Source of the DNA: a bacterium
GTDB taxonomy: Bacteria > Patescibacteriota > Dojkabacteria > SC72
Length of the DNA stretch: 64,000 bases
Direction of reading: 5' to 3'
Assembly (NCBI GenBank): GCA_021107795.1
Contig: JAIOSB010000027.1
Span: 290 to 64,289 of the forward strand
The position numbers and the translations under genes are program-made. How positions within the stretch are numbered: position 1 is the stretch's first letter; every line of letters starts with the position of its first letter. This document shows positions 1 through 64,000 of this stretch, piece after piece. Under the pieces are notes generated by a model. That model saw nothing but the letters and a program-made list of their open reading frames with translations, was not told the origin of the DNA and did no database searches.

Positions 1-1148
1 ACACCTTTACCTACTGTTTGTCCTCCTTCTCTAATTGCAAATGTTTGACCATCCTCAAGAGCTACTGGAGCAACTAAGGTAACGCTAAACTGTGTATTAT
101 CACCAGGAGCCACCATTTCAGTACCTTCTGGGAGTGTTACATCACCAGTTACATCTGCAGTTCTGATGTAGAACTGTGGCTTGTATCCACTTACAAATGG
201 AGTATGTCTTCCACCTTCTTCTTTGCTTAGGATATATACCTCAGCTTTAAATTCGGTGTGAGTTTTTATAGATCCTGGAGCACAGAGAACTTGACCTCTC
301 TCTACATCCTCTCTCTTAAATCCTCTTAAAAGAATACCTACATTATCACCAGCTTGAGCATCTTGCATGCTCTTGTTGAACATCTCAACACCAGTTACTG
401 TAGTTTTCTGATCTTTCCTACCCATTCCGAGAACCTCTACCTCTTCAGTTAATTTGATAGTACCTCTGTCAATTCTTCCTGTTGTTACTGTACCTCTACC
501 TTCGATAGAGAAAACATCCTCGATAGCCATAAGGAATGGCTTCTCGACATCTCTTTTAGGAATCTCAATGAATGAGTCTACAGCTGCCATAAGTTCTTTT
601 GCTGCAGCAAGGCCTTCTTCTTCACCTTTCTCAGCTGCTAATGCACTACCTACAACAATTGGAGCTTTCTCATCAAATCCATACTTCTTGAGAAGATCCC
701 CAACATCTGCTTTGATAAGTTCTATAATTTCCTCATCAGCACCAGGGAATTTGTTGATGAAAACAACAATCTTAGGAACACCAACCTGCTTTGCAAGCAA
801 TAAGTGCTCTTTTGTTTGTGGCATTGCACCATCATCAGAAGATATAACTAAAATTGCACCATCCATTTGTGCTGCACCTGTGATCATATTCTTAATATAA
901 TCTTTATGACCAGGACAATCTACTAATGCATAATGTCTGCTCTCTGTCTCAAACTCTACGTGTGCAACAGAAATTGTCAATGACTTTGCTCTTGAATCTG
1001 GATCCTTATCAAGCTTGTCAATCATTTTACTAGCCTCTTCTGAATGGGCATTTAGGATACCTCTAACCAAAGTAGTTTTACCGTGATCTACGTGTCCCAA
1101 TGTACCGATATTCATATGGGGCTTTGTTCTTACGAATACATCTGCCAT
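1..1148 (-). CDS. tuf: Elongation factor Tu; its C-terminal end runs off the window start
   Basis: Minus-strand translation from the ATG at ~1146-1148 reads [27 protein letters not shown]...DCPGHKDY...NKFP... These are the classic EF-Tu G-motifs, and the ORF stays open to coordinate 1. The plus-strand ORF 454-900 is antisense noise inside it. Confidence 0.95.
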
Positions 1149-1446
1149 GAATATTAAAATAAATAATTTATATATATAATATGTTTATTAACATACTTTA
1201 AGATTCTCAAACTGAGAACCTGCGCTGAATGTTATCAAAAAGTTGGTCTTTTTGCAAGAGGTTTCCTTATTTTACCAAGAAAAGATTCTCTCTAGAAACC
1301 CTCCAAGCATGGCATGGTCTGTCCTATAATATAGTTTTTGCAAACAAGAGACCTAATTATCACCATACCTAAGGTGTTATATCTCCTTTCTGGTGTGCAC
1401 GGACTTGTAAATATGTGGAATTAAGAAACCCTGTCGTAAAGCCTAT

Positions 1447-2088
1447 TTAAGAAGTTTCTGAGATTTTGAATTTCTCGTATTTTTTAATCTCAAACAATTT
1501 TCCGTTGTCTATCATCAAACCATACAGTAAACCAAAAGCACTTGGATTTAAAACATGGAAGTTCTGATTAGTAGCTCCATAGTGTGTATGACCACAGATT
1601 AGGAATCTCTTTTCCCCTGCCCAATTCCCCTTAATATCATCTATCTGACATTTAAACATATTGAGGAAACTCTTCCCTACAATTTTAAAACCGTAATATT
1701 GAATCCAATACCCATATTTTTTTAGAAACTCCAAGTTCAAATCGTCTACCAGTCCATGCCCATGTTCAAAATGTAGATTTAGCCCATCTAGATCTAAGTC
1801 TATTGCTTCTGACTGAGTTTCGGAGAACAGATTTGCGTTATTATCAGAGCGTTCTTTGGAATCATGATTACCAAAGATGTAATGTGCACCTTTTGACTTT
1901 AATAATGGGAAAAGCTCTTTCTTCCAGTCAGAATTAATAAATTCTTCGAATGTACAAAGTTCACTGTCCCAGAAATCTCCACATATTATTACTTTATCTG
2001 CTTTCTCACACCAGTATTTTACCCAATCGAAAAACTTTTTATCGTACTTTACTCGAAGATGACTGTCGGAGAATACAAAAACTTTCAT
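1447..2088 (-). CDS. Calcineurin-like metallophosphoesterase
   Basis: Motifs in order: SDSH ... GDFWD ... GNHD ... GHTH. Confidence 0.7.
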   Translation of the reverse strand: MKVFVFSDSHLRVKYDKKFFDWVKYWCEKADKVIICGDFWDSELCTFEEFINSDWKKELFPLLKSKGAHYIFGNHDSKERSDNNANLFSETQSEAIDLDLDGLNLHFEHGHGLVDDLNLEFLKKYGYWIQYYGFKIVGKSFLNMFKCQIDDIKGNWAGEKRFLICGHTHYGATNQNFHVLNPSAFGLLYGLMIDNGKLFEIKKYEKFKISETS

Positions 2089-2112
2089 AGGATTAATATA
2101 TATTGTAGAGTT

Positions 2113-4209
2113 CTATACATCACTTCCTGAGAGTTCTTCTGTTACACTCTTTGGCACTTCTGAGTATTTCTCAAACTCAACATTTGCACTACCCCTACCA
2201 CTAGTAATTGATCTCAGTTCACTTGTATATCCGAAGAGTTCTGCTAGAGGGACAAATGCTTTAACTAGAGTAATTCCATTCCCAATACTCTCAGACCCTT
2301 GGATTTGACCTCTCTTACTACTCAAGGATGCGGTTATATCTCCCATATTAGCATCTGGCATTTCTACTTCTACCTTCATCAAAGGCTCAAGGAGTATAGG
2401 TTTTGCTCTCTTACATCCAGATTTGAAGGCCATAGATCCTGCAACTTTAAATGCAGACTCTGAAGAATCTACTTCATGGTAAGAACCATCATATACCGTT
2501 ACCTTTATATCTACTACTGGATATCCAGCGACTACACCAGATTTCATAGATTCTACTACACCTTTTTGTATAGAAGGTATGAATTCTTTAGGGATAGATC
2601 CTCCTTTAATAGCATTAACAAATTCGAATCCTTTACCGGCCTGATTAGGTTCCAATTTAAGCCAACAGTGTCCATATTGTCCCTTACCACCAGACTGTTT
2701 GACATACCTACCTTCACTTTCCTCACATATATTTTTAATTGTCTCTCTATATGCTACCTGTGGTTTCCCTACATTCGCTATTACATTAAATTCTCTCTTC
2801 ATACGGTCTACCATAATTTCGAGATGCAATTCACCCATTCCAGAAATAATAGTTTGTCCCGTCTCATGATTAGTTTCTACTTTAAATGTAGGGTCTTCCT
2901 TTGCAAGCTTAGCAAGTGCTGTACCCATCTTCTCTTCATCAGATTTAGTGGCTGGTTCAACAGCTTGAGATACAACTGGTACCGCAAATACAATTTGTTC
3001 AAGAATAATATGCTCTTTCTCATCACAAAGTGTATCTCCCGTTGTTGAATCCTTAAGCCCTACAATTGCTCCAATATCTCCTGCTCTCAACATATCTACT
3101 TCTTCCCTGTCATCAGCATGCATTAATACAAGTCTACCGACTCTTTCTCTTATCCCTTTAGTTGAGTTGTAAACATAACTTCCTGCCTTAAGAGTCCCTG
3201 AGTACATTCTAAAGTAGGATAATGTCCCAATATGTGGATCACTTACAATCTTAAATACTAAAGATGAGAATGGTTCATTTTCATCTGGTTTTCTTTCAAT
3301 CTCTTCTTTAGTTTTAGGATCAATACCTTTAATAGCAGGAACATCAAGTGGAGATGGCAAACAGATAGTGATGTAATCAAGAAGTGTCCGAGCCATTGCA
3401 GATCTACCATCGCCTCCCATTACAGGGTACATATCTCCTGCAATAGTAGCTTTCCTAAGTGCACCATATAACTCATCTACTGTAATTTCTTCTCCTGCGA
3501 AATATTTCTCCATCAAACTGTCTTCCTGCTCTACAAGTTTCTCAAGCAAAATCTCTCTATATTTCTTCACCATATCATTCATTTCCTCTGGGATTTCTCT
3601 CTCTACTAATTCTGGAGAGTCTATTCCATCATATTGATATGCCTTCATCTGTATCAAATCTACATATCCATTAAGTTCTGTCTCTCTTCCAATTGGGAGA
3701 TTAATAGCAGTTGCTTTTGGACTTAACCTCTCCTTAATTGTACCAAAACTCTTTTCGAAATCTCCACCAATTAGATTTATCTTGTTCATAAAACAGATTC
3801 TAGGAACATTATATTTGTTTGCTTGTCTCCAGACTGTCTCTGATTGTGGTTCTACACCTTTCCTCCCATCAAAAAGAACAACAGCACCATCTAATACCCT
3901 AAGAGATCTCTCAACCTCTGCTGTAAAATCTACATGGCCAGGGGTATCTATAATATTGATTCTGTGATCCTTCTTTTTATACTCCCAAAAACATGTAACA
4001 GCTGCTGACATAATAGTAATCCCTCTCTCTTGCTCTTGCTCCATGAAGTCTGTAGTTGCAGCACCATCATGTACCTCTCCAATCTTGTGTGTTTGTCCTG
4101 TAAAGAAAAGTAGCCTCTCAGTAGTAGTAGTCTTTCCAGCGTCGATATGAGCAATGATACCAATGTTTCTCACTAACTCTAAGGGCATCTTAATATTGTA
4201 GGTTTCCAT
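2113..4209 (-). CDS. fusA: Elongation factor G
   Basis: 698 aa, [20 protein letters not shown]...DTPGHVDF..., full EF-G domain order; sits upstream of tuf as in the str operon. Confidence 0.95.
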
Positions 4210-4282
4210 AAAAATATAACTAAATTATAAGTAAATCACTTTTCATAAACAGAAAATAGTGTACGATACGCATTATATCAAA

Positions 4283-5728
4283 CTATTCTACCTGTGCCAA
4301 CAATTTCTCAACTTCAATAGAGACATTTCCTTCTAAATCATACTCCAAAGCACTCTCAAAATTGCTTTTTGCCGACACTTCATCACCACTATCTAGATCA
4401 AATACCCCTTTCATCCAGTAGTACTGGGGATTGAATCTGTCTAAAGATAGAAGTATTTCTAAATCAGAACTTACACTCTCTAACTCCCCTTTATCAAGAG
4501 CATTCCTTATACTCCAGAATAGATATTCTTTTTTCTCACTATCCTGCAGACTCATCTCAGAAAGTTTCCCAAGATAGTAGTTTAACTTAGCATCATTTTG
4601 TGCATTGTAATATAATTCCACCCCTATTAAATACAACCAATCCTCTTTGATATCCTTAACAATATTAGAGTACACTTCTTGAGACTTGGTGGTTTGATTA
4701 GATGAAATAAGGATGTGTAAATACTCTTTAATCAAGTCTTCTTCTAAATCTACTCCTGAGTATCCCACAGCCCTATCGTAATATATGATGGCATTAACTA
4801 AATCATCTTGATGGTAGTAAGCTCTACCCAACATCCAGTATTTCTGATTTTCATATCCAATTAAACTTACAGATTGAAGTAAAACCTCCACTGCTTTTTC
4901 ATAATTACCACCATCAAGATACGCTTTCCCTAGAATATACAATCCATCTACATATTGTGCTAATCCTTCAATCTCTGACTCCAGTATAGAGATAGTTAGT
5001 GTAGGATACCCATTATTAATATATATTCTCCCCAACTTCGCCTTGTTAAATAGTTCATCCTCATCAAGAGAGGTAAGTACAAACATATATTCATCAAAGT
5101 ATCCACTCCATTCCGTATTTATTACAGTGTAATCATCTAATATATTTACAGCTTTTGTATTATCCTGAGAACCTACTATATATGCGTAAAGAAGAGTTGC
5201 TTCGTCAGAGGTGACATCATCATATTTTTTCTGTAAGAGGTCTTTTGCCCTATCTATCTTCCCATTGAGTACACAAGATTTCGCTAGACCTAGATTAACA
5301 GTAGGATTACTATTTAAAGATGCTGCCAGTTCATAGTTGATATTTGCATTGTAGTAGTCCTTGCTATCGTAATATTTCTCAGCAATACTTGCATATATCA
5401 GGCTACAATCAGAAGAGGATAATGAATTCTGAGATTTGTTAGCAACTTCTAAGGCTGAATCAAAATCGTTTTTTGCTAAATATATGTCTATAATTCTCGA
5501 GTATGCTTTACCGTCTGTATGCACTATCTTTATCGACTCATTGTACTTTGATATCGCTTCTGAGTATTCTTTGGCACTCAAAAGAACATCTCCCTGTTCT
5601 ACTATTTGTTCATATTGTTCAAGCTCAGCTTGTGTAGGAGGTCTGAAGTAAAAATATGCAAATACACCACCTGCTACAAGGAGTATACCCATTATTATGG
5701 AAACTATTACCAGAACTTTCTTTTTCAT
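4283..5728 (-). CDS. Membrane-anchored TPR-repeat protein
   Basis: N-terminal TM helix (LVIVSIIMGILLVAGGVFAYFYF) followed by many 34-residue TPR-like repeats with conserved A/Y/L spacing. Confidence 0.6.
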   Translation of the reverse strand: MKKKVLVIVSIIMGILLVAGGVFAYFYFRPPTQAELEQYEQIVEQGDVLLSAKEYSEAISKYNESIKIVHTDGKAYSRIIDIYLAKNDFDSALEVANKSQNSLSSSDCSLIYASIAEKYYDSKDYYNANINYELAASLNSNPTVNLGLAKSCVLNGKIDRAKDLLQKKYDDVTSDEATLLYAYIVGSQDNTKAVNILDDYTVINTEWSGYFDEYMFVLTSLDEDELFNKAKLGRIYINNGYPTLTISILESEIEGLAQYVDGLYILGKAYLDGGNYEKAVEVLLQSVSLIGYENQKYWMLGRAYYHQDDLVNAIIYYDRAVGYSGVDLEEDLIKEYLHILISSNQTTKSQEVYSNIVKDIKEDWLYLIGVELYYNAQNDAKLNYYLGKLSEMSLQDSEKKEYLFWSIRNALDKGELESVSSDLEILLSLDRFNPQYYWMKGVFDLDSGDEVSAKSNFESALEYDLEGNVSIEVEKLLAQVE

Positions 5729-5806
5729 ACTATTTCTAGCATAATTTAGAGCTAGATAATTGTCAAATTTAACTTACAAAGTAATCATGATATACTCGTA
5801 CACATT

Positions 5807-6730
5807 ATGAAAACTTCAAAGTTAGTAATCCTAACTTCTACAATCTGTCTTTCCCTGCTACTTCCAATTATTTTAATAGGTGTTAATCCTAAATATACCT
5901 ATGCGCATGATACAAAAGATGTTGTTGATATTCCTACTGTTTTGTTTGATTTGAATACTCAAGAGGTAAATCATGTGTTTGATTTGAGTCTAGTCACTGT
6001 AGTTATCAATGGAAGGCCTACACAGGTATTGACAAAGAGAACAGATGTTTTTGATTTGTTGAGGGATCTTGGGGTAGTGGTAGATAATAGTAAGAGGATT
6101 GTGAGTATTTCTCAAGAGGTGCAATCAGGGAGTGTAATTAGGGTAATAACTGTGGGGACAGTTGTAGAGGAACTAAATATTGACATACCTTTTGAAACAG
6201 AAAGAATTAATACAAAGGATATTCCATATGGTGATACTTTGGTCTCACAAAAGGGTGTACTTGGTATACGTACACAACAGATAGAGAAGGTTTATGAAGA
6301 TGGGAAGTTGGTATCAGAGGTTATTCTCTCTGAGGTTATTACTAGAAAGGCTAAGGGAGAAATCATTAAGGTCGGAGTATTAAGTTATGGTATTGCGGAT
6401 TTAGAGAAGACTTATGGGTACAATTGTACACATTGGAGGGGAGTTGTTAATAGTGGGAACTATACAGAAAGGGAGAAGGAGTGGTTAAACTTTGTAATGT
6501 ATTGTGAGTCTGGTTGTAATGCAGAGAGTGATAAAAACTCCGTATACAAAGGTCTTTACCAATGGAACCCAAGATATTGGAATATATTCTATCCTAAGGA
6601 TAATATTTATGATGGTTATGCTCAAATTGAAAACACTATAATAAAAATTAGAAAGGGTGCAAAGCTTTACTCATACTGGCCTGATTGTCATAGAAAGTAT
6701 GTAGCTAAGTATGGGGAGTATGATAGATAG
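5807..6730 (+). CDS. RpfB-like secreted protein (DUF348 - G5 - Rpf-type lysozyme-like transglycosylase domain)
   Basis: Signal/TM N-terminus. The DUF348-like segment is VINGRPTQVLTKRTDVFDLLRDLGV. The G5-like segment is YGDTLVSQKGVLGIRTQQIEKVYEDGKLVSEV. The C-terminal VMYCESGCNAESDKNSVYKGLYQWNPRYW...YWPDC matches the Rpf motif CE(S/A)GGN...YYGGLQF.QGTW...W..C. Confidence 0.6.
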   Translation: MKTSKLVILTSTICLSLLLPIILIGVNPKYTYAHDTKDVVDIPTVLFDLNTQEVNHVFDLSLVTVVINGRPTQVLTKRTDVFDLLRDLGVVVDNSKRIVSISQEVQSGSVIRVITVGTVVEELNIDIPFETERINTKDIPYGDTLVSQKGVLGIRTQQIEKVYEDGKLVSEVILSEVITRKAKGEIIKVGVLSYGIADLEKTYGYNCTHWRGVVNSGNYTEREKEWLNFVMYCESGCNAESDKNSVYKGLYQWNPRYWNIFYPKDNIYDGYAQIENTIIKIRKGAKLYSYWPDCHRKYVAKYGEYDR

Positions 6731-8743
6731 CTAAGAATTCCAACTAAAGTACTCACAAATATCCTGTGGTATTTCTCCTAGAAACCTAGACGGTATTTGA
6801 TCGGAATAACCTTCTCTACTCCTTCTCCTCTCTGCAAATATCATATACAGCTTCTCCCTTGCCCTAGTAATCCCTACATAACAAAGCCTTCTCTCTTCTT
6901 CCAACCCCTTCTCATCCGTAAAAGATCGTGAATGAGGGAGTATTCCCTCCTCTACTCCTATCATAAAGATATAATCAAACTCCAAACCCTTAGATGAGTG
7001 TAATGTCATAAGATTAACATTCATACCACTCCCATCCTTATTCTTATCCTGCTCCTGTTCAATCAGCGCTATCTCTTGTAAGAAAATCTCCAGTGATTTA
7101 TCACCATACTTAGTTACATAGGTATTAGCCACATTCTTTAGCTCTTCAATATTCTCTATCTTGTACTGTGCTTGTTCAGTACCATCATCTATAGATTGTA
7201 TATATTTTGTTTGAGATAGGACTCTCTCTATTACCTCTAAGGCATCTTTGCCTTGTGAACTCACATATATACTACCAAATACAACCACTACAGACTGATA
7301 TTTATTTATATCCTCTATATATGGCTCTACACTCTTAATTATCGTCTTATCAAAACTCGTACTCTCTCTAAACTCAGGATTATTCACAAGATATGCACCA
7401 ACCAGTAACTCTCCAAGAGTACACTGCACCATCTTAGCAATATCATGTAACTTAGCCACACTCTTCGGACCCATCTTACGACTTGGTACATTAATCACTC
7501 TACTTAGACTAAGTTCATCCTTTAAATTCACTACACACCGGAGGTAACTAAGAACATCTTTTATTTCCTGCCTATCATAGAATCTAAAACCTCCAACCAA
7601 CTTGTAAGGCAATCCATTACTCAAAAGCGTCTCCTCTATCATTCTCGATTGGAAATTGGTACGGTAAAGCACCGCTATAGTTGATAGGTTGACTCCTTTT
7701 CTTCTTAACTCATTTATTTCATCTATGACATACTCGGCTTCTTCCTCCTGATCCCTTGCCTGATATACCGTTATCTCATCACCATTCCCTTTGTCCGTCC
7801 ACAACTCCTTCTCTATCCTTGTATTATTTTGTCCAATTACAGCAACTGCAGCCTCTATTACATTTTTCGTAGATCTATAATTCTGTTCTAGTTTAACAAC
7901 TTTCACATTTTTAAAATCTGTTTCAAATGATTGAATATTTTTAATATCAGCACCTCTCCATGTATATATACCTTGATCGTCATCTCCTACTACACAAAGA
8001 TTTTTGTACTTTGCAGATAGTAATTTAATAAATTTATACTGTACTGCATTAGTATCTTGATATTCATCTACCATGATATATTTGAATTTCTCTTGATATT
8101 TGCTTAATATTTTCTCATTCTCATCAAGTAACTTCACACAGAGGTAGAGTAGATCACCAAAATCAACACTATTTTGTGCAAGTAATTGTTTTTGATACTC
8201 CGGATATATTTGTGCAACAACATCTTCGATGTAACCACCATAGTGATTAGGAAATTGTTCTGCAGATATGAATTCGTTCTTTGCACTAGATATGAAATAT
8301 GCTATCGATTTAGGCTTTATCTGTTTTATATCTATATCTCTTTCTAAAAGCAATTCTTTTACTAAATTCTCTGAGTCGGATGAGTCATATATTGAAAAGT
8401 TTGATGTTAGTCCTAATTCTTTCGCATTCTGCCTTAGAATCATAGCCCCTATTGAATGGAATGTACCTATTACAGGTTGCAAACCTTCTTCCACCCCTAT
8501 ATCTTTTAGCATTTCAGCTACTCTTTCTTTCATCTCTCCAGCGGCTTTCTTAGTGAAGGTTACTGCTAGTATATTTGTTGGATTGATAGATTTTTTTGAT
8601 ATGAGGTATGCTATACGGTTAGTGATAACTCTGGTTTTACCAGATCCTGCTCCAGCAAATACAAGTAGTGGTCCTTCCGTATGTTGTACTGCAATCTTTT
8701 GTTGTGGATTAAGCCTAGACAGGATTACATCACCATTGTTCAT
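6731..8743 (-). CDS. uvrD: UvrD/PcrA-family ATP-dependent DNA helicase
   Basis: LNPQQKIAVQHTEGPLLVFAGAGSGKTRVITNRIAYLI (helicase motif I/Walker A), DEYQDTN motif II, and C-terminal ...GLEFDYIF...LCYVGITRA motifs. Confidence 0.9.
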   Translation of the reverse strand: MNNGDVILSRLNPQQKIAVQHTEGPLLVFAGAGSGKTRVITNRIAYLISKKSINPTNILAVTFTKKAAGEMKERVAEMLKDIGVEEGLQPVIGTFHSIGAMILRQNAKELGLTSNFSIYDSSDSENLVKELLLERDIDIKQIKPKSIAYFISSAKNEFISAEQFPNHYGGYIEDVVAQIYPEYQKQLLAQNSVDFGDLLYLCVKLLDENEKILSKYQEKFKYIMVDEYQDTNAVQYKFIKLLSAKYKNLCVVGDDDQGIYTWRGADIKNIQSFETDFKNVKVVKLEQNYRSTKNVIEAAVAVIGQNNTRIEKELWTDKGNGDEITVYQARDQEEEAEYVIDEINELRRKGVNLSTIAVLYRTNFQSRMIEETLLSNGLPYKLVGGFRFYDRQEIKDVLSYLRCVVNLKDELSLSRVINVPSRKMGPKSVAKLHDIAKMVQCTLGELLVGAYLVNNPEFRESTSFDKTIIKSVEPYIEDINKYQSVVVVFGSIYVSSQGKDALEVIERVLSQTKYIQSIDDGTEQAQYKIENIEELKNVANTYVTKYGDKSLEIFLQEIALIEQEQDKNKDGSGMNVNLMTLHSSKGLEFDYIFMIGVEEGILPHSRSFTDEKGLEEERRLCYVGITRAREKLYMIFAERRRSREGYSDQIPSRFLGEIPQDICEYFSWNS

Positions 8744-8770
8744 GTGACTAGTATTCTAATTAAGATACAA

Positions 8771-9940
8771 TTATATTTCTTTGGCATATTTACCATATAC
8801 CCAACCCTCTTTATCTTGCCCAAAGAGTATTTGATACCAACCTTCCTCTTCTTTTACTACAATATATACCTCCCCATCGTTCGCAACATCTATTTTCTCG
8901 CAGCTATACCACCTACATTCCCTTATATTCACGAACCCAAACTCTGGAGAGACCATTTTTACTAATGTATTATCACCTTTGGTTACAGTAAACTCAACCA
9001 CAAATTCAGAGTCTGAGAAGACTTCCTTCTTGAATTTGTAAATCTCGAATGTTTCTACATTTTCTCCGGGTAATACCTTAGGATCTAACTTAAATGTCAT
9101 CTCTATACTTTCTCCTGGTAGTACATATCTGTCAGAAGAAATATGTGTTGGTTTACTAAAACTGTCCCACTCCCCATTAAGAGCATATATACTTTCTTTA
9201 GAATCTTTCACTGATATATATATTGGGTATTTATCAGAAAGCCATACAAAGTCATTTCCATTCTTTATAGTTACTTTAACTTGCAGTGTATTCCCTATCT
9301 CTACAGCCTCTTCATATTCTACACTCTCAATCTCAGCTACATACTCCAAGTGTTCTCTCTCACTAACCTTCCATTCTTCTAGGCTATCACCAATTGATGA
9401 CTTAAACAGGTTGTTGGATTCCACTAGCTCAAGTTTTGAGAGAGTGGCTTCTGATTCTACGATATTGAAAGAATGGCTGTCATATTGAGTAATTCCATAT
9501 TTGTGAGATAGGTCATTCGCAAGTTCTAGAATGGAGGATTTTGCTTTACTACTTACTTGTGCATTATTCGATAGATATGCTACTACAATATATTTTGCAT
9601 CTGTAAGTTTTAAAGTATCTACATTTTGTGTACTGAATATATCTCCATTTTCATCAATTGCGTAGTGGAAAGGTATATTTCCTAGTTTCAGTTTTGTAAT
9701 TGAGTAGTAATATGTTACATCAAGGTAATCTTCTGTACTTAGGTTTAAGGTGTCGTAACTTCCCTCAACTTGCGTAAAGAGGATTTTAGTTGGTTGTTGG
9801 TATTGATATTCTACACCAGCGACTAGAGAAGTATCAAAATCGGAGTATGATTCTTCATATCCTAATATTGGAGTAGTAAATATTGCAAGGAAAAGGATTG
9901 TTAGTAAGATATTTTTAATTTTCATATCACATTGTACCAA
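8771..9940 (-). CDS. Secreted protein with C-terminal SH3b-like domain; possible cell-wall binding. An amidase_2-like N-region is uncertain.
   Basis: Signal peptide MKIKNILLTILFLAIFTTPILG, so the true start may be Met6. The C-terminus FVNIRECRWYSCEKIDV..GEVYIVVKEEEGWYQILFGQDKEGWVYGKY fits the bacterial SH3 pattern. The FHYAIDENGDIF...VVAYLSNN segment only weakly resembles amidase_2. Confidence 0.4.
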   Translation of the reverse strand: MVQCDMKIKNILLTILFLAIFTTPILGYEESYSDFDTSLVAGVEYQYQQPTKILFTQVEGSYDTLNLSTEDYLDVTYYYSITKLKLGNIPFHYAIDENGDIFSTQNVDTLKLTDAKYIVVAYLSNNAQVSSKAKSSILELANDLSHKYGITQYDSHSFNIVESEATLSKLELVESNNLFKSSIGDSLEEWKVSEREHLEYVAEIESVEYEEAVEIGNTLQVKVTIKNGNDFVWLSDKYPIYISVKDSKESIYALNGEWDSFSKPTHISSDRYVLPGESIEMTFKLDPKVLPGENVETFEIYKFKKEVFSDSEFVVEFTVTKGDNTLVKMVSPEFGFVNIRECRWYSCEKIDVANDGEVYIVVKEEEGWYQILFGQDKEGWVYGKYAKEI

Positions 9941-10882
9941 TTATTCTACACTTTTGACATATTCAGGATCAATTGCATTCATGAATCCTACAAAAGGTAC
10001 ACTAAAGAGTTCTTTTTCATATTCAACATCACATACTCCTGAGATTTCGTAGGAGTAGTATAGGTAGTTTTGATTACAATTGACAAAGTAAAGGACTGGT
10101 TCAACCGTATTGATAGAACATTTTTCATATTTTAATTCCACATCCATTGTCTCATATGAAAACTCGTCAACTTCTATCATTCCAGTTGCATCAATGGTTA
10201 TACTTTTAGGATATTGAGGAGAGGAGAGATATAATTCTAAAACATTGGTTTCCGCTATCATGGGGACTATATATTCCGATTTCTCAATTTGTGCTAGTAA
10301 TACTCTCGCAGTACTTAAATATCCGTTTGTTAAATAGAAATAGTCAGAGCTACCCGAGCCTACTTTCACCTCTTTTTCATCGATAATTCTATTAACCCTA
10401 TACATCCTAAAATTTTCTCCTTCGTCTATGATAGGGGTAGTATATTTAATTGAAGTGTCTAAGTAAGTCGATATGAATTCTTCTATGGTGCCAAATCTTA
10501 TCGCTTCAGGATATTTCGTAAGATTTATCATAAGGACTGTAGTGTCAATATCATATCTTAATACCTCCGCATTATCTTTCTCCCATTTTACAAAATTCAT
10601 ATCAGAGGTCTTTTGCAAACTACTATCTATTTCAAATGCAAATTGGTCTAGATATTCTGGGATTGTGTTAGATTTACAAATATAGAGGGGGGAATCTCCT
10701 GATTCAAGTTCCACATCTATTCTAAGATTGTATTCCTTGTAATCACTGAGGTAGGGATTTGCATCTACTAGCTCACTTTCTAATACGTTTGGCTGGAGTA
10801 AAGAGTAAAGAAGGAATATTCCTGCAAGAAGCATTGTTACTACACCTACCACTATTAAGATTTTTAATGTTTTTTTATTCAT
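9941..10882 (-). CDS. Hypothetical membrane-anchored extracellular protein
   Basis: N-terminal TM (LKILIVVGVVTMLLAGIFLLYSLL); no recognisable domain; stop/start abuts neighbouring genes. Confidence 0.45.
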   Translation of the reverse strand: MNKKTLKILIVVGVVTMLLAGIFLLYSLLQPNVLESELVDANPYLSDYKEYNLRIDVELESGDSPLYICKSNTIPEYLDQFAFEIDSSLQKTSDMNFVKWEKDNAEVLRYDIDTTVLMINLTKYPEAIRFGTIEEFISTYLDTSIKYTTPIIDEGENFRMYRVNRIIDEKEVKVGSGSSDYFYLTNGYLSTARVLLAQIEKSEYIVPMIAETNVLELYLSSPQYPKSITIDATGMIEVDEFSYETMDVELKYEKCSINTVEPVLYFVNCNQNYLYYSYEISGVCDVEYEKELFSVPFVGFMNAIDPEYVKSVE

Positions 10883-10897
10883 AATTTTTATTAATTA

Positions 10898-13807
10898 TTA
10901 AGGACGACAAGGTGGACATTTTGATTCTGATTGAACTCCATTTACACAACCCATATCCACTAAGAAAGCGATAGGGTCAATATATTGACCGTTATGTGTT
11001 ATTGTAAGGTGTACATGAGCTCCTGTCCAGCAATAGAAAACCCCATTCTTATTAGGCCTGGTTGTCCCCAAAGGATCATCAGCAACTATCTCAGCTGCAT
11101 ATTGGTAGATATATGCGACTGGCTCACCAGCTTTGTAGTTACGACCATTTCCTGGAGGTATTAGTTTGGTATGCATGAGATTAAACACATTTCCCTGACC
11201 ATCACTGAACTCTATATTCCACCCAGTAAAACCACCGTCAGTACATCTCCATGCAGCCATGCTTGATAGTTTTGCTGTACAGGTAGAGGTGTCACAATAT
11301 TGTGGAGCGAAGAAAAACTTCATTCCTGCTAAGTCTACTGGGTATAGATTTGTAATATTCTTGTGAGAACACTTTGTATTACTAAATCCCTGAGTACAAC
11401 GATATTTGACATCACCAAATGGACAGCTAGAATTGGTTGGTGCAGGGATATTGATAGGAGGAGGAACAAAGTTACCACTAGAATACAGATAGCCAGAGCT
11501 AAATCCTCCATATCCTCCAAAACCTTTATTTTCGTATATGGTACCTGGTATTTCTCTAGAATATGAATCTACTGAGGCCCTATTGCTATACTCACTTGAA
11601 GCTCCAATTAACAATATTAGTCCAAATACCCCGACAAAAGCATAAACAATTACCTTTATCGACAACTTCGTAACTCCTTCCATAACCCAAGCTACTACCA
11701 CTGTCACGGCTGTACCCAAAGGACCTGCAATTGCAGTACCTGCAAGACCAAATGCTGCGACAATACCTTGAGATATAGCACTTGATAAGGCAGCTCCTCC
11801 TGTTGCCTTCCATGATGTCAATAAAGCCATAGCAGCTTTGTCTTTTGTAAAGAATTTAAGCTTAGAGAGAACAGAGAATACACCCTTTCTTATACCCGTT
11901 TGTACTTTCCCCAAGGTTTTTTCTTGAAATAGACTCAACATCCTTGCAGGTGTGCTAAATATAGCTGTAACTTTAGACCATTGTTCAAGTGCATTTGATA
12001 TTTTCTCAGCTTTAAAAAATTTTTTAGCAAAAGCACTGTTTTCATCCCCTAAACCTTTTAGAACATAGCCCAATATATTTCTGTATTTAGGTTCTTTGGC
12101 AAGCAATTGGATTTGTTCCGTAGAATTAAGTTTTTTGTATTTTTTATAAAATTTCCAGAATTTAGGATCTTGCAATTCTTTGAATACTCCAGACTTAACA
12201 CTCCACATTTTCTTGATTTCTATTTTTTTATTATCTGCCACCCATGCAAACCCTTCTCCTGTAAACATAGATTTTACCCAAGTTGCTGGGTTCATATAGT
12301 AAAATCGAACCATACCATCGTTGTATGCATCTCTTAAATTTCGCTTATATGAAATCTCTGCTGATTTTGATTTCACAAATTCTACTTTATTCCACTTCCC
12401 CTTGCCAATTAATATTGTACCCGCATTATCTACTGGGCAGCCATAATATCCTTTAATAGGGTTGTAGAAATCCCCATTGAGAATAGCTTCAATTCCTCCT
12501 GGTCCAAAAGTCTGTTTCACCCCATAATAAAGACCCTCAGCTGCTCCAATTCCACTCCACAATTGAACACTATTCAAAGATCTTCTCGTCGATCTTAATT
12601 GTTTAATATTCTTTTGAGCTACAGATATCTCAGCTCTCTTCTGTGATTTTGACAATTTGCCATAATCTATAAGATTACTACCTGTACCAAATGTCTTCCC
12701 ACTTCTAATAGCTTTTAATCGGTCTCTTAACTCTTCCTCGTTAGATCGGATATTGCTCTTTGCTCTCTTCAATTTAAAAAGTATTCCCTCATCTTTACTT
12801 CCATCAAGACTCTCTGCTCCCTTCATAGCCCTAGCATCGAGAGTGTCATACTTTTTCCATAACTCTAAGATATTATTCGAACTTTCTAGCTTATTATATT
12901 CCACCAATTCTTTTGCTGTTAGTTGAGACTTCGTCCTGTTACCTAACAAATCGTTTTGCCTTTCTTCAAACTCCAGACCTAAAAGGCTCCTAAATGTTTC
13001 AGCACTAGAAATTGTGTCGGTAATCTTATCTATATTATCTTGAGTGTCTTCCCACCGTTTACTATCCGTTTTCTTGTTCAAATTCTTCAAAGAGGCTTCT
13101 AATGCATTAATACCTTCCATACCATTAAGAGAATTAATCTGATTGGTTAACTTCTCCTTCAGCTCCTTTCCTTTCCTTGTATTTTCATCCACCTTGTTCT
13201 TTCTTGCAATTAATTTTCTAACGTCAGTCCTACTCACATATCCATCTTTTCTTAATTCTTCAGAGGCTCGTACAATCCATTGCCTATCTCTAGGACTTCC
13301 CGAATCTTGGGCTGCCTGTCCTACTGCTCTCTCAAGGGTATTTTTAAGATCCCCATACCCCTCGAATAGCCCCATCTTTTTGGCATATGTACTCCCTGCT
13401 AAATATCTCATAGCCTCACCAGCCCATCTGATATTCTCCATTTTAGATATGGTTTTGTTTGTCTCAAAGAGTTTGTCTATGAATTCATCAGGCTTCTCGA
13501 AGAAATCGGGTAACCCACTTGCTGTCAGCTTGACTACAGGTATACGACTAGTCTGTACTCCCACTTTGATAGTCGGATCAACCAGTCCTTGCATAGCTCC
13601 TAGGAATTGATCTCCCACAAACATCCCTGGCATAGCCAATGCATCTACCAAGGTTTGTACATACTCAGAACTTGCTTGACTATCTGCTGTTGGTGGAGGT
13701 CTTACTGGTTTCCTTTGCTCTGGAGGTAATTCAGATTGTTCCAGAACAAAACCTAGGATATCTGATACAGATGATATTGTTTTATCCTTACCCTTATATC
13801 CAGCCAT
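10898..13807 (-). CDS. Large bitopic protein: ~690-aa cytoplasmic coiled-coil-rich N-domain, 2 TM helices, extracellular C-terminal M23 (LytM-type) peptidase-like domain
   Basis: No signal peptide. The TM pair is ...IVAAFGLAGTAIAGPLGTAVTVVVAWV... / ...VIVYAFVGVFGLILLIGA... The C-terminus has the M23 pattern VFNLMHTKLIPPGNGRNYKAGEPVAYI...GTTRPNKNG...CWTGAHVHLTITHNGQYIDP (HxH with flanking Gly-rich loops). Confidence 0.55.
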   Translation of the reverse strand: MAGYKGKDKTISSVSDILGFVLEQSELPPEQRKPVRPPPTADSQASSEYVQTLVDALAMPGMFVGDQFLGAMQGLVDPTIKVGVQTSRIPVVKLTASGLPDFFEKPDEFIDKLFETNKTISKMENIRWAGEAMRYLAGSTYAKKMGLFEGYGDLKNTLERAVGQAAQDSGSPRDRQWIVRASEELRKDGYVSRTDVRKLIARKNKVDENTRKGKELKEKLTNQINSLNGMEGINALEASLKNLNKKTDSKRWEDTQDNIDKITDTISSAETFRSLLGLEFEERQNDLLGNRTKSQLTAKELVEYNKLESSNNILELWKKYDTLDARAMKGAESLDGSKDEGILFKLKRAKSNIRSNEEELRDRLKAIRSGKTFGTGSNLIDYGKLSKSQKRAEISVAQKNIKQLRSTRRSLNSVQLWSGIGAAEGLYYGVKQTFGPGGIEAILNGDFYNPIKGYYGCPVDNAGTILIGKGKWNKVEFVKSKSAEISYKRNLRDAYNDGMVRFYYMNPATWVKSMFTGEGFAWVADNKKIEIKKMWSVKSGVFKELQDPKFWKFYKKYKKLNSTEQIQLLAKEPKYRNILGYVLKGLGDENSAFAKKFFKAEKISNALEQWSKVTAIFSTPARMLSLFQEKTLGKVQTGIRKGVFSVLSKLKFFTKDKAAMALLTSWKATGGAALSSAISQGIVAAFGLAGTAIAGPLGTAVTVVVAWVMEGVTKLSIKVIVYAFVGVFGLILLIGASSEYSNRASVDSYSREIPGTIYENKGFGGYGGFSSGYLYSSGNFVPPPINIPAPTNSSCPFGDVKYRCTQGFSNTKCSHKNITNLYPVDLAGMKFFFAPQYCDTSTCTAKLSSMAAWRCTDGGFTGWNIEFSDGQGNVFNLMHTKLIPPGNGRNYKAGEPVAYIYQYAAEIVADDPLGTTRPNKNGVFYCWTGAHVHLTITHNGQYIDPIAFLVDMGCVNGVQSESKCPPCRP

Positions 13808-13817
13808 ATATTTTTAT

Positions 13818-15266
13818 TTACTTTATTAATTTCCCTAACAATGGAATTCCGCCCAAAGCCTGTTTTGCAGCTTGTGCTGCATCCCCTGCATCTTTTGAGG
13901 TCGTAGGTGGTAGTAAAACTTTAGCGTATACATCTGCTTTAGAAGCTATAAAGATGACGAAGATTTGTAATACAAAAATTAATAATCCACCAAGCAAGTC
14001 TTGACTCTGATCAATTTGCGCTGTTGTTTGAGGAAGTGTGAGCTTATCCGGTCCTGGTAGCGATAAACCACCATCGCTTACAGCATAAAGAACTCCTGGG
14101 ATATTAAGAATTGCAAATGTAATCGGATATACTAACACATTTCTCATAATACTTTTCATCCAATTGATAAAACTTGCACTTTGACCTGGAATAGCTGACA
14201 TAGCAATTTGGAAAGGACCTGTTATTACAGCAATTAGAATACCAATATATGCCTTTATTAAAGTTAGAAAAACCTTAAAAACACCGACTGTCACTACAGC
14301 TAAAATAGCCAATACCAAGATTAATCCTACAAGTCCAACGACGACACCTGTAAGAGGGGCTGCAATAAATCCAACGACAACACCTATAGCTGCAGTTCCA
14401 CCAACAAGACCCAGTAACCCACCCTTACCTCCAAAGTCTGCAAATTGAGTCATTTCTTCAAAAAGGCCTTCCGGTGTAAACGCCCTAAATATACTACCCA
14501 AACTTTCCAGTGTAATAGGGTCACTATATTCACTACTACTAAAAATATCTACTAGAAGGACCATCATGAGCCCTCCAATATCTATTATCACTCCCGCTAT
14601 TGCAAAACTAAAGGTAACCCCTATTAACGCAAGAATAATGTTTGGTAGAGTATTCCCAAGAGTCACTAATGTCTGTCCTCCTAGTTTACTTCTAAACATG
14701 ATCATGAATCCAACAACTATCATGATTAATATGAAGAATACATAAGTAATATTCCTAACCTGTGACCATAATCCACTGATACCAGTATTAACCAACTCAT
14801 CATATCCTGAGTCAAATCCACTAGTTGTAATACTTGCATACACAGAACTATCTGCCTGATAACCAGGTACCCACTCTTCTGCCAAATGCGCATATACATT
14901 AACAAGAGGTTGTGATTCGTATAAAGCATATACTCCATCGGATGTCATACCATATATACCTCTTTTCATGTCAGGCGATATCGTATCTGAGTCCAACATT
15001 GCTTGATAGTCTGAAGATATTTCTGGTGCTAGATAAATAATTGCATTAACCACTGCGGTATTGGCACTAACAGCCTGTGACCTAGCAGAGTTATACTCAT
15101 CTCCCTCTGCCCCCTGCCCCACATTCACAGCTTCTACAGTAGATCCATATGATCCACTAAGGTCTAAACCTGTGTATTCTTGAGCATACGCATTAGTAGA
15201 TAAGAAGAAGAAAGCTATAACAAGTACTGACCAAAACAAATCTTTATTAAATCTATTTATTTTCAT
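13818..15266 (-). CDS. Polytopic membrane protein, VirB6/TrbL-like topology (signal peptide, ~150-aa extracytoplasmic segment, ~7-8 Gly-rich TM helices)
   Basis: Signal peptide LFWSVLVIAFFFLSTNAYAQ, then hydrophilic Ser/Tyr-rich segment, then consecutive hydrophobic Gly-rich helices (GLLGLVGGTAAIGVVVGFIAAPLTGVVVGLVGLILVLAILAVV...). Confidence 0.4.
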   Translation of the reverse strand: MKINRFNKDLFWSVLVIAFFFLSTNAYAQEYTGLDLSGSYGSTVEAVNVGQGAEGDEYNSARSQAVSANTAVVNAIIYLAPEISSDYQAMLDSDTISPDMKRGIYGMTSDGVYALYESQPLVNVYAHLAEEWVPGYQADSSVYASITTSGFDSGYDELVNTGISGLWSQVRNITYVFFILIMIVVGFMIMFRSKLGGQTLVTLGNTLPNIILALIGVTFSFAIAGVIIDIGGLMMVLLVDIFSSSEYSDPITLESLGSIFRAFTPEGLFEEMTQFADFGGKGGLLGLVGGTAAIGVVVGFIAAPLTGVVVGLVGLILVLAILAVVTVGVFKVFLTLIKAYIGILIAVITGPFQIAMSAIPGQSASFINWMKSIMRNVLVYPITFAILNIPGVLYAVSDGGLSLPGPDKLTLPQTTAQIDQSQDLLGGLLIFVLQIFVIFIASKADVYAKVLLPPTTSKDAGDAAQAAKQALGGIPLLGKLIK

Positions 15267-15290
15267 AGGATAATTAAAAAATATTAAATA

Positions 15291-16631
15291 TTACATCTTA
15301 TATACAGGATCTGTTCTATTCTCACTCTCCCATACATGAAAATTCATATAATCCATTCTATCAGGAAATACCTCCTGAGGCATATTATCATGTGACTGAA
15401 ATTCTAATTCTTGAGTAATATAGTCAATATCCCAAGCACAAGAAAGAGCCTTATTACCATATCCTCCAATATTTGCATAACAAGTTGTTAAGACATAAAT
15501 CTTCTGTGACTCATCAGCATTTGGAATTGAAAAACTTCCATTTCTTAACTTATTGAACTCCGTTACACACTTTCCATCAATACAATCTGCTTTACTACCC
15601 CAAGGAGACTCCATAATTACAACAATACTTGCAGTATTTATACAATTCTCATCTGCACCACTTATGCTAGAACACCTATCTGCATCAAAGATATTCATTA
15701 TTTCCTTAAAAAACGATATTACAATTTGCTTAAGACTTGGAGTACAACCTATCATCTCTGTATCTAAATCCATATTGATAAATGTAGTGTTCGTATCACA
15801 ATCATCTATACCATCATCTTCTTGCTCTGGAATATTTTCATAATATCCTGGATAATTCTGTGATTGACCCAATACATATGATCCAGACAAATATTTCTCT
15901 GGTGTCGGGTTAGAATAGTTTCTACAAGCTGCTCCACAATCATTAACTTGATACTTAGAGATAGAGATTTCACTTGTACCTGAGCCTTTGGCATTAGCAG
16001 TACCTTCAATGGAATAATTAATACCAAAAGATTTCGTTTTAGAAGCTTCCCCAGCATCTATAATAGCTTGTGTCTGAGTCTCTCCTGGGTACATATTCCC
16101 TGCAACCACTTCTTTATTAATCATCTCTCCCGCAGGTCTTAGTGTCCAGTGTTCAGTACCATCTTCTTCAGTAAATATTTGCCTAACAGATGAGTCCATA
16201 GTTGGAGATCCATTCAAAAGAGGTGGTACTTCGATACTAGTAAGAGAAATCGAAGCCTTTCTATCTACCATATCCCCTATACTCAGTTCTCTATCTTCTT
16301 TACCCATGTCCGCATCGAAAGAGAAAGTCCTAGCACATACTTTCTCGGAGGAATAGCTGTAGAAAGGAGTTACACATACATCCTGTTCTCCTAAAACCAT
16401 TCCTGGTTTAACCTCTCTAATCGGTTTGAAATTTTCATCTATTTCAAAGAACAAAGCTTGTTCCAATTGCCAGTCCTCTTCATTGGCCTCTACTTTCTCA
16501 CGAAGTACATACTCTTGAGTATCAGCTTGGATATGAGTAACCCTTTGTGTCTTGTTTATAACAAAAACCCCAAACAAAATAAGGAAAGATAAAAGAAGGA
16601 CAGGTTTTCGCGAATACAATTTCTTTGACAT
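15291..16631 (-). CDS. Cys-rich secreted/anchored hypothetical protein
   Basis: N-terminal TM (PVLLLSFLILFGVFVI), many paired cysteines (CGAAC, CDTNTT, CIDGKC), acidic. Confidence 0.45.
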   Translation of the reverse strand: MSKKLYSRKPVLLLSFLILFGVFVINKTQRVTHIQADTQEYVLREKVEANEEDWQLEQALFFEIDENFKPIREVKPGMVLGEQDVCVTPFYSYSSEKVCARTFSFDADMGKEDRELSIGDMVDRKASISLTSIEVPPLLNGSPTMDSSVRQIFTEEDGTEHWTLRPAGEMINKEVVAGNMYPGETQTQAIIDAGEASKTKSFGINYSIEGTANAKGSGTSEISISKYQVNDCGAACRNYSNPTPEKYLSGSYVLGQSQNYPGYYENIPEQEDDGIDDCDTNTTFINMDLDTEMIGCTPSLKQIVISFFKEIMNIFDADRCSSISGADENCINTASIVVIMESPWGSKADCIDGKCVTEFNKLRNGSFSIPNADESQKIYVLTTCYANIGGYGNKALSCAWDIDYITQELEFQSHDNMPQEVFPDRMDYMNFHVWESENRTDPVYKM

Positions 16632-16669
16632 AGTACAATATACATCGAAAAGAAGATGTATTCAATTGA

Positions 16670-18283
16670 TTAATCTATAAGAATGCCATAATCAGAAAGT
16701 AATGGGATTGAACTGTATGCTGAATTACTTGAATCAGAGACAGAGACTTCTACTTCTTCAGAAACAGCTTCTCCAACAGTCATTTCTGTAGCTGAAGGGT
16801 TTGTGAAATATTTAGAACTAAAGTTAACGATATCATCATTACTTTTATCGAAATATCCGCCCTCTGCATCTCTTGCTCCACCAATTGTCAAAATCCAAGA
16901 CCCTTCACTATCTACTAAGGTAGATATCGGGTAGCTTGTACCACTAGAACCAATACCGTCATTGTCCGTAAAGGTTGCAACAACAAGAGCATTTTTATAA
17001 TCCACAACCTCAAGAATACCTACAATGGTCTCAAACTGTGGAGGGCTGGATTGTGTAGCAAAAGTTTTTACTTCACCTTCATATTCATATACATCTTCTC
17101 CCGAGTATATTTCAAAAAAGTATGTTGTCTCTGGTTGTAATTGTGCAATCTCAATACTATGCAAGAAATATTCTCCTTGAGACGCTATACCATCTCTCTC
17201 ATCTCTCCCTTTATTAGACAAATCTGATGTAGTAGTTCCATACATTACATAGCCTTGTTGTGATTCCTTAGAGAACCATATTATCGAACAACTAACATCC
17301 GTAAGATTTGTAATCATTACACTCTCTACTCCATATACCTCCGGTTGAGAAGGCACTACTCCACTATTTGATACCATATCAATCCAAGCTAAATCACTCT
17401 TAAGTTCGTATAGGTTATCGGGAGTTTCATCTTCAATTTTCTCTTCTTCTTCTACCACAGGTACTACATATGAGTCTTTTTCTTCAATTATCATATCAGG
17501 TTTTTCACCTTCTTCTGTAGCTACAAGTTTCGTAGCGTCAGAGATATAGGTATCATATGGACTTCCAAAGATTACAAGCGTTTCCGTTAGTTTCATACTA
17601 GAATCAAAGATTGTCCCATATTGTCCTTCTACCACACCTGCATTCCCAACACTTGACACTCCCAGTATTACTAAGTCTGTTGAGTCTAACAGTGTATACA
17701 TACTCTTATCCTCAATACTTCTTAACGATGAGAGATCCACTAACCAGTTCCCATTGCTAGATGGAACAGTTGCTACTGGGTATGTCGTTTTGTCCTTGGG
17801 GAATATATATATTAGGGCATCGTCATCACTTATATCAGAGAGTTCTCCATGTACGGGTGTAGGGGTTGGAATATCTGCACTAATATTGGCTGTAGTAAAA
17901 CTAAACTCTTCCCCTTCTATATCTGTGTACATATCTTCTCCTGATATGATTTTAAAATCATATTCTGTATTTGGTTCTAAACTTTGAATTTCAACGTAGT
18001 GAGTATTTCTCTTCTCATTTCCCCTCTTATCTATCACTGGATTTTTCTCAGTTCCATTGAGTACAGGGATTACCGACCCTATTACTTCACTTTCAGTAGT
18101 CCATGTTACTGTGATGGAATTGGTAGTAAGGTTTGCAAGTATTGCATCTTTGGGTTGTGTATTTACTCCTGCATTTGTAAACCATCGTGCACCACTGTAT
18201 ATGGCAAAGAGTGTAAGAGGAATACCTAGTACCAGCGTAATTATTGTAGTTAGTTGCTTCTTTTGGTATGGAGTTATGTACAT
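16670..18283 (-). CDS. N-terminally anchored protein with two Fn3-like (purple-acid-phosphatase-N-like) domains
   Basis: TM anchor LTTIITLVLGIPLTLFAIYS. Repeat 1 is NSITVTWTTESEVIGSVIPVLNG...HYVEIQSLEPNTEYDFKIISG. Repeat 2 is CSIIWFSKESQQGYVMYG...LHSIEIAQLQPETTYFFEIYSG. Confidence 0.5.
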   Translation of the reverse strand: MYITPYQKKQLTTIITLVLGIPLTLFAIYSGARWFTNAGVNTQPKDAILANLTTNSITVTWTTESEVIGSVIPVLNGTEKNPVIDKRGNEKRNTHYVEIQSLEPNTEYDFKIISGEDMYTDIEGEEFSFTTANISADIPTPTPVHGELSDISDDDALIYIFPKDKTTYPVATVPSSNGNWLVDLSSLRSIEDKSMYTLLDSTDLVILGVSSVGNAGVVEGQYGTIFDSSMKLTETLVIFGSPYDTYISDATKLVATEEGEKPDMIIEEKDSYVVPVVEEEEKIEDETPDNLYELKSDLAWIDMVSNSGVVPSQPEVYGVESVMITNLTDVSCSIIWFSKESQQGYVMYGTTTSDLSNKGRDERDGIASQGEYFLHSIEIAQLQPETTYFFEIYSGEDVYEYEGEVKTFATQSSPPQFETIVGILEVVDYKNALVVATFTDNDGIGSSGTSYPISTLVDSEGSWILTIGGARDAEGGYFDKSNDDIVNFSSKYFTNPSATEMTVGEAVSEEVEVSVSDSSNSAYSSIPLLSDYGILID

Positions 18284-18390
18284 AGCTCTATATTACATTT
18301 ATTATTTCTATTAGACAATGGGGAGGGATCTTTGACGATGTGGATAATCGAGTTCATCTTTTATTCATAATCAATATGTAGAATATTAGT

Positions 18391-18879
18391 ATGAGTCAAG
18401 AGGATATTACATATGTATTTATAGATGCTCAGAATCTATATCTGGGTATAAGAGATCTAGGCTGGCATATTGATTATAGAAAACTCAATGTTTACCTGAA
18501 GGAAAAGTATCAAGCTCAATGTCTTTATATGTATATTGGATATCTGAAAGGAAATCAAAAGCTCTATACCAAACTTACACAGGCTGGTTTCGATATTATA
18601 TTCAAGGATACAGTGCGATATGGAAGAAACCGGGTTATTAAAGGTAACGTTGATGTAGATCTCACAGTAGATGTAATAAGAAAAGCATCCCTATACAACA
18701 AAGCCATTTTTATAAGTGCGGATGGGGATTTTTGTGCACTTTACAACTACCTTCTCAAAGAAAAAGGGAAAGAAATTTTAATACTAATCCCCAATATTTA
18801 TAAATATTCAAAGTTACTATTAAAATATAAGGGTAGACTAAGATTTATGAATGATTTGAGAGCCAAGATTGGGGAATAA
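18391..18879 (+). CDS. NYN-domain (LabA/DUF88-like PIN-fold) protein
   Basis: FIDAQNLY...GNVDVDLTVDV...FISADGDF acidic triad arrangement typical of NYN/LabA-like nucleases. Confidence 0.6.
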   Translation: MSQEDITYVFIDAQNLYLGIRDLGWHIDYRKLNVYLKEKYQAQCLYMYIGYLKGNQKLYTKLTQAGFDIIFKDTVRYGRNRVIKGNVDVDLTVDVIRKASLYNKAIFISADGDFCALYNYLLKEKGKEILILIPNIYKYSKLLLKYKGRLRFMNDLRAKIGE

Positions 18880-19014
18880 AAAGGGGGAGTGTTGCTTGTA
18901 AGACGAAACTTACAACCTTCCCTCCCTCGTGATAGCTCATTATAATAAATATCTACGATAATTACAACACGAGCAACACTAATTCATATCATGTTCACAA
19001 TCAGAAAAGGCTTT

Positions 19015-19329
19015 TTACTTCTTCATCCCTGAGAGAAACTCTGTAAGCGTAGTTAGTAATCCTGATATTTGTCTAACAGGTTGTATTACTGCTTGGTTTA
19101 CTTCTTCTACAGTCCCTTTTGTAGTACTTACCATTGCTTGAACATCATCAAGTATCACATTCGTCTTAATTAGTGTTTTGTTTGCTTCTTCAATGATCTT
19201 TGTACTACCCTGAACTACTCCTCTGGTATCTTTGGTAACCATACCTAGTTGGTAGAGTATGAATGTAAAGAATGCTACAGGTATCCCCATAAGTATCATC
19301 CAGTATATTGATGGTATTGTGTCGAACAT
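19015..19329 (-). CDS. Small single-TM membrane protein (DUF948-like?)
   Basis: 104 aa, one N-terminal TM (IYWMILMGIPVAFFTFILYQL) followed by a helical coiled-coil-like tail. Confidence 0.35.
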   Translation of the reverse strand: MFDTIPSIYWMILMGIPVAFFTFILYQLGMVTKDTRGVVQGSTKIIEEANKTLIKTNVILDDVQAMVSTTKGTVEEVNQAVIQPVRQISGLLTTLTEFLSGMKK

Positions 19330-19375
19330 ATGTATAGTGTTTTAATTAATCTATACCTTAGAATATCAGATATCC

Positions 19376-22300
19376 CTAGTTATTACCACATTGACCATCT
19401 AATTCACCATCTGGATGCCATATTAATGATTTGCATGTACTGTCTTCTGGTTGAAAGCTAGATATTCTCACAAAGTAGCCATTTGATGTAGTTATTGGAT
19501 AATCAAAACCATATTCTGTTCCCTCAGAGACTTGCAACCCCTCAAACATACCTTTTGATACAGGCCACCATGTTATATTATCTGCAGTTAAGCCTGAGAT
19601 TCTATTCACTGAGTCAATGAGTGTACGTGCTGTAAATGCTTTAGTATACCCACTTACTCCGATTAAGTTCCAACCAGGTATAAAACTTACAGGTACATTC
19701 GTATTAATATCAAATCCAGGAATAGGTATTCTACTATTCCTAGTAGCTACTATCGCATATCCAAAGCCTGGTAGTAGAGGGAAGTCAGAGCCGGCAGGAG
19801 TTCCTGATTCTGTAGACTTACTCATAATCCCTCCCTTCCACGATCCGTTGGAGAAGTATGTTATCTGACTGATTACTTCAAATTGGCTATTAGCTTCTTC
19901 CAATAGTTGTTCTGCAGTGTAGGATTCCCCGACATTCAGTGCAGGATAGAAATCGAATGATACTAGGTTTAAGCCCTCTTTCAGCACTATATCATACGCA
20001 TTAGATACTTGATTGACACTTAGTTCCAGCACACTAGATGATACTAAGTAGTCTCCATTTGCCACATCAAATTTCCCGTCATTGTTTATATCTTTATAAT
20101 ATATATATTTATAGTCAGCATTATAGTATTGCACGACGTTCTCACTATCTGGTCTAATTACTTCATAGTAACCATCTTTAGTCACACTTAAAAACAGCTC
20201 TTCCGTCTCTTGGGCCGACACTTTAGGTGCTGAGAAAGAGGCGATTTCCTGGAGGATATTATCCAAATTTAATGTACTAGTTTCAGAACATTCTCCAAAC
20301 GGTACAATTTTATATCCAGCTACACATCCTTTACCAACTTCTTGTTTTTGTTTTACTCCAAACCCACTATCACAACAGACATACCCTTCTTTAACATACT
20401 CTGTATCGAATGTAGCTGTACCACCTCCTGTTTTTATAACTGTATTAAAACTCTCACCATATATGGTTTCTAAATCAGCTTTCTGACCACAGGCATTAAA
20501 TTGAACCTCTATATCCCCTTTTGAGGTCAGGCAGTAATATTGAAGACCCTCAATTTCCTCCAAAGGTAGTAACCAACGATCGTCAAAAGAATCTTTATTA
20601 AAATCTCCGAGACTTTGCTTTGTTGGAGTCGCATAAGGAGTCTCGACTGATGGCCCAGAATAGTAATAATAATCTCCATCATCATCCAGATATATGTAAT
20701 CTCCATTCCAAGTAGGACTACCAACGTCATTTGCTATCACAAGATCCTCCGTTATAGTCTCTCTTAAAAAGTACGAGGCAGAGACACACTCTTTATTACC
20801 GCACTCATCACAATTGATAATATTTCCTTCATCCTTATTGAAACAGTACATCTCGTTTTCCAAATTAACAGATTTCACTACCTTATCAGCACAATACTCA
20901 TAAAAGTCTACCGTTTCATACTCACATTGACCAATTCCAGTTGGGTAGTAATTAGGGATATATACATAGCTAGATTCCTTTTTTACATTATGACAACACT
21001 CTAAGGCAATCACTTCTCCACTATCATTAGTTACAAGAGGTGCGAAATCTTCTGCAGACAGATTCCCTGATAATGAAGATTCCTCACCCTCCTCATTTGA
21101 GACGCTAGGTTGGCACTGAAACCAGAAGGATTCGCAGGGTGTGCCGTAATCGTCCTGGCTGGGACAGTTTATGAGATCATAGTCTGTAGTATAGTCTGAG
21201 CAGCGGAGTTTTCCCTCCTCCTCTTGATCTACACTTTCCTTCGGTTTAGGAGAAGGTAGTCCAGGATTATTACCCATACACTCGCTTTTCTCTTTATCCC
21301 AATAACAACCTCCATAATAATTCTCATTACAAACAGTTTCTGTAGTATAACCACTACAACCAGTTATCTCAGGACCCTCTACTACAAGTTCTATCTTGTC
21401 CTCAAGAAATCCCATAATCTCAGCACTCCCCTGCAAATCTCCAATAATATCTTCATATTCCGACGAATCTACAACGTCGACATTACCTGATACACTGTTT
21501 TTAACAAGTTCTCCATCTAATAAAGTATAGAGATTCCCTGCAGCATCTACTACTTGATCCTCTCCTATAACCTTCTTTTCTCCATCAACCTCAACCATCT
21601 GCCTACCCCTCTCCATACACCCCGCAGGCTTTGGACAAAGAGCTTGCAATCGGATATTAAATTGGCGAACTCCATTCCATAGACAAGTCTTGTAACAAGG
21701 ACTTGTTGGTGCACAACCACCAGCAAGAATAGGTCCATAAGAGACTGTTTTCCCTTCACTGTCCTCACACCTTGCCTCATCCCATGCAGCATTGACATAA
21801 GGTATAAAGGATTCTAATAAATCCTCTGCATTATTCTCAAAATCTATATCCTCTTCACTATTACCCAAGATACTCTCTACAGGAATATCATCTGTTCCAA
21901 AGGTTATCATATAGCACTGCTTTGGAGTAAAAGACTCATATTGATAACAAACCTCACCATTCATACCATTTATATCATCAAATACAGAACCATTTAAATC
22001 TCTAAAAGCCCCCTTATCAATACTCCACCCACCCTCACTATTAGTAGAAGCTGAAAGTAAATTAGAAATCAAAACATTACTCTCATCTACTACCCCTACA
22101 AAAACCATAGAATCTTTAGAGTCATCCTCATACAACAATCCTCCCGTATCAAGCTTCATACCATAAATCTTCCCATACATTGGATTAGGGACCACCATCT
22201 CGACAACATCCTGTATAACAGTTGTAACAGAAAACTCACTGAGAGTATCAAAAGCATATTCATATGAGTTTGTCTTACTACTAGACCATAGGAGTGAACC

Positions 22301-22714
22301 ATTTGATAATACAAAATTGTAAATCTTTCCTTCTTCAAGACCTGAAACAGTAACATGATGAACGTAATATTTATTATTCTTTACCTTGTATTCATTCAAA
22401 CAGTCAATACTATCTACACCACTCTCAAGTGCATCATTATTCAAATCTTCAACACAACTGGCCTGGGCTAAAACAACATCTCTATCATCATATGCAAACC
22501 TAACACCATTACTCCAGTACATTACAAATCCCTGTGTAGGCTGATGTGTTAGCCAGGATATAGTTGCAGAAGATGCAGTAATATTGGTAACCCTGACATC
22601 ATATGCTTGGAGCTTATTGCCCTGTACAATATAGTAAACTAGATAAGAGAAGGATATTAGCACAATAACTGTTAAGAGTCCCAATCCAAACATCTTGCTT
22701 CTTTTCATATTCAA
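19376..22714 (-). CDS. Giant (1112 aa) Cys-rich surface protein with N-terminal anchor and Fn3-like (PAP-N-like) domain
   Basis: TM anchor FGLGLLTVIVLISFSYLVYYIV, then the Fn3-like signature VTNITASSATISWLTHQPTQGFVMYWSNG...HHVTVSGLEEGKIYNFVLSNG. After that come >40 cysteines in clustered pairs (CDECGNKEC, ECCHN, VCCDSG). Confidence 0.5.
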   Translation of the reverse strand: MNMKRSKMFGLGLLTVIVLISFSYLVYYIVQGNKLQAYDVRVTNITASSATISWLTHQPTQGFVMYWSNGVRFAYDDRDVVLAQASCVEDLNNDALESGVDSIDCLNEYKVKNNKYYVHHVTVSGLEEGKIYNFVLSNGSLLWSSSKTNSYEYAFDTLSEFSVTTVIQDVVEMVVPNPMYGKIYGMKLDTGGLLYEDDSKDSMVFVGVVDESNVLISNLLSASTNSEGGWSIDKGAFRDLNGSVFDDINGMNGEVCYQYESFTPKQCYMITFGTDDIPVESILGNSEEDIDFENNAEDLLESFIPYVNAAWDEARCEDSEGKTVSYGPILAGGCAPTSPCYKTCLWNGVRQFNIRLQALCPKPAGCMERGRQMVEVDGEKKVIGEDQVVDAAGNLYTLLDGELVKNSVSGNVDVVDSSEYEDIIGDLQGSAEIMGFLEDKIELVVEGPEITGCSGYTTETVCNENYYGGCYWDKEKSECMGNNPGLPSPKPKESVDQEEEGKLRCSDYTTDYDLINCPSQDDYGTPCESFWFQCQPSVSNEEGEESSLSGNLSAEDFAPLVTNDSGEVIALECCHNVKKESSYVYIPNYYPTGIGQCEYETVDFYEYCADKVVKSVNLENEMYCFNKDEGNIINCDECGNKECVSASYFLRETITEDLVIANDVGSPTWNGDYIYLDDDGDYYYYSGPSVETPYATPTKQSLGDFNKDSFDDRWLLPLEEIEGLQYYCLTSKGDIEVQFNACGQKADLETIYGESFNTVIKTGGGTATFDTEYVKEGYVCCDSGFGVKQKQEVGKGCVAGYKIVPFGECSETSTLNLDNILQEIASFSAPKVSAQETEELFLSVTKDGYYEVIRPDSENVVQYYNADYKYIYYKDINNDGKFDVANGDYLVSSSVLELSVNQVSNAYDIVLKEGLNLVSFDFYPALNVGESYTAEQLLEEANSQFEVISQITYFSNGSWKGGIMSKSTESGTPAGSDFPLLPGFGYAIVATRNSRIPIPGFDINTNVPVSFIPGWNLIGVSGYTKAFTARTLIDSVNRISGLTADNITWWPVSKGMFEGLQVSEGTEYGFDYPITTSNGYFVRISSFQPEDSTCKSLIWHPDGELDGQCGNN

Positions 22715-22784
22715 AACCCTAAGATTATTACTCTAAAGATATAAAGAAACAGCCAATATGTCAATATAATGATATAATCCTCCT

Positions 22785-23519
22785 ATGCAAACATATTACA
22801 TACCACATAAACTAAAAATTGGAGATATCACTCACCTATCCGATAGTGATAGTGAAATGATTATTTCTCAACAGAAGCTACATGAGCAAGACCTTGTAGA
22901 GATAGAGACATACGACAAGGTATTCATTGCACAAATTACATACATTGAAAAAGGGAGTGTAGAGATAGAGATTGTAGAGGAAAAGGGGGAGCGAGTTACA
23001 AAGGAATATCCAACTACCACTATTTTACAATCACTCTCCAACGATTCTAAGTTTAATTACTTCATAGAGAAGTGCGTAGAGATAGGGGTAGGGAGAATAA
23101 TACCAGTAGAAAGTCAATATTCGCTTAAGAAGAAGAAGAAGGCAGTTAAGAGTATAGGACTTTGGAATAAGATTGTGAGTGATGCTACAGAACAGTCTAG
23201 AAATACAAGACCTACAATAGTGGAGAGTCCAATCAAGATTTCTGAGCTTAGTAACGATCAACTGGGAGATTGCATTAAGATATGTTTAGCTACTGAGAAT
23301 GTGGAGTCAATATATCTGAATGAATATATCCAAGGTATAGATATTAGGAAAGATATTGTAATTGCCATTGGTCCTGAGAAGGGGTGGTCTTCTAGTGATA
23401 TTGAAATATTTAAGAAGTTAGATTTCGATTTTGTTAAACTAAGGGGTAATATATTAAGAACAGAAACTGCGGGGATAGTGATAGGGAGTATAGTTAAATA
23501 TTTGAAGGGAGAAATATAA
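22785..23519 (+). CDS. rsmE: 16S rRNA (uracil1498-N3)-methyltransferase RsmE-like
   Basis: PUA-like N-region, then IEKCVEIGVGRIIPV...IAIGPEKGWSSSDIEIF...LRGNILRTETAGIV, the SPOUT RsmE signature. Confidence 0.65.
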   Translation: MQTYYIPHKLKIGDITHLSDSDSEMIISQQKLHEQDLVEIETYDKVFIAQITYIEKGSVEIEIVEEKGERVTKEYPTTTILQSLSNDSKFNYFIEKCVEIGVGRIIPVESQYSLKKKKKAVKSIGLWNKIVSDATEQSRNTRPTIVESPIKISELSNDQLGDCIKICLATENVESIYLNEYIQGIDIRKDIVIAIGPEKGWSSSDIEIFKKLDFDFVKLRGNILRTETAGIVIGSIVKYLKGEI

Positions 23520-24559
23520 TGAAGAAGAAGAGAAGGCGTAGTCCTAAGAAAACACATAGGAAGAATTACAAGAAGTCTAGGACTCAGACTTTTGATAGGA
23601 AGTTTTACTCTAAGGAGGATATATTTATATCTAGAATGGCTAGTATATTACAATTACCTAAGGGAGAGACTAAGCATCTTTTCTATCATAGGGCTAGGAC
23701 TACCATTAGGTTAAATCATCTCATAGCTGATCCTAGAAAGACTTTTAGGTTTCTTACTCAGACTAAGGGTTGGGAGCTTCAGAAGATTAATGGTTTTAAG
23801 GATACATATTTTGTGAATGGTATAGATAAGTCTGTAGTGTCTAAGACGGAGGAGTATTTGCATGGGGATTTCTATATCCAAGATTTAGCTAGTATGTTAT
23901 CCGTATATGTTTTAGATCCACAGGAGGGAGAGAAGGTTTTAGATTTGTGTGCTGCTCCTGGGAGTAAGACTACTCTCATTTCTGCATTGACGGATAATAA
24001 GGCAGAGATCACGGCTAATGATTCAGATCTTTCAAGGGTTAGTAAGTTAAAGAATGTTCTTCATCAGTTTGGTAGTAAGAATGTTAAGGTTACGAATTTA
24101 GAGGGTATGTTGTATGGTAAAACTTTGCCTGATCATTACGATAGGGTTCTTCTGGATACCCCTTGTAGTGGTGGTGGTAGGGTTTATTTAGCTAGTAATA
24201 AGCCTTTGCGTTTTTGGAGTATTAAGAGGGTTAACTTTTTTACTACTATACAGAAAGGGTTGCTTGATTCTGCGTTTAGGGCTCTTAAGCCTGGTGGTAC
24301 ATTGGTGTATTCTACTTGTACTTTAGAGCCTGATGAGAATGAGGGTGTAGTTACACATCTTTTGAAGACTTTTAAGAATGCGAGGGTAGAGAGTATAGAT
24401 TTTGTAGAGGGTTTAGATGTATTACTATCTAAGAACATTATACCTGGGATTACTAAGTGGAGTGGTAAGGAGTATCATCATTCTTTAATAAAGAGTTTAA
24501 GGACTGTACCATCTCCAGAGATGATGGGTTTTTATGTTGTTAAGATTGGGAAGGGGTAG
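23519..24559 (+). CDS. NOL1/NOP2/Sun-family RNA m5C methyltransferase (RsmB/RsmF-like) with basic N-terminal extension
   Basis: VLDLCAAPGSKTT (SAM motif I), DRVLLDTPCSGGG (motif IV with catalytic Cys), TLVYSTCTLEPDENE (motif VI TC). Start ATG overlaps the rsmE stop (ATAATGA). The N-terminus is MKKKRRRSPKKTHRKNYKK. Confidence 0.7.
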   Translation: MKKKRRRSPKKTHRKNYKKSRTQTFDRKFYSKEDIFISRMASILQLPKGETKHLFYHRARTTIRLNHLIADPRKTFRFLTQTKGWELQKINGFKDTYFVNGIDKSVVSKTEEYLHGDFYIQDLASMLSVYVLDPQEGEKVLDLCAAPGSKTTLISALTDNKAEITANDSDLSRVSKLKNVLHQFGSKNVKVTNLEGMLYGKTLPDHYDRVLLDTPCSGGGRVYLASNKPLRFWSIKRVNFFTTIQKGLLDSAFRALKPGGTLVYSTCTLEPDENEGVVTHLLKTFKNARVESIDFVEGLDVLLSKNIIPGITKWSGKEYHHSLIKSLRTVPSPEMMGFYVVKIGKG

Positions 24560-24621
24560 AAGGAAAAAGCTTTTAGCTTCTGAGTATAGATTTGAATTAA
24601 TTAAAACATAATCCATTACTT

Positions 24622-24951
24622 TTATATCTTTTTAGACAGTTTTTCTATTCTTTTAAAATACCAGTCCGTATTTATTCCCCATTTATTTGCCTCTTCACAC
24701 ATTCTAATCGCATCTTTATAACGTTGCTCATATTCAAGTAACATAATTGAGCGTTGAAAAGCAGGAACCGTTTTAACCATAGAATATCCATTCCGCCTGT
24801 CACTTATTGCCATTTGCCAGAATAGCTCTTGACCCTTCATACAAAGCCCCCAGAATTCATCTCTCAACTTTTGAGAGAAACCTTCGTGTTTCAAATTCCT
24901 CCATTTATTTTCTATTTCATCCAAATTGTCAAAATATGTTTGGTGTTCCAT
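24622..24951 (-). CDS. Hypothetical 109-aa protein, downstream partner of the DUF4145 gene
   Basis: No recognisable motif; Trp-rich, soluble. Confidence 0.35.
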   Translation of the reverse strand: MEHQTYFDNLDEIENKWRNLKHEGFSQKLRDEFWGLCMKGQELFWQMAISDRRNGYSMVKTVPAFQRSIMLLEYEQRYKDAIRMCEEANKWGINTDWYFKRIEKLSKKI

Positions 24952-24971
24952 AGTTCCATAATTCCCTTTAT

Positions 24972-25628
24972 CTATTTGTTTGGTGGTTTATTAGCAGATT
25001 TTAATTTCTCATCTAATGCCTTCTTTTTCAATTTTGTTAGAGTAGGTTGGACATAATAAAAATCAAATAATTGTTCAAGAACATCTAATATCCACTCAGT
25101 TTCTCCCTTTTCTACATCTATAATTTGACCACTATTAGTGGATTTTATAGGATGTGATGCGAAATTCCCAATATTTCTGACAGCATCAATAGCTTCACTG
25201 AGATGGCTTGGCAGTGTCTCCATAGCTTTCTCAATTTCTTGACTAAGATTATTTTTTGATATACCTTGTTCATGCAACATACTCTGCAAACATCTTCTCG
25301 CAAGTGCTGCTGATGCTTTTGAACTTAAAGGTTCTATTAACGAAGCCTCATTGAAATCCTGACTTATATCTGTTGGAACTTCTTTTGGAGCAGATGGTCT
25401 CATTGCACCTAAGGGACAAATCATTTGTTCACCAAATAATATTATAATTTCTTGACAAGCAGTACACCTGCAAGTTCGAAGCAATTTGGTTTTATCTTCC
25501 ACCCCATTTATTAACTCTCTATTAGGAAAATCGTAATTATGTGGGTACTTATAATATTGAACACCTTCAAAACGATTTGAATTTTTACAATATGGACATA
25601 TTCCTGTCTGATTTCTTGCAACTACCAT
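24972..25628 (-). CDS. Zn-ribbon + DUF4145 (HEPN-like) domain protein
   Basis: The N-terminus CPYCKNSN...CRCTACQ is a CxxC...CxxC ribbon. The C-terminus LSEAIDAVRNIGNFASHP...EWILDVLEQLFDFYYV fits the DUF4145 pattern (A..IR..GN.AAH ... ll..lf.fly) and is R-x-H HEPN-like. Confidence 0.5.
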   Translation of the reverse strand: MVVARNQTGICPYCKNSNRFEGVQYYKYPHNYDFPNRELINGVEDKTKLLRTCRCTACQEIIILFGEQMICPLGAMRPSAPKEVPTDISQDFNEASLIEPLSSKASAALARRCLQSMLHEQGISKNNLSQEIEKAMETLPSHLSEAIDAVRNIGNFASHPIKSTNSGQIIDVEKGETEWILDVLEQLFDFYYVQPTLTKLKKKALDEKLKSANKPPNK

Positions 25629-25696
25629 AATACTAACTCATAAATATATCTAATATAATCCTTCTTAGATTACCCCCATCTTACCAAATTCCCCTT

Positions 25697-25731
25697 CAAA
25701 AGAAAAAGAACCCCACATGTATGAGGTTCTT
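25697..25731 (-). terminator. Rho-independent terminator downstream of pnp
   Basis: On the minus strand, stem agaacc / ggttct with loop tcatacatgtgg is followed by tttttctttt (plus-strand A-run 25697-25707), ~25 nt after the pnp stop. Confidence 0.55.
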
Positions 25732-25756
25732 TCTATCTTACTACTCTGTAAGAACT

Positions 25757-27826
25757 CTACTCCTTAGCCTGTTTCATACTAAGCTTTATCTTCCCATCCC
25801 TTGCTATCTCTACTAACTTTACCTTTACCATATCCCCTTCCTTTACAACACTGTTTACATCCTTTACAAAATCATCTGCCATCTCTGAAACATGAACTAA
25901 ACCAGAAGTACCAGGATTAATATCTACAAATGCACCATAAGGCATTACTGAAGCTACCTTACCCTCATAGATTTCTCCCTCTTTTGGTATAAAGTTGTAC
26001 CTAGCGATATATGACATAGCTTTCTCCAGCTTCTCCTTGTTATCCGCATAGATATTCACTGTACCATCATCCTCAATACTAAGCTCTGCACCACTCTGCT
26101 CTGTAATCTCCTTAATATTCTTACCCCCTGGACCAATTAATTCCCCTATCTTATCTACAGGAATCTTTGCACTAGTAACCTGTGGAGCTGTTGCTGAAAC
26201 CTCTGGTCTAGGTTCTGATATTGCTTCCTCTATCTTATCTATCACCTGTAATCTACCCTCTTTACACTTCTTAAATGCCTCTTCTACAATCTCCATACTT
26301 AAACCCTTCATCTTGTTATCCATCTGTACAGCAGTAACACCATCCCTTGTACCTATTACCTTGAAATCCATATCACCGTAGAAGTCTTCTACTCCTTGCA
26401 TATCTGTAAGGATATTGATAGATTCATCATCTCCTAGTACAAGACCACAAGCTATACCACCTACAGTCTTCTTTATTGGAACACCAGCTGCCATTAAAGC
26501 TAGACTAGATCCACATGCAGAAGCCATAGAGCTTGAACCATTCTCACCTTGAACTTCAGATACAATGATAATGGTGTATGGGAATTCTTCTTTGGTAGGT
26601 AATACAGGAATTAGTGATTTCTCAGCTAACATTCCATGACCAACACCTCTTCTACTTGGTATGAGCCTAATTCTACCTGCTTCACCATATACATATGGTA
26701 AGTCATTGTAGAAATGCATGTAGTTCTTCTCCTTGTTTCCAAGCATATCATCTACTAATTGTGCATCATCCAATGTACCAAGTGTAGCTACTGAGAGCAC
26801 TTGCGTGAGTCCTCTTGTGAAAAGTCCTGTACCATGTACTTTAGGAAGTAAGTCTATTTGAGTGTCCATTTCTCTAATCTCATCTAATGCTCTACCGTCT
26901 ACTCTAATGTTTTCTTCTTTTACAATTCTTCTAAGTCCCTTCTTCTGCAACTTATCATATGCTTCTGAGAGATCTTTCTTAGAAAATTTTCCTTCAAATT
27001 TAGTGAAGACTTCTTTCATAGTTTCTTGGTGTTGACTCTTCTTTGCATCCTTAAGATTTTTCTCTGCTTTCTCACCCAAGAATTCCTCTAGAGATTCTAA
27101 AAGATTTTCTGGTAGTACTTTAGGAGTATATATTTTCTCCTTTGGACCACCTACTAGTTCTACAAATTTGTTCTGTGCTTCTAACCATGGTTTCATATCC
27201 TCTAAACCTCTTCTCATAGATTCTACTACTGTATCATCTGCGATATCGTTACATGCTCCATCGATCATGGTGAATACTTCTCCATCTCCTGATACGATGT
27301 AGTTCATTGGGTTTTCATCTGATACTGTAGCCATACTCTTGTATACTGATCCTTCAAGACCAACATTTACACCTGCTACTGGACCTTCAAATGGGATATT
27401 TGACATCACTAGTGCTGCTGATGCTGCGTTGATTGCAAGAAGTAGAGGGTCGTTTTCTTCATCATATGACATGACTGTGATGATTATGTTTACTTCGTCC
27501 ATGTAGTCGGAAGCAAATCTAGATCTAAGAGATCTGTCTATCATTCTAGATTTCAGTACTGCTTCATCAGATGGGAATCTTTCTCTTTTTACAAATCTAG
27601 AACCACTGATTTTCCCTGCAGCGTAGTATCTTTCAATATATTCTACAGAAAGGGGGAAGTAGTCCATATCACCAGTGGATGGGTTACTATTTACATTTAC
27701 TGTAATTGTGGTGTCTCCCATTTTGGCAAATATGGAATTTTGTGACTTTAAGGCTAATTTACCAGTAGAGAAACTACATTTCCTACCGTCAATCTCAAAC
27801 TCGTGTAACTTTTCGTTAAAAAGCAT
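25757..27826 (-). CDS. pnp: Polyribonucleotide nucleotidyltransferase (PNPase)
   Basis: 689 aa, two RNase PH-like cores, then a KH segment and S1 (GKVASVMPYGAFVDI...GLVHVSE) at the C-terminus; downstream of rpsO as usual. Confidence 0.95.
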   Translation of the reverse strand: MLFNEKLHEFEIDGRKCSFSTGKLALKSQNSIFAKMGDTTITVNVNSNPSTGDMDYFPLSVEYIERYYAAGKISGSRFVKRERFPSDEAVLKSRMIDRSLRSRFASDYMDEVNIIITVMSYDEENDPLLLAINAASAALVMSNIPFEGPVAGVNVGLEGSVYKSMATVSDENPMNYIVSGDGEVFTMIDGACNDIADDTVVESMRRGLEDMKPWLEAQNKFVELVGGPKEKIYTPKVLPENLLESLEEFLGEKAEKNLKDAKKSQHQETMKEVFTKFEGKFSKKDLSEAYDKLQKKGLRRIVKEENIRVDGRALDEIREMDTQIDLLPKVHGTGLFTRGLTQVLSVATLGTLDDAQLVDDMLGNKEKNYMHFYNDLPYVYGEAGRIRLIPSRRGVGHGMLAEKSLIPVLPTKEEFPYTIIIVSEVQGENGSSSMASACGSSLALMAAGVPIKKTVGGIACGLVLGDDESINILTDMQGVEDFYGDMDFKVIGTRDGVTAVQMDNKMKGLSMEIVEEAFKKCKEGRLQVIDKIEEAISEPRPEVSATAPQVTSAKIPVDKIGELIGPGGKNIKEITEQSGAELSIEDDGTVNIYADNKEKLEKAMSYIARYNFIPKEGEIYEGKVASVMPYGAFVDINPGTSGLVHVSEMADDFVKDVNSVVKEGDMVKVKLVEIARDGKIKLSMKQAKE

Positions 27827-27918
27827 AAATAAAAATATAAAATTTATATATCAAAATATAGCTTACTTAAAAGCTGTGTTCTGTGAAAGTTATATCAAGA
27901 AAGAGGAGAAAAAGAAAG

Positions 27919-28182
27919 TTAAATCTTTATCTTCTTTGTGAAAGTCTTGAATCTGTCAGCTTCATTGACCTCAAGATATTGAAGCAGTCTTCTTCTTTTT
28001 CCTACTTTTTGGAGTAAACCTCTTCTAGAGTGGTTATCCTTCTTATGATCCTTGAGATGTTCGGAAAGTTTCTGAATTTCTGATGTGAGGATTGCAACTT
28101 GAACCTCTGGGGATCCTGTATCTCCTTTATGAAGTGCGTATTTCTTTATTATTTTTTGCTTGTCAGTTGTGGTAAGGGACAT
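27919..28182 (-). CDS. rpsO: 30S ribosomal protein S15
   Basis: 87 aa, ...[51 protein letters not shown]... Confidence 0.9.
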
Positions 28183-28216
28183 AGTTATCTCTAGAGTAAC
28201 ATGATATTAAACATAT

Positions 28217-28239
28217 TACAATGACAAAAAGTCATTGTA
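28217..28239. promoter_or_regulatory. Perfect 9-bp inverted repeat (tacaatgac-aaaaa-gtcattgta) between infB stop and rpsO start
   Basis: Read directly from the sequence; no T-tract follows on either strand, so it is not a canonical intrinsic terminator. It may be an RNA processing or regulatory hairpin in the infB-rpsO spacer. Confidence 0.3.
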
Positions 28240-28293
28240 CAAGAACTCGACATTGTACTTTATTATAGGCTATCTGTCAACAATATTGGTATA

Positions 28294-29910
28294 TTATTTC
28301 ACTATCTTGTAACAATATATCTCATCTCCTTCTTCTGCGTCAACTGAGACATCCAAAATCACTCCACAGTCTGTGCCTTTGTCTACTTGTGTAAGGTCCT
28401 TTTTATTAATCTTTAATGACTTAATTCTTCCTTCAGCAAGGATGTCGTCGTCGCGGACTATATAGCATTTACAGCTTTTCTTCAAAACACCTTCTGTGAC
28501 CCTATTACCTAGTACTGTCTGACCATCGGAGAGGGTAAAGATTGCTTTGATTACAGCCTTACCTATTTCTTCTTCAGTTTCTCCTGGCTGAGAGAGTAAA
28601 TTCAATGCTTCTTCAATTTCATCTATTAGTTTGTAGATAATGGCGTAGGATCTTACTAAGACTTTGTATTTCTTTGCTAATTCCTTTGCATTTCTTTCCA
28701 TTCCTACTTCAAATCCTAGTATTATTGATTTCGTGACATGAGCTTTCTCGATATCTTTGATGGTTACATCCCCAATTCCTTGGTCTATGATATTTAGTTC
28801 TGCTCCTTCTACCTTAATTTTGGCTAATGATTTCTGAAGTGCCTCAAGAGATCCTTCTGAACCACTTTTAATCATTACAGCTAGTAATTTCACTTCATCT
28901 TCTGGTTCATTGCTGTCCATCTGAAAGAATTCTTCAAAGGACACTTCTGGATCTGGTTCTGCTCCTTCTTCAGTTGGCTTCTCTTCTACAACAGTTTCTT
29001 CTTCTACTTCTACGACAACTTCAGGAGTTTCTTCATCACTTTGAATGGGGTGTAGTATTTTCTTGTCGTTTTCTTCTAGTATGTATATTTCAGAACCAAG
29101 TGGTAGTATATTTGAAAGTCCTAATATCTTTCCTCCACATCCTGTTTCGAACCCTTTTATATGTTCACCTTCTTCCGAGATGAGGCCTTTTACTCTTTCG
29201 ATTACGATTTCTTTGTTAGCTTCATAGCCTATGAAATCTCCTTTTTTGATAGAGCCTTGGGTAACAACTACTGTTGATACATTCCCTCTAGATTTCTCCT
29301 TTACAGATTCTAATACAAATCCTTTAGCTAAAACTTTGTCTAGTAATTTCCCTCTGTTTTGTAATCCTTCCACTTCTATTACTAAATTAATCATATCTAA
29401 AAGGTCTGGTATTCCCTTGCCTGTCTTACCAGAGACTTCTACTACAGGGATTTCACCTCCCATTCCTTCTACTGAGATACCTTCAGATGCTAATTCTCTT
29501 TTTATCTTTTCAATATCGGTATTTGGTAAATCGCATTTGTTGATAACGACAATTGGTTTAGCTGTAGAGTCTTTGATAATTGCAATGGATTCTTTTGTTT
29601 GGGGTTTCACACCATCATTAGCGGCTACAATTAGTAAAACAATGTCTGCAATACTTCCCCCTCTTAGTCTCATCAAATCAAAAGCTTCATGACCTGGAGT
29701 ATCTACAAAGGTAATTCTTTCGTCTTTCTCACAATCTGGTGCTACGGTAAATACTGAAATCTTTTGTGTAATACCTCCAGCTTCACATTCTTGGACATTA
29801 GCTTCTCTAATTTTATCAAGTATTGTTGTTTTACCATGGTCTACATGACCAAGTATTGCAACAATTGGTACTCGCTTATTTTCATTTTTCTTCTTCTTTG
29901 TCTTACCCAT
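28294..29910 (-). CDS. infB: Translation initiation factor IF-2, short form (G-domain onward)
   Basis: 538 aa; [20 protein letters not shown]...DTPGHEAF...NKCD; lacks the long N-terminal domains of typical bacterial IF2. Confidence 0.9.
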   Translation of the reverse strand: MGKTKKKKNENKRVPIVAILGHVDHGKTTILDKIREANVQECEAGGITQKISVFTVAPDCEKDERITFVDTPGHEAFDLMRLRGGSIADIVLLIVAANDGVKPQTKESIAIIKDSTAKPIVVINKCDLPNTDIEKIKRELASEGISVEGMGGEIPVVEVSGKTGKGIPDLLDMINLVIEVEGLQNRGKLLDKVLAKGFVLESVKEKSRGNVSTVVVTQGSIKKGDFIGYEANKEIVIERVKGLISEEGEHIKGFETGCGGKILGLSNILPLGSEIYILEENDKKILHPIQSDEETPEVVVEVEEETVVEEKPTEEGAEPDPEVSFEEFFQMDSNEPEDEVKLLAVMIKSGSEGSLEALQKSLAKIKVEGAELNIIDQGIGDVTIKDIEKAHVTKSIILGFEVGMERNAKELAKKYKVLVRSYAIIYKLIDEIEEALNLLSQPGETEEEIGKAVIKAIFTLSDGQTVLGNRVTEGVLKKSCKCYIVRDDDILAEGRIKSLKINKKDLTQVDKGTDCGVILDVSVDAEEGDEIYCYKIVK

Positions 29911-29932
29911 GGCGAGTATTAAATGAATTAAA

Positions 29933-31180
29933 TTACTCTTTCTTCTTTACTACTTTCTTCTTTTTCACTTCTTTTTTCTTCTTCACTACTTCTTCTTTTA
30001 CATCTTCTTCTTTCTTAACTTCTTCTAAGACTTCTTCTTTCTCTACTACTTCCTCTTTTACCTTTTCTTCTTTCTTAGCTTCTTCTGATGTTTCATCTTT
30101 CTTGACTTCTTCATCAGCCTCTTCAACCACTTCTTCTCCTTCAGGACTCTCTATATCAATTTTCATCTCAGTTAGCTTCCAAGCTAGTCTTACATTCTGT
30201 CCTTCTTTACCAATTGCTAATGACAACTGATCTGCATCTACTATGACTGTTGCAGTTTCATCATCAATACTTACATCATTAACCTTGGCTGGACTCAATG
30301 CATTTGCAACGAACCTTTCTATATTCTCATCCCACTCGATTATATCAATTTTCTCTTCACCAACCTCGTTCATAATGTTTGCAATACGAATACCTCTTTG
30401 ACCTACACATGAACCAATTGGATCAACACCCTCTTGGTGAGAAACAACTGCTATCTTACTTCTAGTACCTGCTTCTCTTGCAACAGCTTTAATTTCTACA
30501 ATACCGGATTCAATTTCTGGGACTTCAAGTTTAAAAAGTTCTACTAAGAAATCTGGGTCAGCTCTAGATACTAAAACTTCTCCATCTTCGATACTCTTGA
30601 GAAGCACTTTATATCTCTCTCCTATTTTGTAATATTCATTACTAAGTTGCTCTTCTTGTGGCATCATTGCAGTAGCTTTACCTATTTCAAAGATTACTTG
30701 ACCTCTTTGCATCCTTTGCATTAGTGCAGTAAATACCTCTCCAACCTTATCACTATATTCGGCCAATACTGCATCTTTTTCAAATTCACTCATTTTCTGG
30801 AGAATAACTTGCTTTGCAGCTTGTGCAGCAATTCTACCCAATTCCTCAGAAGGAAGTTCAATTTGAACAGTATCACCTACTTCTACATTAGGAGAAATTA
30901 GCTCAGCTTCAACAAGAGCTATCTCTATCTCTTCATCTTCTACACCCTCCACAACAGCCTTGTTAGCAAAGAGTTTAAATTCTCCAACCTCTCTATCTAC
31001 CTCCACTGAGAGATGCTCTGCTACAGTATTTCCCTCATCATCTCTGGTTAAACCATATTTATCCTTTTTGTAAGCTGCTAAGATTGCAATCTCTAGTGCT
31101 TCAAAGATTTTTTCTTTGTCTAATCCTCTTTCTGCCGCTATCTGGCTTATTGCGGATATAAAGTCGGTAGTCATTGCCAT
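29933..31180 (-). CDS. nusA: Transcription termination/antitermination factor NusA with K/E-rich C-terminal tail
   Basis: N-terminal domain, S1 and two KH segments (GSCVGQRGIRIANI...; AIGKEGQNVRLAWKLT), then ~70 residues of EEVKKEE-type low complexity. Confidence 0.9.
   Translation of the reverse strand: MAMTTDFISAISQIAAERGLDKEKIFEALEIAILAAYKKDKYGLTRDDEGNTVAEHLSVEVDREVGEFKLFANKAVVEGVEDEEIEIALVEAELISPNVEVGDTVQIELPSEELGRIAAQAAKQVILQKMSEFEKDAVLAEYSDKVGEVFTALMQRMQRGQVIFEIGKATAMMPQEEQLSNEYYKIGERYKVLLKSIEDGEVLVSRADPDFLVELFKLEVPEIESGIVEIKAVAREAGTRSKIAVVSHQEGVDPIGSCVGQRGIRIANIMNEVGEEKIDIIEWDENIERFVANALSPAKVNDVSIDDETATVIVDADQLSLAIGKEGQNVRLAWKLTEMKIDIESPEGEEVVEEADEEVKKDETSEEAKKEEKVKEEVVEKEEVLEEVKKEEDVKEEVVKKKKEVKKKKVVKKKE
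29940..30130. repeat. Low-complexity cttctt/tttctt tandem-like DNA encoding the NusA K/E tail
   Basis: Visible reiteration of cttcttc / ttctttc units at the 3' end of nusA; the antisense S/T-rich ORF 29823-30230 is a mirror artefact of it. Confidence 0.5.
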
Positions 31181-31221
31181 ATCTATTTATCATCAAAATT
31201 TAGAATTCTAAGAAAAGTTTT

Positions 31222-31255
31222 ATAAAAAAAAGGTGAGACTTTCATTCCTCACCTC
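31222..31255 (-). terminator. Rho-independent terminator downstream of dnaJ
   Basis: On the minus strand, stem aggtgag / ctcacct (7 bp) with loop gaatgaaagt is followed by tttttttta (plus-strand A-run 31223-31231). Confidence 0.55.
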
Positions 31256-31302
31256 TTTCCTCATAACTTTCAAGGAAAGTATAGCAGAATACGATATTCA
31301 AA

Positions 31303-32385
31303 TCAAATAGCACCAAGCTCTTCCCACAGCTTCTTTTCGCTCCTAGACAACTTTTTAGGTATTTCCAGCTCAATTCTTACATATAGGTCTCCCTTCATAC
31401 CATCTTTGCCTAGTATCGGAACACCCTTTTCACGAATTCTAAATATTGATCCACTCTCCGTACCCTTAGGGATCTTAAGCGTCACTTTCCCATATGGTGT
31501 ATTAACCTTAATATTCCCTCCGAGCACTGCTACATGAATTTTAATACCCTCCTTCGTATATATATCACTACCCCTTCTCTCAAACTCTCTTGACGGCTCT
31601 ACTTCGATTTCAATATACAAATCCCCAGAAGGAGTACCCTTAGGACCTGCATTCCCCCCACCTCTGAATCTAAGCACCATACCATCATATGCACCTGCCG
31701 GTATCTTAATCTTCTCATTCTCGCGATTAATCTTAACACCTGTACCACCACACTTTGAACAATTCTCTTCTGGGACTTCACCACTTCCCTCACAGTCATT
31801 ACAAATACCATTAACTGCAATTGATCCTAATATTGTTCTCTGTACTTTCTGAATCCTCCCACTACCACCACAAGTCTTACATACTTTCATCTTCTTTGTC
31901 TTACTGCCTGTACCACCACAATATGAACAGGAGATATCTCTCTCAATATTTACTCCAAATGCACCTCCCCTGATTGATTCATCAAAATTAAGCTTTATCC
32001 TATATTTAATATCTGAACCTCTAACCCTAGTTTGCTGTTGACTACCACCAAAATCAAACCCTCCACCACCTCCGAAGAAAGTATTGAAGATATCTCCCAT
32101 ATCAAACGGTGTACCTTGGGCGTATCCATTAAAACCACCATATCCACTACTACCACCAAAACCAGCAGTTCCTGCATGACCATATTGATCATATGCCTTC
32201 CTTTTTGATTCATTAGAAAGAATCTCATACGATTCCTGCACCTCCTTAAACTTGTCTTCAGCACCATCCTCCTTGTTGACATCAGGATGATACTTCTTAA
32301 CAAGCTTTCTGTAAGCTTTCTTAATTTCATCTTGTGTAGACCCCTTATCCACTCCAAGTGTTTTGTAATAATCTTGTTTTTCCAT
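31303..32385 (-). CDS. dnaJ: Chaperone DnaJ
   Basis: J-domain with HPD (YRKLVKKYHPDVNK), G/F-rich region, four CxxCxGxG zinc-finger repeats (CSYCGGTG, CKTCGGSG, CNDCEGSG, CSKCGGTG). Confidence 0.9.
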   Translation of the reverse strand: MEKQDYYKTLGVDKGSTQDEIKKAYRKLVKKYHPDVNKEDGAEDKFKEVQESYEILSNESKRKAYDQYGHAGTAGFGGSSGYGGFNGYAQGTPFDMGDIFNTFFGGGGGFDFGGSQQQTRVRGSDIKYRIKLNFDESIRGGAFGVNIERDISCSYCGGTGSKTKKMKVCKTCGGSGRIQKVQRTILGSIAVNGICNDCEGSGEVPEENCSKCGGTGVKINRENEKIKIPAGAYDGMVLRFRGGGNAGPKGTPSGDLYIEIEVEPSREFERRGSDIYTKEGIKIHVAVLGGNIKVNTPYGKVTLKIPKGTESGSIFRIREKGVPILGKDGMKGDLYVRIELEIPKKLSRSEKKLWEELGAI

Positions 32386-32445
32386 ACGAAAACCATTTTA
32401 GCAGATAGGAGAGGTAGTTGCCAAGCCCGTGTGTTAGAATAGGTT

Positions 32446-33240
32446 ATGCAAAGCGAGTGGAATATTCCAGAAGAACAGCCCAAGAAGGTCAGGAGAGCAA
32501 AGATTATCATATCAGTAGGACTTTCAATCCTTGGAGTAATAATAATACTTTCCCAAGCAATACCTCTCACTAAATCATATCTAGATGGTGTCATTGAACA
32601 AACTCGAGTAAAACTTATGAAAAACCCAGTACCTGATTCATACAAAGCATATATTGAAGAGGAATTTGCCTACTACGATCCAAGTAAGAGTTACTTCGCA
32701 AATTTAGAGGATAGGATAGAGGGGCTAACGTTTGAAGGTATATATACATACGATCCAAATACAAATACACAAAAGGAGATCATTATTGATGATGAATACT
32801 CAAAAGATATGTACATATTGATTGAGAGCGTAGGAATTGAAGATATCATAATCACATCAAATGTAGAAAGTACCGAAGAAAAGGTATATGACCAATATCT
32901 TAAAAGAGGTGTAGCACATTTCAAAGGAACACCCTTACCAGGGGACGGGGGAAATTCATTCATATATGGGCATAGCTCAGTAGAAAGCTTCTTCACTAGA
33001 CATCAGAATTTAGCAGAAACAATATTTACTAGACTTGAGGATGTTGATATTGGAAATGATGTATATATCAAAAGAGATGACAACCTTCTACACTACATCG
33101 TAAGGAAAAAGAAAATTGTCGAATCAGACGATTTCTCCATACTGAGCAATCAAGGAGACAAAGAGACAGTAACACTAATGACCTGTTGGCCTCTTGGAAT
33201 TGGAACAAAACGACTAGTAGTAGTGGCAGAAAGATATTAG
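32446..33240 (+). CDS. Sortase-family transpeptidase
   Basis: N-terminal TM anchor (IIISVGLSILGVIIILS), His in FIYGHSS, catalytic Cys in TLMTCWP (the TLxTC motif), and a conserved Arg near the C-terminus (RLVVVAERY). Confidence 0.7.
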   Translation: MQSEWNIPEEQPKKVRRAKIIISVGLSILGVIIILSQAIPLTKSYLDGVIEQTRVKLMKNPVPDSYKAYIEEEFAYYDPSKSYFANLEDRIEGLTFEGIYTYDPNTNTQKEIIIDDEYSKDMYILIESVGIEDIIITSNVESTEEKVYDQYLKRGVAHFKGTPLPGDGGNSFIYGHSSVESFFTRHQNLAETIFTRLEDVDIGNDVYIKRDDNLLHYIVRKKKIVESDDFSILSNQGDKETVTLMTCWPLGIGTKRLVVVAERY

Positions 33241-33241
33241 T

Positions 33242-34588
33242 TTGTGTACAATAGTAGCTATGAGCCAGAAACAAAAAAGGATAATCACGATACTAGGGAT
33301 TGTTATGGTGTTTTTGATCCTCTCTTTAATCATAGTAGTCATCATGGACAACCAAGAGGATGATCTTACAGATCCTAATGACGTACAGATAAGTACAGAG
33401 CTCACATATTGGGGGCTTTGGGAACCAGAAAGTGTCATACAACCAATAATTGAACAATATGAAGCATTACATCCAGATGTAAAGATTGAATACTCTCAAC
33501 AATCTTTTACAAACTATGAAAGCAGACTTTACACAAGACTTCAACAGGCCTCTACTTCTGCTGAACCTGCACCAGATATTGTCCGGATTAATAATAGTTG
33601 GACACCTAAATATTACAAATATCTCTCACCCTTACCCACCTCTACCATGGATAGTACAACATACTCTGAGAAATTCTACCCTACAGCAATATCAGACTTC
33701 ACCGCAAAAGACGGAAATATTTACGCAATGCCTTGGGAAATAGATGGTTTGGCAATATTCTACAACAAGCAACTTCTCTCTCAAGCAGGTGTTGAAGAGC
33801 CACCAACAGATTGGGACTCTTTTATAGAACTTGCAAAGGAACTTACAACTAAAAATAGTACAGGACAAATATCACAATCCGGACTTGCAATTGGTACATC
33901 CAGAAATATCACTCATTCTGCAGATATTCTTTCTTACCTAATGCTACTCAACGGAGCAGATATCATAGACGAGACATATACCTCTACCAACCTTGTTAGT
34001 AACAATGTAGTTACCGCAACATATATCTATACTAATTTCGCACTCGACAAAGACCCCCTATGGAGTTCTGATTTAAGAAATGATTTGGAAATGTTTTACG
34101 CTGGCAACCTCGCAATGATGTTTGCTCCAAGTTGGAGAGCATTCGATATCATCCAATCAGCACCAAGTATTGAATTCGGGATTGCACCACTACCTCAGCT
34201 TGAGAATAATAATCAGATTTACTACTCCATGTACTGGGGAGAAGCTGTCACCAAGACTTGTTCCAACCCAACAGTTGCATGGGACTTCATAAGTTTCTTA
34301 GTTGATCATCAACAAGACATCTTCTCAGCTTCATCACAAGTTAGAGCTTTTGGAAAACCTTACTCACTGACAACTTTAAATAGCTCTCTTGACAGTAATC
34401 CATATTTGAAAGCATACACAATAATGGCTCCACATATGGAATCTTGGGGGATGGGTGATCAAATGTTTGTAGAGAAGACCTTAAACAACGCTATCACAGA
34501 AATTGTAGAAGATGGTTCAGACATTCAGAATGCCTTGGGAAATGCGCAGGTCGATATTAACGATCAACTTGCACAAACTAATGAGTAA
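33242..34588 (+). CDS. ABC-transporter extracellular solute-binding protein (family 1-like)
   Basis: Signal anchor (true start probably MSQKQKR at ~33260), then TYWGLWEPE...PDIVRINNSW...MFAPSWRAF, typical of sugar-type SBP. No permease or ATPase gene is adjacent, so it looks like an orphan. Confidence 0.45.
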   Translation: MCTIVAMSQKQKRIITILGIVMVFLILSLIIVVIMDNQEDDLTDPNDVQISTELTYWGLWEPESVIQPIIEQYEALHPDVKIEYSQQSFTNYESRLYTRLQQASTSAEPAPDIVRINNSWTPKYYKYLSPLPTSTMDSTTYSEKFYPTAISDFTAKDGNIYAMPWEIDGLAIFYNKQLLSQAGVEEPPTDWDSFIELAKELTTKNSTGQISQSGLAIGTSRNITHSADILSYLMLLNGADIIDETYTSTNLVSNNVVTATYIYTNFALDKDPLWSSDLRNDLEMFYAGNLAMMFAPSWRAFDIIQSAPSIEFGIAPLPQLENNNQIYYSMYWGEAVTKTCSNPTVAWDFISFLVDHQQDIFSASSQVRAFGKPYSLTTLNSSLDSNPYLKAYTIMAPHMESWGMGDQMFVEKTLNNAITEIVEDGSDIQNALGNAQVDINDQLAQTNE

Positions 34589-34603
34589 CATTAATATATA
34601 CAT

Positions 34604-36466
34604 ATGAATAAAAACTACTCCCCACAATCTGCCAAAAGAAATTTCCTCATGCTTTCATTCTTCTTGGTACTTTGCCTTCCCCTAATTGTATGGCAAGTCG
34701 TTAATGAAAACTTCGATATTCGAAACATGGCCTTCGAACAAATAGAGGTAAGTAAAGAGAACCCTTGCGTCATATCCTTTCCAAATGTAAACCCATATAC
34801 CATAGAAGTAAATAAAACGGTGCGAATGCAAGTAGAAGGAATTGCACAAGGAAGTGGGATAACCTCCATCCTCATTACAGACTCTACCGGAGAAGAAATC
34901 TTTTCTAAAACATATGAAAACGAAAGTAGTGAAATAGCGGAAACTTTCGAATTTACACCAACCACTTCCAAATCATACGAGATAATAGGGACACTCTCAG
35001 AAGGAAGCTACACCAGTGCATGTGTGATAAGTAGCCCATACGATGTAAAAGGAGTTCGTGTAGTAGCAAGTAACAGTGCACCCGAATTCACATCTACCCC
35101 CATAGACTCTACTCCATCACAAGATATCGATACAGATATAGCCTACGAATATACCCTAACCGCAACAGACCCTGAAGGAGACATGATTAATTACGTATTC
35201 TCATTCACTCCAAACGAAGATTGGATGAAGTACACAGTAATAAATGATGGAAGTAATGGAAACCTCAAAATACAATTTAAAGGAAGCACATCTCAACCTG
35301 CAAGCTACCTAGCAAACGTGTTCATACACGACGGATACAGTAAACACCTCAGATCACAATCATGGATAGTAAGCGTAAACCCTGCAGAAAATGATGTCCC
35401 ACGAGTAACAATACTCTCACCATGGGAGGCCCTCTCAGTGACACAAGGGAAAAACCTTACTGTAAAATGGGCAGCATCAGACCAAAACGCCATTACACAC
35501 TACGAACTTTACTTAGCACAAAGTCTCCAAGACGAAACTAAATGGCAGAGCATAGACAAAGATATTGCGTACAATATTGAGGAATACACCCTTAACACAG
35601 AAAATATCTCAGGAGGTATTTACCAAGCGATAATAAAAGCACCAGACAATCAAGACCCAGTACTTATAGGACAAGGAATCTCACCACCAATAACCATCAT
35701 AGGTAAAGAGATTGATACCCCAGATGACAGTGTAACACTACCAGAACCACAAATCATAAATATCTCACCAACAAGTGAAGATAGCATTACTAATGCTCTA
35801 GTTACAATCAGAGCATCATTACTCTCAAGCCAAGATTCTCAAATTGATGAAGACAGCATTCTATTCAAGATCGACAATAAGGACCTAACCTCCAATATTA
35901 AATTCAACAAGATCTCAGATTCTGAATACACACTAATATTCCAAACAGAGGAAGAATTCGATATAGGACTACATAAAGTAGAAATTTCCTTCACTGACAG
36001 CGAAGACCTACAATCCAGTAAAAGTTGGACATTCACAATCGAAGGGAAACAAACTGATCCAGACAAATTCTACTTCTTTGACTACGGTATAACAAAATCA
36101 ATAGTATATGTTGTAGGAGGAGGACTACTACTAATCATTCTCGCACTAGCAATTCCATTAATCCTCGTACAAGTATGGAAAGACGATGAGGAAACATCTG
36201 GAACAGATGATACGCTTACACCACCTACACATACCAATACTGTTGAGAATATTGTTAATAAAAACCAAACAATTGATACAGAACAAAAATTTTCAAAATT
36301 ACAACCCCTCACACAGCCAGAAAAGGATACTCCTCCACCAACAACCTTACAACCACAACCAAAGACAGAAAATACAGAAGAAGACCTTGAAATTCTTTAC
36401 CAAAAAATAAAAGATGAAAAAAACATCAGTACCGACAACGATACGCCTCCAGAACCAATCCTCTAG
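34604..36466 (+). CDS. Surface protein with putative-Ig (dystroglycan/cadherin-like, PF05345-like) domain, C-terminal TM anchor and Thr/Pro-rich tail
   Basis: Signal/TM N-terminus. The PF05345-like domain is APEFTSTPIDSTPSQDIDTDIAYEYTLTATDPEGDMINYVF...WM...NGNL (P.f.s.p...a..g..y.y.v.AtDpdGd.l.y). The C-terminal TM is VVGGGLLLIILALAIPLILV, followed by a T/P/Q-rich tail. Confidence 0.45.
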   Translation: MNKNYSPQSAKRNFLMLSFFLVLCLPLIVWQVVNENFDIRNMAFEQIEVSKENPCVISFPNVNPYTIEVNKTVRMQVEGIAQGSGITSILITDSTGEEIFSKTYENESSEIAETFEFTPTTSKSYEIIGTLSEGSYTSACVISSPYDVKGVRVVASNSAPEFTSTPIDSTPSQDIDTDIAYEYTLTATDPEGDMINYVFSFTPNEDWMKYTVINDGSNGNLKIQFKGSTSQPASYLANVFIHDGYSKHLRSQSWIVSVNPAENDVPRVTILSPWEALSVTQGKNLTVKWAASDQNAITHYELYLAQSLQDETKWQSIDKDIAYNIEEYTLNTENISGGIYQAIIKAPDNQDPVLIGQGISPPITIIGKEIDTPDDSVTLPEPQIINISPTSEDSITNALVTIRASLLSSQDSQIDEDSILFKIDNKDLTSNIKFNKISDSEYTLIFQTEEEFDIGLHKVEISFTDSEDLQSSKSWTFTIEGKQTDPDKFYFFDYGITKSIVYVVGGGLLLIILALAIPLILVQVWKDDEETSGTDDTLTPPTHTNTVENIVNKNQTIDTEQKFSKLQPLTQPEKDTPPPTTLQPQPKTENTEEDLEILYQKIKDEKNISTDNDTPPEPIL

Positions 36467-36487
36467 ATTTCTGATATAATCTCCCAT

Positions 36488-38236
36488 ATGGAAAACCTTA
36501 CATACACAGAAATTAGAGCCCGATACATACAATTTTTTACAGACAATGACCATACAGAAATTCCAAGCTCATCCTTAATCCCAAAAAATAACCCCTCTGT
36601 ACTTTTTGTAAACGCAGGCATGCTCCCCCTTGTACCATTCTTAAAAGGAGAAAAACACCCCAAAGGCCCAAGACTAGTAAATTCACAAAGATGCCTTAGA
36701 ACAGGTGACATAGACGAAGTCGGAGGCAACTTCCACTGCACCACCTTTGAAATGTTAGGTAATTGGTCTCTAAATGATTACTTTAAGAAAGAAGCTCTGA
36801 ATCTAACTGTAAAATTCTTCGTAGAAGATCTCGGCTTAGATATTAATAGGATATATGCAACCGTTTTCACAGGAATGAAAGATATCCCACAAGACGACGA
36901 CTCTATTCAAATCTGGAAAGAGATATTTAAATCATACAATATTGACGCAAAAGTTGGAAAAGGAGAAAGAATAGAACCACTAGGACAAGACGATAACTGG
37001 TGGGAATTACCAACTGGAGGACCATGCGGACCAGACAGTGAAATATTTTACAAACTAGACAACGGAGAACTAGTAGAAATTGGAAACAATGTATTCATGG
37101 AATACCTTCTTGACAACAATAAATATAAACCACTAGGGATACACAATGTGGACTTTGGTGGTGGATTAGACAGATTATCGGCAATACTACAAAAAACAGA
37201 CTCTGTCTTTGAAATAGACATATATAAACCAATACTTGAAAAAGTCAAAGAACTCTCAAACAAAGATGTTTTAGAATCCCAAAGAGTCATAGTTGACCAT
37301 ATTAAAGCAGCTACATGGATTGTAATGGACGGAATAACACCTAGCAAATCCCAACAAGGATATATACTTAGAAGACTCATCAGAAGAGCAATAAGACATG
37401 GAAAGAAATTAAATATAGAAGGGCTCTTTACTAAAAAAGTCGCCGACATATCGATAGAACAATTCAAAGAAATATGGCCTCAACTAGAAGAGAAAAAGGA
37501 ATATATCCTCAATACAATTGAAGATGAAGAAAAGAAATTTAATCGTACAATTAAAAATGGCCTGCAAATACTTGAAAAAATACTCCAACATAAAACTCAA
37601 ATTACTGGGGAAGATGCCTTCACCCTCTACGAAACATACGGATTTCCAATAGAGATTACACAAGAGATATTAAAAGAGAGAGGACTTAAATTAGTAAATC
37701 CTAAAGATTTTGAAAAAGCAAAACTTGCACACCAAGAACAATCCCGATCCTCATCCACAGGGATATTTAAAAGTGGACTCTCAGACTCCTCAGAAATGTC
37801 TACTAAATACCACACGGCTACTCATCTACTCCTAAGTGCTCTACAACAAGTCCTAGGAAATCAAGTGTGCCAAAAAGGAAGCAATATTACACCAGAAAGA
37901 TTACGATTCGATTACCCTAATGACAACAAGCTAACTCCAGAACAGATACTAGAGGTAGAGAATATTGTAAATAATGCAATAAACAAAGGACTAACAATAT
38001 CCTTCGAAGAAGTATCCAAGGAAAAAGCTCTAAAACTTGTACCCTCTGCAGCCTTCAGTGAAAAATATGGAGACACAGTAAAACTCTACTACATAGGACC
38101 AAAGGAAAACCCCTTCTCAATTGAAATATGTAATGGCCCACACGTTGACAACACAAAAGAACTTGGGAAATTCAAAATAAGCAAACAAGAAAATGTTGGA
38201 GCAGGTATAAAAAGAATTAAAGCAATACTACAATAA
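36488..38236 (+). CDS. alaS: Alanyl-tRNA synthetase, shortened (catalytic + tRNA-recognition + editing domains, no C-Ala domain)
   Basis: IRARYIQFFTDNDHTEIPSSSLIPKNNPSVLFVNAGM...SQRCLRTGDIDEVG...HCTTFEMLGNWS is the AlaRS class II core. The HTATHLLLSALQQVLG...CQKGS segment is the editing-domain HxxxH/C motif. It is 582 aa where typical AlaRS is ~870. Confidence 0.85.
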   Translation: MENLTYTEIRARYIQFFTDNDHTEIPSSSLIPKNNPSVLFVNAGMLPLVPFLKGEKHPKGPRLVNSQRCLRTGDIDEVGGNFHCTTFEMLGNWSLNDYFKKEALNLTVKFFVEDLGLDINRIYATVFTGMKDIPQDDDSIQIWKEIFKSYNIDAKVGKGERIEPLGQDDNWWELPTGGPCGPDSEIFYKLDNGELVEIGNNVFMEYLLDNNKYKPLGIHNVDFGGGLDRLSAILQKTDSVFEIDIYKPILEKVKELSNKDVLESQRVIVDHIKAATWIVMDGITPSKSQQGYILRRLIRRAIRHGKKLNIEGLFTKKVADISIEQFKEIWPQLEEKKEYILNTIEDEEKKFNRTIKNGLQILEKILQHKTQITGEDAFTLYETYGFPIEITQEILKERGLKLVNPKDFEKAKLAHQEQSRSSSTGIFKSGLSDSSEMSTKYHTATHLLLSALQQVLGNQVCQKGSNITPERLRFDYPNDNKLTPEQILEVENIVNNAINKGLTISFEEVSKEKALKLVPSAAFSEKYGDTVKLYYIGPKENPFSIEICNGPHVDNTKELGKFKISKQENVGAGIKRIKAILQ

Positions 38237-38240
38237 ACAG

Positions 38241-38681
38241 ATGACTCAATATCCAATACTAGCCATAGACTACGGCACAAAACACATAGGACTAGCAATA
38301 TCAGACTTCAAAGGAATAATTGCTACACCACTAGAAGTATTACATATCACACAAAAAAACGGATACGAAAAAATAGTAGAAAAAATCTCCGACATATGCG
38401 AGAACAATAAGGTACAAACAATACTCTTAGGGAAACCTCAGATTTTTCACATTTCACACCAAAAAACAATAAAGAAAATAAATCAATTTGAACAAATCTT
38501 AAAAGACGGTATCAAATTACCAATCCTTTTCCATGATGAAAGCTACTCTACAATTACCGCCCAAGATATGCTACTATGCACAAGCCAATCAACCAAGAAA
38601 AGCAGAAAGAAAATCGACAGTGTAGCTGCCGCTGTATTCTTACAAGAATTCTTAAATTCAAAATCACAAGACAATGTTTAA
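38241..38681 (+). CDS. ruvX: YqgF/RuvX putative pre-16S rRNA nuclease / Holliday-junction resolvase-like
   Basis: ILAIDYGTKHIGLAISD at the N-terminus (RNase H-like fold signature), ~146 aa. Confidence 0.75.
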   Translation: MTQYPILAIDYGTKHIGLAISDFKGIIATPLEVLHITQKNGYEKIVEKISDICENNKVQTILLGKPQIFHISHQKTIKKINQFEQILKDGIKLPILFHDESYSTITAQDMLLCTSQSTKKSRKKIDSVAAAVFLQEFLNSKSQDNV

Positions 38682-39684
38682 AAGCTTAAAATCCCTCATA
38701 AAGATATTCACACTCGCATTAATAACAGTAATCATTGGAGGAATATTCATCAAACTTAAATACAACAAGATAATTGAAACTCCAAATAGTGACTCTAGTG
38801 AAAAGATAACAATAACAATAAATGAAGGTCAAGCTGTAGACCTCATTATCGATGAACTCATTGATGCTGGAGTTATAAAAGAAAGCTGGAGAACATACCT
38901 TAAAACATACCTCAAACTAAATGACCTTTCATCAAAAATTCAAGCAGGTACGTACAACCTACCACTCAATCTTAATATAATAGAACTCATAGAATCACTC
39001 CAACATGCAGACAGCCAAGACATATGGATCACCATCCCGGAAGGTCTACGAAAAGATGAAATTGCAGATACTCTCGCAGAAGAATTTCTACCATATAGTA
39101 CTATCGATTTCTCCTCAACAGAATTCCTCTCACTAACAACAGACTCTGAATACATTTCTCAATTTGAATTTAACGACGAGGTGAATAATCTTGAAGGATA
39201 CATATTCCCAGATAAATACGCATTCTCAGTAGATAGTACTACACAATCCATACTAACTAAAATGATAACTACCTTTGTAACTAAAGTTGGCACTAATGAT
39301 ACATATGAAGACATCATCATTGCCTCAATGGTAGAACGAGAAGGATACAACAGCACAGATAGAGCAATCATTGCAGATATCATTAAAAGGCGATACAGTG
39401 AAGGATGGCTACTACAAATAGATGCAACACTACTCTACCCTGTCAAGGACTGGAAACATGTAATTACACAAACAGACAAGAACTCTGAAAACCCATATAA
39501 TACATATAAGTACCCTGGACTCGTACCAACACCAATATGCAACCCAGGACTAGAAGCTATTAATGCAACAAGAAATCCAAAGCCAAATAATTACTACTAC
39601 TACATACATGAAGATAATGGGACACCACACTACTCAACAACCCTAAATGAACACAATGCAAATGTAAATCAATATTTAAGATAA
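38674..39684 (+). CDS. mltG: Endolytic murein transglycosylase MltG (YceG-like)
   Basis: N-terminal TM, then ...QAGTYNLPLN... and WITIPEGLRKDEIADTL (the conserved catalytic Glu context of the YceG family); overlaps ruvX by 8 nt. Confidence 0.65.
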   Translation: MFKSLKSLIKIFTLALITVIIGGIFIKLKYNKIIETPNSDSSEKITITINEGQAVDLIIDELIDAGVIKESWRTYLKTYLKLNDLSSKIQAGTYNLPLNLNIIELIESLQHADSQDIWITIPEGLRKDEIADTLAEEFLPYSTIDFSSTEFLSLTTDSEYISQFEFNDEVNNLEGYIFPDKYAFSVDSTTQSILTKMITTFVTKVGTNDTYEDIIIASMVEREGYNSTDRAIIADIIKRRYSEGWLLQIDATLLYPVKDWKHVITQTDKNSENPYNTYKYPGLVPTPICNPGLEAINATRNPKPNNYYYYIHEDNGTPHYSTTLNEHNANVNQYLR

Positions 39685-39695
39685 AGTCTGCCACC

Positions 39696-41159
39696 ATGAG
39701 GATTACCTTAGATGACAAAGAAATAACACAACATAAAAAACACCGTCCTCCTAAAGATATAAAACAACCAAAAACTCCCAAACCACCACTTACAACTAAA
39801 CGTAAAATTACAAAAGCAATTCTTCTAATCCTTGCCGTAATTACTGTAGCAGTCATTAGTTACATAGGATACTTTGTTTACAAAGCATACAAAACAGGAA
39901 CAGCAATAGGATTCAAATTCAGACCAAATGACATCATAGCTCAAGACAATCCAGAGCTTAAAAAAGATAGTACAGGTAAATACACAAACATACTAGTTGT
40001 AGGAGTAGACACAAGAGAAAACGGGAATCTTCTAAATACAGACTCGCTCATACTCATCTCCTACAATTACGATACACAAGACATTACAATGACTTCCATC
40101 CCTAGAGATCTACATGTACAAATCAAACCAGACATATATTGGTTTAGTAGGATAAACGCTGTCTACTCCACATTTGAGCAAAACAATGATGGACAGGGAA
40201 TGCCTAGACTCTGCGAAGTAATCACAAAAGTTACAGGACAAGAAATACAATACAACGCAATGATAGACTACAAAGGATTTGTAGAATTAATAGATGCAAT
40301 CGGAGGAATAGATGTAAATGTAGAAAACAGTTTCACTGACTACATGTACCCTAGCGGATTCGGATATAAAACTGTAAGATTTTCAGAAGGAGTACAACAC
40401 ATGGACGGCTCTACTGCGCTTGAATACGCAAGATCCAGACATTCAATGCACAACGGAGAAGGATCTGACTTCGCTAGAGCAAAGAGACAACAAATCGTAA
40501 TATCCTCAATCACCGAAAAGGTAACATCAGGATCACTCCTAGATCCAAGAGCTCTCATGAACCTCTTTAATGTAGTACAAGACAATATACAAATCTCAGA
40601 ATTCACACTCGACGATATTGGAGTAGGAGTAGACCTACTCAGTGAGTTTAAAGAAACTGGAAACAGCTACTCCTTCATCCTCGATCCAAGTGCAGGAGCA
40701 GGCAGACTCCTCACAAGCCAAAACGTCATAAATACAGGAGCATATGCAATTGGACCAGTAGATGGACTTGGACAATATGACGACATACATGAATACATGA
40801 CCCTCCTACTAACCGACCCACAACTTTACAACGAAAACCCTGTAATAAAGATTTACAATACAGGACTTGGATACAATGAAACTATGCAAAGATACAATGA
40901 CCTTGTAGAACAATTCCCATACCTCAAGATTGGATATATGGGAACACTCTACAATGACAAAGATGGAGTTACCATATACATAAACAACGACAAAGACTTC
41001 GCACACTCATTGGAATCCATAAACCGATACCTCAAACCAGATAATACAACCAAACCAGAATATCTTACTACAACACTAAACGCAGAAGATATCACAATCC
41101 TCTTTGGAAAAACAGTCGGAGAAGTCTTAGAAGAAGATACTACCCAAACAACACCTTAA
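39696..41159 (+). CDS. LytR-CpsA-Psr (LCP) family cell-envelope polymer transferase
   Basis: TM anchor, then NILVVGVDTRENGNLLNTDSLILISYNYDTQDITMTSIPRDLHVQI, the LCP core signature. Confidence 0.75.
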   Translation: MRITLDDKEITQHKKHRPPKDIKQPKTPKPPLTTKRKITKAILLILAVITVAVISYIGYFVYKAYKTGTAIGFKFRPNDIIAQDNPELKKDSTGKYTNILVVGVDTRENGNLLNTDSLILISYNYDTQDITMTSIPRDLHVQIKPDIYWFSRINAVYSTFEQNNDGQGMPRLCEVITKVTGQEIQYNAMIDYKGFVELIDAIGGIDVNVENSFTDYMYPSGFGYKTVRFSEGVQHMDGSTALEYARSRHSMHNGEGSDFARAKRQQIVISSITEKVTSGSLLDPRALMNLFNVVQDNIQISEFTLDDIGVGVDLLSEFKETGNSYSFILDPSAGAGRLLTSQNVINTGAYAIGPVDGLGQYDDIHEYMTLLLTDPQLYNENPVIKIYNTGLGYNETMQRYNDLVEQFPYLKIGYMGTLYNDKDGVTIYINNDKDFAHSLESINRYLKPDNTTKPEYLTTTLNAEDITILFGKTVGEVLEEDTTQTTP

Positions 41160-41160
41160 G

Positions 41161-42081
41161 ATGCAAAAACTCTACCATGGTAAAAACAAATACCTCTCAC
41201 TACGATCCATACACGAATTACTCAATACAGAATTCCTGAACCACGAAATTATCACCATAGATGCAGACAGCACTAAAGCAGAAAAAATAATTGACACCCT
41301 CTACTCCCCATCCCTCTTCTCTACATCCAAAACATATTTCCTCAAACGAGTATACAAAAACAAAGAAAAAGAAATTTTGATTAAGAACCTTTTCGAAATA
41401 TTAGACAACAACTCTTCTACAATACTCATTTGGGAAGACCAGAAAATCAGAAGTAATACAAACTATTTTAAATTCTTTAAAAATCAAAACTCCGTAGAAG
41501 AATTCCCCGAGTTAAATAAGCGAAGCTTCCTAACATGGGCAAAAAAAGAAATAGAAGAATTACCATTTACAATACCACAAGATATACTCAACACACTCTC
41601 TCAAAGATCAAACTACGAACCAGAACGATTCAACAACAACATCGAAAAACTTAAACTCCTAGAAACAGACACCATTGATACAAAGAAACTAGACCAAACC
41701 GTAGCAGACACACTTGAAACAGATATCTGGAAACTAATGGATTACATTAATATCTCAGACCATACGGGTATAAATAATACACTAGAAAAACTCCTTGAAT
41801 ATAAAACTGACCCTCATTACATCCTCGCTATGATAGCCAGAAACCTAAGAATTGCAATACAGATAAAACATTTACTAGAGAACAACACAAATGAAAGATC
41901 AATTGCATCGATACTCAAACTCCCTCCATTTGCAATATATTCAATAATGAAAAGTGTCAAAAAGGTTAACAAAGGAAGACTCCTCCTACAATATCAAAAA
42001 CTTTGTAACCTTGACTATGAAATCAAGACAGGAAGAATAGAATCCACGCTAGGACTCTCTCTCTTCACCCTAATACTTTAG
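41161..42081 (+). CDS. holA: Probable DNA polymerase III delta subunit
   Basis: 306 aa, weak delta-like N-region. Support is mainly synteny: holA-rpsT-...-lepA as in Bacillus. Confidence 0.45.
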   Translation: MQKLYHGKNKYLSLRSIHELLNTEFLNHEIITIDADSTKAEKIIDTLYSPSLFSTSKTYFLKRVYKNKEKEILIKNLFEILDNNSSTILIWEDQKIRSNTNYFKFFKNQNSVEEFPELNKRSFLTWAKKEIEELPFTIPQDILNTLSQRSNYEPERFNNNIEKLKLLETDTIDTKKLDQTVADTLETDIWKLMDYINISDHTGINNTLEKLLEYKTDPHYILAMIARNLRIAIQIKHLLENNTNERSIASILKLPPFAIYSIMKSVKKVNKGRLLLQYQKLCNLDYEIKTGRIESTLGLSLFTLIL

Positions 42082-42141
42082 TTGACATTTATCCGTATAA
42101 TAACCTAAACTGTATCAACATTGTAATATTACTGCCTAAAT

Positions 42142-43863
42142 ATGGACCAGCAGAAGAAAAAATCCAAAACAATAACAAATATCCTTTTTACACTACTAGG
42201 AATACTAATCCTAGCCTTAGTCGGAGCAATAATATACTTCTACCTCATTGGAGATATTTTTCAGAAAGAGGAAGATCTAATAATAACCTGTGGATGTTAC
42301 TACATAGACCCTCAAGTTACTGACACATGTGGTGATACAAAAAGAGCTTTCAAGTTCAATACATCTACTGGCACATTAAACGAATGTTCTGCTTCCTGCC
42401 CACTTACAGAACTATCACCCAATATGCTTAACAGTACAACTCTACAAGAAGCTTACATAACTTGTACCACAAAGAATGTACCAAGTACCAAATGTAATGC
42501 AATGGAGATTAAAACAAAGGAAGGTCTAACCGTTACTGGAAAGATTAATCCAGAAGAAACAATAACTATTACTGCAACCTTTGATTCAACACAATATACA
42601 GATCACAAATTCCTAATAAACAATGTCCCCTCTCAACCTGATGAAACTACAGATACTACCATATCCAAAACACTTGCAGGTTTCGGAGACGACAGTACAC
42701 TACAAATCTCTGCACAAGCAGTAGACAGTACAGGAGATACAGTAAGTTCAATCATATGTAACAGACTAATCGAGATAACTACAACTACAGAAACTGGTGT
42801 AAGTGCACTAACACTTGATACATATACATCAAGTGGAAAAACAATAGTACAATCAGCACTCATATCTGCAGGAGGACTCAAAGACACATCCACTACTATA
42901 AAATTCTCTTTCAAGGATGAAGTACTTACAATGATAAACGGTTTTGAATTGGACCCAGACAAAGGACGAATCACAATCACAGAAAGTAATCTCTACAATT
43001 CTCTTAACTTCGTAGAAAGCAAATCATTTTCTGCTCTCGATACATATCAAGGAGATGTAACAGTAACAGCAGAAGTACTCCAAGACAATATCAGTCTAGG
43101 AACTGCGACTGAAGAAATAATTCTTTCAACCACTCAAGACGATCAAACACAAGAAGAAGATGAAGACGACACTACGGCAACTAAATCACAATTTAATGTG
43201 ACAAAAGCTTCTTCAGAAACATGTGTAGAAAGAGTCTCTCCAGATAACAGCTCCACATTTACAATAACTATTAGAAATAATGGAGAGGAGACTGACACCA
43301 TAGAATCAATAAAGGATAAACTCCCTCTAGGATTTGAATATGTAGCAAGCTCCTCTACGTTGAATGGAAACCCAATTGCAGATTCTGTGTTTGTAACGAC
43401 ATCAGACATAGGACAATCCCAAGAAATTGTATGGGAGCCACAAAACTCTTGGTCAATAGATACAGGAGAGACATTGATAATATCATTCAATGCAATTGCA
43501 GGAAGCGCATCTTTAACTGGTACAAACCTAAACGAAGTAATTGTAACACCATCTGAAATACCAGAAGACCCCGCAACACTAAGCTCCTCCATAGAAATAG
43601 TCGTTGCTCAAGACTGTGACGACATAGACACCACCGTACCTCAAACAGGGATATTTGACAGTATAGTTGGAAGAATCTTCTTCGGTATTGCTACCATCAT
43701 GATTGGGATAATAATATACAACACAAACAGAGGGACTCAGTTAGCCACAATGGTTATAAACTCAAATACATACAGAAACGCAGAAATGACATCCTACAAG
43801 ATATTCTCCCCTAAACGCTACTTTGAGGAAAGATTACTGGAGAGAAGAGAGAGAGAAAGATAA
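42142..43863 (+). CDS. Ser/Thr-rich surface protein with N-terminal anchor and a C-terminal VPQTG + hydrophobic + basic segment (candidate sortase sorting signal)
   Basis: N-terminal TM ILFTLLGILILALVGAIIYFYLI. Near the C-terminus, TTVPQTGIFDSIVGRIFFGIATIMIGIIIYNTNRGTQ is followed by ~40 further residues. Confidence 0.4.
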   Translation: MDQQKKKSKTITNILFTLLGILILALVGAIIYFYLIGDIFQKEEDLIITCGCYYIDPQVTDTCGDTKRAFKFNTSTGTLNECSASCPLTELSPNMLNSTTLQEAYITCTTKNVPSTKCNAMEIKTKEGLTVTGKINPEETITITATFDSTQYTDHKFLINNVPSQPDETTDTTISKTLAGFGDDSTLQISAQAVDSTGDTVSSIICNRLIEITTTTETGVSALTLDTYTSSGKTIVQSALISAGGLKDTSTTIKFSFKDEVLTMINGFELDPDKGRITITESNLYNSLNFVESKSFSALDTYQGDVTVTAEVLQDNISLGTATEEIILSTTQDDQTQEEDEDDTTATKSQFNVTKASSETCVERVSPDNSSTFTITIRNNGEETDTIESIKDKLPLGFEYVASSSTLNGNPIADSVFVTTSDIGQSQEIVWEPQNSWSIDTGETLIISFNAIAGSASLTGTNLNEVIVTPSEIPEDPATLSSSIEIVVAQDCDDIDTTVPQTGIFDSIVGRIFFGIATIMIGIIIYNTNRGTQLATMVINSNTYRNAEMTSYKIFSPKRYFEERLLERRERER

Positions 43864-44241
43864 AGGAACTCCACTGTCACCATAATCCATACCCCCTGAA
43901 CTAATCACAAAATAGTAATACTTTGTACTAAGTAACTTCTCAAGAACTACTGTATGTATCTCAGACGAGAGATCTTTAGTATCAATACTTACCAAATCTA
44001 AATTCCCCATATCATCCCCATATATTACATAACCCAAACACTCCTCCTCCGTCTTCCAATCAATTACAACCTGATGATCATCCTCCCCCTTAGACAAAGA
44101 AACATTGTACGGCACACAACCAGACACCATATCTAAATCACTAGAACCTTGAGCCTTGAAAACAAATACAACAAGTGCCCCAACAAGACATACCAAAACT
44201 CCACCAAATATATAGATCAACTTTTTACTCATAAACCTCAA
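43834..44241 (-). CDS. Small N-terminally anchored Fn3-like (PAP-N-like) domain protein
   Basis: TM LIYIFGGVLVCLVGALVVFVF, then VPYNVSLSKGEDDHQVVIDWKTEEECLGYVIYG...HTVVLEKLLSTKYYYFVISSG, the same pattern as the 537- and 1112-aa proteins. Confidence 0.45.
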   Translation of the reverse strand: MRFMSKKLIYIFGGVLVCLVGALVVFVFKAQGSSDLDMVSGCVPYNVSLSKGEDDHQVVIDWKTEEECLGYVIYGDDMGNLDLVSIDTKDLSSEIHTVVLEKLLSTKYYYFVISSGGMDYGDSGVPLSFSLSSLQ

Positions 44242-44626
44242 CTAAAACATAATTTACTACAGAAGAAGAACTCTCCCCATCTGAAACTGTCACAACATAC
44301 TTGTAAGTACCACTCTCAAACGGAATCCCTCTAATTTCATTCCCCTCTATCTCCATCCACAAAGGTTCCTCTGTTAAAGATATAACTACATCCACCCCCT
44401 CAGTATCTAAATCACTTACCTCTACAATATACCTAAAAAGTTCTCCAACATACAAAGACCTCATAGGAACAGATGAAATATATGGTACCCCCTGGTAATT
44501 AACAACACTACTACCCAATACACCCTCATCCAAAGTATCTCTACCATCCAAAACAGAATGACCCACAACACCAACTAAGGTAACAATAAGAACAACCAAA
44601 ATCCAAACTCTAATCCTTTGTTTCAT
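44225..44626 (-). CDS. Small anchored protein with putative-Ig (PF05345-like) domain
   Basis: The real start is likely the internal MKQRIRVWILVVLIVTLVGVV; the track ORF extends further with a GTG start and would overlap rpsT. The PF05345-like domain is YISSVPMRSLYVGELFRYIVEVSDLDTEGVDVVISLTEEPLWMEIEGNEIRGIPFESGTYKYVVTVSDGES. Confidence 0.45.
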   Translation of the reverse strand: MKQRIRVWILVVLIVTLVGVVGHSVLDGRDTLDEGVLGSSVVNYQGVPYISSVPMRSLYVGELFRYIVEVSDLDTEGVDVVISLTEEPLWMEIEGNEIRGIPFESGTYKYVVTVSDGESSSSVVNYVLVEVYE

Positions 44627-44717
44627 ACAATATAGTGTAACAGAAATTTTGATGTTTACAAATACCTTAAATACCGATATAATTACCGACTTCAAATTAA
44701 TATATTTCGATAATTGA

Positions 44718-45014
44718 ATGCCAAATTTAAGAACATCAATAAAAGATCTCAGACAAACTAAGAAGAGAACCATTTTTAACGACAGACTAAGAAATCGAGT
44801 AAAGAAAGCTACCAAAAGATTTAACACTCTAGTAGAAGAGAAAAAGCTTGATGAAGCAACAAAAGCACTCCCTCAAGTAAATAAGGTACTTGACAAAGCG
44901 GCCAAGAAACATATTATTAAGAAAGGCAACGCAAGCAGAAATAAATCAAGACTTGCAGCTAAACTTAATAATCTTGCCCAAGAGAATGTCAAACCTTCTA
45001 AAAAAAGCACTTAA
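44718..45014 (+). CDS. rpsT: 30S ribosomal protein S20
   Basis: MPNLRTSIKDLRQTKKRTIFNDRLRNRVK...KALPQVNKVLDKAAKKHIIKKGNASRNKSRLAAKLNNL matches the S20 consensus. Confidence 0.85.
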   Translation: MPNLRTSIKDLRQTKKRTIFNDRLRNRVKKATKRFNTLVEEKKLDEATKALPQVNKVLDKAAKKHIIKKGNASRNKSRLAAKLNNLAQENVKPSKKST

Positions 45015-45540
45015 ACTCTCACTACTTCCAGCAATCCTCATGATTGCAGGTAAATTCTTTGGTCTCTTTGTACTAATCGCATTTTACAGTATCCAATTTA
45101 GTGTAGGAAATGAAATTTCTGGAATCTTCTCTACACAAATCTTTCTTCCAACTTCTGAAACCACCCTTTTTGTTAACTCTCTCTCAGACTTAGCAATGAT
45201 CTCAATACTAGGCATCTCCACCATATATATGATCCTCCAAACAACCCTACTACAAAGTACGAAGAATAATCCAAGAACAATAGCGAAGGTTGTAAAATTT
45301 AATATGCTCAAATGGATAACAAGCAAGACTTCTACATTTCTCCAAATCTTCATATGGACAACATTTGTTGTGATATCCTCAATAATTACCATTACAAACT
45401 CCCTCCAAGGAGATACATACCTCTGGGTAGGCATTAGTGCAGGAGTAATATCACTCCTCTGTATATGGGGACTAATTAAAACATTTGAAATTGAAACAGA
45501 GAAGATATATCCTAGTAGTAGTAAGCATTCATACTTCTAA
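44986..45540 (+). CDS. Hypothetical polytopic membrane protein
   Basis: Four to five hydrophobic helices. The track ORF starts at 44890 inside rpsT in another frame; Met33 (44986) or Met51 (45040) are more plausible starts. Confidence 0.35.
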   Translation: MSNLLKKALKLSLLPAILMIAGKFFGLFVLIAFYSIQFSVGNEISGIFSTQIFLPTSETTLFVNSLSDLAMISILGISTIYMILQTTLLQSTKNNPRTIAKVVKFNMLKWITSKTSTFLQIFIWTTFVVISSIITITNSLQGDTYLWVGISAGVISLLCIWGLIKTFEIETEKIYPSSSKHSYF

Positions 45541-45542
45541 AA

Positions 45543-46109
45543 ATGATAACAAAGAACAATCAATCAAAAGTAAGATCCTTCTCAGGCAAGATTCTTGAGC
45601 CACTTGCACTTGGTTTACTAGCACTACTCTTCATAATTCCAGCACTCACGGTAATGAATCTTAAACCACTTACAAAGGATACCAAAGATTTCTCAAATGT
45701 CTTAGGTGTAACTACCAATTCTCAAATCATTGTAGATCTAATAGGAGGTACACACGAGATCTTAAGCGTAGAGAAGATATATAAGGATGGGGAGAGTGGA
45801 TATAGATATGGTACATTACTTGCACAAAGAGATTCTGACTTTTACTCCAAACCAATATTACAAATTACAAACAATACAAACGAAGAAAAGATCTTAACCT
45901 TCCTAGGTAGTACACTCCATCCTACGCAATCAAAGATAGGGTTGATAATAAATGACCAAGCATATGGCTTGCAAGATAGTACAGGTCAATCAGAGCTCGT
46001 AGAGATACTACTTAAACCAAGGGTCGCATATGATATATATCTAACAGTAGAGAATACAGTTGATATACAATTCAGTGAAGAATTTGAGATGAAGATAGGG
46101 ATTAAGTAG
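45543..46109 (+). CDS. Hypothetical anchored/secreted protein
   Basis: N-terminal TM (LALGLLALLFIIPALTVM); no domain recognised. Confidence 0.4.
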   Translation: MITKNNQSKVRSFSGKILEPLALGLLALLFIIPALTVMNLKPLTKDTKDFSNVLGVTTNSQIIVDLIGGTHEILSVEKIYKDGESGYRYGTLLAQRDSDFYSKPILQITNNTNEEKILTFLGSTLHPTQSKIGLIINDQAYGLQDSTGQSELVEILLKPRVAYDIYLTVENTVDIQFSEEFEMKIGIK

Positions 46110-46149
46110 TCACTATCAAAAAATCCCTTTCCTTTGTATAATCCATACT

Positions 46150-47967
46150 ATGCACGAACTCAGTAAAATACGCAATTTCTCAATAATTGCACACATTGAC
46201 CATGGAAAATCTACACTAGCTGATAGGATACTAGAAGTTACAGACACAGATACCAGAAGTGAAAAACACGACGAACGAATCCTAGACAGACTAGAACTAG
46301 AACAAGAAAGAGGAATAACGATAAAACTACAAGCATGCAGAATGAACTACAAAGAATACCAACTAAACCTCATAGACACACCCGGACACGTAGACTTCTC
46401 CTACGAAGTATCCCGATCCCTAGCAGCCTGTGAAGCAGCCCTACTCCTAGTAGACGCATCACAAGGAATACAAGCACAAACAATATCAAACACCAAAAAA
46501 GCCCTAGACCTAGGACTCACCCTCATACCAGTACTAAACAAAATAGACCTACCACATGTCGATATAGAAGAAAGAGAACAAGAAATATGTAACCTTCTAG
46601 GATTTGAAAAAGAAGAGATTGTCAAAGTCTCTGCCAAAACAGGAGAAAATGTAGAACTCTTACTCGACGAGATAATAAAACAATGCCCACCGCCACAAGG
46701 CGACACCAAAGCCCCACTACAAGCCCTAATCTTTGACTCCTTCTACGACGAACACAGAGGAGTAGTCGTTGCTGTAAGAATATTCAATGGATCCATCTCT
46801 CACAAACACGGTAAACCACAAGACCTCTTCATGCTCCAAAAACAAGAAAGCTTCAAACCTACGGAAATAGGGATATTTAATCCAGATCTAAAAGAAACAA
46901 ACTCCCTAGGAACAGGAGAAGTCGGATACATTGCAACCGGACTCAAAGATATTAGATACTTCACAGTAGGAGACACAGTATCAGACCACAAAGAAACAAA
47001 AGCCCTACCCGGTTACCAAACACCAAAATCAAATGTATTCGCAACCTTCTTCCCAACTACCTCAGAAGATTACGAACTCCTTAAAATATCTCTAAACAAA
47101 TTAGCCCTAAACGATGCAGCACTCGTCTTCTCAGACCAAAGATCTGCACTACTAGGATCAGGATTTAGATGTGGTTTCCTAGGACTCCTACACATGCAAA
47201 TTGTACAAGAAAGATTAGAAAGAGAATATGATGTAGAACTGATAATTACAGCACCTACTGTAGAATATCACGTCACCTCTATCAACGATGAGAAATTAAT
47301 CATACAAACACCAAGTGAACTCCCAGACCCAAATAAAATAAAGGAAATCTCAGAACCATGGGTCAGAACAGAAATACTAACACCAGACAGATACATGGGA
47401 GACCTGATGAACCTTTGCCAAGCTCACAGAGGAACATACATAAATACCAAATACCTCTCACAAGGTGATGCCAACATCAAACTAAAAGACCAATACATCC
47501 TACTCGAATACGATATGCCACTAGCCTCTCTGATTTCCAACTTCTTCGATCAACTCAAAAACATCTCAAGTGGATACGCCTCCATGGAGTACGAATTTAT
47601 AGACTTCTTCCCAGTAGACCTAGTGAAAGTCTCTGTACTTGTAAACCACGATGAAATACCAGCCCTAAGCTTCCTAGAAACTAGAGAAGGAGCCAGACCA
47701 AAAGCAACGAAATTACTCGAAGTAATGAAAACAGTAATACCAAGACAACAATTCCCAATACCACTACAAGCCGCAATAGGAGCAAAAATCATTGCAAGAG
47801 AAGATGTAAGAGCATTCAGAAAAGATGTCACAGCCAATCTCTACGGTGGAGACTACAGTAGAAAACAAAAACTCCTCAAAAAACAAAAGAAAGGAAAGAA
47901 AAGACTTAAACAAGTCGGACGGGTCAATATCCCACAAGAAGCCTTCCTTGCAATATTAAAAACATAA
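46150..47967 (+). CDS. lepA: Elongation factor 4 (LepA)
   Basis: IRNFSIIAHIDHGKSTLADRIL...DTPGHVDF...NKIDLP and the LepA-specific C-terminal domain (...RQQFPIPLQAAIGAKIIAREDV...). Confidence 0.95.
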   Translation: MHELSKIRNFSIIAHIDHGKSTLADRILEVTDTDTRSEKHDERILDRLELEQERGITIKLQACRMNYKEYQLNLIDTPGHVDFSYEVSRSLAACEAALLLVDASQGIQAQTISNTKKALDLGLTLIPVLNKIDLPHVDIEEREQEICNLLGFEKEEIVKVSAKTGENVELLLDEIIKQCPPPQGDTKAPLQALIFDSFYDEHRGVVVAVRIFNGSISHKHGKPQDLFMLQKQESFKPTEIGIFNPDLKETNSLGTGEVGYIATGLKDIRYFTVGDTVSDHKETKALPGYQTPKSNVFATFFPTTSEDYELLKISLNKLALNDAALVFSDQRSALLGSGFRCGFLGLLHMQIVQERLEREYDVELIITAPTVEYHVTSINDEKLIIQTPSELPDPNKIKEISEPWVRTEILTPDRYMGDLMNLCQAHRGTYINTKYLSQGDANIKLKDQYILLEYDMPLASLISNFFDQLKNISSGYASMEYEFIDFFPVDLVKVSVLVNHDEIPALSFLETREGARPKATKLLEVMKTVIPRQQFPIPLQAAIGAKIIAREDVRAFRKDVTANLYGGDYSRKQKLLKKQKKGKKRLKQVGRVNIPQEAFLAILKT

Positions 47968-49052
47968 TGATTAAGAAGCTCAAATTAAACAACTTTAGGA
48001 AATTCAAAGACCTAGAATTAGAATTCACATCCGATATCATTGTCTTCCACGGTAACAATGCACAAGGAAAAAGCTCAATACTAGAAGCCCTCCACATCAT
48101 CTGTAACGGCAACTCACCATGGTCAAGTGGTAACGAATATATCAATAACAAACAAAATGGAATATCACAACACAGCAGAATTGAAATAACCACAAAAGAA
48201 CATACATATGCCCATTACAAAGACAAAAATCGCAAAACATATATGATAGACGACAGTAAAACCACACCCAAGAAATTCTTCATTAACAATTCCGCAACAA
48301 TCTTTAACCCAGAAAGAATAGACCTACTCATGCTCTCCCCTAACCAAAGAAGAACTTTCTTAGACGAAACCATCTCCGCTATAAACTACGAATACCCCTC
48401 CATACTCTCCAAATTCCGGAAAGTACTTAAACAAAGAAACTCTCACTTAAAGAAATTGGCTAAGAAGTTTTACGAAAAAGGAATAATCTCCAGACACGAC
48501 CCACAACTCAACTTCTGGACACTACAACTCTCAGAACTCTCCTCTATTATCTACATAGAAAGATTAAAGATTTTAGAAAAGTTCTCAGAAGAAAAGTTCT
48601 CACTTGAATATGACTTCTGCAATAAAAACCTACAACCCATTGAAAAGATAAAAAACAAAATAGAAGAAATCCAAAAGATTCTAGACCTTGCTCTGGAAGA
48701 CAACAAGAAACGAGACATAGTAACAGGCTACACCAATATAGGACCACACAGAGACGACTGGAATATATTTACAGACCAAGACATTAAAAAATATGGATCT
48801 CGTGGACAAAAAAGATTGGCTGTAGGCAATCTAGTCTTTAAATCCCATGAGATAATAGCAAAAGAGCTAGGATATCACCCTATCCTTCTACTAGACGATA
48901 TAGCATCAGAATTAGACATTAAAAATACAAAGGAAGTATTCAACAAAAAAGTATTAAACAAACAACAAACATTTATAACCACAGTAGATAAGAAAATATT
49001 ACCAAAACATATTCTAGAAAATGCCCAATTCTTCAATCTTAATAAATATTAG
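47967..49052 (+). CDS. recF: DNA replication and repair protein RecF
   Basis: Walker A NNAQGKSSILEAL, RecF signature GPHRDD, ABC-like signature SRGQKRL, Walker B ILLLDDIASELD; start overlaps the lepA stop. Confidence 0.75.
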   Translation: MIKKLKLNNFRKFKDLELEFTSDIIVFHGNNAQGKSSILEALHIICNGNSPWSSGNEYINNKQNGISQHSRIEITTKEHTYAHYKDKNRKTYMIDDSKTTPKKFFINNSATIFNPERIDLLMLSPNQRRTFLDETISAINYEYPSILSKFRKVLKQRNSHLKKLAKKFYEKGIISRHDPQLNFWTLQLSELSSIIYIERLKILEKFSEEKFSLEYDFCNKNLQPIEKIKNKIEEIQKILDLALEDNKKRDIVTGYTNIGPHRDDWNIFTDQDIKKYGSRGQKRLAVGNLVFKSHEIIAKELGYHPILLLDDIASELDIKNTKEVFNKKVLNKQQTFITTVDKKILPKHILENAQFFNLNKY

Positions 49053-49840
49053 GTTCTCTCTAAGATATCCCTCCTAAAATCTCTAGGAAAGAACTCTATT
49101 CTCCCCTTCCCAAACCCCCTTAACAACCTCCTCACATCAGGCCTATGCCTCATTAATAGCATAAACACGAACTGTCCACAGAAACAAAAACAGTTAACAG
49201 GAAACAGTAAATAATTTCTTTTACTCAACCCCTTCAACATCCCCATTCTAATATCCTCCTTCTTTAAGAAAGACTCTGATACCAAAAACTTCTCTTTCAA
49301 CCAACTATTCTGAAGAAAGATAACACTCAAAAACTCCTTCTTATAAACCGGCTTCAGAAATAATAACTCATTCAAATTGAAAATATCATCATCAAATACC
49401 AAACTCCTCTCCTCTGTCAAAAGATTAATACACAACTTATCCTTCACCTCCAACCTCTTCTTTTTTAATCTAACTCTCTGTTCAAATATATTCCTAAAAT
49501 ACAAAAACAATCTATACACCCAAACCACATCATTTCTCGTTACAATAAATAGATCGATATCATCCCCATCCTCTACATACTCAGATGCAATAGAGCCAGA
49601 TATTCCAATAAACCGAACAAAAGGTTTGAATACAATCCAAGACAAAGATTTCTCTAACATACCCATTTTTTTCTCCATCATATCCCTCTGCACATCACTA
49701 ATCCCACTATACTCCTCACCATCTACCTCCAATCCCCACACCTCCATCACTTTCTGCTTACTAAGACATGCAGGAATATTCTTCCTGAAATTATACAACT
49801 CCTCCATATTCAAGTACTCACTCTCATTGTTTTTTCCCAT
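49049..49840 (-). CDS. Hypothetical protein with minimal nucleotidyltransferase-like motif (Pol-beta superfamily?)
   Basis: FIGISGSIASEYVEDGDDIDLFIV fits hG[GS]-x(9-13)-Dh[DE]h; the rest is unrecognised. Confidence 0.3.
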   Translation of the reverse strand: MGKNNESEYLNMEELYNFRKNIPACLSKQKVMEVWGLEVDGEEYSGISDVQRDMMEKKMGMLEKSLSWIVFKPFVRFIGISGSIASEYVEDGDDIDLFIVTRNDVVWVYRLFLYFRNIFEQRVRLKKKRLEVKDKLCINLLTEERSLVFDDDIFNLNELLFLKPVYKKEFLSVIFLQNSWLKEKFLVSESFLKKEDIRMGMLKGLSKRNYLLFPVNCFCFCGQFVFMLLMRHRPDVRRLLRGFGKGRIEFFPRDFRRDILERT

Positions 49841-49910
49841 ATGTATATATATAGAACAAATATTATCGGTTATTCAAACAATATTAATGCTATGGTAAAC
49901 TAAAAGCAAG

Positions 49911-50732
49911 ATGAAACAACATCCAATACCACAAAACGTGCTAGATGTTGAGTTTAAACTCTTCACTAGATTCACAATCAAGGAATTTGCATACCTAGCA
50001 GCAGGGATAGTTAGTGGGTCACTCTTCCTTGTCCTAAACAAACAACTAGGTCTCCCCAGCCTCATTGCATGGCCATCATTTCTCACTCTCTCAGCCATTG
50101 GAGCATTCTTCGCATTAGTACCAATCAACGACCAAGGAGCAGATGAATTTATAAAAAATTACTTCACTGCGATAAAGAAACCAACTCAACGAGTATGGCT
50201 AAATGAACAAATGCAAAGTCAAAGAGTAAAACCAATAGTGAAAACAGAAGACGAAGGCAAAGGAAAGATCGTAGGAGGTAAAATTACAAAGAAAGAAAAA
50301 ACCTTCATTGAAAAACCGGGAGATGATATCCTTCAAGTACAAACATCCCAAACCACTACTAAGCCAGAACCAACGATACAACCCTCCAATTCTTTACCAC
50401 AAACCATTGTCATCGGACCTCAAAATATTTCTCAATATCAATTCGGCATAAAAAGTGTAAATAGACTACCTGGAAATATGAATATTTGGTTGACAGATAC
50501 AAATGACCGAGGACTTGCAAACATTCCAGTATATCTCAAAGACCAAAATGGGAAAGTCATATTCGCTAATAGAACAGGACAGAATGGATACTTCATATTA
50601 AACAAAATCCTCCCACAGGGTATATACCACATACAATTTGATCAACATACATATAAAATTCCAAATATTCAGTGGATATTAGAAAATACACAAAGTAAAA
50701 ACCCAATTAAAATTACAGCGAAACTCGCATGA
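49911..50732 (+). CDS. PrgI/VirB3-like T4SS membrane protein fused to a C-terminal transthyretin/carboxypeptidase-regulatory-like beta domain
   Basis: The N-terminus IPQNVLDVEFKLFTRFTIKEFAYLAAGIVSGSLFLVL...LIAWPSFLTLSAIGAFFALVPI matches the PrgI-family pattern (P.d...eDk..g.ft.rq..yl, two TM). The C-terminus NIWLTDTNDRGLANIPVYLKDQNGKVIFANRTGQNGYFILNKILPQGIYHIQF is a CarboxypepD_reg-like beta sandwich. Its stop overlaps the next start (ATGA). Confidence 0.5.
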   Translation: MKQHPIPQNVLDVEFKLFTRFTIKEFAYLAAGIVSGSLFLVLNKQLGLPSLIAWPSFLTLSAIGAFFALVPINDQGADEFIKNYFTAIKKPTQRVWLNEQMQSQRVKPIVKTEDEGKGKIVGGKITKKEKTFIEKPGDDILQVQTSQTTTKPEPTIQPSNSLPQTIVIGPQNISQYQFGIKSVNRLPGNMNIWLTDTNDRGLANIPVYLKDQNGKVIFANRTGQNGYFILNKILPQGIYHIQFDQHTYKIPNIQWILENTQSKNPIKITAKLA

Positions 50733-51379
50733 ATACAAAAGATAGAGCAAGAGCAACAACCTCTACACAGAGTCACCTAGAGGTAAAAAACATTGTAGAT
50801 GATCTTGTCATCACAAAAAGTGGAAGTGTAGCACTAGTAGTACAAACAAATGCAATAAACTTCGACCTGTTAGCAGAGTACGAACAAGATAGTAAAATAT
50901 ACGCATTTGCGGGACTACTCAACTCCCTTAACTTCCATATACAAATCCTCATCCGAACACAACGAATAGATATCTCTAACTACATTGATCATCTTAAAAA
51001 TCAAAAACAAAAAAACATGTCTGAAGGTCTTAAAGATATGCTCACCACCTACACCCTTTTTGTACAAAACTTAATTGTAGAAAATAATGTTCTTGATAAA
51101 AACTTCTATCTTGTAATACCATACAATCCTGCAGCCATAATGCCAGATGCGAATATCTTTAGTGCAAAGAAAACAAAGGAAGAACAAGAGACACAAAAAG
51201 CCATGAAAAGAGACCACCTACTTGAAAAAGCTAAGATATTTCTTTACCCCAAGAGAGACCATATTATCAAACAACTAGGAAGAATGGGCCTAATGGGGCA
51301 CCAGTTAACAAACCAGGAACTCATAACTGAGTTCTACACAACATATAATCCAGGAGAGGAGGGAAACAGTGGAAGATAA
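50729..51379 (+). CDS. Hypothetical soluble 216-aa protein in the T4SS module
   Basis: No TM; the segment LVITKSGSVALVVQTNAINFDLLAEYEQDS...LLNSLNFHIQILIRTQRID loosely resembles VirB4 N-terminal regions. It is translationally coupled on both sides (ATGA with the upstream gene and an 11-nt overlap with the downstream gene). Confidence 0.35.
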   Translation: MNTKDRARATTSTQSHLEVKNIVDDLVITKSGSVALVVQTNAINFDLLAEYEQDSKIYAFAGLLNSLNFHIQILIRTQRIDISNYIDHLKNQKQKNMSEGLKDMLTTYTLFVQNLIVENNVLDKNFYLVIPYNPAAIMPDANIFSAKKTKEEQETQKAMKRDHLLEKAKIFLYPKRDHIIKQLGRMGLMGHQLTNQELITEFYTTYNPGEEGNSGR

Positions 51380-53759
51380 AACATTACAAAACAAACAAAT
51401 TAATTCTCAAGTTACAGATAAAATTGGTAGTAACCCTCTAAATAAATATGCGGATATTGCAAACAAAGTCCAACAAGAGGTGAATACAGTACAGGAAAGC
51501 AAGATTAACAATATCCAAAAAGACAGATTTGAAGACACTGTAATCAAGAAAGACAAAAAAAGCAATATTATATCTAAAATGCTAGACAAATTTACTCCAA
51601 ATCCTAAAAAAACAAAACCTGACACAGAACCCTCCGTAGAAGCTCAATCCAGACCTACTGCCGACTTCTCTGGACTCTCACTAACAGATATTGTAGCTCC
51701 CCTTGACCTTGAAGTAGATTTCAATCATCTCCAGATGGGAGACTATTACTTCAAAACTTTCTTTATCAGTGGATATCCAAGATTTGTAGGTCCGAACTGG
51801 CTCTCACCTATAATCAATTTCGAACACTCTCTTCGTATTAGTACGTTTTACTACCCTGTAGACTCCAAGATTATAATGGAAAAACTAAAGAAAAAGATTG
51901 GGGAAATGGAAGCAACCCTTTACAGTCAGATGGAAGATAGAAAAGTAATTGATGCATCTCTCAAGGTAAAACTCTCTGATGCTCAACAACTTCAAGATTC
52001 AATAGCGGAAGGAAGTGAAAAGTTCTTCCATTTTGCAATGTATATAACAATATATGCTCCAAACAAGAAACTTCTAGAGAAATACTCCAGAAATATTACC
52101 TCTACACTTGCAGCTATGAATGTAACAGCCAAATCTGCAACTCTTCTTCAAGAACCCGGCTTTATCAGTACACAACCACTTGCATTAGACAAAATCCATA
52201 TCACTCGTAATATGGATACCACATCTTTAGCTACCACATTCCCATTTGTCTCCTCAGAACTCACTATGAACCACGGTATCATGTATGGTCTGAACTTGCA
52301 TAATAATAGTTTGGTAGTATTTGACAGATTCGAATTAGAGAATGCCAACACTGTAGTATTTGCTAAATCTGGAGCTGGTAAAAGTTACTTTGTAAAACTA
52401 GAAGCCGTAAGAAGCTTAATGATGGGTACAGAGATAATAATCATAGACCCAGAGCGTGAGTATGAAGACCTCTCTAAGGCCGTAGAAGGATCATACATAT
52501 CCTTCTCACAAGACAAAGGTCATAAGATGAACCCTTTTGAACTCTCCGGTATGGCAGACGAAGACGACGATGAACTCCGAATGAAGATGCTCTCTCTACT
52601 CGGATTCTTCAAAGTCATGTTTGAAGGCCTATCCAACGTTGAATCTTCAGTACTAGACAGAGCATTAATACTCACCTACAGAGAAAAAGGAATCACATTT
52701 GATCCAAGAACTCAAAAGAAAGATCCTCCTCTACTTGAAGACCTTTACAAAGTTCTTAAAGGCATGGCAGAAGACGAAGCTCATAACTTAGCTAGAAGAA
52801 TGGAAAAATACATCATAGGAAGTGGTGCAGGAATATTTAACGAAGCAAGTAACTTTGAGATAAGCAATCCATTTACCGTCTTTAGTGTAAGAGATCTCCA
52901 AGAAGAACTAAAACCCTTAGCAATGTATCTAATGCTTGACTTTATATGGACTAGAATTAGAAAAGTTCGAAAACGACGATTACTAATCGTAGATGAGGCT
53001 TGGTACATGATGGAAAGAGAAGACTCTGCAAAATTTATGTATGCTATGGCCAAACGAGCAAGAAAATACTATCTAGGCCTCACAACTATTACTCAAGATG
53101 TTGCAGACTTTACCAAAAACGAAATGGGTAAAGCCATCATTTCAAACTCCTCTATACAGATGCTAATGAAACAAAGCCCCTCTGCAGTAGAAACCCTACA
53201 AGCAGTATTTAATCTCTCTGATGGTGAAAGAAACTTCCTATTAAACTGTGATCGAGGACAAGGACTATTCTTTGCTGGCTCAAATCATGTAGGAATACAG
53301 GTTCTCTCTAGCCAAGCAGAGCACGAATTAATTACATCTGATCCTAGAGATATTGAGGCGAAAGAAAAAAGAATAGCACAAGGGATTAAAGATACACGAA
53401 CTAGGGAGGAACTTGCAAAGGTTTTTGCCCCACCATCCGCCCAACAACCCATGAGAGATGGAACTACAATTGCAAAACAGCTATCTATGATTGAAAGAGC
53501 TGCACAGAAAAGGAAGGATGATAAGGTGCAGATAGAGGGAGAACGAAGAAACTATGAAGAAGAAGTACGTAGGAAATTGGAAGAAAAAGATAGAGAACTC
53601 AATCCTGATAAATATACTCATCAGAAATCTTTCAACCAGATTATCGAAGAGAATACAATTCCTGGTCAAGTAGTACAAGCTCGAAAAGACACACAAAGAG
53701 GAAGGCAACATGTCACTCCTCAAGGATTGGTCGACTATAACAATAACGATGGGAAATAA
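51369..53759 (+). CDS. VirB4/TrbE/CagE-family type IV secretion ATPase
   Basis: 796 aa. The Gram-positive VirB4-like N-domain is LDLEVDFNHLQMGDYYFKTFFISGYPRFVGPNWLSPII. Walker A is VVFAKSGAGKSYFVK, Walker B is RRLLIVDEAWYMM, and the C-terminal motifs are ...GLTTITQDVADF... Confidence 0.85.
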   Translation: MEDKTLQNKQINSQVTDKIGSNPLNKYADIANKVQQEVNTVQESKINNIQKDRFEDTVIKKDKKSNIISKMLDKFTPNPKKTKPDTEPSVEAQSRPTADFSGLSLTDIVAPLDLEVDFNHLQMGDYYFKTFFISGYPRFVGPNWLSPIINFEHSLRISTFYYPVDSKIIMEKLKKKIGEMEATLYSQMEDRKVIDASLKVKLSDAQQLQDSIAEGSEKFFHFAMYITIYAPNKKLLEKYSRNITSTLAAMNVTAKSATLLQEPGFISTQPLALDKIHITRNMDTTSLATTFPFVSSELTMNHGIMYGLNLHNNSLVVFDRFELENANTVVFAKSGAGKSYFVKLEAVRSLMMGTEIIIIDPEREYEDLSKAVEGSYISFSQDKGHKMNPFELSGMADEDDDELRMKMLSLLGFFKVMFEGLSNVESSVLDRALILTYREKGITFDPRTQKKDPPLLEDLYKVLKGMAEDEAHNLARRMEKYIIGSGAGIFNEASNFEISNPFTVFSVRDLQEELKPLAMYLMLDFIWTRIRKVRKRRLLIVDEAWYMMEREDSAKFMYAMAKRARKYYLGLTTITQDVADFTKNEMGKAIISNSSIQMLMKQSPSAVETLQAVFNLSDGERNFLLNCDRGQGLFFAGSNHVGIQVLSSQAEHELITSDPRDIEAKEKRIAQGIKDTRTREELAKVFAPPSAQQPMRDGTTIAKQLSMIERAAQKRKDDKVQIEGERRNYEEEVRRKLEEKDRELNPDKYTHQKSFNQIIEENTIPGQVVQARKDTQRGRQHVTPQGLVDYNNNDGK

Positions 53760-53976
53760 TACAGACACTACAATAAATGAAAGTATCTATTTGGTCACAA
53801 AGAAATGTGATGTTAAACACCTATCTCAAGACAAACGTGGTAAAGATTTAGGTGCACTTAAAAAGGCAGAAGAAAGGTCAAAGAAGCGCATGGATATTAC
53901 ATTCGGAAAGAAAGACAACGAAACAACCAGAGCTATGAATGCTCTCAGTATAATGAATCCATTTAAAGGAGTTTAA
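53749..53976 (+). CDS. Small basic hypothetical protein (75 aa) trailing the VirB4 gene
   Basis: ORF only; Lys/Arg-rich; start overlaps the VirB4 3' end. Confidence 0.2.
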   Translation: MGNNTDTTINESIYLVTKKCDVKHLSQDKRGKDLGALKKAEERSKKRMDITFGKKDNETTRAMNALSIMNPFKGV

Positions 53977-55172
53977 CTCAAAGGCCCTTGGTCTGGTAAC
54001 ACAAAATCCCTCAAGTTCTCAGTTGTAATGACTACCGGTATTGGAGAACCGGTTACTAACTTCCTTGCTACTGTTCTAACCAAAGTATATATATTTCTTT
54101 CTAGTTGTCTAATACCTGCATCAAATCCCACTGGTCTAATTAATACTGGCCATACACTATCTTGTATTTGTAGATATTGTTCACTTAGCCCTGTCTCCTT
54201 AAGAATTTTTGGTAATATATAATTCCTTGCAATTACTCCCTTCTCTTCATCTGAGTAGCTAGAAAAACGAATAACTTCTACACGATCAAGGAGTGCAGCA
54301 GACAATCCTCCCAGATTGTTTGCAGTACATATAAAAAAAACATTGGATAGATCTACAGGATAATCTACATAGTGATCCACAAAGGATTTGTTTTGTTCTG
54401 GATCTAATATTTCAAGTAAAGCAGCCATCACATCATTAAGAAGACCCTCCTGTGCACTAGACTTCTCTATTTCATCTAGCAGTATGACAGGGTTCATACT
54501 TTGTGTTCTAACTAATGCTTTAATAATCTGTCCTGGCTCAGCTCCATCGGAATATCTTGGTACTCCTCTTAATGTTTTTACATCCCCTATTGCTCCAAGA
54601 GAGATTCTTGCAAATTTCCTACCCATAGCTTTAGCAATAGATGCTGCGATAGATGTTTTCCCTACTCCTTGCAGACCAACAAATAGAAGTACCGGAGACT
54701 TAATCATTGTATCTACCCTATTATCAGCTACCGCTGGGATATTATAAGCAGTAGGGAAATCCTTGTTCCTTAAAGTCACTGGTTCTGGTGCTTTTGTACC
54801 TATCCCTTTATTTTGTAACTGCATTACTGCAAGGTAATCAAGAATGATATTCTTAACAGTATTCATACCATGGTGGGTAGAATCCATTGCTTTCCTTGCA
54901 TTTTCAATATCATAATTGTCTGCAGACAGTTTTCCCCAAGGTATTTTTGTTATCCAATCCACATACTTATCTATTGTTTCAAATTCAGTACTATAATTCC
55001 CATACTTAGCCATACGAGAAAGTCTAGATATTGCTTTAAGGATATCCTCTTTGAAATCATAAGGTATATTTACACTATCTAGCTTTCTTTGTAATTCCTT
55101 TATCTCTGCCAGAAAATCATCCTGCACACTTTGTATAGGGTTTGGGGCATTGTTCATATATGATAATAACAT
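53973..55172 (-). CDS. Lon-family AAA+ ATPase module without LON N-domain and without S16 protease domain
   Basis: YVDWITKIPWGKL...ILDYLAV (Lon middle region), Walker A LLFVGLQGVGKTSIAASIAKAMGRKF, Walker B VILLDEIEKS, LEILDPEQNKSFVDHY, sensor FICTANN, LLDRVEVIRFSSYSDEEK. The protein ends ~60 aa after the AAA+ helical lid. The flanking genes are sufS (2 nt away) and the plus-strand small ORF. Confidence 0.7.
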   Translation of the reverse strand: MLLSYMNNAPNPIQSVQDDFLAEIKELQRKLDSVNIPYDFKEDILKAISRLSRMAKYGNYSTEFETIDKYVDWITKIPWGKLSADNYDIENARKAMDSTHHGMNTVKNIILDYLAVMQLQNKGIGTKAPEPVTLRNKDFPTAYNIPAVADNRVDTMIKSPVLLFVGLQGVGKTSIAASIAKAMGRKFARISLGAIGDVKTLRGVPRYSDGAEPGQIIKALVRTQSMNPVILLDEIEKSSAQEGLLNDVMAALLEILDPEQNKSFVDHYVDYPVDLSNVFFICTANNLGGLSAALLDRVEVIRFSSYSDEEKGVIARNYILPKILKETGLSEQYLQIQDSVWPVLIRPVGFDAGIRQLERNIYTLVRTVARKLVTGSPIPVVITTENLRDFVLPDQGPLS

Positions 55173-55174
55173 AC

Positions 55175-56449
55175 TTAGAGAGTTCTTAGCACCCCCTGTT
55201 TAATAATCAGTACAACTCTATCTATATCCTCCTGAGTAGAATATACTCCTAAACTTACTCTCATTGTAGGTCCAACCCCAAATTTGTCATGTAAAGGTTG
55301 TGCACAATGAAAACCATCTCTAATACACACCCCTTGCGAAGAGATGAACTCTAAAATATCTTCCCCTCGAGTATTACTATCTATTTTAGACTCTTTACAT
55401 CCTGCAAAGGAAAAACCTTTAAGATTAAATGTAATAGCACCTACTCTTTCTCTACTTCCAAAAAGTTTAAACCATTCTATACCATCAAACTGTGATATAA
55501 AGCTTTCTACTAAATCTCTCTCATGATTAATTAATACATCATATCCTCCCATGTCCTTGACTGCTTCGCTAAGCCATGATATTGCTGTAGCTAGTGCAAT
55601 ACCATCTGCAATATCTGGTGTCCCTGCTTCAAATCTCCATGGTAATTCATTTAAATCAAAGTCCTTTTTACTAACCTCTCTTATCATCTCTCCACCTCCC
55701 ATATATGGTGGCAATTTCTCTAGTATTTCTTTTTTAATATAGATACATCCACTACCCGTTGGTCCATATGTTTTATGTCCAGAGAACACCAGTGCATCAC
55801 ACCCTAAATCTTTTACATCCATGGGTAATCTAGCAATACTTTGAGCTGCATCTATGAGTACAACTGCATTAGATTTATGAGCTAGTTTAGTAATTTCTTT
55901 TACATCATTTATTGTTCCCAACACATTAGATACATGGAGTATAGAAACAATCTTTATCCTTCCTTTCTTCTTGTTTATCAAAGATTTAAACCATTCTAAA
56001 TCTAGTTCATAGTTATCGGCAACAGGAATATATTCAATATTGAAACCTATTTCTTTCTGAAGCATCAACCATGGAACAATATTACTATGATGCTCCATCT
56101 CACTAAGTACAACAATATCTCCTTTCTCTAGATTATGTTTCGCGTATGTATTTACAAAGAGATTTATTCCTTCTGTACAATTTCTAGTAAATATGATTTC
56201 TTCATATGATGTAGCATTTAAAAACTCTGCTACAATCTTATGTGCCTCAATCCATTTTTCTGTGGCTCTTAAAGCTAGTACATGAGAACCTCTATGAATA
56301 TTCGAATTGTACTTGGTGTAGTATTCACTCAGGCAATCAATTACACATTGGGGCTTTTGGGTAGTAGCCGAACTATCTAGGTATACAATTTGTTTCCCAT
56401 TAATCTTTTGATTAAGTATAGGGAATTGTTTTTTAATATTATTTCTCAT
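55175..56449 (-). CDS. sufS: Cysteine desulfurase, SufS/CsdA-type (aminotransferase class V)
   Basis: VYLDSSATTQKPQ, PLP-lysine in SGHKTYGPTGSG, catalytic Cys region RDGFHCAQP. Confidence 0.85.
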   Translation of the reverse strand: MRNNIKKQFPILNQKINGKQIVYLDSSATTQKPQCVIDCLSEYYTKYNSNIHRGSHVLALRATEKWIEAHKIVAEFLNATSYEEIIFTRNCTEGINLFVNTYAKHNLEKGDIVVLSEMEHHSNIVPWLMLQKEIGFNIEYIPVADNYELDLEWFKSLINKKKGRIKIVSILHVSNVLGTINDVKEITKLAHKSNAVVLIDAAQSIARLPMDVKDLGCDALVFSGHKTYGPTGSGCIYIKKEILEKLPPYMGGGEMIREVSKKDFDLNELPWRFEAGTPDIADGIALATAISWLSEAVKDMGGYDVLINHERDLVESFISQFDGIEWFKLFGSRERVGAITFNLKGFSFAGCKESKIDSNTRGEDILEFISSQGVCIRDGFHCAQPLHDKFGVGPTMRVSLGVYSTQEDIDRVVLIIKQGVLRTL

Positions 56450-56479
56450 TCTTTTTAAAACTATCCTATCATTTCCAAA

Positions 56480-57820
56480 CTATTTCTTAAACAAAGGATC
56501 TTTCTGAAAGAAAAGTTTATTCCATTGATTAATATATTTAATATCTGAATTCTTTAAATTGAAAATATCCTTAATATCCAAATACATATTAAATTTGGTT
56601 AAGTGACTCAGGGGAAGAAGATATTTTGTAAACTCTTTTGACATTTCATCAGACATATATTCTTTTGACTTCTCTCTCCAATTCTTTATATCTACATATG
56701 TCTCAAGAAGATTCCTATTCATATCCCTTTGAAGCTCTGAGTATTTCTTAAGAGATTTTGGTAGTAAGTAGCACTGAGAGTTCTTTCTTTCAAGTTCTTT
56801 ATCAATATCTATGAAGTCTGAAAGAAGTGGTACATATATTGTGTAGTTTTGATCTAGTATTTCAAAAACATCTGTAAGTGGTAAATATCCAGAAAGACGA
56901 CTACCCTTCTGAAATCCTAAATATCCTATATCTCCTTTGTTAATTGTTTTTCCAATAGAGAGTTGATCTTCGTAATCAAATTCTAATTCTTCTTTACTAC
57001 CCAGAGGATTGATTAGCATTTCAAGATTTGTAAATACTTGTTCTACAATGTCTGTGATATATTCAAACTTAAAAGGTTCGGAATCATCTAAATCAAACTC
57101 CTGCTCTTTAGATACGCACTCTTCTAAATATTCTAATATCTTTATTGTAGTCACTCTTTGAGTGCAGTCTGGTATTACCTCAATATCAGTCTTAAGCAAT
57201 TTTTCTAACATATCACCTAGTTGATTATCTAGTACCATATCGCTACACAATAGAGTGTTAGCTAGTTCAATATTGGAGCTTAGGGAGAGGGAGATAGCTG
57301 CTCGATGTTGTATACCGAGTGGTAGGAGAGATTTAGCAAATTCTTTATATTGATTTCCCCTTTTCTTAGCCACTAACCAGTAATTCCTCATACTATTCAG
57401 TTGAATATTTTCATATTCCTTCCTAATCTCCCTGTTCTCACAAACTTCTGTGGGTATTCTGACAAAGTAGGAGCTATCTCTATTTATATATTTCCAATCT
57501 CTTAGTTTGAAAAATGAGCTTGAGGATAGGGAAGAGAGTTTGAGAAATGTATATATTGGGATATTGTCTACAATATATGTTCTGTTATTTATTTCATACA
57601 TATCATCAAGTGGAAATTCTTTCCAATCGTCAATCTCACAACTTTTGCATATATCAAGAATACTTGCTTTGCTACTAAGAGCTTGTTTAATGATGTAGTG
57701 AGTTCTGAGTTTAGAACTGTAATCTTCATTACTTAGTATTGAGAATATTCGTAGTCTATTCCAATATTCATCAGTTCTAATATCTTCTATATGAAGACCT
57801 TTTCTTTGTATTAATTTCAT
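56480..57820 (-). CDS. Hypothetical 446-aa soluble protein
   Basis: No confident motif. A ThyX-like interpretation was considered and not supported (see noticed_but_rejected). Confidence 0.4.
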   Translation of the reverse strand: MKLIQRKGLHIEDIRTDEYWNRLRIFSILSNEDYSSKLRTHYIIKQALSSKASILDICKSCEIDDWKEFPLDDMYEINNRTYIVDNIPIYTFLKLSSLSSSSFFKLRDWKYINRDSSYFVRIPTEVCENREIRKEYENIQLNSMRNYWLVAKKRGNQYKEFAKSLLPLGIQHRAAISLSLSSNIELANTLLCSDMVLDNQLGDMLEKLLKTDIEVIPDCTQRVTTIKILEYLEECVSKEQEFDLDDSEPFKFEYITDIVEQVFTNLEMLINPLGSKEELEFDYEDQLSIGKTINKGDIGYLGFQKGSRLSGYLPLTDVFEILDQNYTIYVPLLSDFIDIDKELERKNSQCYLLPKSLKKYSELQRDMNRNLLETYVDIKNWREKSKEYMSDEMSKEFTKYLLPLSHLTKFNMYLDIKDIFNLKNSDIKYINQWNKLFFQKDPLFKK

Positions 57821-57830
57821 AGGTATTTCT

Positions 57831-59066
57831 TTAATTTATACCTGGAACTGGAAAGTCCTTTGTAAAATCTTTTACTTCTAATCTAATCTTTTTAATTAAA
57901 TCCTCATCGTGGGAATTTCTCAGTACACTATATATATATTGAGCTATCTTTTCCATATCTAATTCTTTCATTCCTCTGCTTGTAATTGCAGCTGTCCCTA
58001 TTCTCACTCCTGATGGATCCCATGGTTTTCTTAAGTCATTTGGTACTGCGTTTTTGTTTAGAGTAATATTTGCTTTTTCTAGAGTAAGGCTTGCTTCTTC
58101 TCCACTCATATTAACACTTTTGACAGTATCTACAAGCATTAGGTTATTATCAGTACCACCAGATACAATGGAGTAATTTCTTTTAGTTAACTCATCTGCT
58201 AATTTCTTAGCGTTAAGTACTACTTGTTTAGAATATTGTTTGAACTCATCAGTACTAGCCTCTTTGAGTGCGACTGCGATTGCAGCAATGGTATGGTTGT
58301 GTGGACCTCCTTGAGATCCTGGGAAGACAGCTTTGTCTATTACTTCTGCATACGCTTTGTTACACATAATCATGGCTCCTCTAGGACCTCTTAGTGTCTT
58401 GTGAGTAGTAGTAGTGATAATATCTACATATGGTACAGGAGATGGATAGTGTCCAGTTGCTACTAGTCCTGCAACATGTGCAATATCGGAAACGAGAATG
58501 GCATCCACTTCATCAGCTATCCTTCTAAACTCTTTCCAATCCACTACTCTCGAGTATGCAGAAAATCCACTCCATATTAATTTTGGTCTGTAATTGTGAG
58601 CTATCTTTCTTACTTCATCGTAGTCAATATATCCGTTATTATCTACACCGTAATTGACTGAATTAAAATATTTACCTGATACAGAGACTTTAAATCCATG
58701 ACTAAGATGCCCGCCAGCATCAAGTGACATACCCATTGTCCTATCACCTGGTTTAAGAAAGGCTAGGTGTACCGCAAAGTTCGCAGAAGAGCCAGAATAT
58801 GGTTGTACATTTACATGATCGACTTTGAAGAGTTTCTTTGCTCTATCAATTGCCAAGTTTTCTATCTGATCAATGTATACATTCCCTCCGTAATATCTTT
58901 TTGAAAGATATCCTTCCGAATATTTGTTTGTAAGAATTGAGCCCATTGCTTCCAATACAGGACGACTTACATAGTTCTCAGAAGCTATTAGTTCAATACT
59001 TTCTAATTGTCTTTTGCTTTCTTTCTGTATGAGATCATATATCTGGTTATCTGTGTCTTGTAACAT
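57831..59066 (-). CDS. glyA: Serine hydroxymethyltransferase
   Basis: VNVQPYSGSSANFAVH...TTTTHKTLRGPRG (PLP Lys), typical SHMT length. Confidence 0.95.
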   Translation of the reverse strand: MLQDTDNQIYDLIQKESKRQLESIELIASENYVSRPVLEAMGSILTNKYSEGYLSKRYYGGNVYIDQIENLAIDRAKKLFKVDHVNVQPYSGSSANFAVHLAFLKPGDRTMGMSLDAGGHLSHGFKVSVSGKYFNSVNYGVDNNGYIDYDEVRKIAHNYRPKLIWSGFSAYSRVVDWKEFRRIADEVDAILVSDIAHVAGLVATGHYPSPVPYVDIITTTTHKTLRGPRGAMIMCNKAYAEVIDKAVFPGSQGGPHNHTIAAIAVALKEASTDEFKQYSKQVVLNAKKLADELTKRNYSIVSGGTDNNLMLVDTVKSVNMSGEEASLTLEKANITLNKNAVPNDLRKPWDPSGVRIGTAAITSRGMKELDMEKIAQYIYSVLRNSHDEDLIKKIRLEVKDFTKDFPVPGIN

Positions 59067-59913
59067 TCTTCTTGTATGTTTGTACTAAATTAGAAAAGAG
59101 AGAAGCTATGGTCATTGGCCCTACTCCACCTGGTACAGGGGTAATGTATTCACACTTGTCTTTCACATCCTCAAAGTCAACATCTCCAACTAAATTCCCT
59201 TCGTAATCACGGTTTGTACCAATATCTATGATAATTGCACCTTCCTTTACAAATTCAGATGTAATATATTGTGGTTTACCAATGGCGACTGCTAGGATGT
59301 CTGCATTTCTACATATTTCTGTAAGATTCTCTGTCTTAGAATGCGCTATTGTCACCGTAGCATCTCTTTTAACAAACATTGCAGCTAATGGTAATCCTAC
59401 GACATTGCTTCTACCTAAAACCACAACATCTTTTCCGATGATTTCAATATCATATTCACGAAGTAGAGAAATGATACCTGTGGGTGTAGCAGAGCCCATT
59501 CCTGATCTTTCATTCCATACCCAACCAAGAGATGCGTATGTTAAACCGTCTACATCCTTAGATACATTTATACTCTCAAGTATTGATTTCGTATTGAAGG
59601 TTTTATATCCCCTAGGTAGTGGTAGCTGAACCATTATGCCATCTACTAGTGAGTCTTTATTTAGTTTCTCTATCAGTTCTATTATCTCTTTTTCCTCTAC
59701 ACTATGCTCGAACCTATTTACTACTACCTTTATTCCAAGTTCCTTACCCTTCTTTTCTTTCATGCTTACATACTCCTCACTTGCAACATCGTTACCTACA
59801 ATTATGATATCTAATCTAGGTATCCTATTACAGTTGTTAATCAGAGTAGAAACCTCATCCTTTATCCTTCCCGATATCTCTTCTGATGTTTTCTTTCCGT
59901 CTAATATTGTCAT
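59047..59913 (-). CDS. folD: Bifunctional 5,10-methylene-THF dehydrogenase / cyclohydrolase
   Basis: ILDGKKTSEEI...IIIVGNDVASEEYV...VVVLGRSNVVGLPLA...PVPGGVGPMT; overlaps glyA by 20 nt. Confidence 0.9.
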   Translation of the reverse strand: MTILDGKKTSEEISGRIKDEVSTLINNCNRIPRLDIIIVGNDVASEEYVSMKEKKGKELGIKVVVNRFEHSVEEKEIIELIEKLNKDSLVDGIMVQLPLPRGYKTFNTKSILESINVSKDVDGLTYASLGWVWNERSGMGSATPTGIISLLREYDIEIIGKDVVVLGRSNVVGLPLAAMFVKRDATVTIAHSKTENLTEICRNADILAVAIGKPQYITSEFVKEGAIIIDIGTNRDYEGNLVGDVDFEDVKDKCEYITPVPGGVGPMTIASLFSNLVQTYKKNVTRHR

Positions 59914-59991
59914 TTCTTTTACCCTTCTAAAATATTTACTCCTATATTTTACAGGATATTGACTCCCTTTGTTAATCTAGGAGTATCTCTA

Positions 59992-61824
59992 TCACTTTTT
60001 CTTTTTTGTTCTAGTGCCTTTGTAGGTTCTACCTCTCTTCTTAAGAAGCTCTTTCCACGGGCCGGATTCAACCATATGGCCATTCTCGAAGTAGTATACT
60101 CTATCGAATTTCTCTAAATCTTCTGTACTTCTTGTAATGTATATTAGGATTCTCTTTTTCCCAACAAAATCGATTACACCATTAATTATCTTTGACTTTG
60201 ACTTACTATCAATGAATGTAAATGGCTCATCCATGATGAATATCTCTTTATTCCTATACAACATTCTTGCAATCGCTATCCTTTGCCAATATCCAGGAGA
60301 GAGTTCAAGACCCTCTGAGAAATATCTACCTAAAGTTCTTTTATCTTCTATTCCATCTTTTTTCATTAGCTTATCTAGATTTGTAATCTTGAGAACTTTC
60401 TCATAAAGACCCCTGTCTACATTCTTCCTATCAAGTCCAATGGTAATGTTCTTTTCCAAAGAGAAGTTGTAGTTGATGAAGTTTTGGAAGACAACAGAAA
60501 TGTGTTTCTTAAGTTCTCCTCTCTTAAGCTCCCTAATGGAATATCCACTGATGACGTAGTCCCCTATTAAAATCTCGTACATTCCTGTTAGTAATTTAAC
60601 TAGACTACTTTTCCCTGAACTATCTCCACCTAAGAATGCAACTTTCTCTCCGGAGTTAATTTCAAGGTTAATGTTTTCTAAAATCTTTCTTCCTGGTTGA
60701 TCTGGGTATGCGAAGTCTAAATCATCAAATTTAAGGGTAAGTGATTTTTCTGGTAATTTTTCTGTCCCATATTTAATATCTCCAAATCCTTTCCACTGTA
60801 CTAGTTCGAAAAATCTTGATGCGTATGAAAGCCTATCTGAAAGAAGTGCTACCGTGTTGAATATATTGAATGCACTGTTGTATGCAACCGTAGTGTAGTT
60901 GAAGAGTGCTGAGAAAGTACCTATGGTAAGTCTCTTAACCAATGCATATCCTATGACATATATTATATATCCATATTTAAGTACCTGACCAAATACTGAT
61001 GTCGCTATCGTATCAATGTAGAGATGTTTTCTTCTCTCGAAGAGTCCTCTCTGATATTCATTATCTTCATTCCTTAATGTATTCTTGATATGCCTGAATG
61101 TATTATCCACTCTTAATTCACTAAAGAAGGTATTGTCCCTTGCCAATTTTGAAAGGTAGTTCACAATTTTGAGCCTTCCTACTTCTTCTGCGTTGTATGT
61201 TCTAATCTTTTTCCTCTGAATATATCCCATTATTACCTCAGGTAATACAAAGATTCCAAGAAAGAGGATTGAGAATCGCATATCTATGAACATGATGGTA
61301 AGTGCAGTAATCATCCTTATCCCCTGTGATACGATATTCGAGAATGCTTGATATGAGAGAATCATATTTTCAATTGAGTATTCTGGTACATATGCAACAA
61401 GGTCTTGGAATTTTGGATCCATTATATCCTGCAAATTCGATTTGGATATCTTGTTAACCATTTCTAGATTACAGTCAGACCATACTTCGTCATTCATGTT
61501 TGTGTAAAGATTGGCTCTAATCTTGTTCCCAATATTTACCACTATCCAAAGTAGCAGAATCATCATGAGGAAGAAGAAAGCGTCTGTGAGTATGAATTCT
61601 CGTATATCGAACTTCTCCACTCCTACTTCTAGTAGTACCGACATGCTATCCAGAAAGCTACCCATCACCTTAATGTTGTACATTTCAGCAACAGTAATTG
61701 CTAAAAAGAGAATATCTCTTAGTACTACCCAAAGGGTATATCTTCCGTAGAAGAATCTTACTACTTCTTTTAGTGTTTTTAGTTTCTCCTTGATACGCTT
61801 GTTCATGTTAATATACAATATCAT
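59992..61824 (-). CDS. ABC exporter, fused permease + ATP-binding (MsbA/type I exporter-like)
   Basis: Six TM helices, then Walker A GEKVAFLGGDSSGKSS (slightly degenerate), signature LSPGYWQRIAIA, Walker B IFIMDEPFT. The real start is probably the second Met (MNKRIKEK, ~61806). Confidence 0.85.
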   Translation of the reverse strand: MILYINMNKRIKEKLKTLKEVVRFFYGRYTLWVVLRDILFLAITVAEMYNIKVMGSFLDSMSVLLEVGVEKFDIREFILTDAFFFLMMILLLWIVVNIGNKIRANLYTNMNDEVWSDCNLEMVNKISKSNLQDIMDPKFQDLVAYVPEYSIENMILSYQAFSNIVSQGIRMITALTIMFIDMRFSILFLGIFVLPEVIMGYIQRKKIRTYNAEEVGRLKIVNYLSKLARDNTFFSELRVDNTFRHIKNTLRNEDNEYQRGLFERRKHLYIDTIATSVFGQVLKYGYIIYVIGYALVKRLTIGTFSALFNYTTVAYNSAFNIFNTVALLSDRLSYASRFFELVQWKGFGDIKYGTEKLPEKSLTLKFDDLDFAYPDQPGRKILENINLEINSGEKVAFLGGDSSGKSSLVKLLTGMYEILIGDYVISGYSIRELKRGELKKHISVVFQNFINYNFSLEKNITIGLDRKNVDRGLYEKVLKITNLDKLMKKDGIEDKRTLGRYFSEGLELSPGYWQRIAIARMLYRNKEIFIMDEPFTFIDSKSKSKIINGVIDFVGKKRILIYITRSTEDLEKFDRVYYFENGHMVESGPWKELLKKRGRTYKGTRTKKKK

Positions 61825-62302
61825 TTTAATTCATTCTAATCTAGAAGTGAGGGACAATATTTATCTTCAAAACTTGTTGTATGATGTCTGGGATGAGTAT
61901 TTTAGTGATGTACCAAGGAAAAACTTCGTACTTGCTAAATTCGGTAAGTATTCAAAAAGACAGCTTGGGTGTATTAAATATGCAAGGGAGAGAACAAAGG
62001 TGAAGGCTTTGTTAAAGAAGTATGAGGATGATATATTGAGGCAGGATGTGCAAAGTGTTTCCATTGTTGTCCTTACAAGGCATTTTCAGAGTGATTTAGT
62101 TCCAGAATATTTATTAATTTCAACAATTGCTCATGAGTTGTGTCATTACACTCATGGTTTTAATTCACCTCTTAAGAGACTTTACAAATATCCACATCAG
62201 GGAGGTATTGTAAAAAGAGAGATGGTAGAGAGAGGTTTGGGCGGTATTTTAAAGCAAAGTGAGGTGTGGTTGAAGGAGAATTGGGTAGGGATTGTTGCAT
62301 AG
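61790..62302 (+). CDS. SprT-like / HExxH zinc-metallopeptidase-like protein
   Basis: IAHELCHYTHGF (HExxH with downstream His) in a ~170-aa protein. The start is uncertain, because the track ATG would overlap the divergent ABC-exporter 5' end. Confidence 0.4.
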   Translation: MIRLFMLIYNIILIHSNLEVRDNIYLQNLLYDVWDEYFSDVPRKNFVLAKFGKYSKRQLGCIKYARERTKVKALLKKYEDDILRQDVQSVSIVVLTRHFQSDLVPEYLLISTIAHELCHYTHGFNSPLKRLYKYPHQGGIVKREMVERGLGGILKQSEVWLKENWVGIVA

Positions 62303-62376
62303 AGTGATTGTTATTCTATTTTTATGACATCTACATCTATATATCCTTTCGTGAATATTCTTTACAATTCATATAT

Positions 62377-62901
62377 ATGGAATATCATGATATAGGGGAG
62401 AATATACGGAAGTATAGGAAGAGGTTGAAATTAACTCAGGATGAGTTAGCAGATAGGGTGGGTATTACTTGGGAGATGATTTCAAGGTATGAGAGGGGTG
62501 AGAGTTCTCCTATGAATCAGCTTGATAAATTGGCTAAGTCTCTTGGTGTTTCTGCTGGTGATCTTGTGGATAGTGATAGTGTTAATGTTTATCAGATTCC
62601 TTTGTTTACATCAATTCCGAAGGATTTTATTTTTAAGAAAGAGTGTACTTTAACTTACTACAATTGTCCTACATGGGTTACTAAGTTAGATCATGAGAGT
62701 TTTGTAGTTGATATGGGTATTGTAGAGTCTAGTAGTTTGTTGTGTTCTTCAAATGGTTTTTTGTTTGTAAGTCCTAATTGTAAGTTGAGTGTTAATGATA
62801 TTGTTTTAGTAAGTAAAGATAGGAAGTTAAGGATAGAGAGTTATAACAAGAGAGAGAATCATGTTATTGGAAAGGTTGTTATGCAGGAGGTGGGGTATTA
62901 G
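62377..62901 (+). CDS. XRE-family HTH regulator with C-terminal S24 (LexA/CI)-like beta domain
   Basis: The HTH is IRKYRKRLKLTQDELADRVGITWEMISRYERGESSP. The C-terminal ~110 aa beta-rich segment is LexA/CI-like (VLVSKDRKLRI...), but the catalytic Ser/Lys are not clearly identifiable. The track ORF start at 62308 adds an implausible F/Y-rich leader, so Met24 was chosen. Confidence 0.45.
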   Translation: MEYHDIGENIRKYRKRLKLTQDELADRVGITWEMISRYERGESSPMNQLDKLAKSLGVSAGDLVDSDSVNVYQIPLFTSIPKDFIFKKECTLTYYNCPTWVTKLDHESFVVDMGIVESSSLLCSSNGFLFVSPNCKLSVNDIVLVSKDRKLRIESYNKRENHVIGKVVMQEVGY

Positions 62902-62907
62902 GGGTTA

Positions 62908-62944
62908 AGGGGAATTAAAAGGGCAACGTTCCCCTGAGTTTTTA
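62908..62944 (+). terminator. Rho-independent terminator after the XRE/S24 gene (possibly bidirectional)
   Basis: Stem aggggaa / ttcccct (7 bp, loop ttaaaagggcaacg) is followed by gagttttt; an A-run on the other side could serve the convergent cupin gene. Confidence 0.5.
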
Positions 62945-62952
62945 AAAAACAA

Positions 62953-63294
62953 TTATTCCACTAGTTTAAATTGCTTAGGCGACCATTTTGGTGAATTAAC
63001 TAAAACAAGTTTAAGTTGTTTTCCCTCAGACCAATACTTCTCACCTTTTCTAAAATGGTAAAGGTCGCCTTCTTCGATATTGAAATCGCCAAATTCTGAA
63101 TGAATGGCTCCAGAACCACTTAAAACATAATAGATTTCCTCACAGCCTGTATTTGCAACCCTTCCTTTATCTGGGAATCTTCCATCAATATATGCTGTTG
63201 CAAAACTTAGATTTTCACTTTGAGAAGCATACTCCCAAACAGAACACTGTTCGGAATTTGTCTTCTTTTTTGCTTGCGACTTTTTAATTAACAT
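62953..63294 (-). CDS. Cupin-fold small protein
   Basis: GRFPDKGRVANTGCEEIYYVLSGSGAIH...GDLYHF is a cupin_2-like two-motif pattern; 113 aa. Confidence 0.4.
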   Translation of the reverse strand: MLIKKSQAKKKTNSEQCSVWEYASQSENLSFATAYIDGRFPDKGRVANTGCEEIYYVLSGSGAIHSEFGDFNIEEGDLYHFRKGEKYWSEGKQLKLVLVNSPKWSPKQFKLVE

Positions 63295-63354
63295 AATTTA
63301 ACTTGATCTAATCTACTTCAAATTAAGTATCTGTAATATTTATACAAGTTTCGA

Positions 63355-64000
63355 CTACATCATCCCTGGCATACCACTACCCATTCCTGTATTCATAGGC
63401 ATAGCAGGTTCATCTGTCTTTATCTCTGCTACTACAGCCTCTGTGGTTATAAGCATGGTACCAACTGATGCTCCATTTACTAAAGCTAATCTTGTTACTT
63501 TAACAGGGTCTATAATACCTTCCTTAATCATATCTACATATTCCCCTGTCTTAGCATTGTAACCAGTATTCTTCGAACAATTAGATGCAATTACTGCACC
63601 ATCCTGTCCTGCATTATCTGCAATCTGTTTGAGAGGTTCGCTTAGTACTCCCCTTAATATTTCAATACCAAGTTGCTCATCAACATCTTCTAGCTCAATA
63701 TCATCTAATGCACTCTTCACATTATGAAGTGCTAAACCACCACCAGCTACAACACCCTCTTCTATAGCGGCTCTAGTTGCATTGATAGCATCCTCTACTC
63801 TTTGCTTCTTCTCCTTAGCCTCTATCTCAGAAGCTGCACCAACCTTTATTACAGCTACTCCACCTGAAAGCTTAGCAAGTCTTTCCTGCAATTTCTCCTT
63901 GTCGTAATCTGATGTAGACTTTTTAATATGACTCTTAATCTCAGAAACCCTATCCTTCAAATTCTTCCCAATACCACTACCTTCTACAATGATAGTTTCC
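63355..64000 (-). CDS. groL: Chaperonin GroEL, C-terminal ~215 aa (N-terminus beyond window end)
   Basis: Minus-strand translation ...[12 protein letters not shown]...[17 protein letters not shown]... ends in the Gly-Met tail MGSGMPGMM. The ORF remains open to coordinate 64000. Confidence 0.9.

Follow-up and report, generated by a model that had tools for sequence, protein, structure and literature searches.

The locus and its flanking genes

The window, which is the whole stretch of 64,000 nucleotides that was analysed, originates from a non-actinobacterial host lineage, Candidatus Dojkabacteria/WS6, and carries the open reading frame under study on its forward strand (Table 1). The encoded protein is identical to NCBI MCD4756533.1, annotated as 'G5 domain-containing protein [bacterium]'. 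On one side the gene is bordered by those for a TPR protein and EF-G, and on the other by those for a UvrD-type helicase and an SH3 protein. Its stop codon abuts that of the UvrD/PcrA-type helicase gene, which runs convergently (6731-8743, minus strand). The SH3-domain neighbour (8771-9940) was considered as a hidden amidase partner on the basis of motif resemblance and was discarded, as Pfam support was absent even at E<=1. No secretion-system, immunity or effector genes lie adjacent to the target, where only EF-G, the TPR protein and UvrD were found. Elsewhere in the window are genes for MltG/YceG, an LCP ligase and a TraG/VirB4-like ATPase.

The intergenic region between the divergent TPR gene and the target gene contains promoter-like hexamers in both directions, which are consensus matches and hence putative. 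The candidate on the plus strand, TTAACT-16-TATACT with an upstream TG (5769-5796), ends ~10 nt upstream of the start codon, and the region contains no obvious Shine-Dalgarno sequence.

Table 1. Features of the target gene and of the region upstream of it
Feature	Position	Strand	Detail or basis
Target open reading frame	5807..6730	+	307 aa plus stop, ATG start, complete
Divergent intergenic region, TPR gene (-) and target gene	5729..5806	.	78 bp; consensus matches only
N-terminal export segment (predicted), residues 1-33	5807..5905	+	Sequence, AlphaFold helix, family alignment
Single DUF348-like ubiquitin-like (beta-grasp) domain, ~residues 59-115	5981..6151	+	Profile, model, Foldseek
G5 domain, ~residues 116-192	6152..6382	+	Pfam PF07501
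C-terminal lysozyme-like catalytic domain, 115 aa, residues 193-307	6383..6727	+	
Glu234 codon, predicted catalytic acid	6506..6508	+	Alignments, invariance
Span with three of the four conserved cysteines (C233, C237, C294)	6503..6688	+	Alignment, covariation

Domain organization and conserved residues

The predicted export segment consists of a basic MKTSK, approximately 21 hydrophobic residues and a T-Y-A|H site whose -3 and -1 positions are occupied by small residues, a pattern conserved across the family alignment. The AlphaFold model places a helix at residues 2-23, followed by a disordered linker (25-39). The segment would serve either as a signal peptide or as a membrane anchor, and export and cleavage are predicted. 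Cys14 is conserved, but its surroundings, STIC, do not match a lipobox. A canonical lipobox is absent from the target, and lipoprotein anchoring as in Mycobacterium tuberculosis (Mtb) RpfB is at most tentative.

The accessory domains were assigned by profile and by structure. The DUF348 profile (PF03990) matched residues 63-93 at 19-21 bits (E=3e-4 to 1e-3), just under the cut-off of 24, and 12 of 30 family members were matched at E<=0.1 (best 1e-3). The corresponding part of the AlphaFold model has a beta-beta-alpha-beta topology (pLDDT 85-89), and Foldseek aligned it with ubiquitin-like folds, among them the corresponding domain of RpfB (5e27). The G5 profile (PF07501) matched residues 124-190 at 54 bits (E=2e-14), against a cut-off of 23, and was found in every one of the 30 family members; the G5 structures SasG, Aap, HP0197 and StrH were among the structural matches. 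Pfam detected no domain in the target besides G5, the sub-threshold DUF348 and a sub-threshold PF06737 (Rpf). The NCBIfam result was a G5-region match to the adhesin PclA only, which was judged to be meaningless.

The catalytic domain is modelled with high confidence as a helical, lysozyme-like fold. The part that can be aligned with Rpf covers approximately residues 229-298 (6491-6700), and residues 204-228 form two extra helices that are absent from the compact Rpf domain. The motifs CESGCN (C233 to N238, 6503-6520), YKGLYQW (Y247 to W253) and WPDC (W291 to C294, ending at 6688) are composed of residues that are invariant in the 30 family members, which share 34-83% identity with the window protein, a degree of conservation well beyond chance. 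In the alignments Glu234 occupies the position of the Glu in the CESGGN motif of Mtb RpfC and RpfE, and it is invariant in the 30 family members and in all 144 remote homologues examined. Cysteines C233 (6503-6505) and C294 (6686-6688) are the equivalents of the Rpf cysteine pair, align with RpfC and are invariant in the family; both were present in 117 sequences. A second pair, C207 (6425-6427, just upstream of the cysteine span in Table 1) and C237 (6515-6517), covaries: 132 sequences have both residues, 64 have neither and two are discordant. In these alignments the C207/C237 pair marks a subfamily. Disulfides probably join C233 to C294, as in Rpf, and C207 to C237.

A sequence-only reading of the same DNA had proposed an RpfB-type protein at this position, and the coordinates of the open reading frame and the motifs that it quoted were exact. 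The G5 segment that it described was borne out fully, while the DUF348-like segment is real but weak when the single sequence is judged, and called for profile and structural evidence. It had also held that the C-terminal domain is not the 3D domain, and the Pfam search agrees, since PF06725 matched neither the window protein (E<=10) nor any of the 30 family members (E<=0.1); a YabE-type 3D domain at the C-terminus was rejected on these grounds and on the helical fold. The catalytic Glu of the CESG motif, which it had proposed should be verified in an alignment, is the invariant Glu234. The RpfB arrangement was supported by the whole AlphaFold model (pLDDT 81), for which the best match in the PDB was Mtb RpfB (5e27, E=1.6e-13 over 243 columns) and the next was 3eo5 at 2e-9.

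Relationship of the catalytic domain to Rpf and to SLT-type enzymes

The Pfam Rpf profile (PF06737) scored 13.3 bits against the target (E=0.13), with the alignment confined to positions 8-43 of the 77 in the profile, and the cut-off for this family is 27; the score of the target with a profile of actinobacterial Rpf was also low, at only ~11 bits. As the target falls below the Pfam threshold, it is to be regarded as a distant relative of Rpf and not as a member of the curated family. The same profile was found at E<=0.1 in eight of the 30 family members, with a best value of 0.0099. When the family alone was used as the query against the PDB, the sole matches were to RpfC (E=0.16) and spanned its entire Rpf domain, and hhalign against 40 actinobacterial Rpf proteins gave a probability of 49.6% (E=1.7e-4). 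With the wider alignment the hhalign probability was 98.5% (E=2.5e-15), and the wider profile matched RpfC (1.3e-9), RpfE (3e-9) and RpfB (1e-7 to 2e-6) in the PDB, all over the full domain, which makes these Rpf proteins its closest relatives of solved structure by sequence profile. One bridging sequence (P0073) was matched by the Dojkabacteria profile at 78 bits and by that of Rpf at 41 bits. Sequence comparison therefore points to homology of the catalytic domain with Rpf weakly when made directly, but strongly when made through intermediate homologues. The Rpf signature of the sequence-only reading stood in so far as its motifs are present and invariant in the family, but the sub-threshold Pfam score meant that the assignment needed this profile and structural evidence.

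The C-terminal domain might instead belong to the SLT-type lytic transglycosylases (GH23 family 1) or be a lysozyme of a generic kind, in which case the likeness to RpfB would be confined to the accessory domains. When folds were compared, c-type lysozyme and SLT enzymes equalled or surpassed Rpf as matches. The fold alone cannot tell Rpf from SLT enzymes and lysozyme, so the Rpf assignment rests on the sequence profiles. Of 147 remote homologues, 72 were matched by PF06737 and 59 by the SLT profile, which also matched 44 of 70 in another comparison. The SLT-matching homologues and the fold matches together suggest that the distinction between Rpf-like and SLT-like is a matter of degree within one superfamily. 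The SLT-type alternative is nevertheless unlikely. PF01464 (SLT) did not match the window protein, nor, even at E<=0.1, any member of the family in which PF06737 was found eight times, and the best SLT-type enzyme obtained with the wider profile in the PDB was a partial match at 7e-3, five to six orders of magnitude worse than the Rpf chains. The Rpf domain was aligned in its entirety, including the CESG...WPxC cysteine pair that is absent from SLT enzymes, and RpfC had the highest sequence identity of the fold matches (23-26%). Of the SLT motifs, ES and GL(Y/F)Q are present in the family alignment and the third, AYNAG-like, motif was not seen. Compared with SLT enzymes (PF01464, GH23) and c-type lysozymes (GH22), the cysteine pattern of the target is that of Rpf, and the second catalytic Asp of the lysozyme type was not identified in it.

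The target is a divergent member of the RpfB-like class. Mtb RpfB (Rv1009; PDB 5e27, 3eo5 and 4emn) is composed of three DUF348 domains, a G5 domain and an Rpf domain (PF03990, PF07501 and PF06737). It shares with the target export (predicted in the latter), the order DUF348, G5 and C-terminal lysozyme-like domain, the catalytic Glu in a CE(S/A)G motif and the cysteine pair flanking the domain. The target differs in having one DUF348-like domain instead of three, a catalytic domain of ~115 aa instead of ~75 with the two additional N-terminal helices, CESGCN and the second covarying cysteine pair where Rpf has CESGGN, and GLYQW where RpfB has GGLQF. The genomic context also differs, RpfB and YabE having the tatD-rpfB-ksgA context (Ravagnani et al. 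2005, PMC1084345), whereas the target, as in all 45 related loci, lies between EF-G/TPR and UvrD. In YabE/SpsB of Firmicutes (Ravagnani et al. 2005, PMC1084345), two to three DUF348 domains and G5 are followed by a 3D (Sps) domain, PF06725. This family has the N-terminal accessory module of DUF348 and G5 in common with the target, and both are presumed to be muralytic wall-remodelling enzymes, but its catalytic domain is unrelated to the helical lysozyme-like domain of the target and its genomic context is different. YabE-type proteins (P0055-57) accordingly aligned with the N-terminal DUF348 and G5 part of the target only, 44% of the query.

Uncharacterised proteins with the same architecture as the target (DUF348-G5-PF06737/SLT, e.g. 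P0072, P0140 and P0347-P0354) occur among the metagenome proteins of the collections searched. The Dojkabacteria domain profile directly detected their catalytic domains (E 1e-19 to 1e-4), and many have the four-cysteine form C..W...CESxCN. They pass the Pfam thresholds for Rpf, SLT or both, whereas the target family does not. P0140 is encoded close to tatD and rsmA/ksgA, the classical neighbourhood, and to an M23 peptidase. A protein search with alignment A6 gave 16 proteins with Pfam labels and JGI names. The names given by JGI are 'RpfB' or 'YabE (DUF348 family)', one relative being already named 'RpfB'; the name rpfB is also in use for an unrelated quorum-sensing gene. The rpfB KEGG orthologue is reported in a preprint to be enriched in oral Patescibacteria, and nothing else specific was found in the literature on Rpf in the candidate phyla radiation or Saccharibacteria. 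The presence of an RpfB-like protein outside Actinobacteria, as the sequence-only reading had it, is confirmed by the lineage, but its description as unexpected is not supported, given the metagenomic DUF348-G5-PF06737 proteins, the relative named RpfB by JGI and the preprint.

Descent and predicted function

The gene order EF-G, TPR, target, UvrD and SH3, with the target divergent from the first two and convergent with the last two, was maintained in 45/45 related genome loci. These loci, with a protein identity of 33-83%, were all from Dojkabacteria or from assemblies generically labelled Patescibacteria, and the same synteny was found at a divergent orthologue (P0069, ~28-36% identity). The GC content of the target is 0.353, compared with 0.364 for the window, and its GC3 matches that of the neighbours. 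Judged from these comparisons, the gene is an old, conserved and vertically inherited core gene of Dojkabacteria. The sequence-only reading had suggested horizontal acquisition. Recent transfer from Actinobacteria or phage could be argued from the first description of Rpf as confined to Actinobacteria (PMC1084345), and from a phage tape-measure protein with Rpf-like motifs (PDB 9b45), which the wider profile also matched. Such a transfer is scarcely credible and was rejected, given the identical synteny across so wide a range of identities, the native composition, the divergence of the protein and a viral scan in which no viral contig encoding a relative was found. The low score with the actinobacterial Rpf profile in particular makes recent import from that phylum unlikely. 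Conservation throughout the lineage fits vertical descent within Gram-positive-type bacteria and not gene transfer.

The best explanation, to which we assign a probability of roughly 0.6, is that the target is an exported, wall-associated enzyme that cleaves the glycan strands of peptidoglycan, belongs to the RpfB/YabE architectural class, is vertically inherited and has a housekeeping role. The hydrophobic N-terminal segment would carry the protein across the membrane or anchor it there, and the ubiquitin-like (DUF348-type) domain and G5 would act as a spacer or as a wall-binding arm. The C-terminal lysozyme-like domain, which is distantly related to the actinobacterial Rpf domain and larger than it, would cleave the MurNAc-GlcNAc backbone with Glu234 of CESGCN as the general acid. 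Substrate, chemistry and housekeeping role are all predictions, whereas the open reading frame, the order of the domains, the fold class, homology to Rpf by way of intermediates, the conserved residues, the synteny throughout the lineage and the native composition are shown. As Dojkabacteria inherit the gene vertically as part of their core, its most likely role is to remodel the producer's wall while the cell grows and divides, a role for which conservation and synteny are the sole grounds; as MltG/YceG and an LCP ligase are encoded in the window, the organism's own wall would be available as the substrate.

Two other functions were weighed against remodelling of the organism's own wall. The architecture, the homology with the Rpf domain and the predicted export signal would also suit a true resuscitation-promoting factor, that is, a secreted muralytic signal that wakes dormant cells of the producer or of a host. 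We know of no studies of dormancy in Dojkabacteria. The sequence does not tell signalling apart from routine remodelling of the wall, the domain is far removed from the Rpfs that have been studied by experiment, as the ~11 bits with their profile indicate, and the tatD-rpfB-ksgA context is absent from the locus, all of which render this function rather improbable. The protein might alternatively be a weapon or attachment tool that opens the peptidoglycan of a host bacterium in a putative episymbiotic lifestyle. Predicted export and a G5 domain of adhesive type would be consistent with this, as would the small genomes of the relatives (single contigs of 725-750 kb), conservation across the lineage and the TraG/VirB4-like ATPase in the window, which hints at machinery for cell-cell transfer. 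A toxin-delivery context is missing at the locus, however, in Actinobacteria and Firmicutes the same architecture acts on the wall of the producer itself (PMC1084345), and the organism has wall machinery of its own in MltG and LCP. An enzyme directed at a host wall rather than its own is consequently quite improbable.

An RpfB-class assignment would replace the uninformative public annotation with a specific and testable predicted function, an exported glycan cleaver with a named catalytic residue. The RpfB/YabE class was once thought to be cleanly split between Actinobacteria, with the Rpf domain, and Firmicutes, with the 3D domain, and an Rpf-like representative appears here fixed as a core gene in a lineage of the candidate phyla radiation. 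Practical interest is modest, the protein being a candidate autolysin for studying the division of ultra-small bacteria. A more far-reaching and improbable proposal is that the C..W...CESxCN form represents a distinct Rpf-like branch centred on the candidate phyla radiation, and that the target is the principal exported glycan cleaver of Dojkabacteria, which would also open, or signal through, the wall of a partner. If so, curated profiles would largely miss this branch, and the protein might provide a handle for coaxing uncultured Dojkabacteria into growth. The covarying second cysteine pair is in itself a subfamily signature that may be used to extend profile libraries.

Domain organization of the target protein

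The target ORF, an RpfB-like gene, encodes a protein 100% identical to NCBI MCD4756533.1, where the sole annotation is 'G5 domain-containing protein [bacterium]'. The ORF and the motifs quoted in the sequence-only reading, CESGCN, Y247-KGLYQW253 and W291-P-D-C294, were all confirmed. Pfam located a clear G5 domain at residues 124-190 (E=2e-14) and DUF348 at residues 63-93, slightly below threshold (19-21 bits, cut-off 24). In the last 115 residues the only match was to PF06737, the Pfam Rpf-type profile, and was sub-threshold (13.3 bits, E=0.13, cut-off 27); Pfam matched no 3D domain (the YabE/Sps-type catalytic domain) in the target, and an NCBIfam scan of the target added nothing further.

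An AlphaFold model of the target, built on the family alignment (mean pLDDT 81), opened with an N-terminal helix (2-23), which a disordered linker joined to a beta-grasp unit (~59-115); a long G5 unit of beta structure (~116-192) and a helical C-terminal domain followed. The first Foldseek match of the whole model in the PDB was M. tuberculosis RpfB 5e27 (E=1.6e-13, 243 columns), a fragment holding the ubiquitin-like DUF348, G5 and catalytic domains; RpfB 3eo5 was matched at 2e-9 and G5 structures came after RpfB. The high rmsd of the whole-model match reflects flexible domain arrangement. With G5 and the near-threshold DUF348, this top match bears out the RpfB arrangement proposed earlier. 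Searched by itself, the catalytic domain gave weak matches, led by phi29 gp13 (0.04) with RpfC and RpfB behind it (0.3-0.4), so the predicted fold alone assigns the domain to the lysozyme-like superfamily without choosing between Rpf and SLT (PF01464 lytic transglycosylase profile).

Features of the target gene and the window
Feature	Position (nt)	Strand	Remark
Target ORF	5807..6730	+	intact, ATG start, 307 aa
C207	6425-6427	+	cysteine in added N-terminal helix
Motif C233-E-S-G-C-N238	6503-6520	+	target sequence
C237	6515-6517	+	cysteine replacing second Gly of CESGGN
SH3 protein	8771-9940	-	389 aa, C-terminal bacterial SH3 domain (PF08239)
ORF of run	9941-10882	-	313 aa
ORF of run	10898-13807	-	969 aa
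ORF of run	13818-15266	-	482 aa
ORF of run	15291-16631	-	446 aa
Fibronectin-III protein	16670-18283	-	537 aa
Fibronectin-III protein	19376-22714	-	1112 aa
MltG/YceG-family endolytic transglycosylase	38674-39684	+	PF02618, E=2.7e-68
LCP (LytR_cpsA_psr) wall-polymer ligase	39696-41159	+	directly after YceG/MltG gene
TraG/VirB4-type protein	51369-53759	+	796 aa, P-loop ATPase domains (PF19044, E=6e-28)
ThyX-related ORF	56480-57820	-	446 aa, ThyX (Thy1) match weak and partial

Relationship of the catalytic domain to Rpf

Whether the domain is a relative of Rpf is decided by sequence profiles. When a profile was built from the Dojkabacteria domain only, its one match in the whole PDB was RpfC, weak (E=0.16) but spanning the entire Rpf domain with CESG and WPxC in register. 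Run exhaustively with HMMER against 1.84 billion representatives, this profile yielded 153 proteins; among 147 homologues scanned, PF06737 was present in 72, SLT in 59, G5 in 67 and DUF348 in 23. A wider, second-round profile of 70 domain sequences matched, over the full domain, RpfC (1.3e-9), RpfE (3e-9) and RpfB (1.4e-7 to 1.8e-6), followed by a mycobacteriophage tape-measure protein (2.4e-5), the best SLT-type enzyme reaching only 7e-3. Against 40 actinobacterial Rpf proteins, hhalign gave 49.6% probability for the Dojkabacteria family alone (E=1.7e-4, 68 columns) and 98.5% for the wider alignment (E=2.5e-15). The actinobacterial Rpf profile scored a median of 11 bits in the family and 21 bits in the next ring of homologues (maximum 41), the bridging sequence P0073 scoring 78 bits with the Dojkabacteria profile and 41 bits with the Rpf profile. 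PF06737 was detected at E<=0.1 in 8 of 30 family members; neither SLT nor 3D was detected in any of the 30 at that level. These data indicate that the domain is a genuine but distant Rpf relative, outside Pfam's curated boundary and in the same superfamily as SLT. The Rpf signature originally reported thus reflects a real relationship, but one below the PF06737 cut-off that needed transitive profile evidence.

The domain is ~115 residues long compared with ~75 in Rpf, adding two N-terminal helices (207-216 and 221-235), and carries CESGCN where Rpf has CESGGN; one DUF348-like domain is present rather than the three of RpfB. C233 and C294 are counterparts of the known Rpf cysteine pair. Among 198 homologues of residues 193-307, 132 carry both C207 and C237, 64 carry neither and only 2 are discordant, the pattern expected of a second, predicted disulfide, and this co-occurrence appears to mark a four-cysteine subfamily, of which we know of no earlier description. 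The target thus combines a pared-down RpfB architecture with a catalytic domain of Rpf-like type that is divergent and has four cysteines, and this form is core to Dojkabacteria. Many short metagenomic homologues (P0063, P0065, P0066, P0089 and others, 120-200 aa) hold little beyond the catalytic domain behind a short N-terminus (e.g. CESRCR...GLFQWSPYYW), and the viral contig scan found no relatives.

Distribution, synteny and origin

A protein search returned 54 close relatives with identities of 35-100%; apart from one 169-aa fragment they measure 280-327 aa. All are labelled only as G5, and some are named Candidatus Dojkabacteria. The C-terminal domain was the best-conserved region of the 30-sequence alignment, with C207, W210, C233, E234, S235, G236, C237, E240, Y247, K248, G249, L250, Q252, W253, D269, G270, Q273, W291, P292 and C294 invariant; the putative catalytic Glu is thus retained throughout. 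With one genome per species scanned, 45 related loci emerged, all in assemblies labelled Dojkabacteria/WS6 or, generically, 'Patescibacteria' or 'uncultured Saccharibacteria', three on single contigs of 725-750 kb. Every locus shared the window's gene order (EF-G <- TPR protein <- | target -> | <- UvrD-type helicase <- SH3 protein <- two unknown proteins), a synteny retained even by P0069, a homologue of ~28-36% identity. Target GC (0.353) and third-position GC (0.295) match neighbouring genes, and the viral contig scan found no encoded relative. It follows that the target belongs to the old core genes of the Dojkabacteria lineage, passed on vertically, and is not a recent import; the horizontal acquisition suggested earlier is not supported, and a recent transfer, contradicted by these data, is very improbable.

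This context differs from the tatD-rpfB/yabE-ksgA neighbourhood described by Ravagnani et al. (PMC1084345). The gene for a distant metagenomic homologue, P0140 (locus L047, 2440-3462; DUF348, G5 and SLT/PF06737 by precomputed Pfam), has an M23 peptidase gene on one side and rsmA(ksgA) on the other, and tatD is nearby; this is the classical RpfB/YabE setting, here with an endopeptidase as neighbour.

An RpfB-like protein here, previously called unexpected, is not very surprising: proteins with DUF348, G5 and PF06737 occur among metagenomic sequences (JGI labels 'RpfB' or 'YabE (DUF348 family)'), and K21688, the KEGG orthologue for rpfB, is listed in a 2025 preprint among those enriched in oral Patescibacteria. 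When Rpf was called 'confined to the actinobacteria' in 2005 (PMC1084345), metagenomic sampling was still to come.

The synteny-kept SH3 protein has a ~330-aa N-terminal part of no detectable family, and a suspected amidase-like motif lacked Pfam support. Trivial matches aside, the run of four ORFs beyond it matched nothing in Pfam at a limit as loose as E<=1; in Dojkabacteria loci the first two stay syntenic with the target, their identity being only 24-30%.

Proposed function and other features of the window

The analysis establishes the order of the domains, the class of fold, the homology, the conserved residues and the standing as a core gene. Beyond this, the target protein would be exported or membrane-anchored, as its hydrophobic N-terminus and T-Y-A|H site with small -3/-1 residues suggest. 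The ubiquitin-like and G5 domains would form an arm that binds the wall or acts as a spacer. The general acid would be Glu234, in a probably disulfide-bonded catalytic domain cleaving peptidoglycan glycan strands as a lytic transglycosylase or muramidase, the two being indistinguishable here. The enzyme would thereby probably remodel the cell's own wall in growth and division. The probability of this reading as a whole is put at roughly 0.6, its physiological part being presumptive. The window encodes a second glycan-cutting enzyme, YceG/MltG, which with the LCP ligase shows that this bacterium makes a peptidoglycan wall and decorates it; a wall is therefore present for the target enzyme to act on.

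Classing the target as an SLT or lysozyme, to which the predicted fold is open and the SLT matches among homologues lend some weight, is unlikely given the profile ranking. That it is a true resuscitation signal, as kinship with Rpf could imply, is rather improbable, and that it is directed against the wall of a host is more doubtful still, the cell having a wall of its own; remodelling of that wall is preferred.

The window is densely coding and rich in housekeeping genes despite having no tRNA gene (ARAGORN) or Rfam family at gathering score in its 64 kb. Coding strand and AT skew flip jointly at ~32400 and ~54000: genes lie mostly on the - strand to ~32.4 kb, the + strand takes over between ~32.4 and 53.8 kb, with an AT skew of +0.13 to +0.34, and past ~54 kb the - strand returns. 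Cumulative GC skew falls throughout. The two fibronectin-III proteins, which also carry purple-acid-phosphatase N-terminal-type domains, look like surface proteins, and the TraG/VirB4-type protein suggests a type IV secretion or DNA-transfer-like apparatus. The ThyX-related ORF, far longer than usual ThyX, adjoins 57831-59066 and 59047-59913, its neighbours being serine hydroxymethyltransferase and FolD, and may, within a folate cluster, encode an unusual protein related to thymidylate synthase.

What the first reader, a model, noticed from the sequence alone, without database searches (positions are those of the whole stretch)
8771..22714. 14-kb minus-strand block of exclusively secreted/membrane proteins: candidate envelope-spanning apparatus (T4SS-like or host-attachment machinery)
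Eight consecutive same-strand genes encode only envelope proteins and have no housekeeping function. They are an SH3b-like wall-binding protein, a membrane protein, a 969-aa protein with a large cytoplasmic coiled-coil domain, two TM helices and an extracellular M23 peptidase, and a VirB6/TrbL-topology polytopic protein. The rest are a Cys-rich secreted protein, a double-Fn3 anchored protein and a 1112-aa Cys-rich giant. Gaps between genes are 0-40 nt, which suggests operon(s). A peptidoglycan hydrolase with TM helices plus a VirB6-like channel protein is the arrangement used by Gram-positive conjugative T4SSs. A VirB4 ATPase with a PrgI-like partner lies 35 kb downstream in the same window. 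None of these proteins has an assignable family beyond domain level, and the assemblage as a unit appears undescribed. If this organism is a CPR-type episymbiont, it could be the host-contact or DNA/effector-translocation machine.
Basis: partly seen in the sequence, partly recalled or inferred. Interest (0 to 1): 0.8.

Follow-up and report, generated by a model that had tools for sequence, protein, structure and literature searches.

The report
Detached half of a CPR type IV secretion system
This gene block in a tiny Candidatus Dojkabacteria (candidate phyla radiation, CPR) bacterium most likely encodes the membrane channel, wall-cutting enzyme and surface proteins of its type IV secretion system, sitting 35 kb from the motor genes and too divergent for standard searches to recognise.

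Summary
Eight minus-strand genes (8771-22714) all encode signal- or TM-bearing proteins. They are not strictly consecutive: a plus-strand NYN gene (18391-18879) splits the block into two units.

- **969-aa protein:** the order is a cytoplasmic N-terminal region, then TM helices, then an external M23 peptidase. Microgenomatia proteins with the same layout lie two genes upstream of PrgI.
- **313-aa protein:** it is homologous (hhalign 97%) to the gene immediately upstream of PrgI in those clusters.

The block is therefore the counterpart of the Microgenomatia T4SS cluster. In Dojkabacteria it is consistently separated from PrgI-TrsD-VirB4 (0 of 56 loci linked) and has no pilin array.

The Fn3, Cys-rich and PGRP/SH3b proteins are linked to the core only by conserved order within the class. 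I found no prophage signal. I rate it a new variant of a known system, of moderate interest.

The parts
13818..15266 (-). 482-aa VirB6-like polytopic membrane protein: signal/anchor, helical ectodomain of about 140 aa, then a TM core with the invariant motifs GFMIMFR.K.GGQ and TFSFAIAG.
10898..13807 (-). 969-aa protein: N-terminal helical region of about 660 aa with no signal peptide (inferred cytoplasmic), 2-3 TM helices at about 672-739, and a C-terminal Cys-rich M23/LytM metallopeptidase domain at about 790-969 (inferred external).
   Evidence: The H, D, H and HxH residues are invariant. Profile against the PDB: all top hits are M23, best E 2.3e-5. Foldseek on the model: about 30 top hits are M23/LytM. 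10 of 11 Cys lie in the last 224 residues, and 6 K/R precede the TM helices. hhalign to the Microgenomatia T4SS-cluster 'bigTM' family gives Prob 93.8 over the M23 region only. That family carries Pfam M23 in 16 of 25 members.
9941..10882 (-). 313-aa bitopic protein: N-terminal TM anchor plus an ectodomain of about 280 aa. Member of the family encoded immediately upstream of PrgI in Microgenomatia T4SS clusters. Candidate VirB8-position component, untested.
   Evidence: Family-versus-family hhalign: Prob 97.1, E 6e-11, 239 columns. jackhmmer from the window protein recruits L036:13727-14788, which is the gene before PrgI in that locus. No Pfam or PDB sequence match.
8771..9940 (-). 389-aa secreted protein: N-terminal PGRP/amidase_2-like domain, a middle domain, and a C-terminal SH3b wall-binding domain.
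   Evidence: Pfam SH3_3, 1.3e-7. Family profile against the PDB: PGRP-SD 2rkq at 1.4e-5 plus many other PGRPs and an amidase, and autolysin SH3b 4krt at 1.8e-7. It follows the 313-type gene in 30 of 32 Dojkabacteria loci.
15291..16631 (-). 446-aa secreted Cys-rich protein (12 Cys), always immediately upstream of the VirB6-like gene.
   Evidence: Adjacent to the VirB6-like gene in 58 of 58 loci. No Pfam, PHROG or PDB match. Several Cys are invariant.
16670..18283 (-). 537-aa N-terminally anchored surface protein with two Fn3/Pur_ac_phosph_N-like domains.
   Evidence: Pfam Pur_ac_phosph_N 7.5e-17 and fn3 2e-7. It precedes the 446-type gene in 43 of 46 loci.
19015..19329 (-). 104-aa small N-terminally anchored helical protein with weak DUF948 similarity.
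   Evidence: Pfam DUF948, 1.6e-4, below the cutoff. Conserved upstream of the Fn3 gene in 31 of 37 loci.
19376..22714 (-). 1112-aa N-terminally anchored Cys-rich (34 Cys) giant surface protein with an N-terminal Fn3-like domain. A variable member of the block, present in roughly half of related loci.
   Evidence: Pfam Pur_ac_phosph_N 1.9e-6. Absent from L003 and many other loci. It sits where Microgenomatia clusters carry a 775-1550-aa Cys-rich protein, but no homology was detected (hhalign Prob 0.2).
18391..18879 (+). NYN-domain gene on the opposite strand. It interrupts the block and is not part of the system.
   Evidence: Pfam NYN 1.4e-16. No gene at this position in L001 or L003, nor in most of the other Dojkabacteria loci listed.
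49911..53759 (+). T4SS energizing module: PrgI/VirB3-like (49911-50732), TrsD-like (50729-51379) and VirB4 ATPase (51369-53759). This is the presumed partner of the block.
   Evidence: Pfam PrgI 3.4e-6 and TraG P-loop 6.3e-28. NCBIfam TrsD 8e-7. No VirB6 or hydrolase gene lies next to it. The window's PrgI, TrsD and VirB4 find homologues 6-9 kb downstream of the VirB6-like gene in Microgenomatia loci.

Best explanation
The block encodes the membrane-embedded, wall-breaching and surface-exposed part of the Patescibacteria type IV secretion system (related to Gram-positive MPF-FATA systems). In Candidatus Dojkabacteria this part has been separated from the PrgI(VirB3)-TrsD-VirB4 energizing module.

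**Proposed mechanism (inferred).**
- The 482-aa VirB6-fold protein oligomerises in the cytoplasmic membrane as the translocation channel or stalk base. It docks to PrgI and VirB4, which are encoded 35 kb away.
- The 969-aa protein spans the membrane. Its N-terminal region of about 660 aa faces the cytoplasm, perhaps as a scaffold for the ATPase module. Its M23 endopeptidase domain faces outward and locally cuts peptidoglycan cross-links, either in the cell's own wall or in the host's, so the machine can assemble or reach the host. This is the VirB1/PrgK role.
- The 313-aa bitopic protein is a conserved structural subunit, possibly in the VirB8 position.
- The PGRP-like/SH3b protein binds or trims peptidoglycan.
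- The Fn3 and Cys-rich proteins would form the extracellular, host-contacting part. They sit where Microgenomatia carry a VirB2-like pilin array.

**Shown here:** the folds and domains, the homology, and the gene-order relationships. **Inferred:** physical assembly with VirB4, membrane topology, the substrate, and the role of the outer proteins.
For: 2. **T4SS context of homologues.** L004 and L007 carry four to six T4SS_pilin genes, the VirB6-like gene, an M23 protein, and PrgI plus a TraC-like gene. Of non-Dojkabacteria loci with at least 9 kb of downstream sequence, 25 of 58 have PrgI/TrsD/VirB4 on the same strand, 6.0-9.0 kb away. Pilin-like genes occur in 75 non-Dojkabacteria loci.
3. **Same order and architecture.** Both lineages show: Cys-rich giant, VirB6-like, long cytoplasmic-TM-hydrolase protein, N-anchored protein of about 330 aa.
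4. **Homology of neighbours.** The 313 family matches the pre-PrgI family (Prob 97.1, E 6e-11). The 969 family matches the bigTM family over M23 (Prob 93.8). Negative controls stay below 2%. M23 is present in 16 of 25 bigTM proteins, with NAGPA or CHAP swaps in others.
5. **Missing parts near VirB4.** The window's VirB4 locus has no VirB6 and no hydrolase.
6. **Tight order within Dojkabacteria.** Adjacency is 446-to-VirB6-like 58/58 and VirB6-like-to-969 59/59, holding down to about 30% identity.
7. **Literature.** VirB6 is reported as scarce in Microgenomatia, 'suggesting extreme sequence divergence', and T4SS genes are essential in Southlakia (PMC12102498; PMC10633639).
Against: - The window protein itself has no significant sequence match to TrbL/VirB6 or PrgH. 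The structural E-values are modest (about 0.1) and the model is of medium confidence (pLDDT 70.6).
- In Dojkabacteria the block is never within 10 kb of VirB4 (0 of 56 loci). Co-function with VirB4 therefore has no support from linkage in this lineage.
- Dojkabacteria also carry two further VirB6-like paralogues near dnaA. The VirB4 partner could be one of those instead.
- Synteny within the class is weak evidence, because the flanking housekeeping genes (RsmB/RsmE, UvrD, G5, TPR, EF-G) are equally conserved.
- No homology was found between the 969 N-terminal region, or the 1112, 446 and 537-aa proteins, and any Microgenomatia cluster protein.
- No pilin, coupling protein or relaxase was seen in the window.
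Confidence: 0.68

Rival explanations
1. The block is a VirB4-independent envelope or host-contact apparatus that reuses T4SS-derived parts (VirB6-like channel, hydrolase, 313-type subunit). It works alone, or with the other VirB6-like paralogues, as an adhesion, wall-penetration or uptake device rather than as part of the VirB4-driven machine.
For: The block is always separate from PrgI/TrsD/VirB4 in Dojkabacteria (0 of 56 loci). There are three VirB6-like paralogues per genome, two of them next to dnaA. There is no pilin array here. The 660-aa cytoplasmic region of the 969-aa protein has no known counterpart.
Against: In Microgenomatia the orthologous genes lie in one same-strand cluster ending in PrgI-TrsD-VirB4. 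The Dojkabacteria VirB4 locus otherwise has no channel protein or hydrolase. No alternative energy source is encoded in the block.
Confidence: 0.15
2. The block is a cell-wall remodelling or cell-division operon (M23 endopeptidase, PGRP-like/SH3b protein, membrane partners) for the organism's own peptidoglycan. Its resemblance to T4SS parts is incidental.
For: Two peptidoglycan-directed proteins are present. The block sits among housekeeping genes with conserved chromosomal synteny. Coiled-coil-plus-LytM proteins such as EnvC and DipM act in division, and they appear among the Foldseek hits.
Against: The VirB6 fold of the adjacent, always-linked 482-aa protein argues against it. So does the homology of the 313 family to the pre-PrgI gene. 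The same gene set lies inside pilin/VirB4 clusters in Microgenomatia. No FtsEX-like or other division genes are in the block.
Confidence: 0.1
3. The block is a prophage or tail-like remnant, with the 969-aa protein being a tape-measure-type protein (coiled coil, hydrophobic segment, M23).
For: Tape-measure proteins can combine long helices, hydrophobic segments and M23 domains (general knowledge). One weak Foldseek hit is to a cyanophage pre-ejectosome protein (prob 0.38).
Against: None of the block's eight proteins has a PHROG match below E 0.02. There are no capsid, tail, integrase or tRNA features. GC content does not deviate. The position is fixed between RsmE and UvrD across the whole class.
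Confidence: 0.02
4. The genes are unrelated envelope-protein genes that happen to be neighbours in a highly syntenic small genome. They do not form a functional unit.
For: Flanking housekeeping genes are as syntenic as the block. The outer genes (1112, 104, Fn3, SH3b) have no detectable counterpart in Microgenomatia clusters.
Against: The core adjacencies (58/58 and 59/59) persist in loci whose flanks are rearranged, such as L136, L137, L146 and L147. The core trio recurs in the same order in a different class. Gaps within the six-gene unit are 0-38 nt.
Confidence: 0.05

Closest known systems
Patescibacteria (CPR) T4SS, as in Southlakia epibionticum ML1 SEML1_0006-0019 (Wang et al. 2023, PMC10633639) and surveyed by Quinonero-Coronel et al. 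2025 (PMC12102498)
   Same: Chromosomal system with a monoderm-type VirB4, PrgI/VirB3 and TrsD. It has a VirB6-like membrane protein and associated peptidoglycan hydrolases. No relaxase or coupling protein lies nearby.
   Different: - Here the VirB6-like gene and the hydrolase lie about 29 genes from virB4, outside the +/-20-CDS window used in that survey.
- The VirB6-like protein is not detected by the Pfam TrbL model on the window protein.
- No VirB2-like pilin array is present.
- The hydrolase is fused behind a 660-aa cytoplasmic region.
- The accessory proteins (446, 537, 1112, 389) have no described counterparts.
Enterococcus pCF10 Prg/Pcf T4SS (PrgH VirB6-like, PrgI, PrgJ VirB4, PrgK hydrolase, PrgL VirB8-like)
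   Same: Same logic: a polytopic VirB6-like protein, VirB3, VirB4, a large membrane-anchored multidomain peptidoglycan hydrolase that includes a LytM/M23-type domain, a bitopic VirB8-like protein, and surface adhesins instead of a pilus (gene layout; PrgK domains from PMC12102498 refs 75 and 76).
   Different: - PrgH (266 aa) shows no profile similarity to this family.
- PrgK is N-terminally anchored and entirely extracellular. The 969-aa protein has most of its mass on the cytoplasmic side.
- pCF10 is a conjugative plasmid with a relaxase and a coupling protein. This is a split chromosomal locus with neither detected.
R388 TrwI/VirB6 and Legionella DotA (solved T4SS inner-membrane and stalk proteins)
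   Same: These are the best structural matches of the 482-aa model. All have an N-terminal extracytoplasmic helical domain followed by a bundle of TM helices.
   Different: Sequence identity is 8-16%. Those proteins work in diderm machines with VirB5, VirB7, VirB9 and VirB10 or IcmX partners, which are absent here. The family-specific motifs GFMIMFR.K.GGQ and TFSFAIAG are not known from them.
Microgenomatia T4SS clusters recovered here (for example L011, L012, L052, L065, L085)
   Same: Homologous VirB6-like protein, homologous 313-type protein, a cytoplasmic-TM-M23 protein with the same layout, and the same relative gene order. The PrgI, TrsD and VirB4 are homologous to the window's.
   Different: Microgenomatia keep everything in one cluster of about 20 kb, with up to 10 pilin-like genes and two interspersed minus-strand cytoplasmic genes. 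Dojkabacteria lack the pilins, carry Fn3, Cys-rich and PGRP/SH3b genes instead, and have the ATPase module elsewhere.

Membership tests
VirB6/TrbL (T4SS polytopic inner-membrane subunit) | Polytopic membrane protein with at least 5 TM helices and an extracytoplasmic N-terminal or loop domain | tested here: met
   Hydropathy shows an N-terminal signal/anchor plus about 6 or more TM segments. The AF2 model shows a helical ectodomain at 36-160 and then long TM helices.
VirB6/TrbL (T4SS polytopic inner-membrane subunit) | Significant sequence match to the Pfam TrbL (PF04610) or PrgH profiles | tested here: not met
   The window protein has no Pfam or NCBIfam hit. The family profile finds no VirB6 in the PDB. 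hhalign against PrgH gives Prob 0.3. Only transitive weak hits exist: TrbL in 3 of 44 distant members (best 5.4e-4), one member at 5.2e-6, and one TrbL_5 hit.
VirB6/TrbL (T4SS polytopic inner-membrane subunit) | Fold similarity to experimentally solved VirB6-type proteins | tested here: met
VirB6/TrbL (T4SS polytopic inner-membrane subunit) | Encoded with VirB4, VirB3 and other T4SS genes | tested here: inconclusive
   Not met in this genome (35 kb away) or in any of 56 Dojkabacteria loci. Met for family members in Microgenomatia: 25 of 58 loci have PrgI/TrsD/VirB4 6-9 kb downstream, and 75 loci carry pilin-like genes.
Peptidase M23 / LytM domain | Conserved Zn-ligand and catalytic residues (H...D, H, HxH) | tested here: met
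   H24, D34, H88, H140 and H142 of the domain alignment are invariant in 10 sequences. The H-to-D spacing is 6-9 residues rather than the canonical HxxxD.
Peptidase M23 / LytM domain | Sequence and structure match to known M23 enzymes | tested here: met
   Pfam misses it on the window protein. The profile against the PDB returns 24 M23/LytM-type chains among 25 matches, best 2.3e-5. Foldseek's top hits (about 30) are M23/LytM at prob about 1. The L003 orthologue has a weak Pfam M23 hit.
Monoderm (MPF-FATA-like) T4SS as a system | VirB4 ATPase with a VirB3/PrgI partner (and TrsD in this clade) | tested here: met
   Located at 49911-53759: PrgI 3.4e-6, TrsD 8e-7, TraG P-loop 6.3e-28.
Monoderm (MPF-FATA-like) T4SS as a system | Dedicated peptidoglycan hydrolase (VirB1, PrgK or TraG type) | tested here: met
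   The 969-aa M23 protein. Its Microgenomatia counterparts lie two genes before PrgI and carry M23 (16 of 25), NAGPA (3) or CHAP (1). The domain type and topology differ from PrgK.
Monoderm (MPF-FATA-like) T4SS as a system | VirB8-like bitopic subunit (NTF2-like fold) | not tested
   The 313-aa family is the positional candidate (bitopic, immediately before PrgI in Microgenomatia). There is no sequence match to PrgL or VirB8.
Monoderm (MPF-FATA-like) T4SS as a system | Coupling protein (VirD4/TcpA) and relaxase, needed for conjugative function | tested here: not met
   Pfam scans of nearly all sizeable ORFs in the 64-kb window found neither. The rest of the genome was not examined. Absence near virB4 is typical of the CPR clade (PMC12102498).
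Prophage tail / tape-measure module | Phage structural neighbours and PHROG matches | tested here: not met
   None of the block's proteins has a PHROG hit below E 0.02. The surrounding genes are housekeeping. There is no tRNA or integrase.
PGRP / N-acetylmuramoyl-L-alanine amidase_2 (389-aa protein, N-terminal domain) | Sequence match to the PGRP/amidase_2 fold, and presence of Zn-ligand residues for catalysis | tested here: inconclusive
   The family profile matches PGRP-SD (1.4e-5), PGLYRP3, other PGRPs and an amidase. By eye, the consensus does not show the usual N-terminal His ligand. Catalytic competence was not established.

The most novel reading that the evidence does not exclude
Dojkabacteria and Microgenomatia share a distinct T4SS subtype with three features.

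1. Its channel protein belongs to a very large (over 4,000 clusters) VirB6-fold family that current profiles do not recognise.
2. Its wall-cutting enzyme is the external tip of a transmembrane protein of about 1,000 aa. The large cytoplasmic region of that protein could link hydrolase exposure or activity to the VirB4/TrsD motor, giving a 'through-the-membrane' hydrolase not described for any T4SS.
3. In Dojkabacteria the pilus has been replaced by Fn3 and Cys-rich surface proteins plus a PGRP/SH3b wall binder, and the machine is encoded in two (or, with the dnaA-proximal paralogues, three) separate loci.

This would point to a contact-dependent device aimed at the host's peptidoglycan, not a conjugation system.
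Probability: 0.3. Interest if true: 0.75.

Novelty: new variant of a known kind. Interest (0 to 1): 0.55.

Why it matters
T4SS genes are essential for epibiotic growth in the one genetically tractable CPR bacterium (PMC10633639). Surveys nevertheless could not find VirB6, VirB8 or VirB1 in several large CPR classes, and attributed this to extreme divergence (PMC12102498).

This locus, with the related loci recovered here, fills part of that gap.
- It gives a concrete candidate for the missing VirB6: a family of over 4,000 clusters with diagnostic motifs.
- It gives a conserved hydrolase subunit with an unusual transmembrane layout.
- It gives a conserved bitopic subunit adjacent to PrgI.

It also shows that searches restricted to the neighbourhood of virB4 miss half of the system in Dojkabacteria. 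These proteins are testable targets for structure prediction, cryo-ET and genetics, and so for working out how ultra-small bacteria attach to and exploit their hosts.

Tried and rejected
- **Pfam, NCBIfam and PHROGs on the eight proteins.** Only SH3_3, Fn3 and weak DUF948 were found. There was no phage signal.
- **tRNA, Rfam and composition scans.** Nothing was found and there is no island signature.
- **Third word-indexed homologue search, using the 969 alignment.** It returned the same 13 proteins, so that search was wasted.
- **Sequence profiles of the 482 family against the PDB.** No VirB6 hit. hhalign against pCF10 PrgH gave Prob 0.3.
- **Library and record failures.** The afdb50 fold library was unavailable. 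The R388 record BR000038 is not in the plasmid collection. No hhalign against a curated TrbL alignment was therefore done.
- **Pairwise BLASTP and hhalign of the 969-aa protein against single Microgenomatia proteins.** No significant similarity. Only family-versus-family hhalign linked the M23 regions.
- **hhalign of the 446 family against the Microgenomatia Cys-rich giants.** It gave a high 'probability' on a 1-32-column, 0%-identity alignment. I rejected this as an artefact.
- **Other family comparisons.** 1112 against the Cys-rich giants, 389 against the pre-PrgI family, and 969 against the minus-strand proteins showed no relationship.
- **313/pre-PrgI family against Pfam and the PDB.** No informative hit.
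- **Promoter and terminator scan.** Counts equal the shuffled expectation, so it says nothing about operon structure.
- **Pilin search.** No VirB2-like pilin was found in the window or in Dojkabacteria block loci.
- **Pfam on the other genes.** The Microgenomatia minus-strand genes and the dnaA-proximal neighbours gave no hits.

Full report
**1. What is in the sequence**

The window is chromosomal DNA of about 36% GC with housekeeping genes throughout: EF-G, UvrD, RsmE, RsmB, PNPase, IF2, NusA, DnaJ, AlaRS, LepA and RecF. The 482-aa and 969-aa proteins are identical to GenBank 'hypothetical protein K8R20_02915/02910 [bacterium]'. Their close relatives are labelled Candidatus Dojkabacteria/WS6, a class of Patescibacteria (CPR).

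Seven have an N-terminal hydrophobic segment. The 969-aa protein has no N-terminal signal and carries its hydrophobic segments at 687-739.

Two corrections are needed. First, a plus-strand NYN-domain gene (18391-18879, Pfam 1.4e-16) lies inside the block. Second, the intergenic gaps are 0, 15, 10, 24, 38, 731 and 46 nt. There are therefore at least two units: 1112-104, and 537-446-482-969-313-389. No gene is annotated at the NYN position in the relatives L001 and L003, so the NYN gene looks like a local insertion.

**2. The individual proteins**

*482 aa.* Pfam, NCBIfam and PHROGs find nothing.
- An exhaustive profile search shows a very large family: 4,093 clusters at E<=1e-3 and 1,521 at E<=1e-30. 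The TM core is conserved and the N-terminal domain is variable.
- An AlphaFold2 model (43-sequence alignment, pLDDT 70.6) was compared with the PDB by two methods.
- Foldseek ranks four chains of R388 TrwI/VirB6 first (prob 0.85-0.99, E about 0.1). Every later hit has prob 0.2 or lower.
- At sequence level the link is only transitive and weak. TrbL (PF04610) hits 3 of 44 distant members (best 5.4e-4). In another set of 80 members there is one TrbL hit at 5.2e-6, one TrbL_5 hit, and seven weak TrbC/VirB2 hits.
- Profiles against the PDB and hhalign against pCF10 PrgH found nothing.

*969 aa.* Pfam finds nothing.
- The C-terminal domain keeps invariant H, D, H and HxH residues.
- A profile of this domain retrieves M23/LytM-type chains as 24 of its 25 PDB matches (best 9gy1, 2.3e-5).
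- The Foldseek hits of the whole-protein model (pLDDT 59.6) begin with about 30 M23/LytM chains at probability about 1.
- The N-terminal region of about 660 residues is helical and matches nothing.
- Ten of eleven Cys lie in the last 224 residues, and six K/R precede the TM segment. This fits an N-in, C-out topology. The topology is inferred, not shown.
- Two family members have swapped M23 for an HExxH-containing domain.

*389 aa.* The C-terminal SH3b domain is confirmed. A family profile also detects an N-terminal PGRP/amidase_2-like domain (PGRP-SD 1.4e-5, plus many other PGRPs and an amidase).

*313 aa, 446 aa, 104 aa.* No informative family.

*537 aa and 1112 aa.* Both have Fn3/Pur_ac_phosph_N-like domains.

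**3. Context in relatives**

*Within Dojkabacteria.* I examined three loci from exact-protein look-ups and about 55 more from a metagenome scan. The order [1112]-104-Fn3-446-VirB6-like-969-313-SH3b is conserved down to about 30% identity of the VirB6-like protein. Adjacency counts are in the table.

| Adjacent pair | Loci with the expected neighbour |
|---|---|
| 446 to VirB6-like | 58/58 |
| VirB6-like to 969 | 59/59 |
| 969 to 313 | 34/39 |
| 313 to SH3b | 30/32 |
| Fn3 to 446 | 43/46 |
| 104 to Fn3 | 31/37 |
| 1112 to 104 | 18/21 |

This is weaker evidence than it looks, because the flanking housekeeping genes are equally syntenic. The core does persist in a few loci with rearranged flanks (L136, L137, L146, L147). 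None of 56 such loci has PrgI, TrsD or VirB4 within 10 kb.

*Outside Dojkabacteria.* Distant family members from the exhaustive search were traced to contigs. L004 and L007 carry four to six T4SS_pilin genes, a giant protein, the VirB6-like gene, and a protein of about 1,000 aa, which in L007 has a weak Pfam Peptidase_M23 hit. A protein of about 200-330 aa follows, then PrgI and a TraC-like gene.

A scan of species-representative genomes with this sub-family returned 80 loci. Their titles are Woesebacteria, Pacebacteria, Cerribacteria and Microgenomates, that is Microgenomatia. Many other records are evidently mislabelled.

Local ORF calling with phmmer and jackhmmer showed a stereotyped cluster, in this order:
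- pilin-fusion genes
- a Cys-rich protein of 775-1,550 aa
- a minus-strand gene of about 300 aa
- the VirB6-like gene
- a minus-strand gene of 750-1,300 aa
- a protein of 900-1,500 aa with no signal peptide, TM helices at about 70% of its length, and a C-terminal ectodomain
- an N-anchored protein of about 330 aa
- PrgI, TrsD, VirB4

The window's own PrgI, TrsD and VirB4 detect the last three genes 6.0-9.0 kb downstream of the VirB6-like gene in 25 of 58 loci with enough flank. This is a lower bound, because the flank ends at 10 kb. Pilin-like genes occur in 75 non-Dojkabacteria loci, with up to 10 per locus, and in none of the Dojkabacteria block loci.

*Family-versus-family hhalign.*
- The Dojkabacteria 313 family and the Microgenomatia 'gene before PrgI' family are homologous (Prob 97.1, E 6e-11, 239 columns). 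jackhmmer also recruited one such gene directly.
- The 969 family and the large TM protein family share the M23 region (Prob 93.8, E 1.7e-7).
- Five unrelated pairings used as controls gave Prob below 2%.
- In the Microgenomatia large TM family, 16 of 25 members have Pfam M23 (best 4.9e-22). Three have NAGPA and one has CHAP. The C-terminal hydrolase is therefore exchangeable on a conserved layout, as in the Dojkabacteria family.

**4. Interpretation**

The block is the Dojkabacteria counterpart of the part of the Microgenomatia T4SS cluster that lies upstream of PrgI. In Dojkabacteria the PrgI-TrsD-VirB4 module sits elsewhere, 35 kb or about 29 genes away in this window. That module has no VirB6 or hydrolase gene beside it.

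The most likely function is therefore the channel (VirB6-like), the wall-breaching enzyme (969, in the VirB1/PrgK role) and a further structural subunit (313) of the VirB4-driven machine. The Fn3, Cys-rich and PGRP/SH3b proteins would be its external, wall- or host-contacting parts, replacing a pilin array.

This agrees with the literature. CPR T4SSs are MPF-FATA-like, usually lack a relaxase and a nearby coupling protein, and are essential for epibiotic growth in Southlakia. VirB6 was reported as 'scarce' in Microgenomatia, 'suggesting extreme sequence divergence', and VirB1 homologues are mostly not near virB4 (PMC12102498; PMC10633639; PMC12857230).

Four things remain inferred. The first is physical association with VirB4. 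The second is which of three VirB6-like paralogues serves VirB4, since two more lie in tandem near dnaA. The third is the membrane topology. The fourth is whether the peptidoglycan enzymes act on the cell's own wall or on the host's.

**5. Rivals**

- *A VirB4-independent apparatus built from T4SS-derived parts.* This is not excluded. It is favoured by the consistent separation from VirB4 and by the paralogues.
- *A pure cell-wall or division operon.* This is unlikely given the VirB6 fold and the Microgenomatia context.
- *A prophage or tape-measure origin.* This is effectively refuted. No block protein has a PHROG hit below E 0.02, there are no phage neighbours, and the chromosomal position is fixed.
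- *Chance adjacency.* This is unlikely for the core and remains possible for the outer genes.

**6. Novelty and score**

CPR T4SSs are already described, so this is not a new kind of system. Four points appear to be new relative to the papers read:
- recognition of this large divergent VirB6-fold family as the T4SS channel candidate in Dojkabacteria and Microgenomatia
- the cytoplasmic-TM-hydrolase layout of the associated peptidoglycan enzyme
- the conserved 313/pre-PrgI subunit
- the split, pilin-less arrangement in Dojkabacteria

I rate it a new variant of a known kind, with interest 0.55.

Noticed in passing
window 18391-18879 (+): A NYN-domain (predicted RNase) gene lies on the opposite strand inside the block. 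No gene sits at this position in L001, L003 or most of the other related loci. A NYN gene also occurs near dnaA in another Dojkabacteria genome (L005 3744-4256), which suggests a mobile or frequently relocated small gene.
   Followed up: partly
L005 8068-12637; L006 8198-12538; also L150 and L151: Dojkabacteria carry VirB6-like paralogues a few genes from dnaA/rpmH/rnpA/yidC and next to a PilM-like gene. In L005 and L006 these are two tandem genes (about 590-640 aa and 845-880 aa). They are flanked by unannotated genes of 233 aa and 660-684 aa. One genome therefore has three VirB6-like genes in two loci, neither next to virB4.
   Followed up: partly
P0130 and P0131 (969-family members); Microgenomatia bigTM family (alignment A11): The C-terminal external enzyme domain is exchangeable on a conserved N-terminal/TM scaffold. 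Two Dojkabacteria proteins have an HExxH-containing domain in place of M23. Among the Microgenomatia counterparts, three have NAGPA and one has CHAP in place of M23.
   Followed up: partly
alignment A8 (80 VirB6-like proteins from L004-L167): Seven of 80 VirB6-like proteins give weak Pfam TrbC/VirB2-pilin hits (best 1e-4). This is more than hit TrbL. The region responsible was not located.
   Followed up: no
window 32446-33240 (+), 34604-36466 (+), 42142-43863 (+): A sortase gene lies near two large surface proteins (Big_7 and DUF11 domains). Each has an N-terminal signal and a C-terminal hydrophobic segment, so they are candidate sortase substrates. They are unrelated to the block but belong to the same cell-surface repertoire.
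   Followed up: no
L009-L087 record titles; L085 (CP011212.1): Many CPR genome records carrying this cluster are titled 'uncultured Pseudomonadales', 'Methylococcaceae', 'Gammaproteobacteria' or 'Woesearchaeota'. A complete 853-kb genome titled 'candidate division TM6 bacterium GW2011_GWF2_28_16' carries the full Microgenomatia-type cluster. The titles look unreliable for taxonomy.
   Followed up: no
Microgenomatia loci, for example L011 8888-9772 (-) and 11664-13910 (-): Two minus-strand genes with no TM segment and no Pfam hit (about 300 aa and 750-1,300 aa) are conserved inside the otherwise plus-strand T4SS cluster, on either side of the VirB6-like gene. Their role is unknown and they have no counterpart in the Dojkabacteria block.
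   Followed up: partly
window 24622-25628 (-): A DUF4145 protein (218 aa) and an unannotated 109-aa ORF sit between RsmB and PNPase, a position occupied by nothing in L001 or L003. This may be another small insertion.
   Followed up: no

What the first reader, a model, noticed from the sequence alone, without database searches (positions are those of the whole stretch)
10898..13807. 969-aa protein with inside-out architecture: cytoplasmic coiled-coil domain - 2 TM - extracellular M23 peptidase
M23 peptidases are normally fully secreted. This one has no signal peptide and ~690 cytoplasmic residues rich in predicted coiled coil (KELKEKLTNQINSLNG... EELRDRLKAIRS...) before a TM hairpin. The catalytic half-domain with HVH is therefore displayed outside, tethered to a large cytoplasmic module. 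That topology resembles T4SS/T7SS-associated wall hydrolases or tape-measure proteins more than housekeeping LytM. The cytoplasmic domain could couple wall cutting to an ATPase or assembly state.
Basis: partly seen in the sequence, partly recalled or inferred. Interest (0 to 1): 0.6.

Follow-up and report, generated by a model that had tools for sequence, protein, structure and literature searches.

The report
Membrane-anchored wall-cutting enzyme of Patescibacteria
The gene encodes a real, unannotated protein of ultra-small (Patescibacteria) bacteria: a large helical domain inside the cell, one membrane anchor, and a zinc cell-wall-cutting (M23) head outside; this layout has a precedent in conjugation-system wall hydrolases, but the inner domain and the conserved gene cluster around it are uncharacterised.

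Summary
The 969-aa ORF (10898-13807, minus strand) is real. It is the founding window copy of a family with at least 205 clusters (50% identity), none of them annotated; the named genomes found are Patescibacteria or Ca. Dojkabacteria MAGs.

The C-terminal 175 residues are a divergent M23/LytM domain. Pfam misses it in this protein. A family profile hits only M23 structures in the PDB, and the AlphaFold model matches about 30 M23 structures (Foldseek probability about 1.0). H815, D825, H879, H931 and H933 are all present.

An N-in/C-out topology is strongly supported. There is no signal peptide. Family-wide, Cys is 0.05% before the anchor and 4.0% after it, and K+R is 16% versus 6%.

The 670-residue inner domain models confidently (pLDDT 80) but matches no known fold.

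The head is exchangeable across the family: M23, an HExxH domain, CHAP or VanY.

The gene sits in a deeply conserved eight-gene envelope cluster. That cluster was never next to VirB4 in the eight contexts examined.

The closest analogue is the T4SS hydrolase PrgK, with no detectable homology. I call it a new variant of a known kind, of moderate interest.

The parts
10898..13807 (-). Whole ORF, 969 aa plus stop: family founder in this window
   Evidence: ORF; 13 close homologues, all 'hypothetical'; 205 representative clusters at E<=1e-3, 94 at <=1e-30, almost all full length, 830-1270 aa
13688..13807 (-). Residues 1-40: conserved N-terminal peptide (short amphipathic helix 14-25 'SDILGFVLEQSE', then the Pro/basic stretch 'PPEQRKPVRPP'); no signal peptide; presumed docking motif (inference)
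   Evidence: Most conserved region of the protein: 73% identity among close orthologues, 30% family-wide. Family consensus 'LGSIFDFIFxxSxKPPxKRKP'. Low pLDDT and flexible in the model.
11801..13687 (-). Residues 41-669: Cys-poor, Lys/Arg-rich alpha-helical domain, presumed cytoplasmic. Contains a poorly conserved helical stretch (206-410, nt 12578-13192) and a conserved core (411-530, nt 12218-12577) with the family motifs 'G..EG', 'LNGDF(F/Y)', 'YY..P', 'GEGFA'.
11597..11800 (-). Residues 670-737: hydrophobic block. Two Gly/Ala-rich weakly hydrophobic helices (~671-694, ~697-712), a short basic loop (KLSIK), and the strong membrane anchor 719-737 (nt 11597-11653).
   Evidence: Flanks follow the positive-inside rule: 6 K/R versus 1 D/E before the block, and net +1.33 just upstream of the anchor family-wide. 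The AlphaFold model is unreliable here (pLDDT ~26).
11426..11596 (-). Residues 738-794: low-complexity G/S/Y/P-rich tether between membrane and enzyme head
   Evidence: Composition (8 G, 11 S, 6 Y, 6 P of 57 residues); pLDDT <50
10901..11425 (-). Residues 795-969: divergent, disulfide-rich (10 Cys) M23/LytM zinc-peptidase domain. Catalytic set: H815 (nt 11363-11365), D825 (11333-11335), H879 (11171-11173), H931 (11015-11017), H933 (11009-11011).
   Evidence: Foldseek versus PDB: about 30 top hits are all M23/LytM, probability ~1.0, TM up to 0.68 of the target. Profile versus PDB: all 17 hits are M23, best E 4.4e-4. Weak Pfam PF01551 hits in 6 of 13 relatives. Residues invariant in the M23-type subfamily and codons verified.
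13818..15266 (-). Upstream neighbour, 482 aa: signal peptide, ~140-aa outer domain and a polytopic membrane domain; always adjacent to the target (10-nt gap here)
   Evidence: TM scan; synteny. No Pfam, NCBIfam or PDB match. hhalign against PrgH gives probability 0.2%.
8771..10882 (-). Downstream neighbours: a 313-aa N-terminally anchored protein (9941-10882) and a 389-aa secreted protein with a PGRP/amidase_2-like domain plus a bacterial SH3 domain (8771-9940)
   Evidence: SH3_3, Pfam E 1.3e-7. Profile of 7 orthologues hits peptidoglycan-recognition proteins in the PDB, best E 7.6e-5. Synteny.
15291..22714 (-). Upstream members of the conserved cluster: 446-aa Cys-rich anchored protein (15291-16631), 537-aa FN3/PAP_N protein (16670-18283), 104-aa TM plus helical protein (19015-19329), 1112-aa FN3 protein with 34 Cys (19376-22714)
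   Evidence: domains, anchors, Cys counts; the same order in relatives down to ~18-22% identity of the target

Best explanation
The ORF encodes a bitopic (N-in/C-out) membrane-anchored peptidoglycan endopeptidase of a family so far seen only in Patescibacteria genomes.

Anatomy:
- A ~670-residue, Cys-free, Lys/Arg-rich helical domain with a highly conserved N-terminal peptide stays in the cytoplasm.
- A hydrophobic block follows; its last helix (719-737) is the anchor, giving one or three passes.
- A ~55-residue flexible G/S/Y/P tether comes next.
- It ends in a disulfide-stabilised M23 zinc peptidase with a complete catalytic set (H815, D825, H879, H931, H933), held just outside the membrane.

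Proposed mechanism: it is the wall-cutting subunit of a conserved eight-gene envelope module. The other members are a polytopic membrane protein, a PGRP+SH3b wall-binding protein, and FN3 or Cys-rich surface proteins. The enzyme cleaves peptide cross-links only in the small zone its tether can reach. The cytoplasmic domain and N-terminal peptide fix where and when this happens by docking to a cytoplasmic or membrane partner. Functionally this parallels PrgK-type T4SS hydrolases, which open the wall for a surface machine. The enzyme head is an exchangeable cassette: M23 in most members, an HExxH domain, CHAP or VanY in others.

Shown: the ORF, the family, the M23 fold and residues, the compartment signature, the module synteny, and the cassette exchange.

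Inferred: catalytic activity, the substrate (own versus host wall), control from the cytoplasm, and physical association with the neighbouring gene products.
For: - ORF and family.
- M23 identity: all 17 profile hits in the PDB are M23. About 30 top Foldseek hits are M23/LytM at probability ~1.0. Six of 13 relatives give weak PF01551 hits. Distant members carry canonical M23 motifs such as 'NHAGID...STGSHLHFE'. The five catalytic residues are invariant or nearly so in the subfamily.
- Topology: no signal peptide and a single hydrophobic block. Across 131 members Cys is 0.047% before the anchor and 4.0% after it, K+R is 16.1% versus 5.8%, and the anchor's mean best-19 KD is 2.63.
- Exchangeable head: 92 M23-type, 30 HExxH-type, 5 with both and 3 with neither, among 130 representatives. 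CHAP E 1.2e-8 and VanY E 5e-21 in long variants. An HExxH-type member sits in the identical locus.
- Module: the same gene order holds in eight distinct contexts, down to ~18% identity of the target.
- Wall-directed neighbour: PGRP-like plus SH3b.
- Precedent for the architecture and role: PrgK (PMC11323569; PMC12857230, section 10).
Against: - No biochemical data exist.
- The window protein itself scores nothing in Pfam at E<=1, and relatives stay below Pfam's gathering score.
- The H-to-D spacing is non-canonical.
- The number of membrane passes is unresolved (AlphaFold pLDDT ~26 in the block), and no dedicated topology predictor was available.
- The cytoplasmic domain has no recognisable fold or partner, so 'control from the cytoplasm' is pure inference.
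- The nature of the module is unknown: five of its proteins match nothing in Pfam or NCBIfam; profile searches of the PDB on three of them (the 482-, 446- and 313-aa proteins) also gave no credible match.
- A short membrane tether argues against action on a host wall but does not prove action on the cell's own wall.
Confidence: 0.6

Rival explanations
1. It is the VirB1-type wall hydrolase of the Patescibacteria type IV secretion system. Together with the adjacent polytopic protein (a cryptic VirB6) and the N-terminally anchored neighbours (VirB8-like), it forms the envelope half of the T4SS, encoded apart from the VirB4 / TrsD / possible PrgI-like (untested) genes.
For: - The architecture is the same as PrgK: intracellular domain, TM helix, extracellular LytM (PMC11323569).
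- The window encodes VirB4 (51369-53759; P-loop_TraG 6e-28) preceded by a TrsD-like gene (NCBIfam 8e-7). No VirB1- or VirB6-like gene lies beside them.
- PMC12102498 reports that VirB6 homologues are scarce or absent in some Patescibacteria classes, that VirB1 is rarely linked to VirB4, and that some VirB1 homologues carry Peptidase_M23 domains.
- The neighbour at 13818-15266 has the general VirB6 look: signal peptide, outer domain, multiple TM helices.
Against: - VirB4 is 37.5 kb away, and none of the eight contexts examined has a T4SS gene within 10 kb.
- hhalign gives probability 0.1% for PrgK against the family and 0.2% for PrgH against the neighbour.
- No T4SS family appears in Pfam or NCBIfam for any cluster protein.
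- The cluster is embedded in a conserved housekeeping block (IF-2, S15, PNPase on one side; UvrD, EF-G, EF-Tu on the other), unlike the origin-proximal T4SS locus described for Patescibacteria.
Confidence: 0.15
2. It is a housekeeping autolysin for the cell's own growth or division. The cytoplasmic helical domain reads out the divisome or elongation machinery (for example FtsZ or FtsA, through the N-terminal peptide) and positions the M23 head at the septum for daughter-cell separation. This would replace the FtsEX-EnvC or PcsB type of control.
For: - It is single-copy in the window, and the locus is chromosomal and syntenic inside a core housekeeping block across deep divergence.
- Wall-directed genes lie nearby: PGRP+SH3b, a G5-domain protein on the opposite strand, and SpoIID next to one distant member.
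- M23 and CHAP heads are the same enzyme types that FtsEX controls in other bacteria (established knowledge).
Against: - The enzyme head is swapped between four unrelated catalytic types, and the protein evolves faster than all its neighbours (59% versus 71-85% identity in L006; 36% versus 46-59% in L001). That is unusual for a core division enzyme.
- The cluster is dominated by large FN3 and Cys-rich surface proteins, which have no known role in division.
- No divisome gene lies in the cluster.
Confidence: 0.15
3. It is a host-directed weapon. At the contact zone between the epibiont and its host cell, the module forms an attachment and feeding structure, and the exchangeable hydrolase head cuts the host's peptidoglycan. 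The head type would track host wall chemistry.
For: - Cassette exchange (M23, HExxH, CHAP, VanY) and accelerated divergence relative to neighbours are typical of antagonistic interfaces.
- The companions are large adhesin-like FN3 and Cys-rich surface proteins.
- Patescibacteria are obligate epibionts where cultured (PMC10633639, PMC12857230).
Against: - The head is tethered to the producer's own membrane by only ~55 residues. That can hardly span its own wall and surface layer to reach another cell.
- No cleavage or release signal was seen.
- The lifestyle of these particular lineages (Dojkabacteria-like MAGs) is unknown.
Confidence: 0.07
4. It is a prophage or tailocin tape-measure or ejection protein (long helical body, hydrophobic segments, C-terminal lytic domain), and the cluster is a degraded phage tail module.
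For: - The domain order is the same as in tape-measure proteins carrying hydrophobic segments and a C-terminal metallopeptidase, for example phage T5 Pb2 (own knowledge).
- Weak, non-significant Foldseek alignments to a cyanophage pre-ejectosome protein (probability 0.38) and to minor tail or tape-measure models (probability <=0.3, TM ~0.1).
Against: - No PHROG family for the target or five neighbours.
- No tblastn hit in 50,697 phage records.
- No capsid, portal, terminase, tail-tube or integrase gene nearby.
- Identical chromosomal position between housekeeping genes in lineages sharing only ~18-22% identity.
Confidence: 0.02

Closest known systems
PrgK of Enterococcus plasmid pCF10 (class DELTA VirB1-like T4SS peptidoglycan hydrolase)
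   Same: Both are signal-less, with an N-terminal intracellular domain, a transmembrane helix, and extracellular wall-hydrolase domains that include a LytM/M23 domain. Both are encoded beside membrane proteins of an envelope machine. In both groups the set of extracellular enzyme domains varies between relatives (PMC11323569; PMC12857230, section 10).
   Different: - There is no detectable sequence relationship (hhalign probability 0.1%).
- The inner domain is 670 residues and well folded, against ~250 poorly predicted residues in PrgK.
- The head is a single M23 with an intact catalytic set, whereas PrgK's LytM is described as mainly regulatory.
- The gene is not next to VirB4.
- The hydrophobic block is tripartite.
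Phage tape-measure proteins with lytic domains (e.g. T5 Pb2; mycobacteriophage and staphylococcal TMPs with M23 or Rpf motifs) - from own knowledge
   Same: A long alpha-helical body, internal hydrophobic or Gly-rich segments, and a C-terminal metallopeptidase or M23 wall-degrading module.
   Different: There is no phage context, no PHROG or phage-genome hit, and no viral fold match. The locus is a conserved core chromosomal one. The helical part is a compact folded domain (pTM 0.64), not a length-ruler rod.
Membrane-anchored M23/LytM proteins SpoIIQ (Bacillus) and MepM/ShyA-type endopeptidases
   Same: These are the best structural matches for the head (3uz0_B SpoIIQ, 6ue4 ShyA). Like the target, they are held at the outer face of the cytoplasmic membrane by an N-proximal anchor.
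   Different: Those proteins have only a few cytoplasmic residues. SpoIIQ lacks catalytic residues. None has a large intracellular domain or a Cys-rich head.
FtsEX-controlled hydrolases (EnvC-amidase, PcsB, RipC) - from own knowledge
   Same: The same concept: an M23 or CHAP wall hydrolase whose action outside is governed by a cytoplasmic state transmitted across the membrane.
   Different: In those systems the coiled coil is extracellular and the signal comes through a separate ABC-type transporter. Here the helical domain is intracellular and covalently joined to the enzyme, and no ATPase lies in the cluster.

Membership tests
Peptidase family M23 (LytM/lysostaphin type) | M23 beta-sheet fold | tested here: met
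   Foldseek of the AlphaFold model against the PDB: about 30 top hits are all M23/LytM domains (SpoIIQ, ShyA, Csd1/2, StM23, EnpA, EnvC, LasA), probability ~1.0, TM up to 0.68 of the target. The model's C-terminal domain has pLDDT 65-85.
Peptidase family M23 (LytM/lysostaphin type) | Score above the curated Pfam PF01551 threshold | tested here: not met
   The window protein has no Pfam hit at E<=1. Six of 13 close relatives hit PF01551 weakly (best E 3e-4). The distant member P0152 scores 26.1 bits against a cut-off of 28.7. A family profile against the PDB returns only M23 chains, best E 4.4e-4. It is therefore a divergent member by profile and fold, but sub-threshold for the curated model.
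Peptidase family M23 (LytM/lysostaphin type) | Zinc and catalytic residues: H-x3-D, a mid-domain H, and H-x-H | tested here: met
   H815...D825, H879 and H931-x-H933 are present and invariant or nearly invariant in the 11 M23-type close relatives. The H-D spacing is 9 instead of 3. Relatives span spacings of 3, 6-7 and 9. The three-dimensional metal-site geometry could not be inspected.
Peptidase family M23 (LytM/lysostaphin type) | Zinc-dependent cleavage of peptidoglycan cross-bridges | not testable with these tools
   Needs a purified ectodomain, a zymogram or muropeptide LC-MS, and H931A and EDTA controls.
Gram-positive T4SS VirB1-like hydrolases (PrgK/TraG/TrsG/CD419) | Membrane anchor with extracellular wall-hydrolase domain(s), optionally an intracellular N-domain | tested here: met
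   Architecture and compartment signature, compared with PrgK as described in PMC11323569.
Gram-positive T4SS VirB1-like hydrolases (PrgK/TraG/TrsG/CD419) | Encoded within a T4SS gene cluster (near virB4) | tested here: not met
   VirB4 lies at 51369-53759, 37.5 kb away. No T4SS gene lies within 10 kb in eight contexts.
Gram-positive T4SS VirB1-like hydrolases (PrgK/TraG/TrsG/CD419) | Sequence or profile homology to a family member | tested here: not met
   hhalign of family alignment A1 against PrgK: probability 0.1%, E 0.43. Only PrgK was tested. The TrsG and CD419 profiles were not available.
Phage tape-measure / ejection proteins | Located in a phage tail or structural gene module; homologues in phage genomes | tested here: not met
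   no phage tblastn hit; no PHROG; no BFVD fold match; no phage genes nearby; conserved core chromosomal locus.
   No hydrophobic stretch in the first 60 residues. The N-terminus 'M..KK...LGSIFDFIF.E' is polar or amphipathic in 130 family members. The N-part is Cys-free and K/R-rich, the opposite of the outside part. DeepTMHMM and SignalP were not available.

The most novel reading that the evidence does not exclude
The eight-gene cluster encodes a previously unrecognised envelope-spanning machine of Patescibacteria. It would be either the missing membrane and wall half (VirB6/VirB1/VirB8 equivalents) of their essential type IV secretion system, or a stand-alone host-contact and feeding organelle. 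The 969-aa protein would be its transmembrane core. Its unmatched cytoplasmic domain and N-terminal peptide would receive a cytoplasmic signal, and its exchangeable hydrolase head (M23, HExxH, CHAP or VanY) would be matched to the wall chemistry it must breach.
Probability: 0.2. Interest if true: 0.8.

Novelty: new variant of a known kind. Interest (0 to 1): 0.5.

Why it matters
Patescibacteria make up a large share of bacterial diversity. They live attached to other cells, and most of their envelope proteins have no assigned function.

This work defines a sizeable unannotated family (at least 205 clusters at 50% identity) with these features:
- a clear enzyme class;
- a clear topology;
- an exchangeable catalytic head;
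- a 670-residue cytoplasmic domain that models confidently yet matches no solved fold;
- a fixed set of seven partner genes.

That gives an experimentally approachable handle on how these minimal cells open or remodel a wall under control from inside the cell. It also offers a candidate for T4SS parts reported as missing in some classes. If it is only a lineage-specific autolysin, the result is a useful annotation rather than a discovery.

Tried and rejected
- **Direct family searches on the target:** Pfam, NCBIfam and PDB sequence searches with the single protein gave nothing.
- **Wider homologue search:** a second homologous-protein run with the 131-sequence alignment returned the same 13 proteins and added nothing.
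- **Related-loci search:** The search for related loci with the broad alignment failed for lack of conserved stretches. The narrow alignment gave 5 loci.
- **Mobile-element origin:** rejected after tblastn against plasmids and phages and PHROGs found nothing.
- **Homology to pCF10 PrgK and PrgH:** tested by hhalign and rejected.
- **Identity of the neighbours:** Pfam or NCBIfam and profile-versus-PDB searches found nothing for the 482-, 446- and 313-aa proteins. Only the 389-aa protein gave a result, PGRP-like.
- **The alternative HExxH head:** it could not be assigned to any Pfam or PDB family. The one precomputed 'DUF3896' label on P0010 is probably spurious.
- **Source names:** cluster-member look-up gave no source names for distant relatives.
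- **Metal-site geometry:** I could not check it, because model coordinates are not exposed.


Full report

A 969-codon ORF runs from 13807 down to 10898 on the minus strand. An identical protein is deposited as 'hypothetical protein K8R20_02910 [bacterium]', and 12 further homologues (36-59% identity, full length) exist. The + strand ORFs that overlap it (13143-13610, 13639-14004) are by-products of the mechanical ORF listing. The first 25 residues are conserved from Met1 in every relative, which fixes the start codon.

A Kyte-Doolittle scan finds no hydrophobic segment in the first 60 residues (maximum 1.12) and only one hydrophobic block, residues 670-737. H931-V-H933 lies in 'CWTGAHVHLTITHNGQYIDP', a typical M23 C-terminal signature. 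The stated length, missing signal peptide, large N-terminal region, hydrophobic block and HVH motif are therefore all present.

**2. Is the C-terminus an M23 peptidase?**

The single sequence gives no Pfam hit even at E<=1 and nothing in the PDB by phmmer. Three independent lines nevertheless agree.

- Six of the 13 close relatives give weak PF01551 hits (best E 3e-4).
- A profile of the 11 M23-type C-terminal domains (alignment A2) retrieves 17 PDB sequences, all of them M23 proteins: a 'lytic endopeptidase' (8s3m), LytM, LasA, ShyA, SpoIIQ and others, best E 4.4e-4.
- In the full-length AlphaFold model the C-terminal domain has pLDDT 65-85. Foldseek against the PDB puts about 30 M23/LytM structures on top at probability ~1.0, with TM up to 0.68 of the target.

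In A2 the residues H815, D825, H879, H931 and H933 are invariant or nearly so (codons verified). These correspond to the two zinc ligands of the first motif, the mid-domain catalytic His, and the HxH pair. The first motif is H-x9-D rather than HxxxD. Distant family members bridge the gap, from the canonical 'NHAGID...YAHL...STGSHLHFE' through H-x6-7-D. I conclude that this is a divergent M23 domain that probably remains catalytic. It is elaborated by 10 cysteines.

**3. Topology**

The block consists of:
- a Gly/Ala/Ser-rich helix (~671-694);
- a Gly-Pro turn;
- a second moderately hydrophobic helix (~697-712);
- a short basic loop (KLSIK);
- a strongly hydrophobic helix (719-737).

Across 131 aligned family members the mean hydropathy of these three helices is 1.18, 1.50 and 2.17. 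The best 19-mer of the last helix averages 2.63 and is never below 1.95. In many members only this last helix exceeds a TM threshold. The stretch before the block has 6 K/R against 1 D/E. The 12 residues before the anchor carry a net +1.33 family-wide.

The strongest evidence is compositional. Upstream of the anchor the family has 0.047% Cys and 16.1% K+R. Downstream it has 4.0% Cys and 5.8% K+R. In this genome the other secreted proteins of the cluster are also Cys-rich (34, 12 and 4 Cys). The two ends therefore lie in different compartments: N-in/C-out, with one or three passes. AlphaFold is uninformative in the block (pLDDT ~26), and no dedicated topology predictor was available.

**4. The family**

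An exhaustive profile search of 1.84 billion representatives finds 205 clusters at E<=1e-3 and 94 at <=1e-30. Almost all are 830-1270 aa and match from end to end. None carries a functional name. The named genomes that could be recovered are Patescibacteria or Ca. Dojkabacteria MAGs; one is labelled Ca. Saccharibacteria.

All members share the same plan:
- a polar or amphipathic N-terminal motif, 'M..KK...LGSIFDFIF.ES.K.P.KRKP';
- 550-800 Cys-poor residues;
- the hydrophobic block;
- a Cys-rich head of about 200 residues.

The N-terminal 40 residues are the most conserved part of the protein (73% among close orthologues, 30% family-wide).

**5. The head is an exchangeable cassette**

Among 130 full-length representatives, 92 have the M23-type HxH head, 30 have a different head with an invariant 'HE..H..Q...EWGAD' signature, 5 have both and 3 have neither. 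Long variants add CHAP (P0041, E 1.2e-8; P0085, E 4e-5) or VanY (P0152, E 5e-21).

The HExxH head matches no Pfam or PDB family. Reading it as a zincin is my inference from the motif alone. An HExxH-type member (P0162) occupies exactly the same chromosomal locus as the M23-type members, so heads have been replaced in situ.

The protein also diverges faster than every neighbour: 59% against 71-85% in L006, 36% against 46-59% in L001, and 22% against 28-42% in L004.

**6. The cytoplasmic domain**

With a 76-sequence alignment AlphaFold gives mean pLDDT 79.6 and pTM 0.64. Residues ~130-670 are confident (many blocks above 90) and 73% helical, with two small beta-hairpins. Residues 1-130 are flexible.

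**7. Genomic context**

The gene is the sixth of eight co-directional genes separated by short gaps of 0-46 nt, apart from one 731-nt gap that holds an opposite-strand ORF:

| Coordinates | Product |
|---|---|
| 19376-22714 | 1112-aa FN3 protein with 34 Cys |
| 19015-19329 | 104-aa TM plus helical protein |
| 16670-18283 | 537-aa FN3 protein |
| 15291-16631 | 446-aa Cys-rich anchored protein |
| 13818-15266 | 482-aa polytopic membrane protein with signal peptide |
| 10898-13807 | the target |
| 9941-10882 | 313-aa anchored protein |
| 8771-9940 | 389-aa secreted protein with SH3_3 |

A profile of the 389-aa protein's orthologues also matches peptidoglycan-recognition (amidase_2-fold) proteins, best E 7.6e-5.

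The same order recurs in eight distinct contexts, including members only ~18-22% identical to the target. It is usually followed by UvrD, a G5 protein, a TPR protein and EF-G, and preceded by RsmE/RsmB, PNPase and IF-2. It is thus a core chromosomal module, not a mobile element. tblastn finds nothing in plasmid or phage collections, and there are no phage genes nearby.

**8. Relation to the type IV secretion system**

The window does encode a VirB4 ATPase (51369-53759). It is preceded by a TrsD-like gene and by a membrane protein that may be PrgI-like (sequence reading only). This is the core set described for Patescibacteria (PMC12102498).

That paper notes that VirB6 is scarce or absent in some classes, that VirB1 is rarely linked to VirB4, and that some VirB1 homologues carry M23 domains. 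PrgK of pCF10 has the same inside-out layout: intracellular domain 1-253, TM helix 254-274, then LytM-SLT-CHAP outside (PMC11323569; PMC12857230, section 10).

Membership, however, fails every test I could run:
- VirB4 is 37.5 kb away.
- No T4SS gene lies near the module in any context.
- hhalign gives 0.1% for PrgK against the family and 0.2% for PrgH against the 482-aa neighbour.
- No T4SS family hits any cluster protein.

**9. Mechanism and verdict**

The best-supported reading is a membrane-anchored, cytoplasmically tethered peptidoglycan endopeptidase that serves a conserved envelope module, also uncharacterised. A ~55-residue flexible tether limits its reach to the wall immediately above its own membrane. 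The invariant N-terminal peptide and the folded inner domain are the obvious candidates for positioning or gating it.

- **Shown:** the ORF, the family, the fold, the catalytic residues, the compartment signature, the cassette exchange and the synteny.
- **Inferred:** catalytic activity, the substrate, regulation, and physical association with the neighbours.

The rivals are ranked in the report sections: the T4SS VirB1 equivalent, a division autolysin, a host-directed weapon, and a phage tape measure. The last is effectively excluded.

I rate this a new variant of a known kind: a PrgK-like layout with an unrelated, much larger inner domain, in a new conserved gene context. Interest is moderate (0.5). 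The most novel reading still open is a new envelope machine or the missing half of the Patescibacteria T4SS, at about 0.2 probability.

Noticed in passing
window 49911-53759 (+): A T4SS mini-cluster. It holds a 273-aa membrane protein that may be PrgI/VirB3-like (judged from the sequence only), a 216-aa TrsD-like protein (NCBIfam TrsD 8e-7) and a 796-aa VirB4 ATPase (P-loop_TraG 6e-28). No VirB1- or VirB6-like gene lies beside them. The cluster is 37.5 kb from the finding.
   Followed up: partly
window 8771-9940 (-): The 389-aa cluster member has a PGRP/amidase_2-like domain (profile versus PDB, best E 7.6e-5) in front of its SH3_3 domain. I did not examine whether it keeps the zinc ligands.
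   Followed up: partly
relatives P0010, P0011, P0162 and ~30 other representatives (alignment A7); locus L015 10001-12748: An alternative Cys-rich head of about 160 residues with invariant H-E-x-x-H...Q...E-W-G-A-D replaces the M23 domain at the same locus. It matches no Pfam or PDB family and may be an undescribed zincin-type wall hydrolase.
   Followed up: partly
window 18391-18879 (+): A 162-aa ORF on the opposite strand interrupts the otherwise co-directional cluster. Only a fragment of it is found in L007, and it is absent from the other related loci, so it looks like a recent insertion.
   Followed up: no
L003 7615-14040: In one relative, about 5.4 kb carrying a 401- and a 417-aa gene plus about a dozen small unannotated ORFs separates a 333-aa gene next to the target's orthologue from the region matching g313/SH3. 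The UvrD gene there is broken into fragments. This may be an insertion or a poor assembly.
   Followed up: no
window 5807-6730 (+): A 307-aa secreted protein whose orthologues carry a G5 domain. Its C-terminus ('MYCESGCN...YKGLYQW') looks like an Rpf or transglycosylase-like domain by eye. It is another wall-directed gene, conserved next to UvrD.
   Followed up: no
window 10898-22714 versus L001, L004 and L006: The target diverges markedly faster than all co-linear neighbours, for example 59% against 71-85% identity in L006.
   Followed up: partly
window ~32000 and ~54000: The AT skew flips sign at ~32 kb and back at ~54 kb. This coincides with the switch of coding strand (minus-strand genes up to 32.4 kb, plus-strand genes to ~53.8 kb). 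GC skew stays negative throughout.
   Followed up: no
window 32446-33240, 39696-41159, 42142-43863 (+): A sortase, a LytR_cpsA_psr protein and a DUF11 surface protein with a C-terminal TM segment. These are further monoderm cell-envelope genes in the same window.
   Followed up: no
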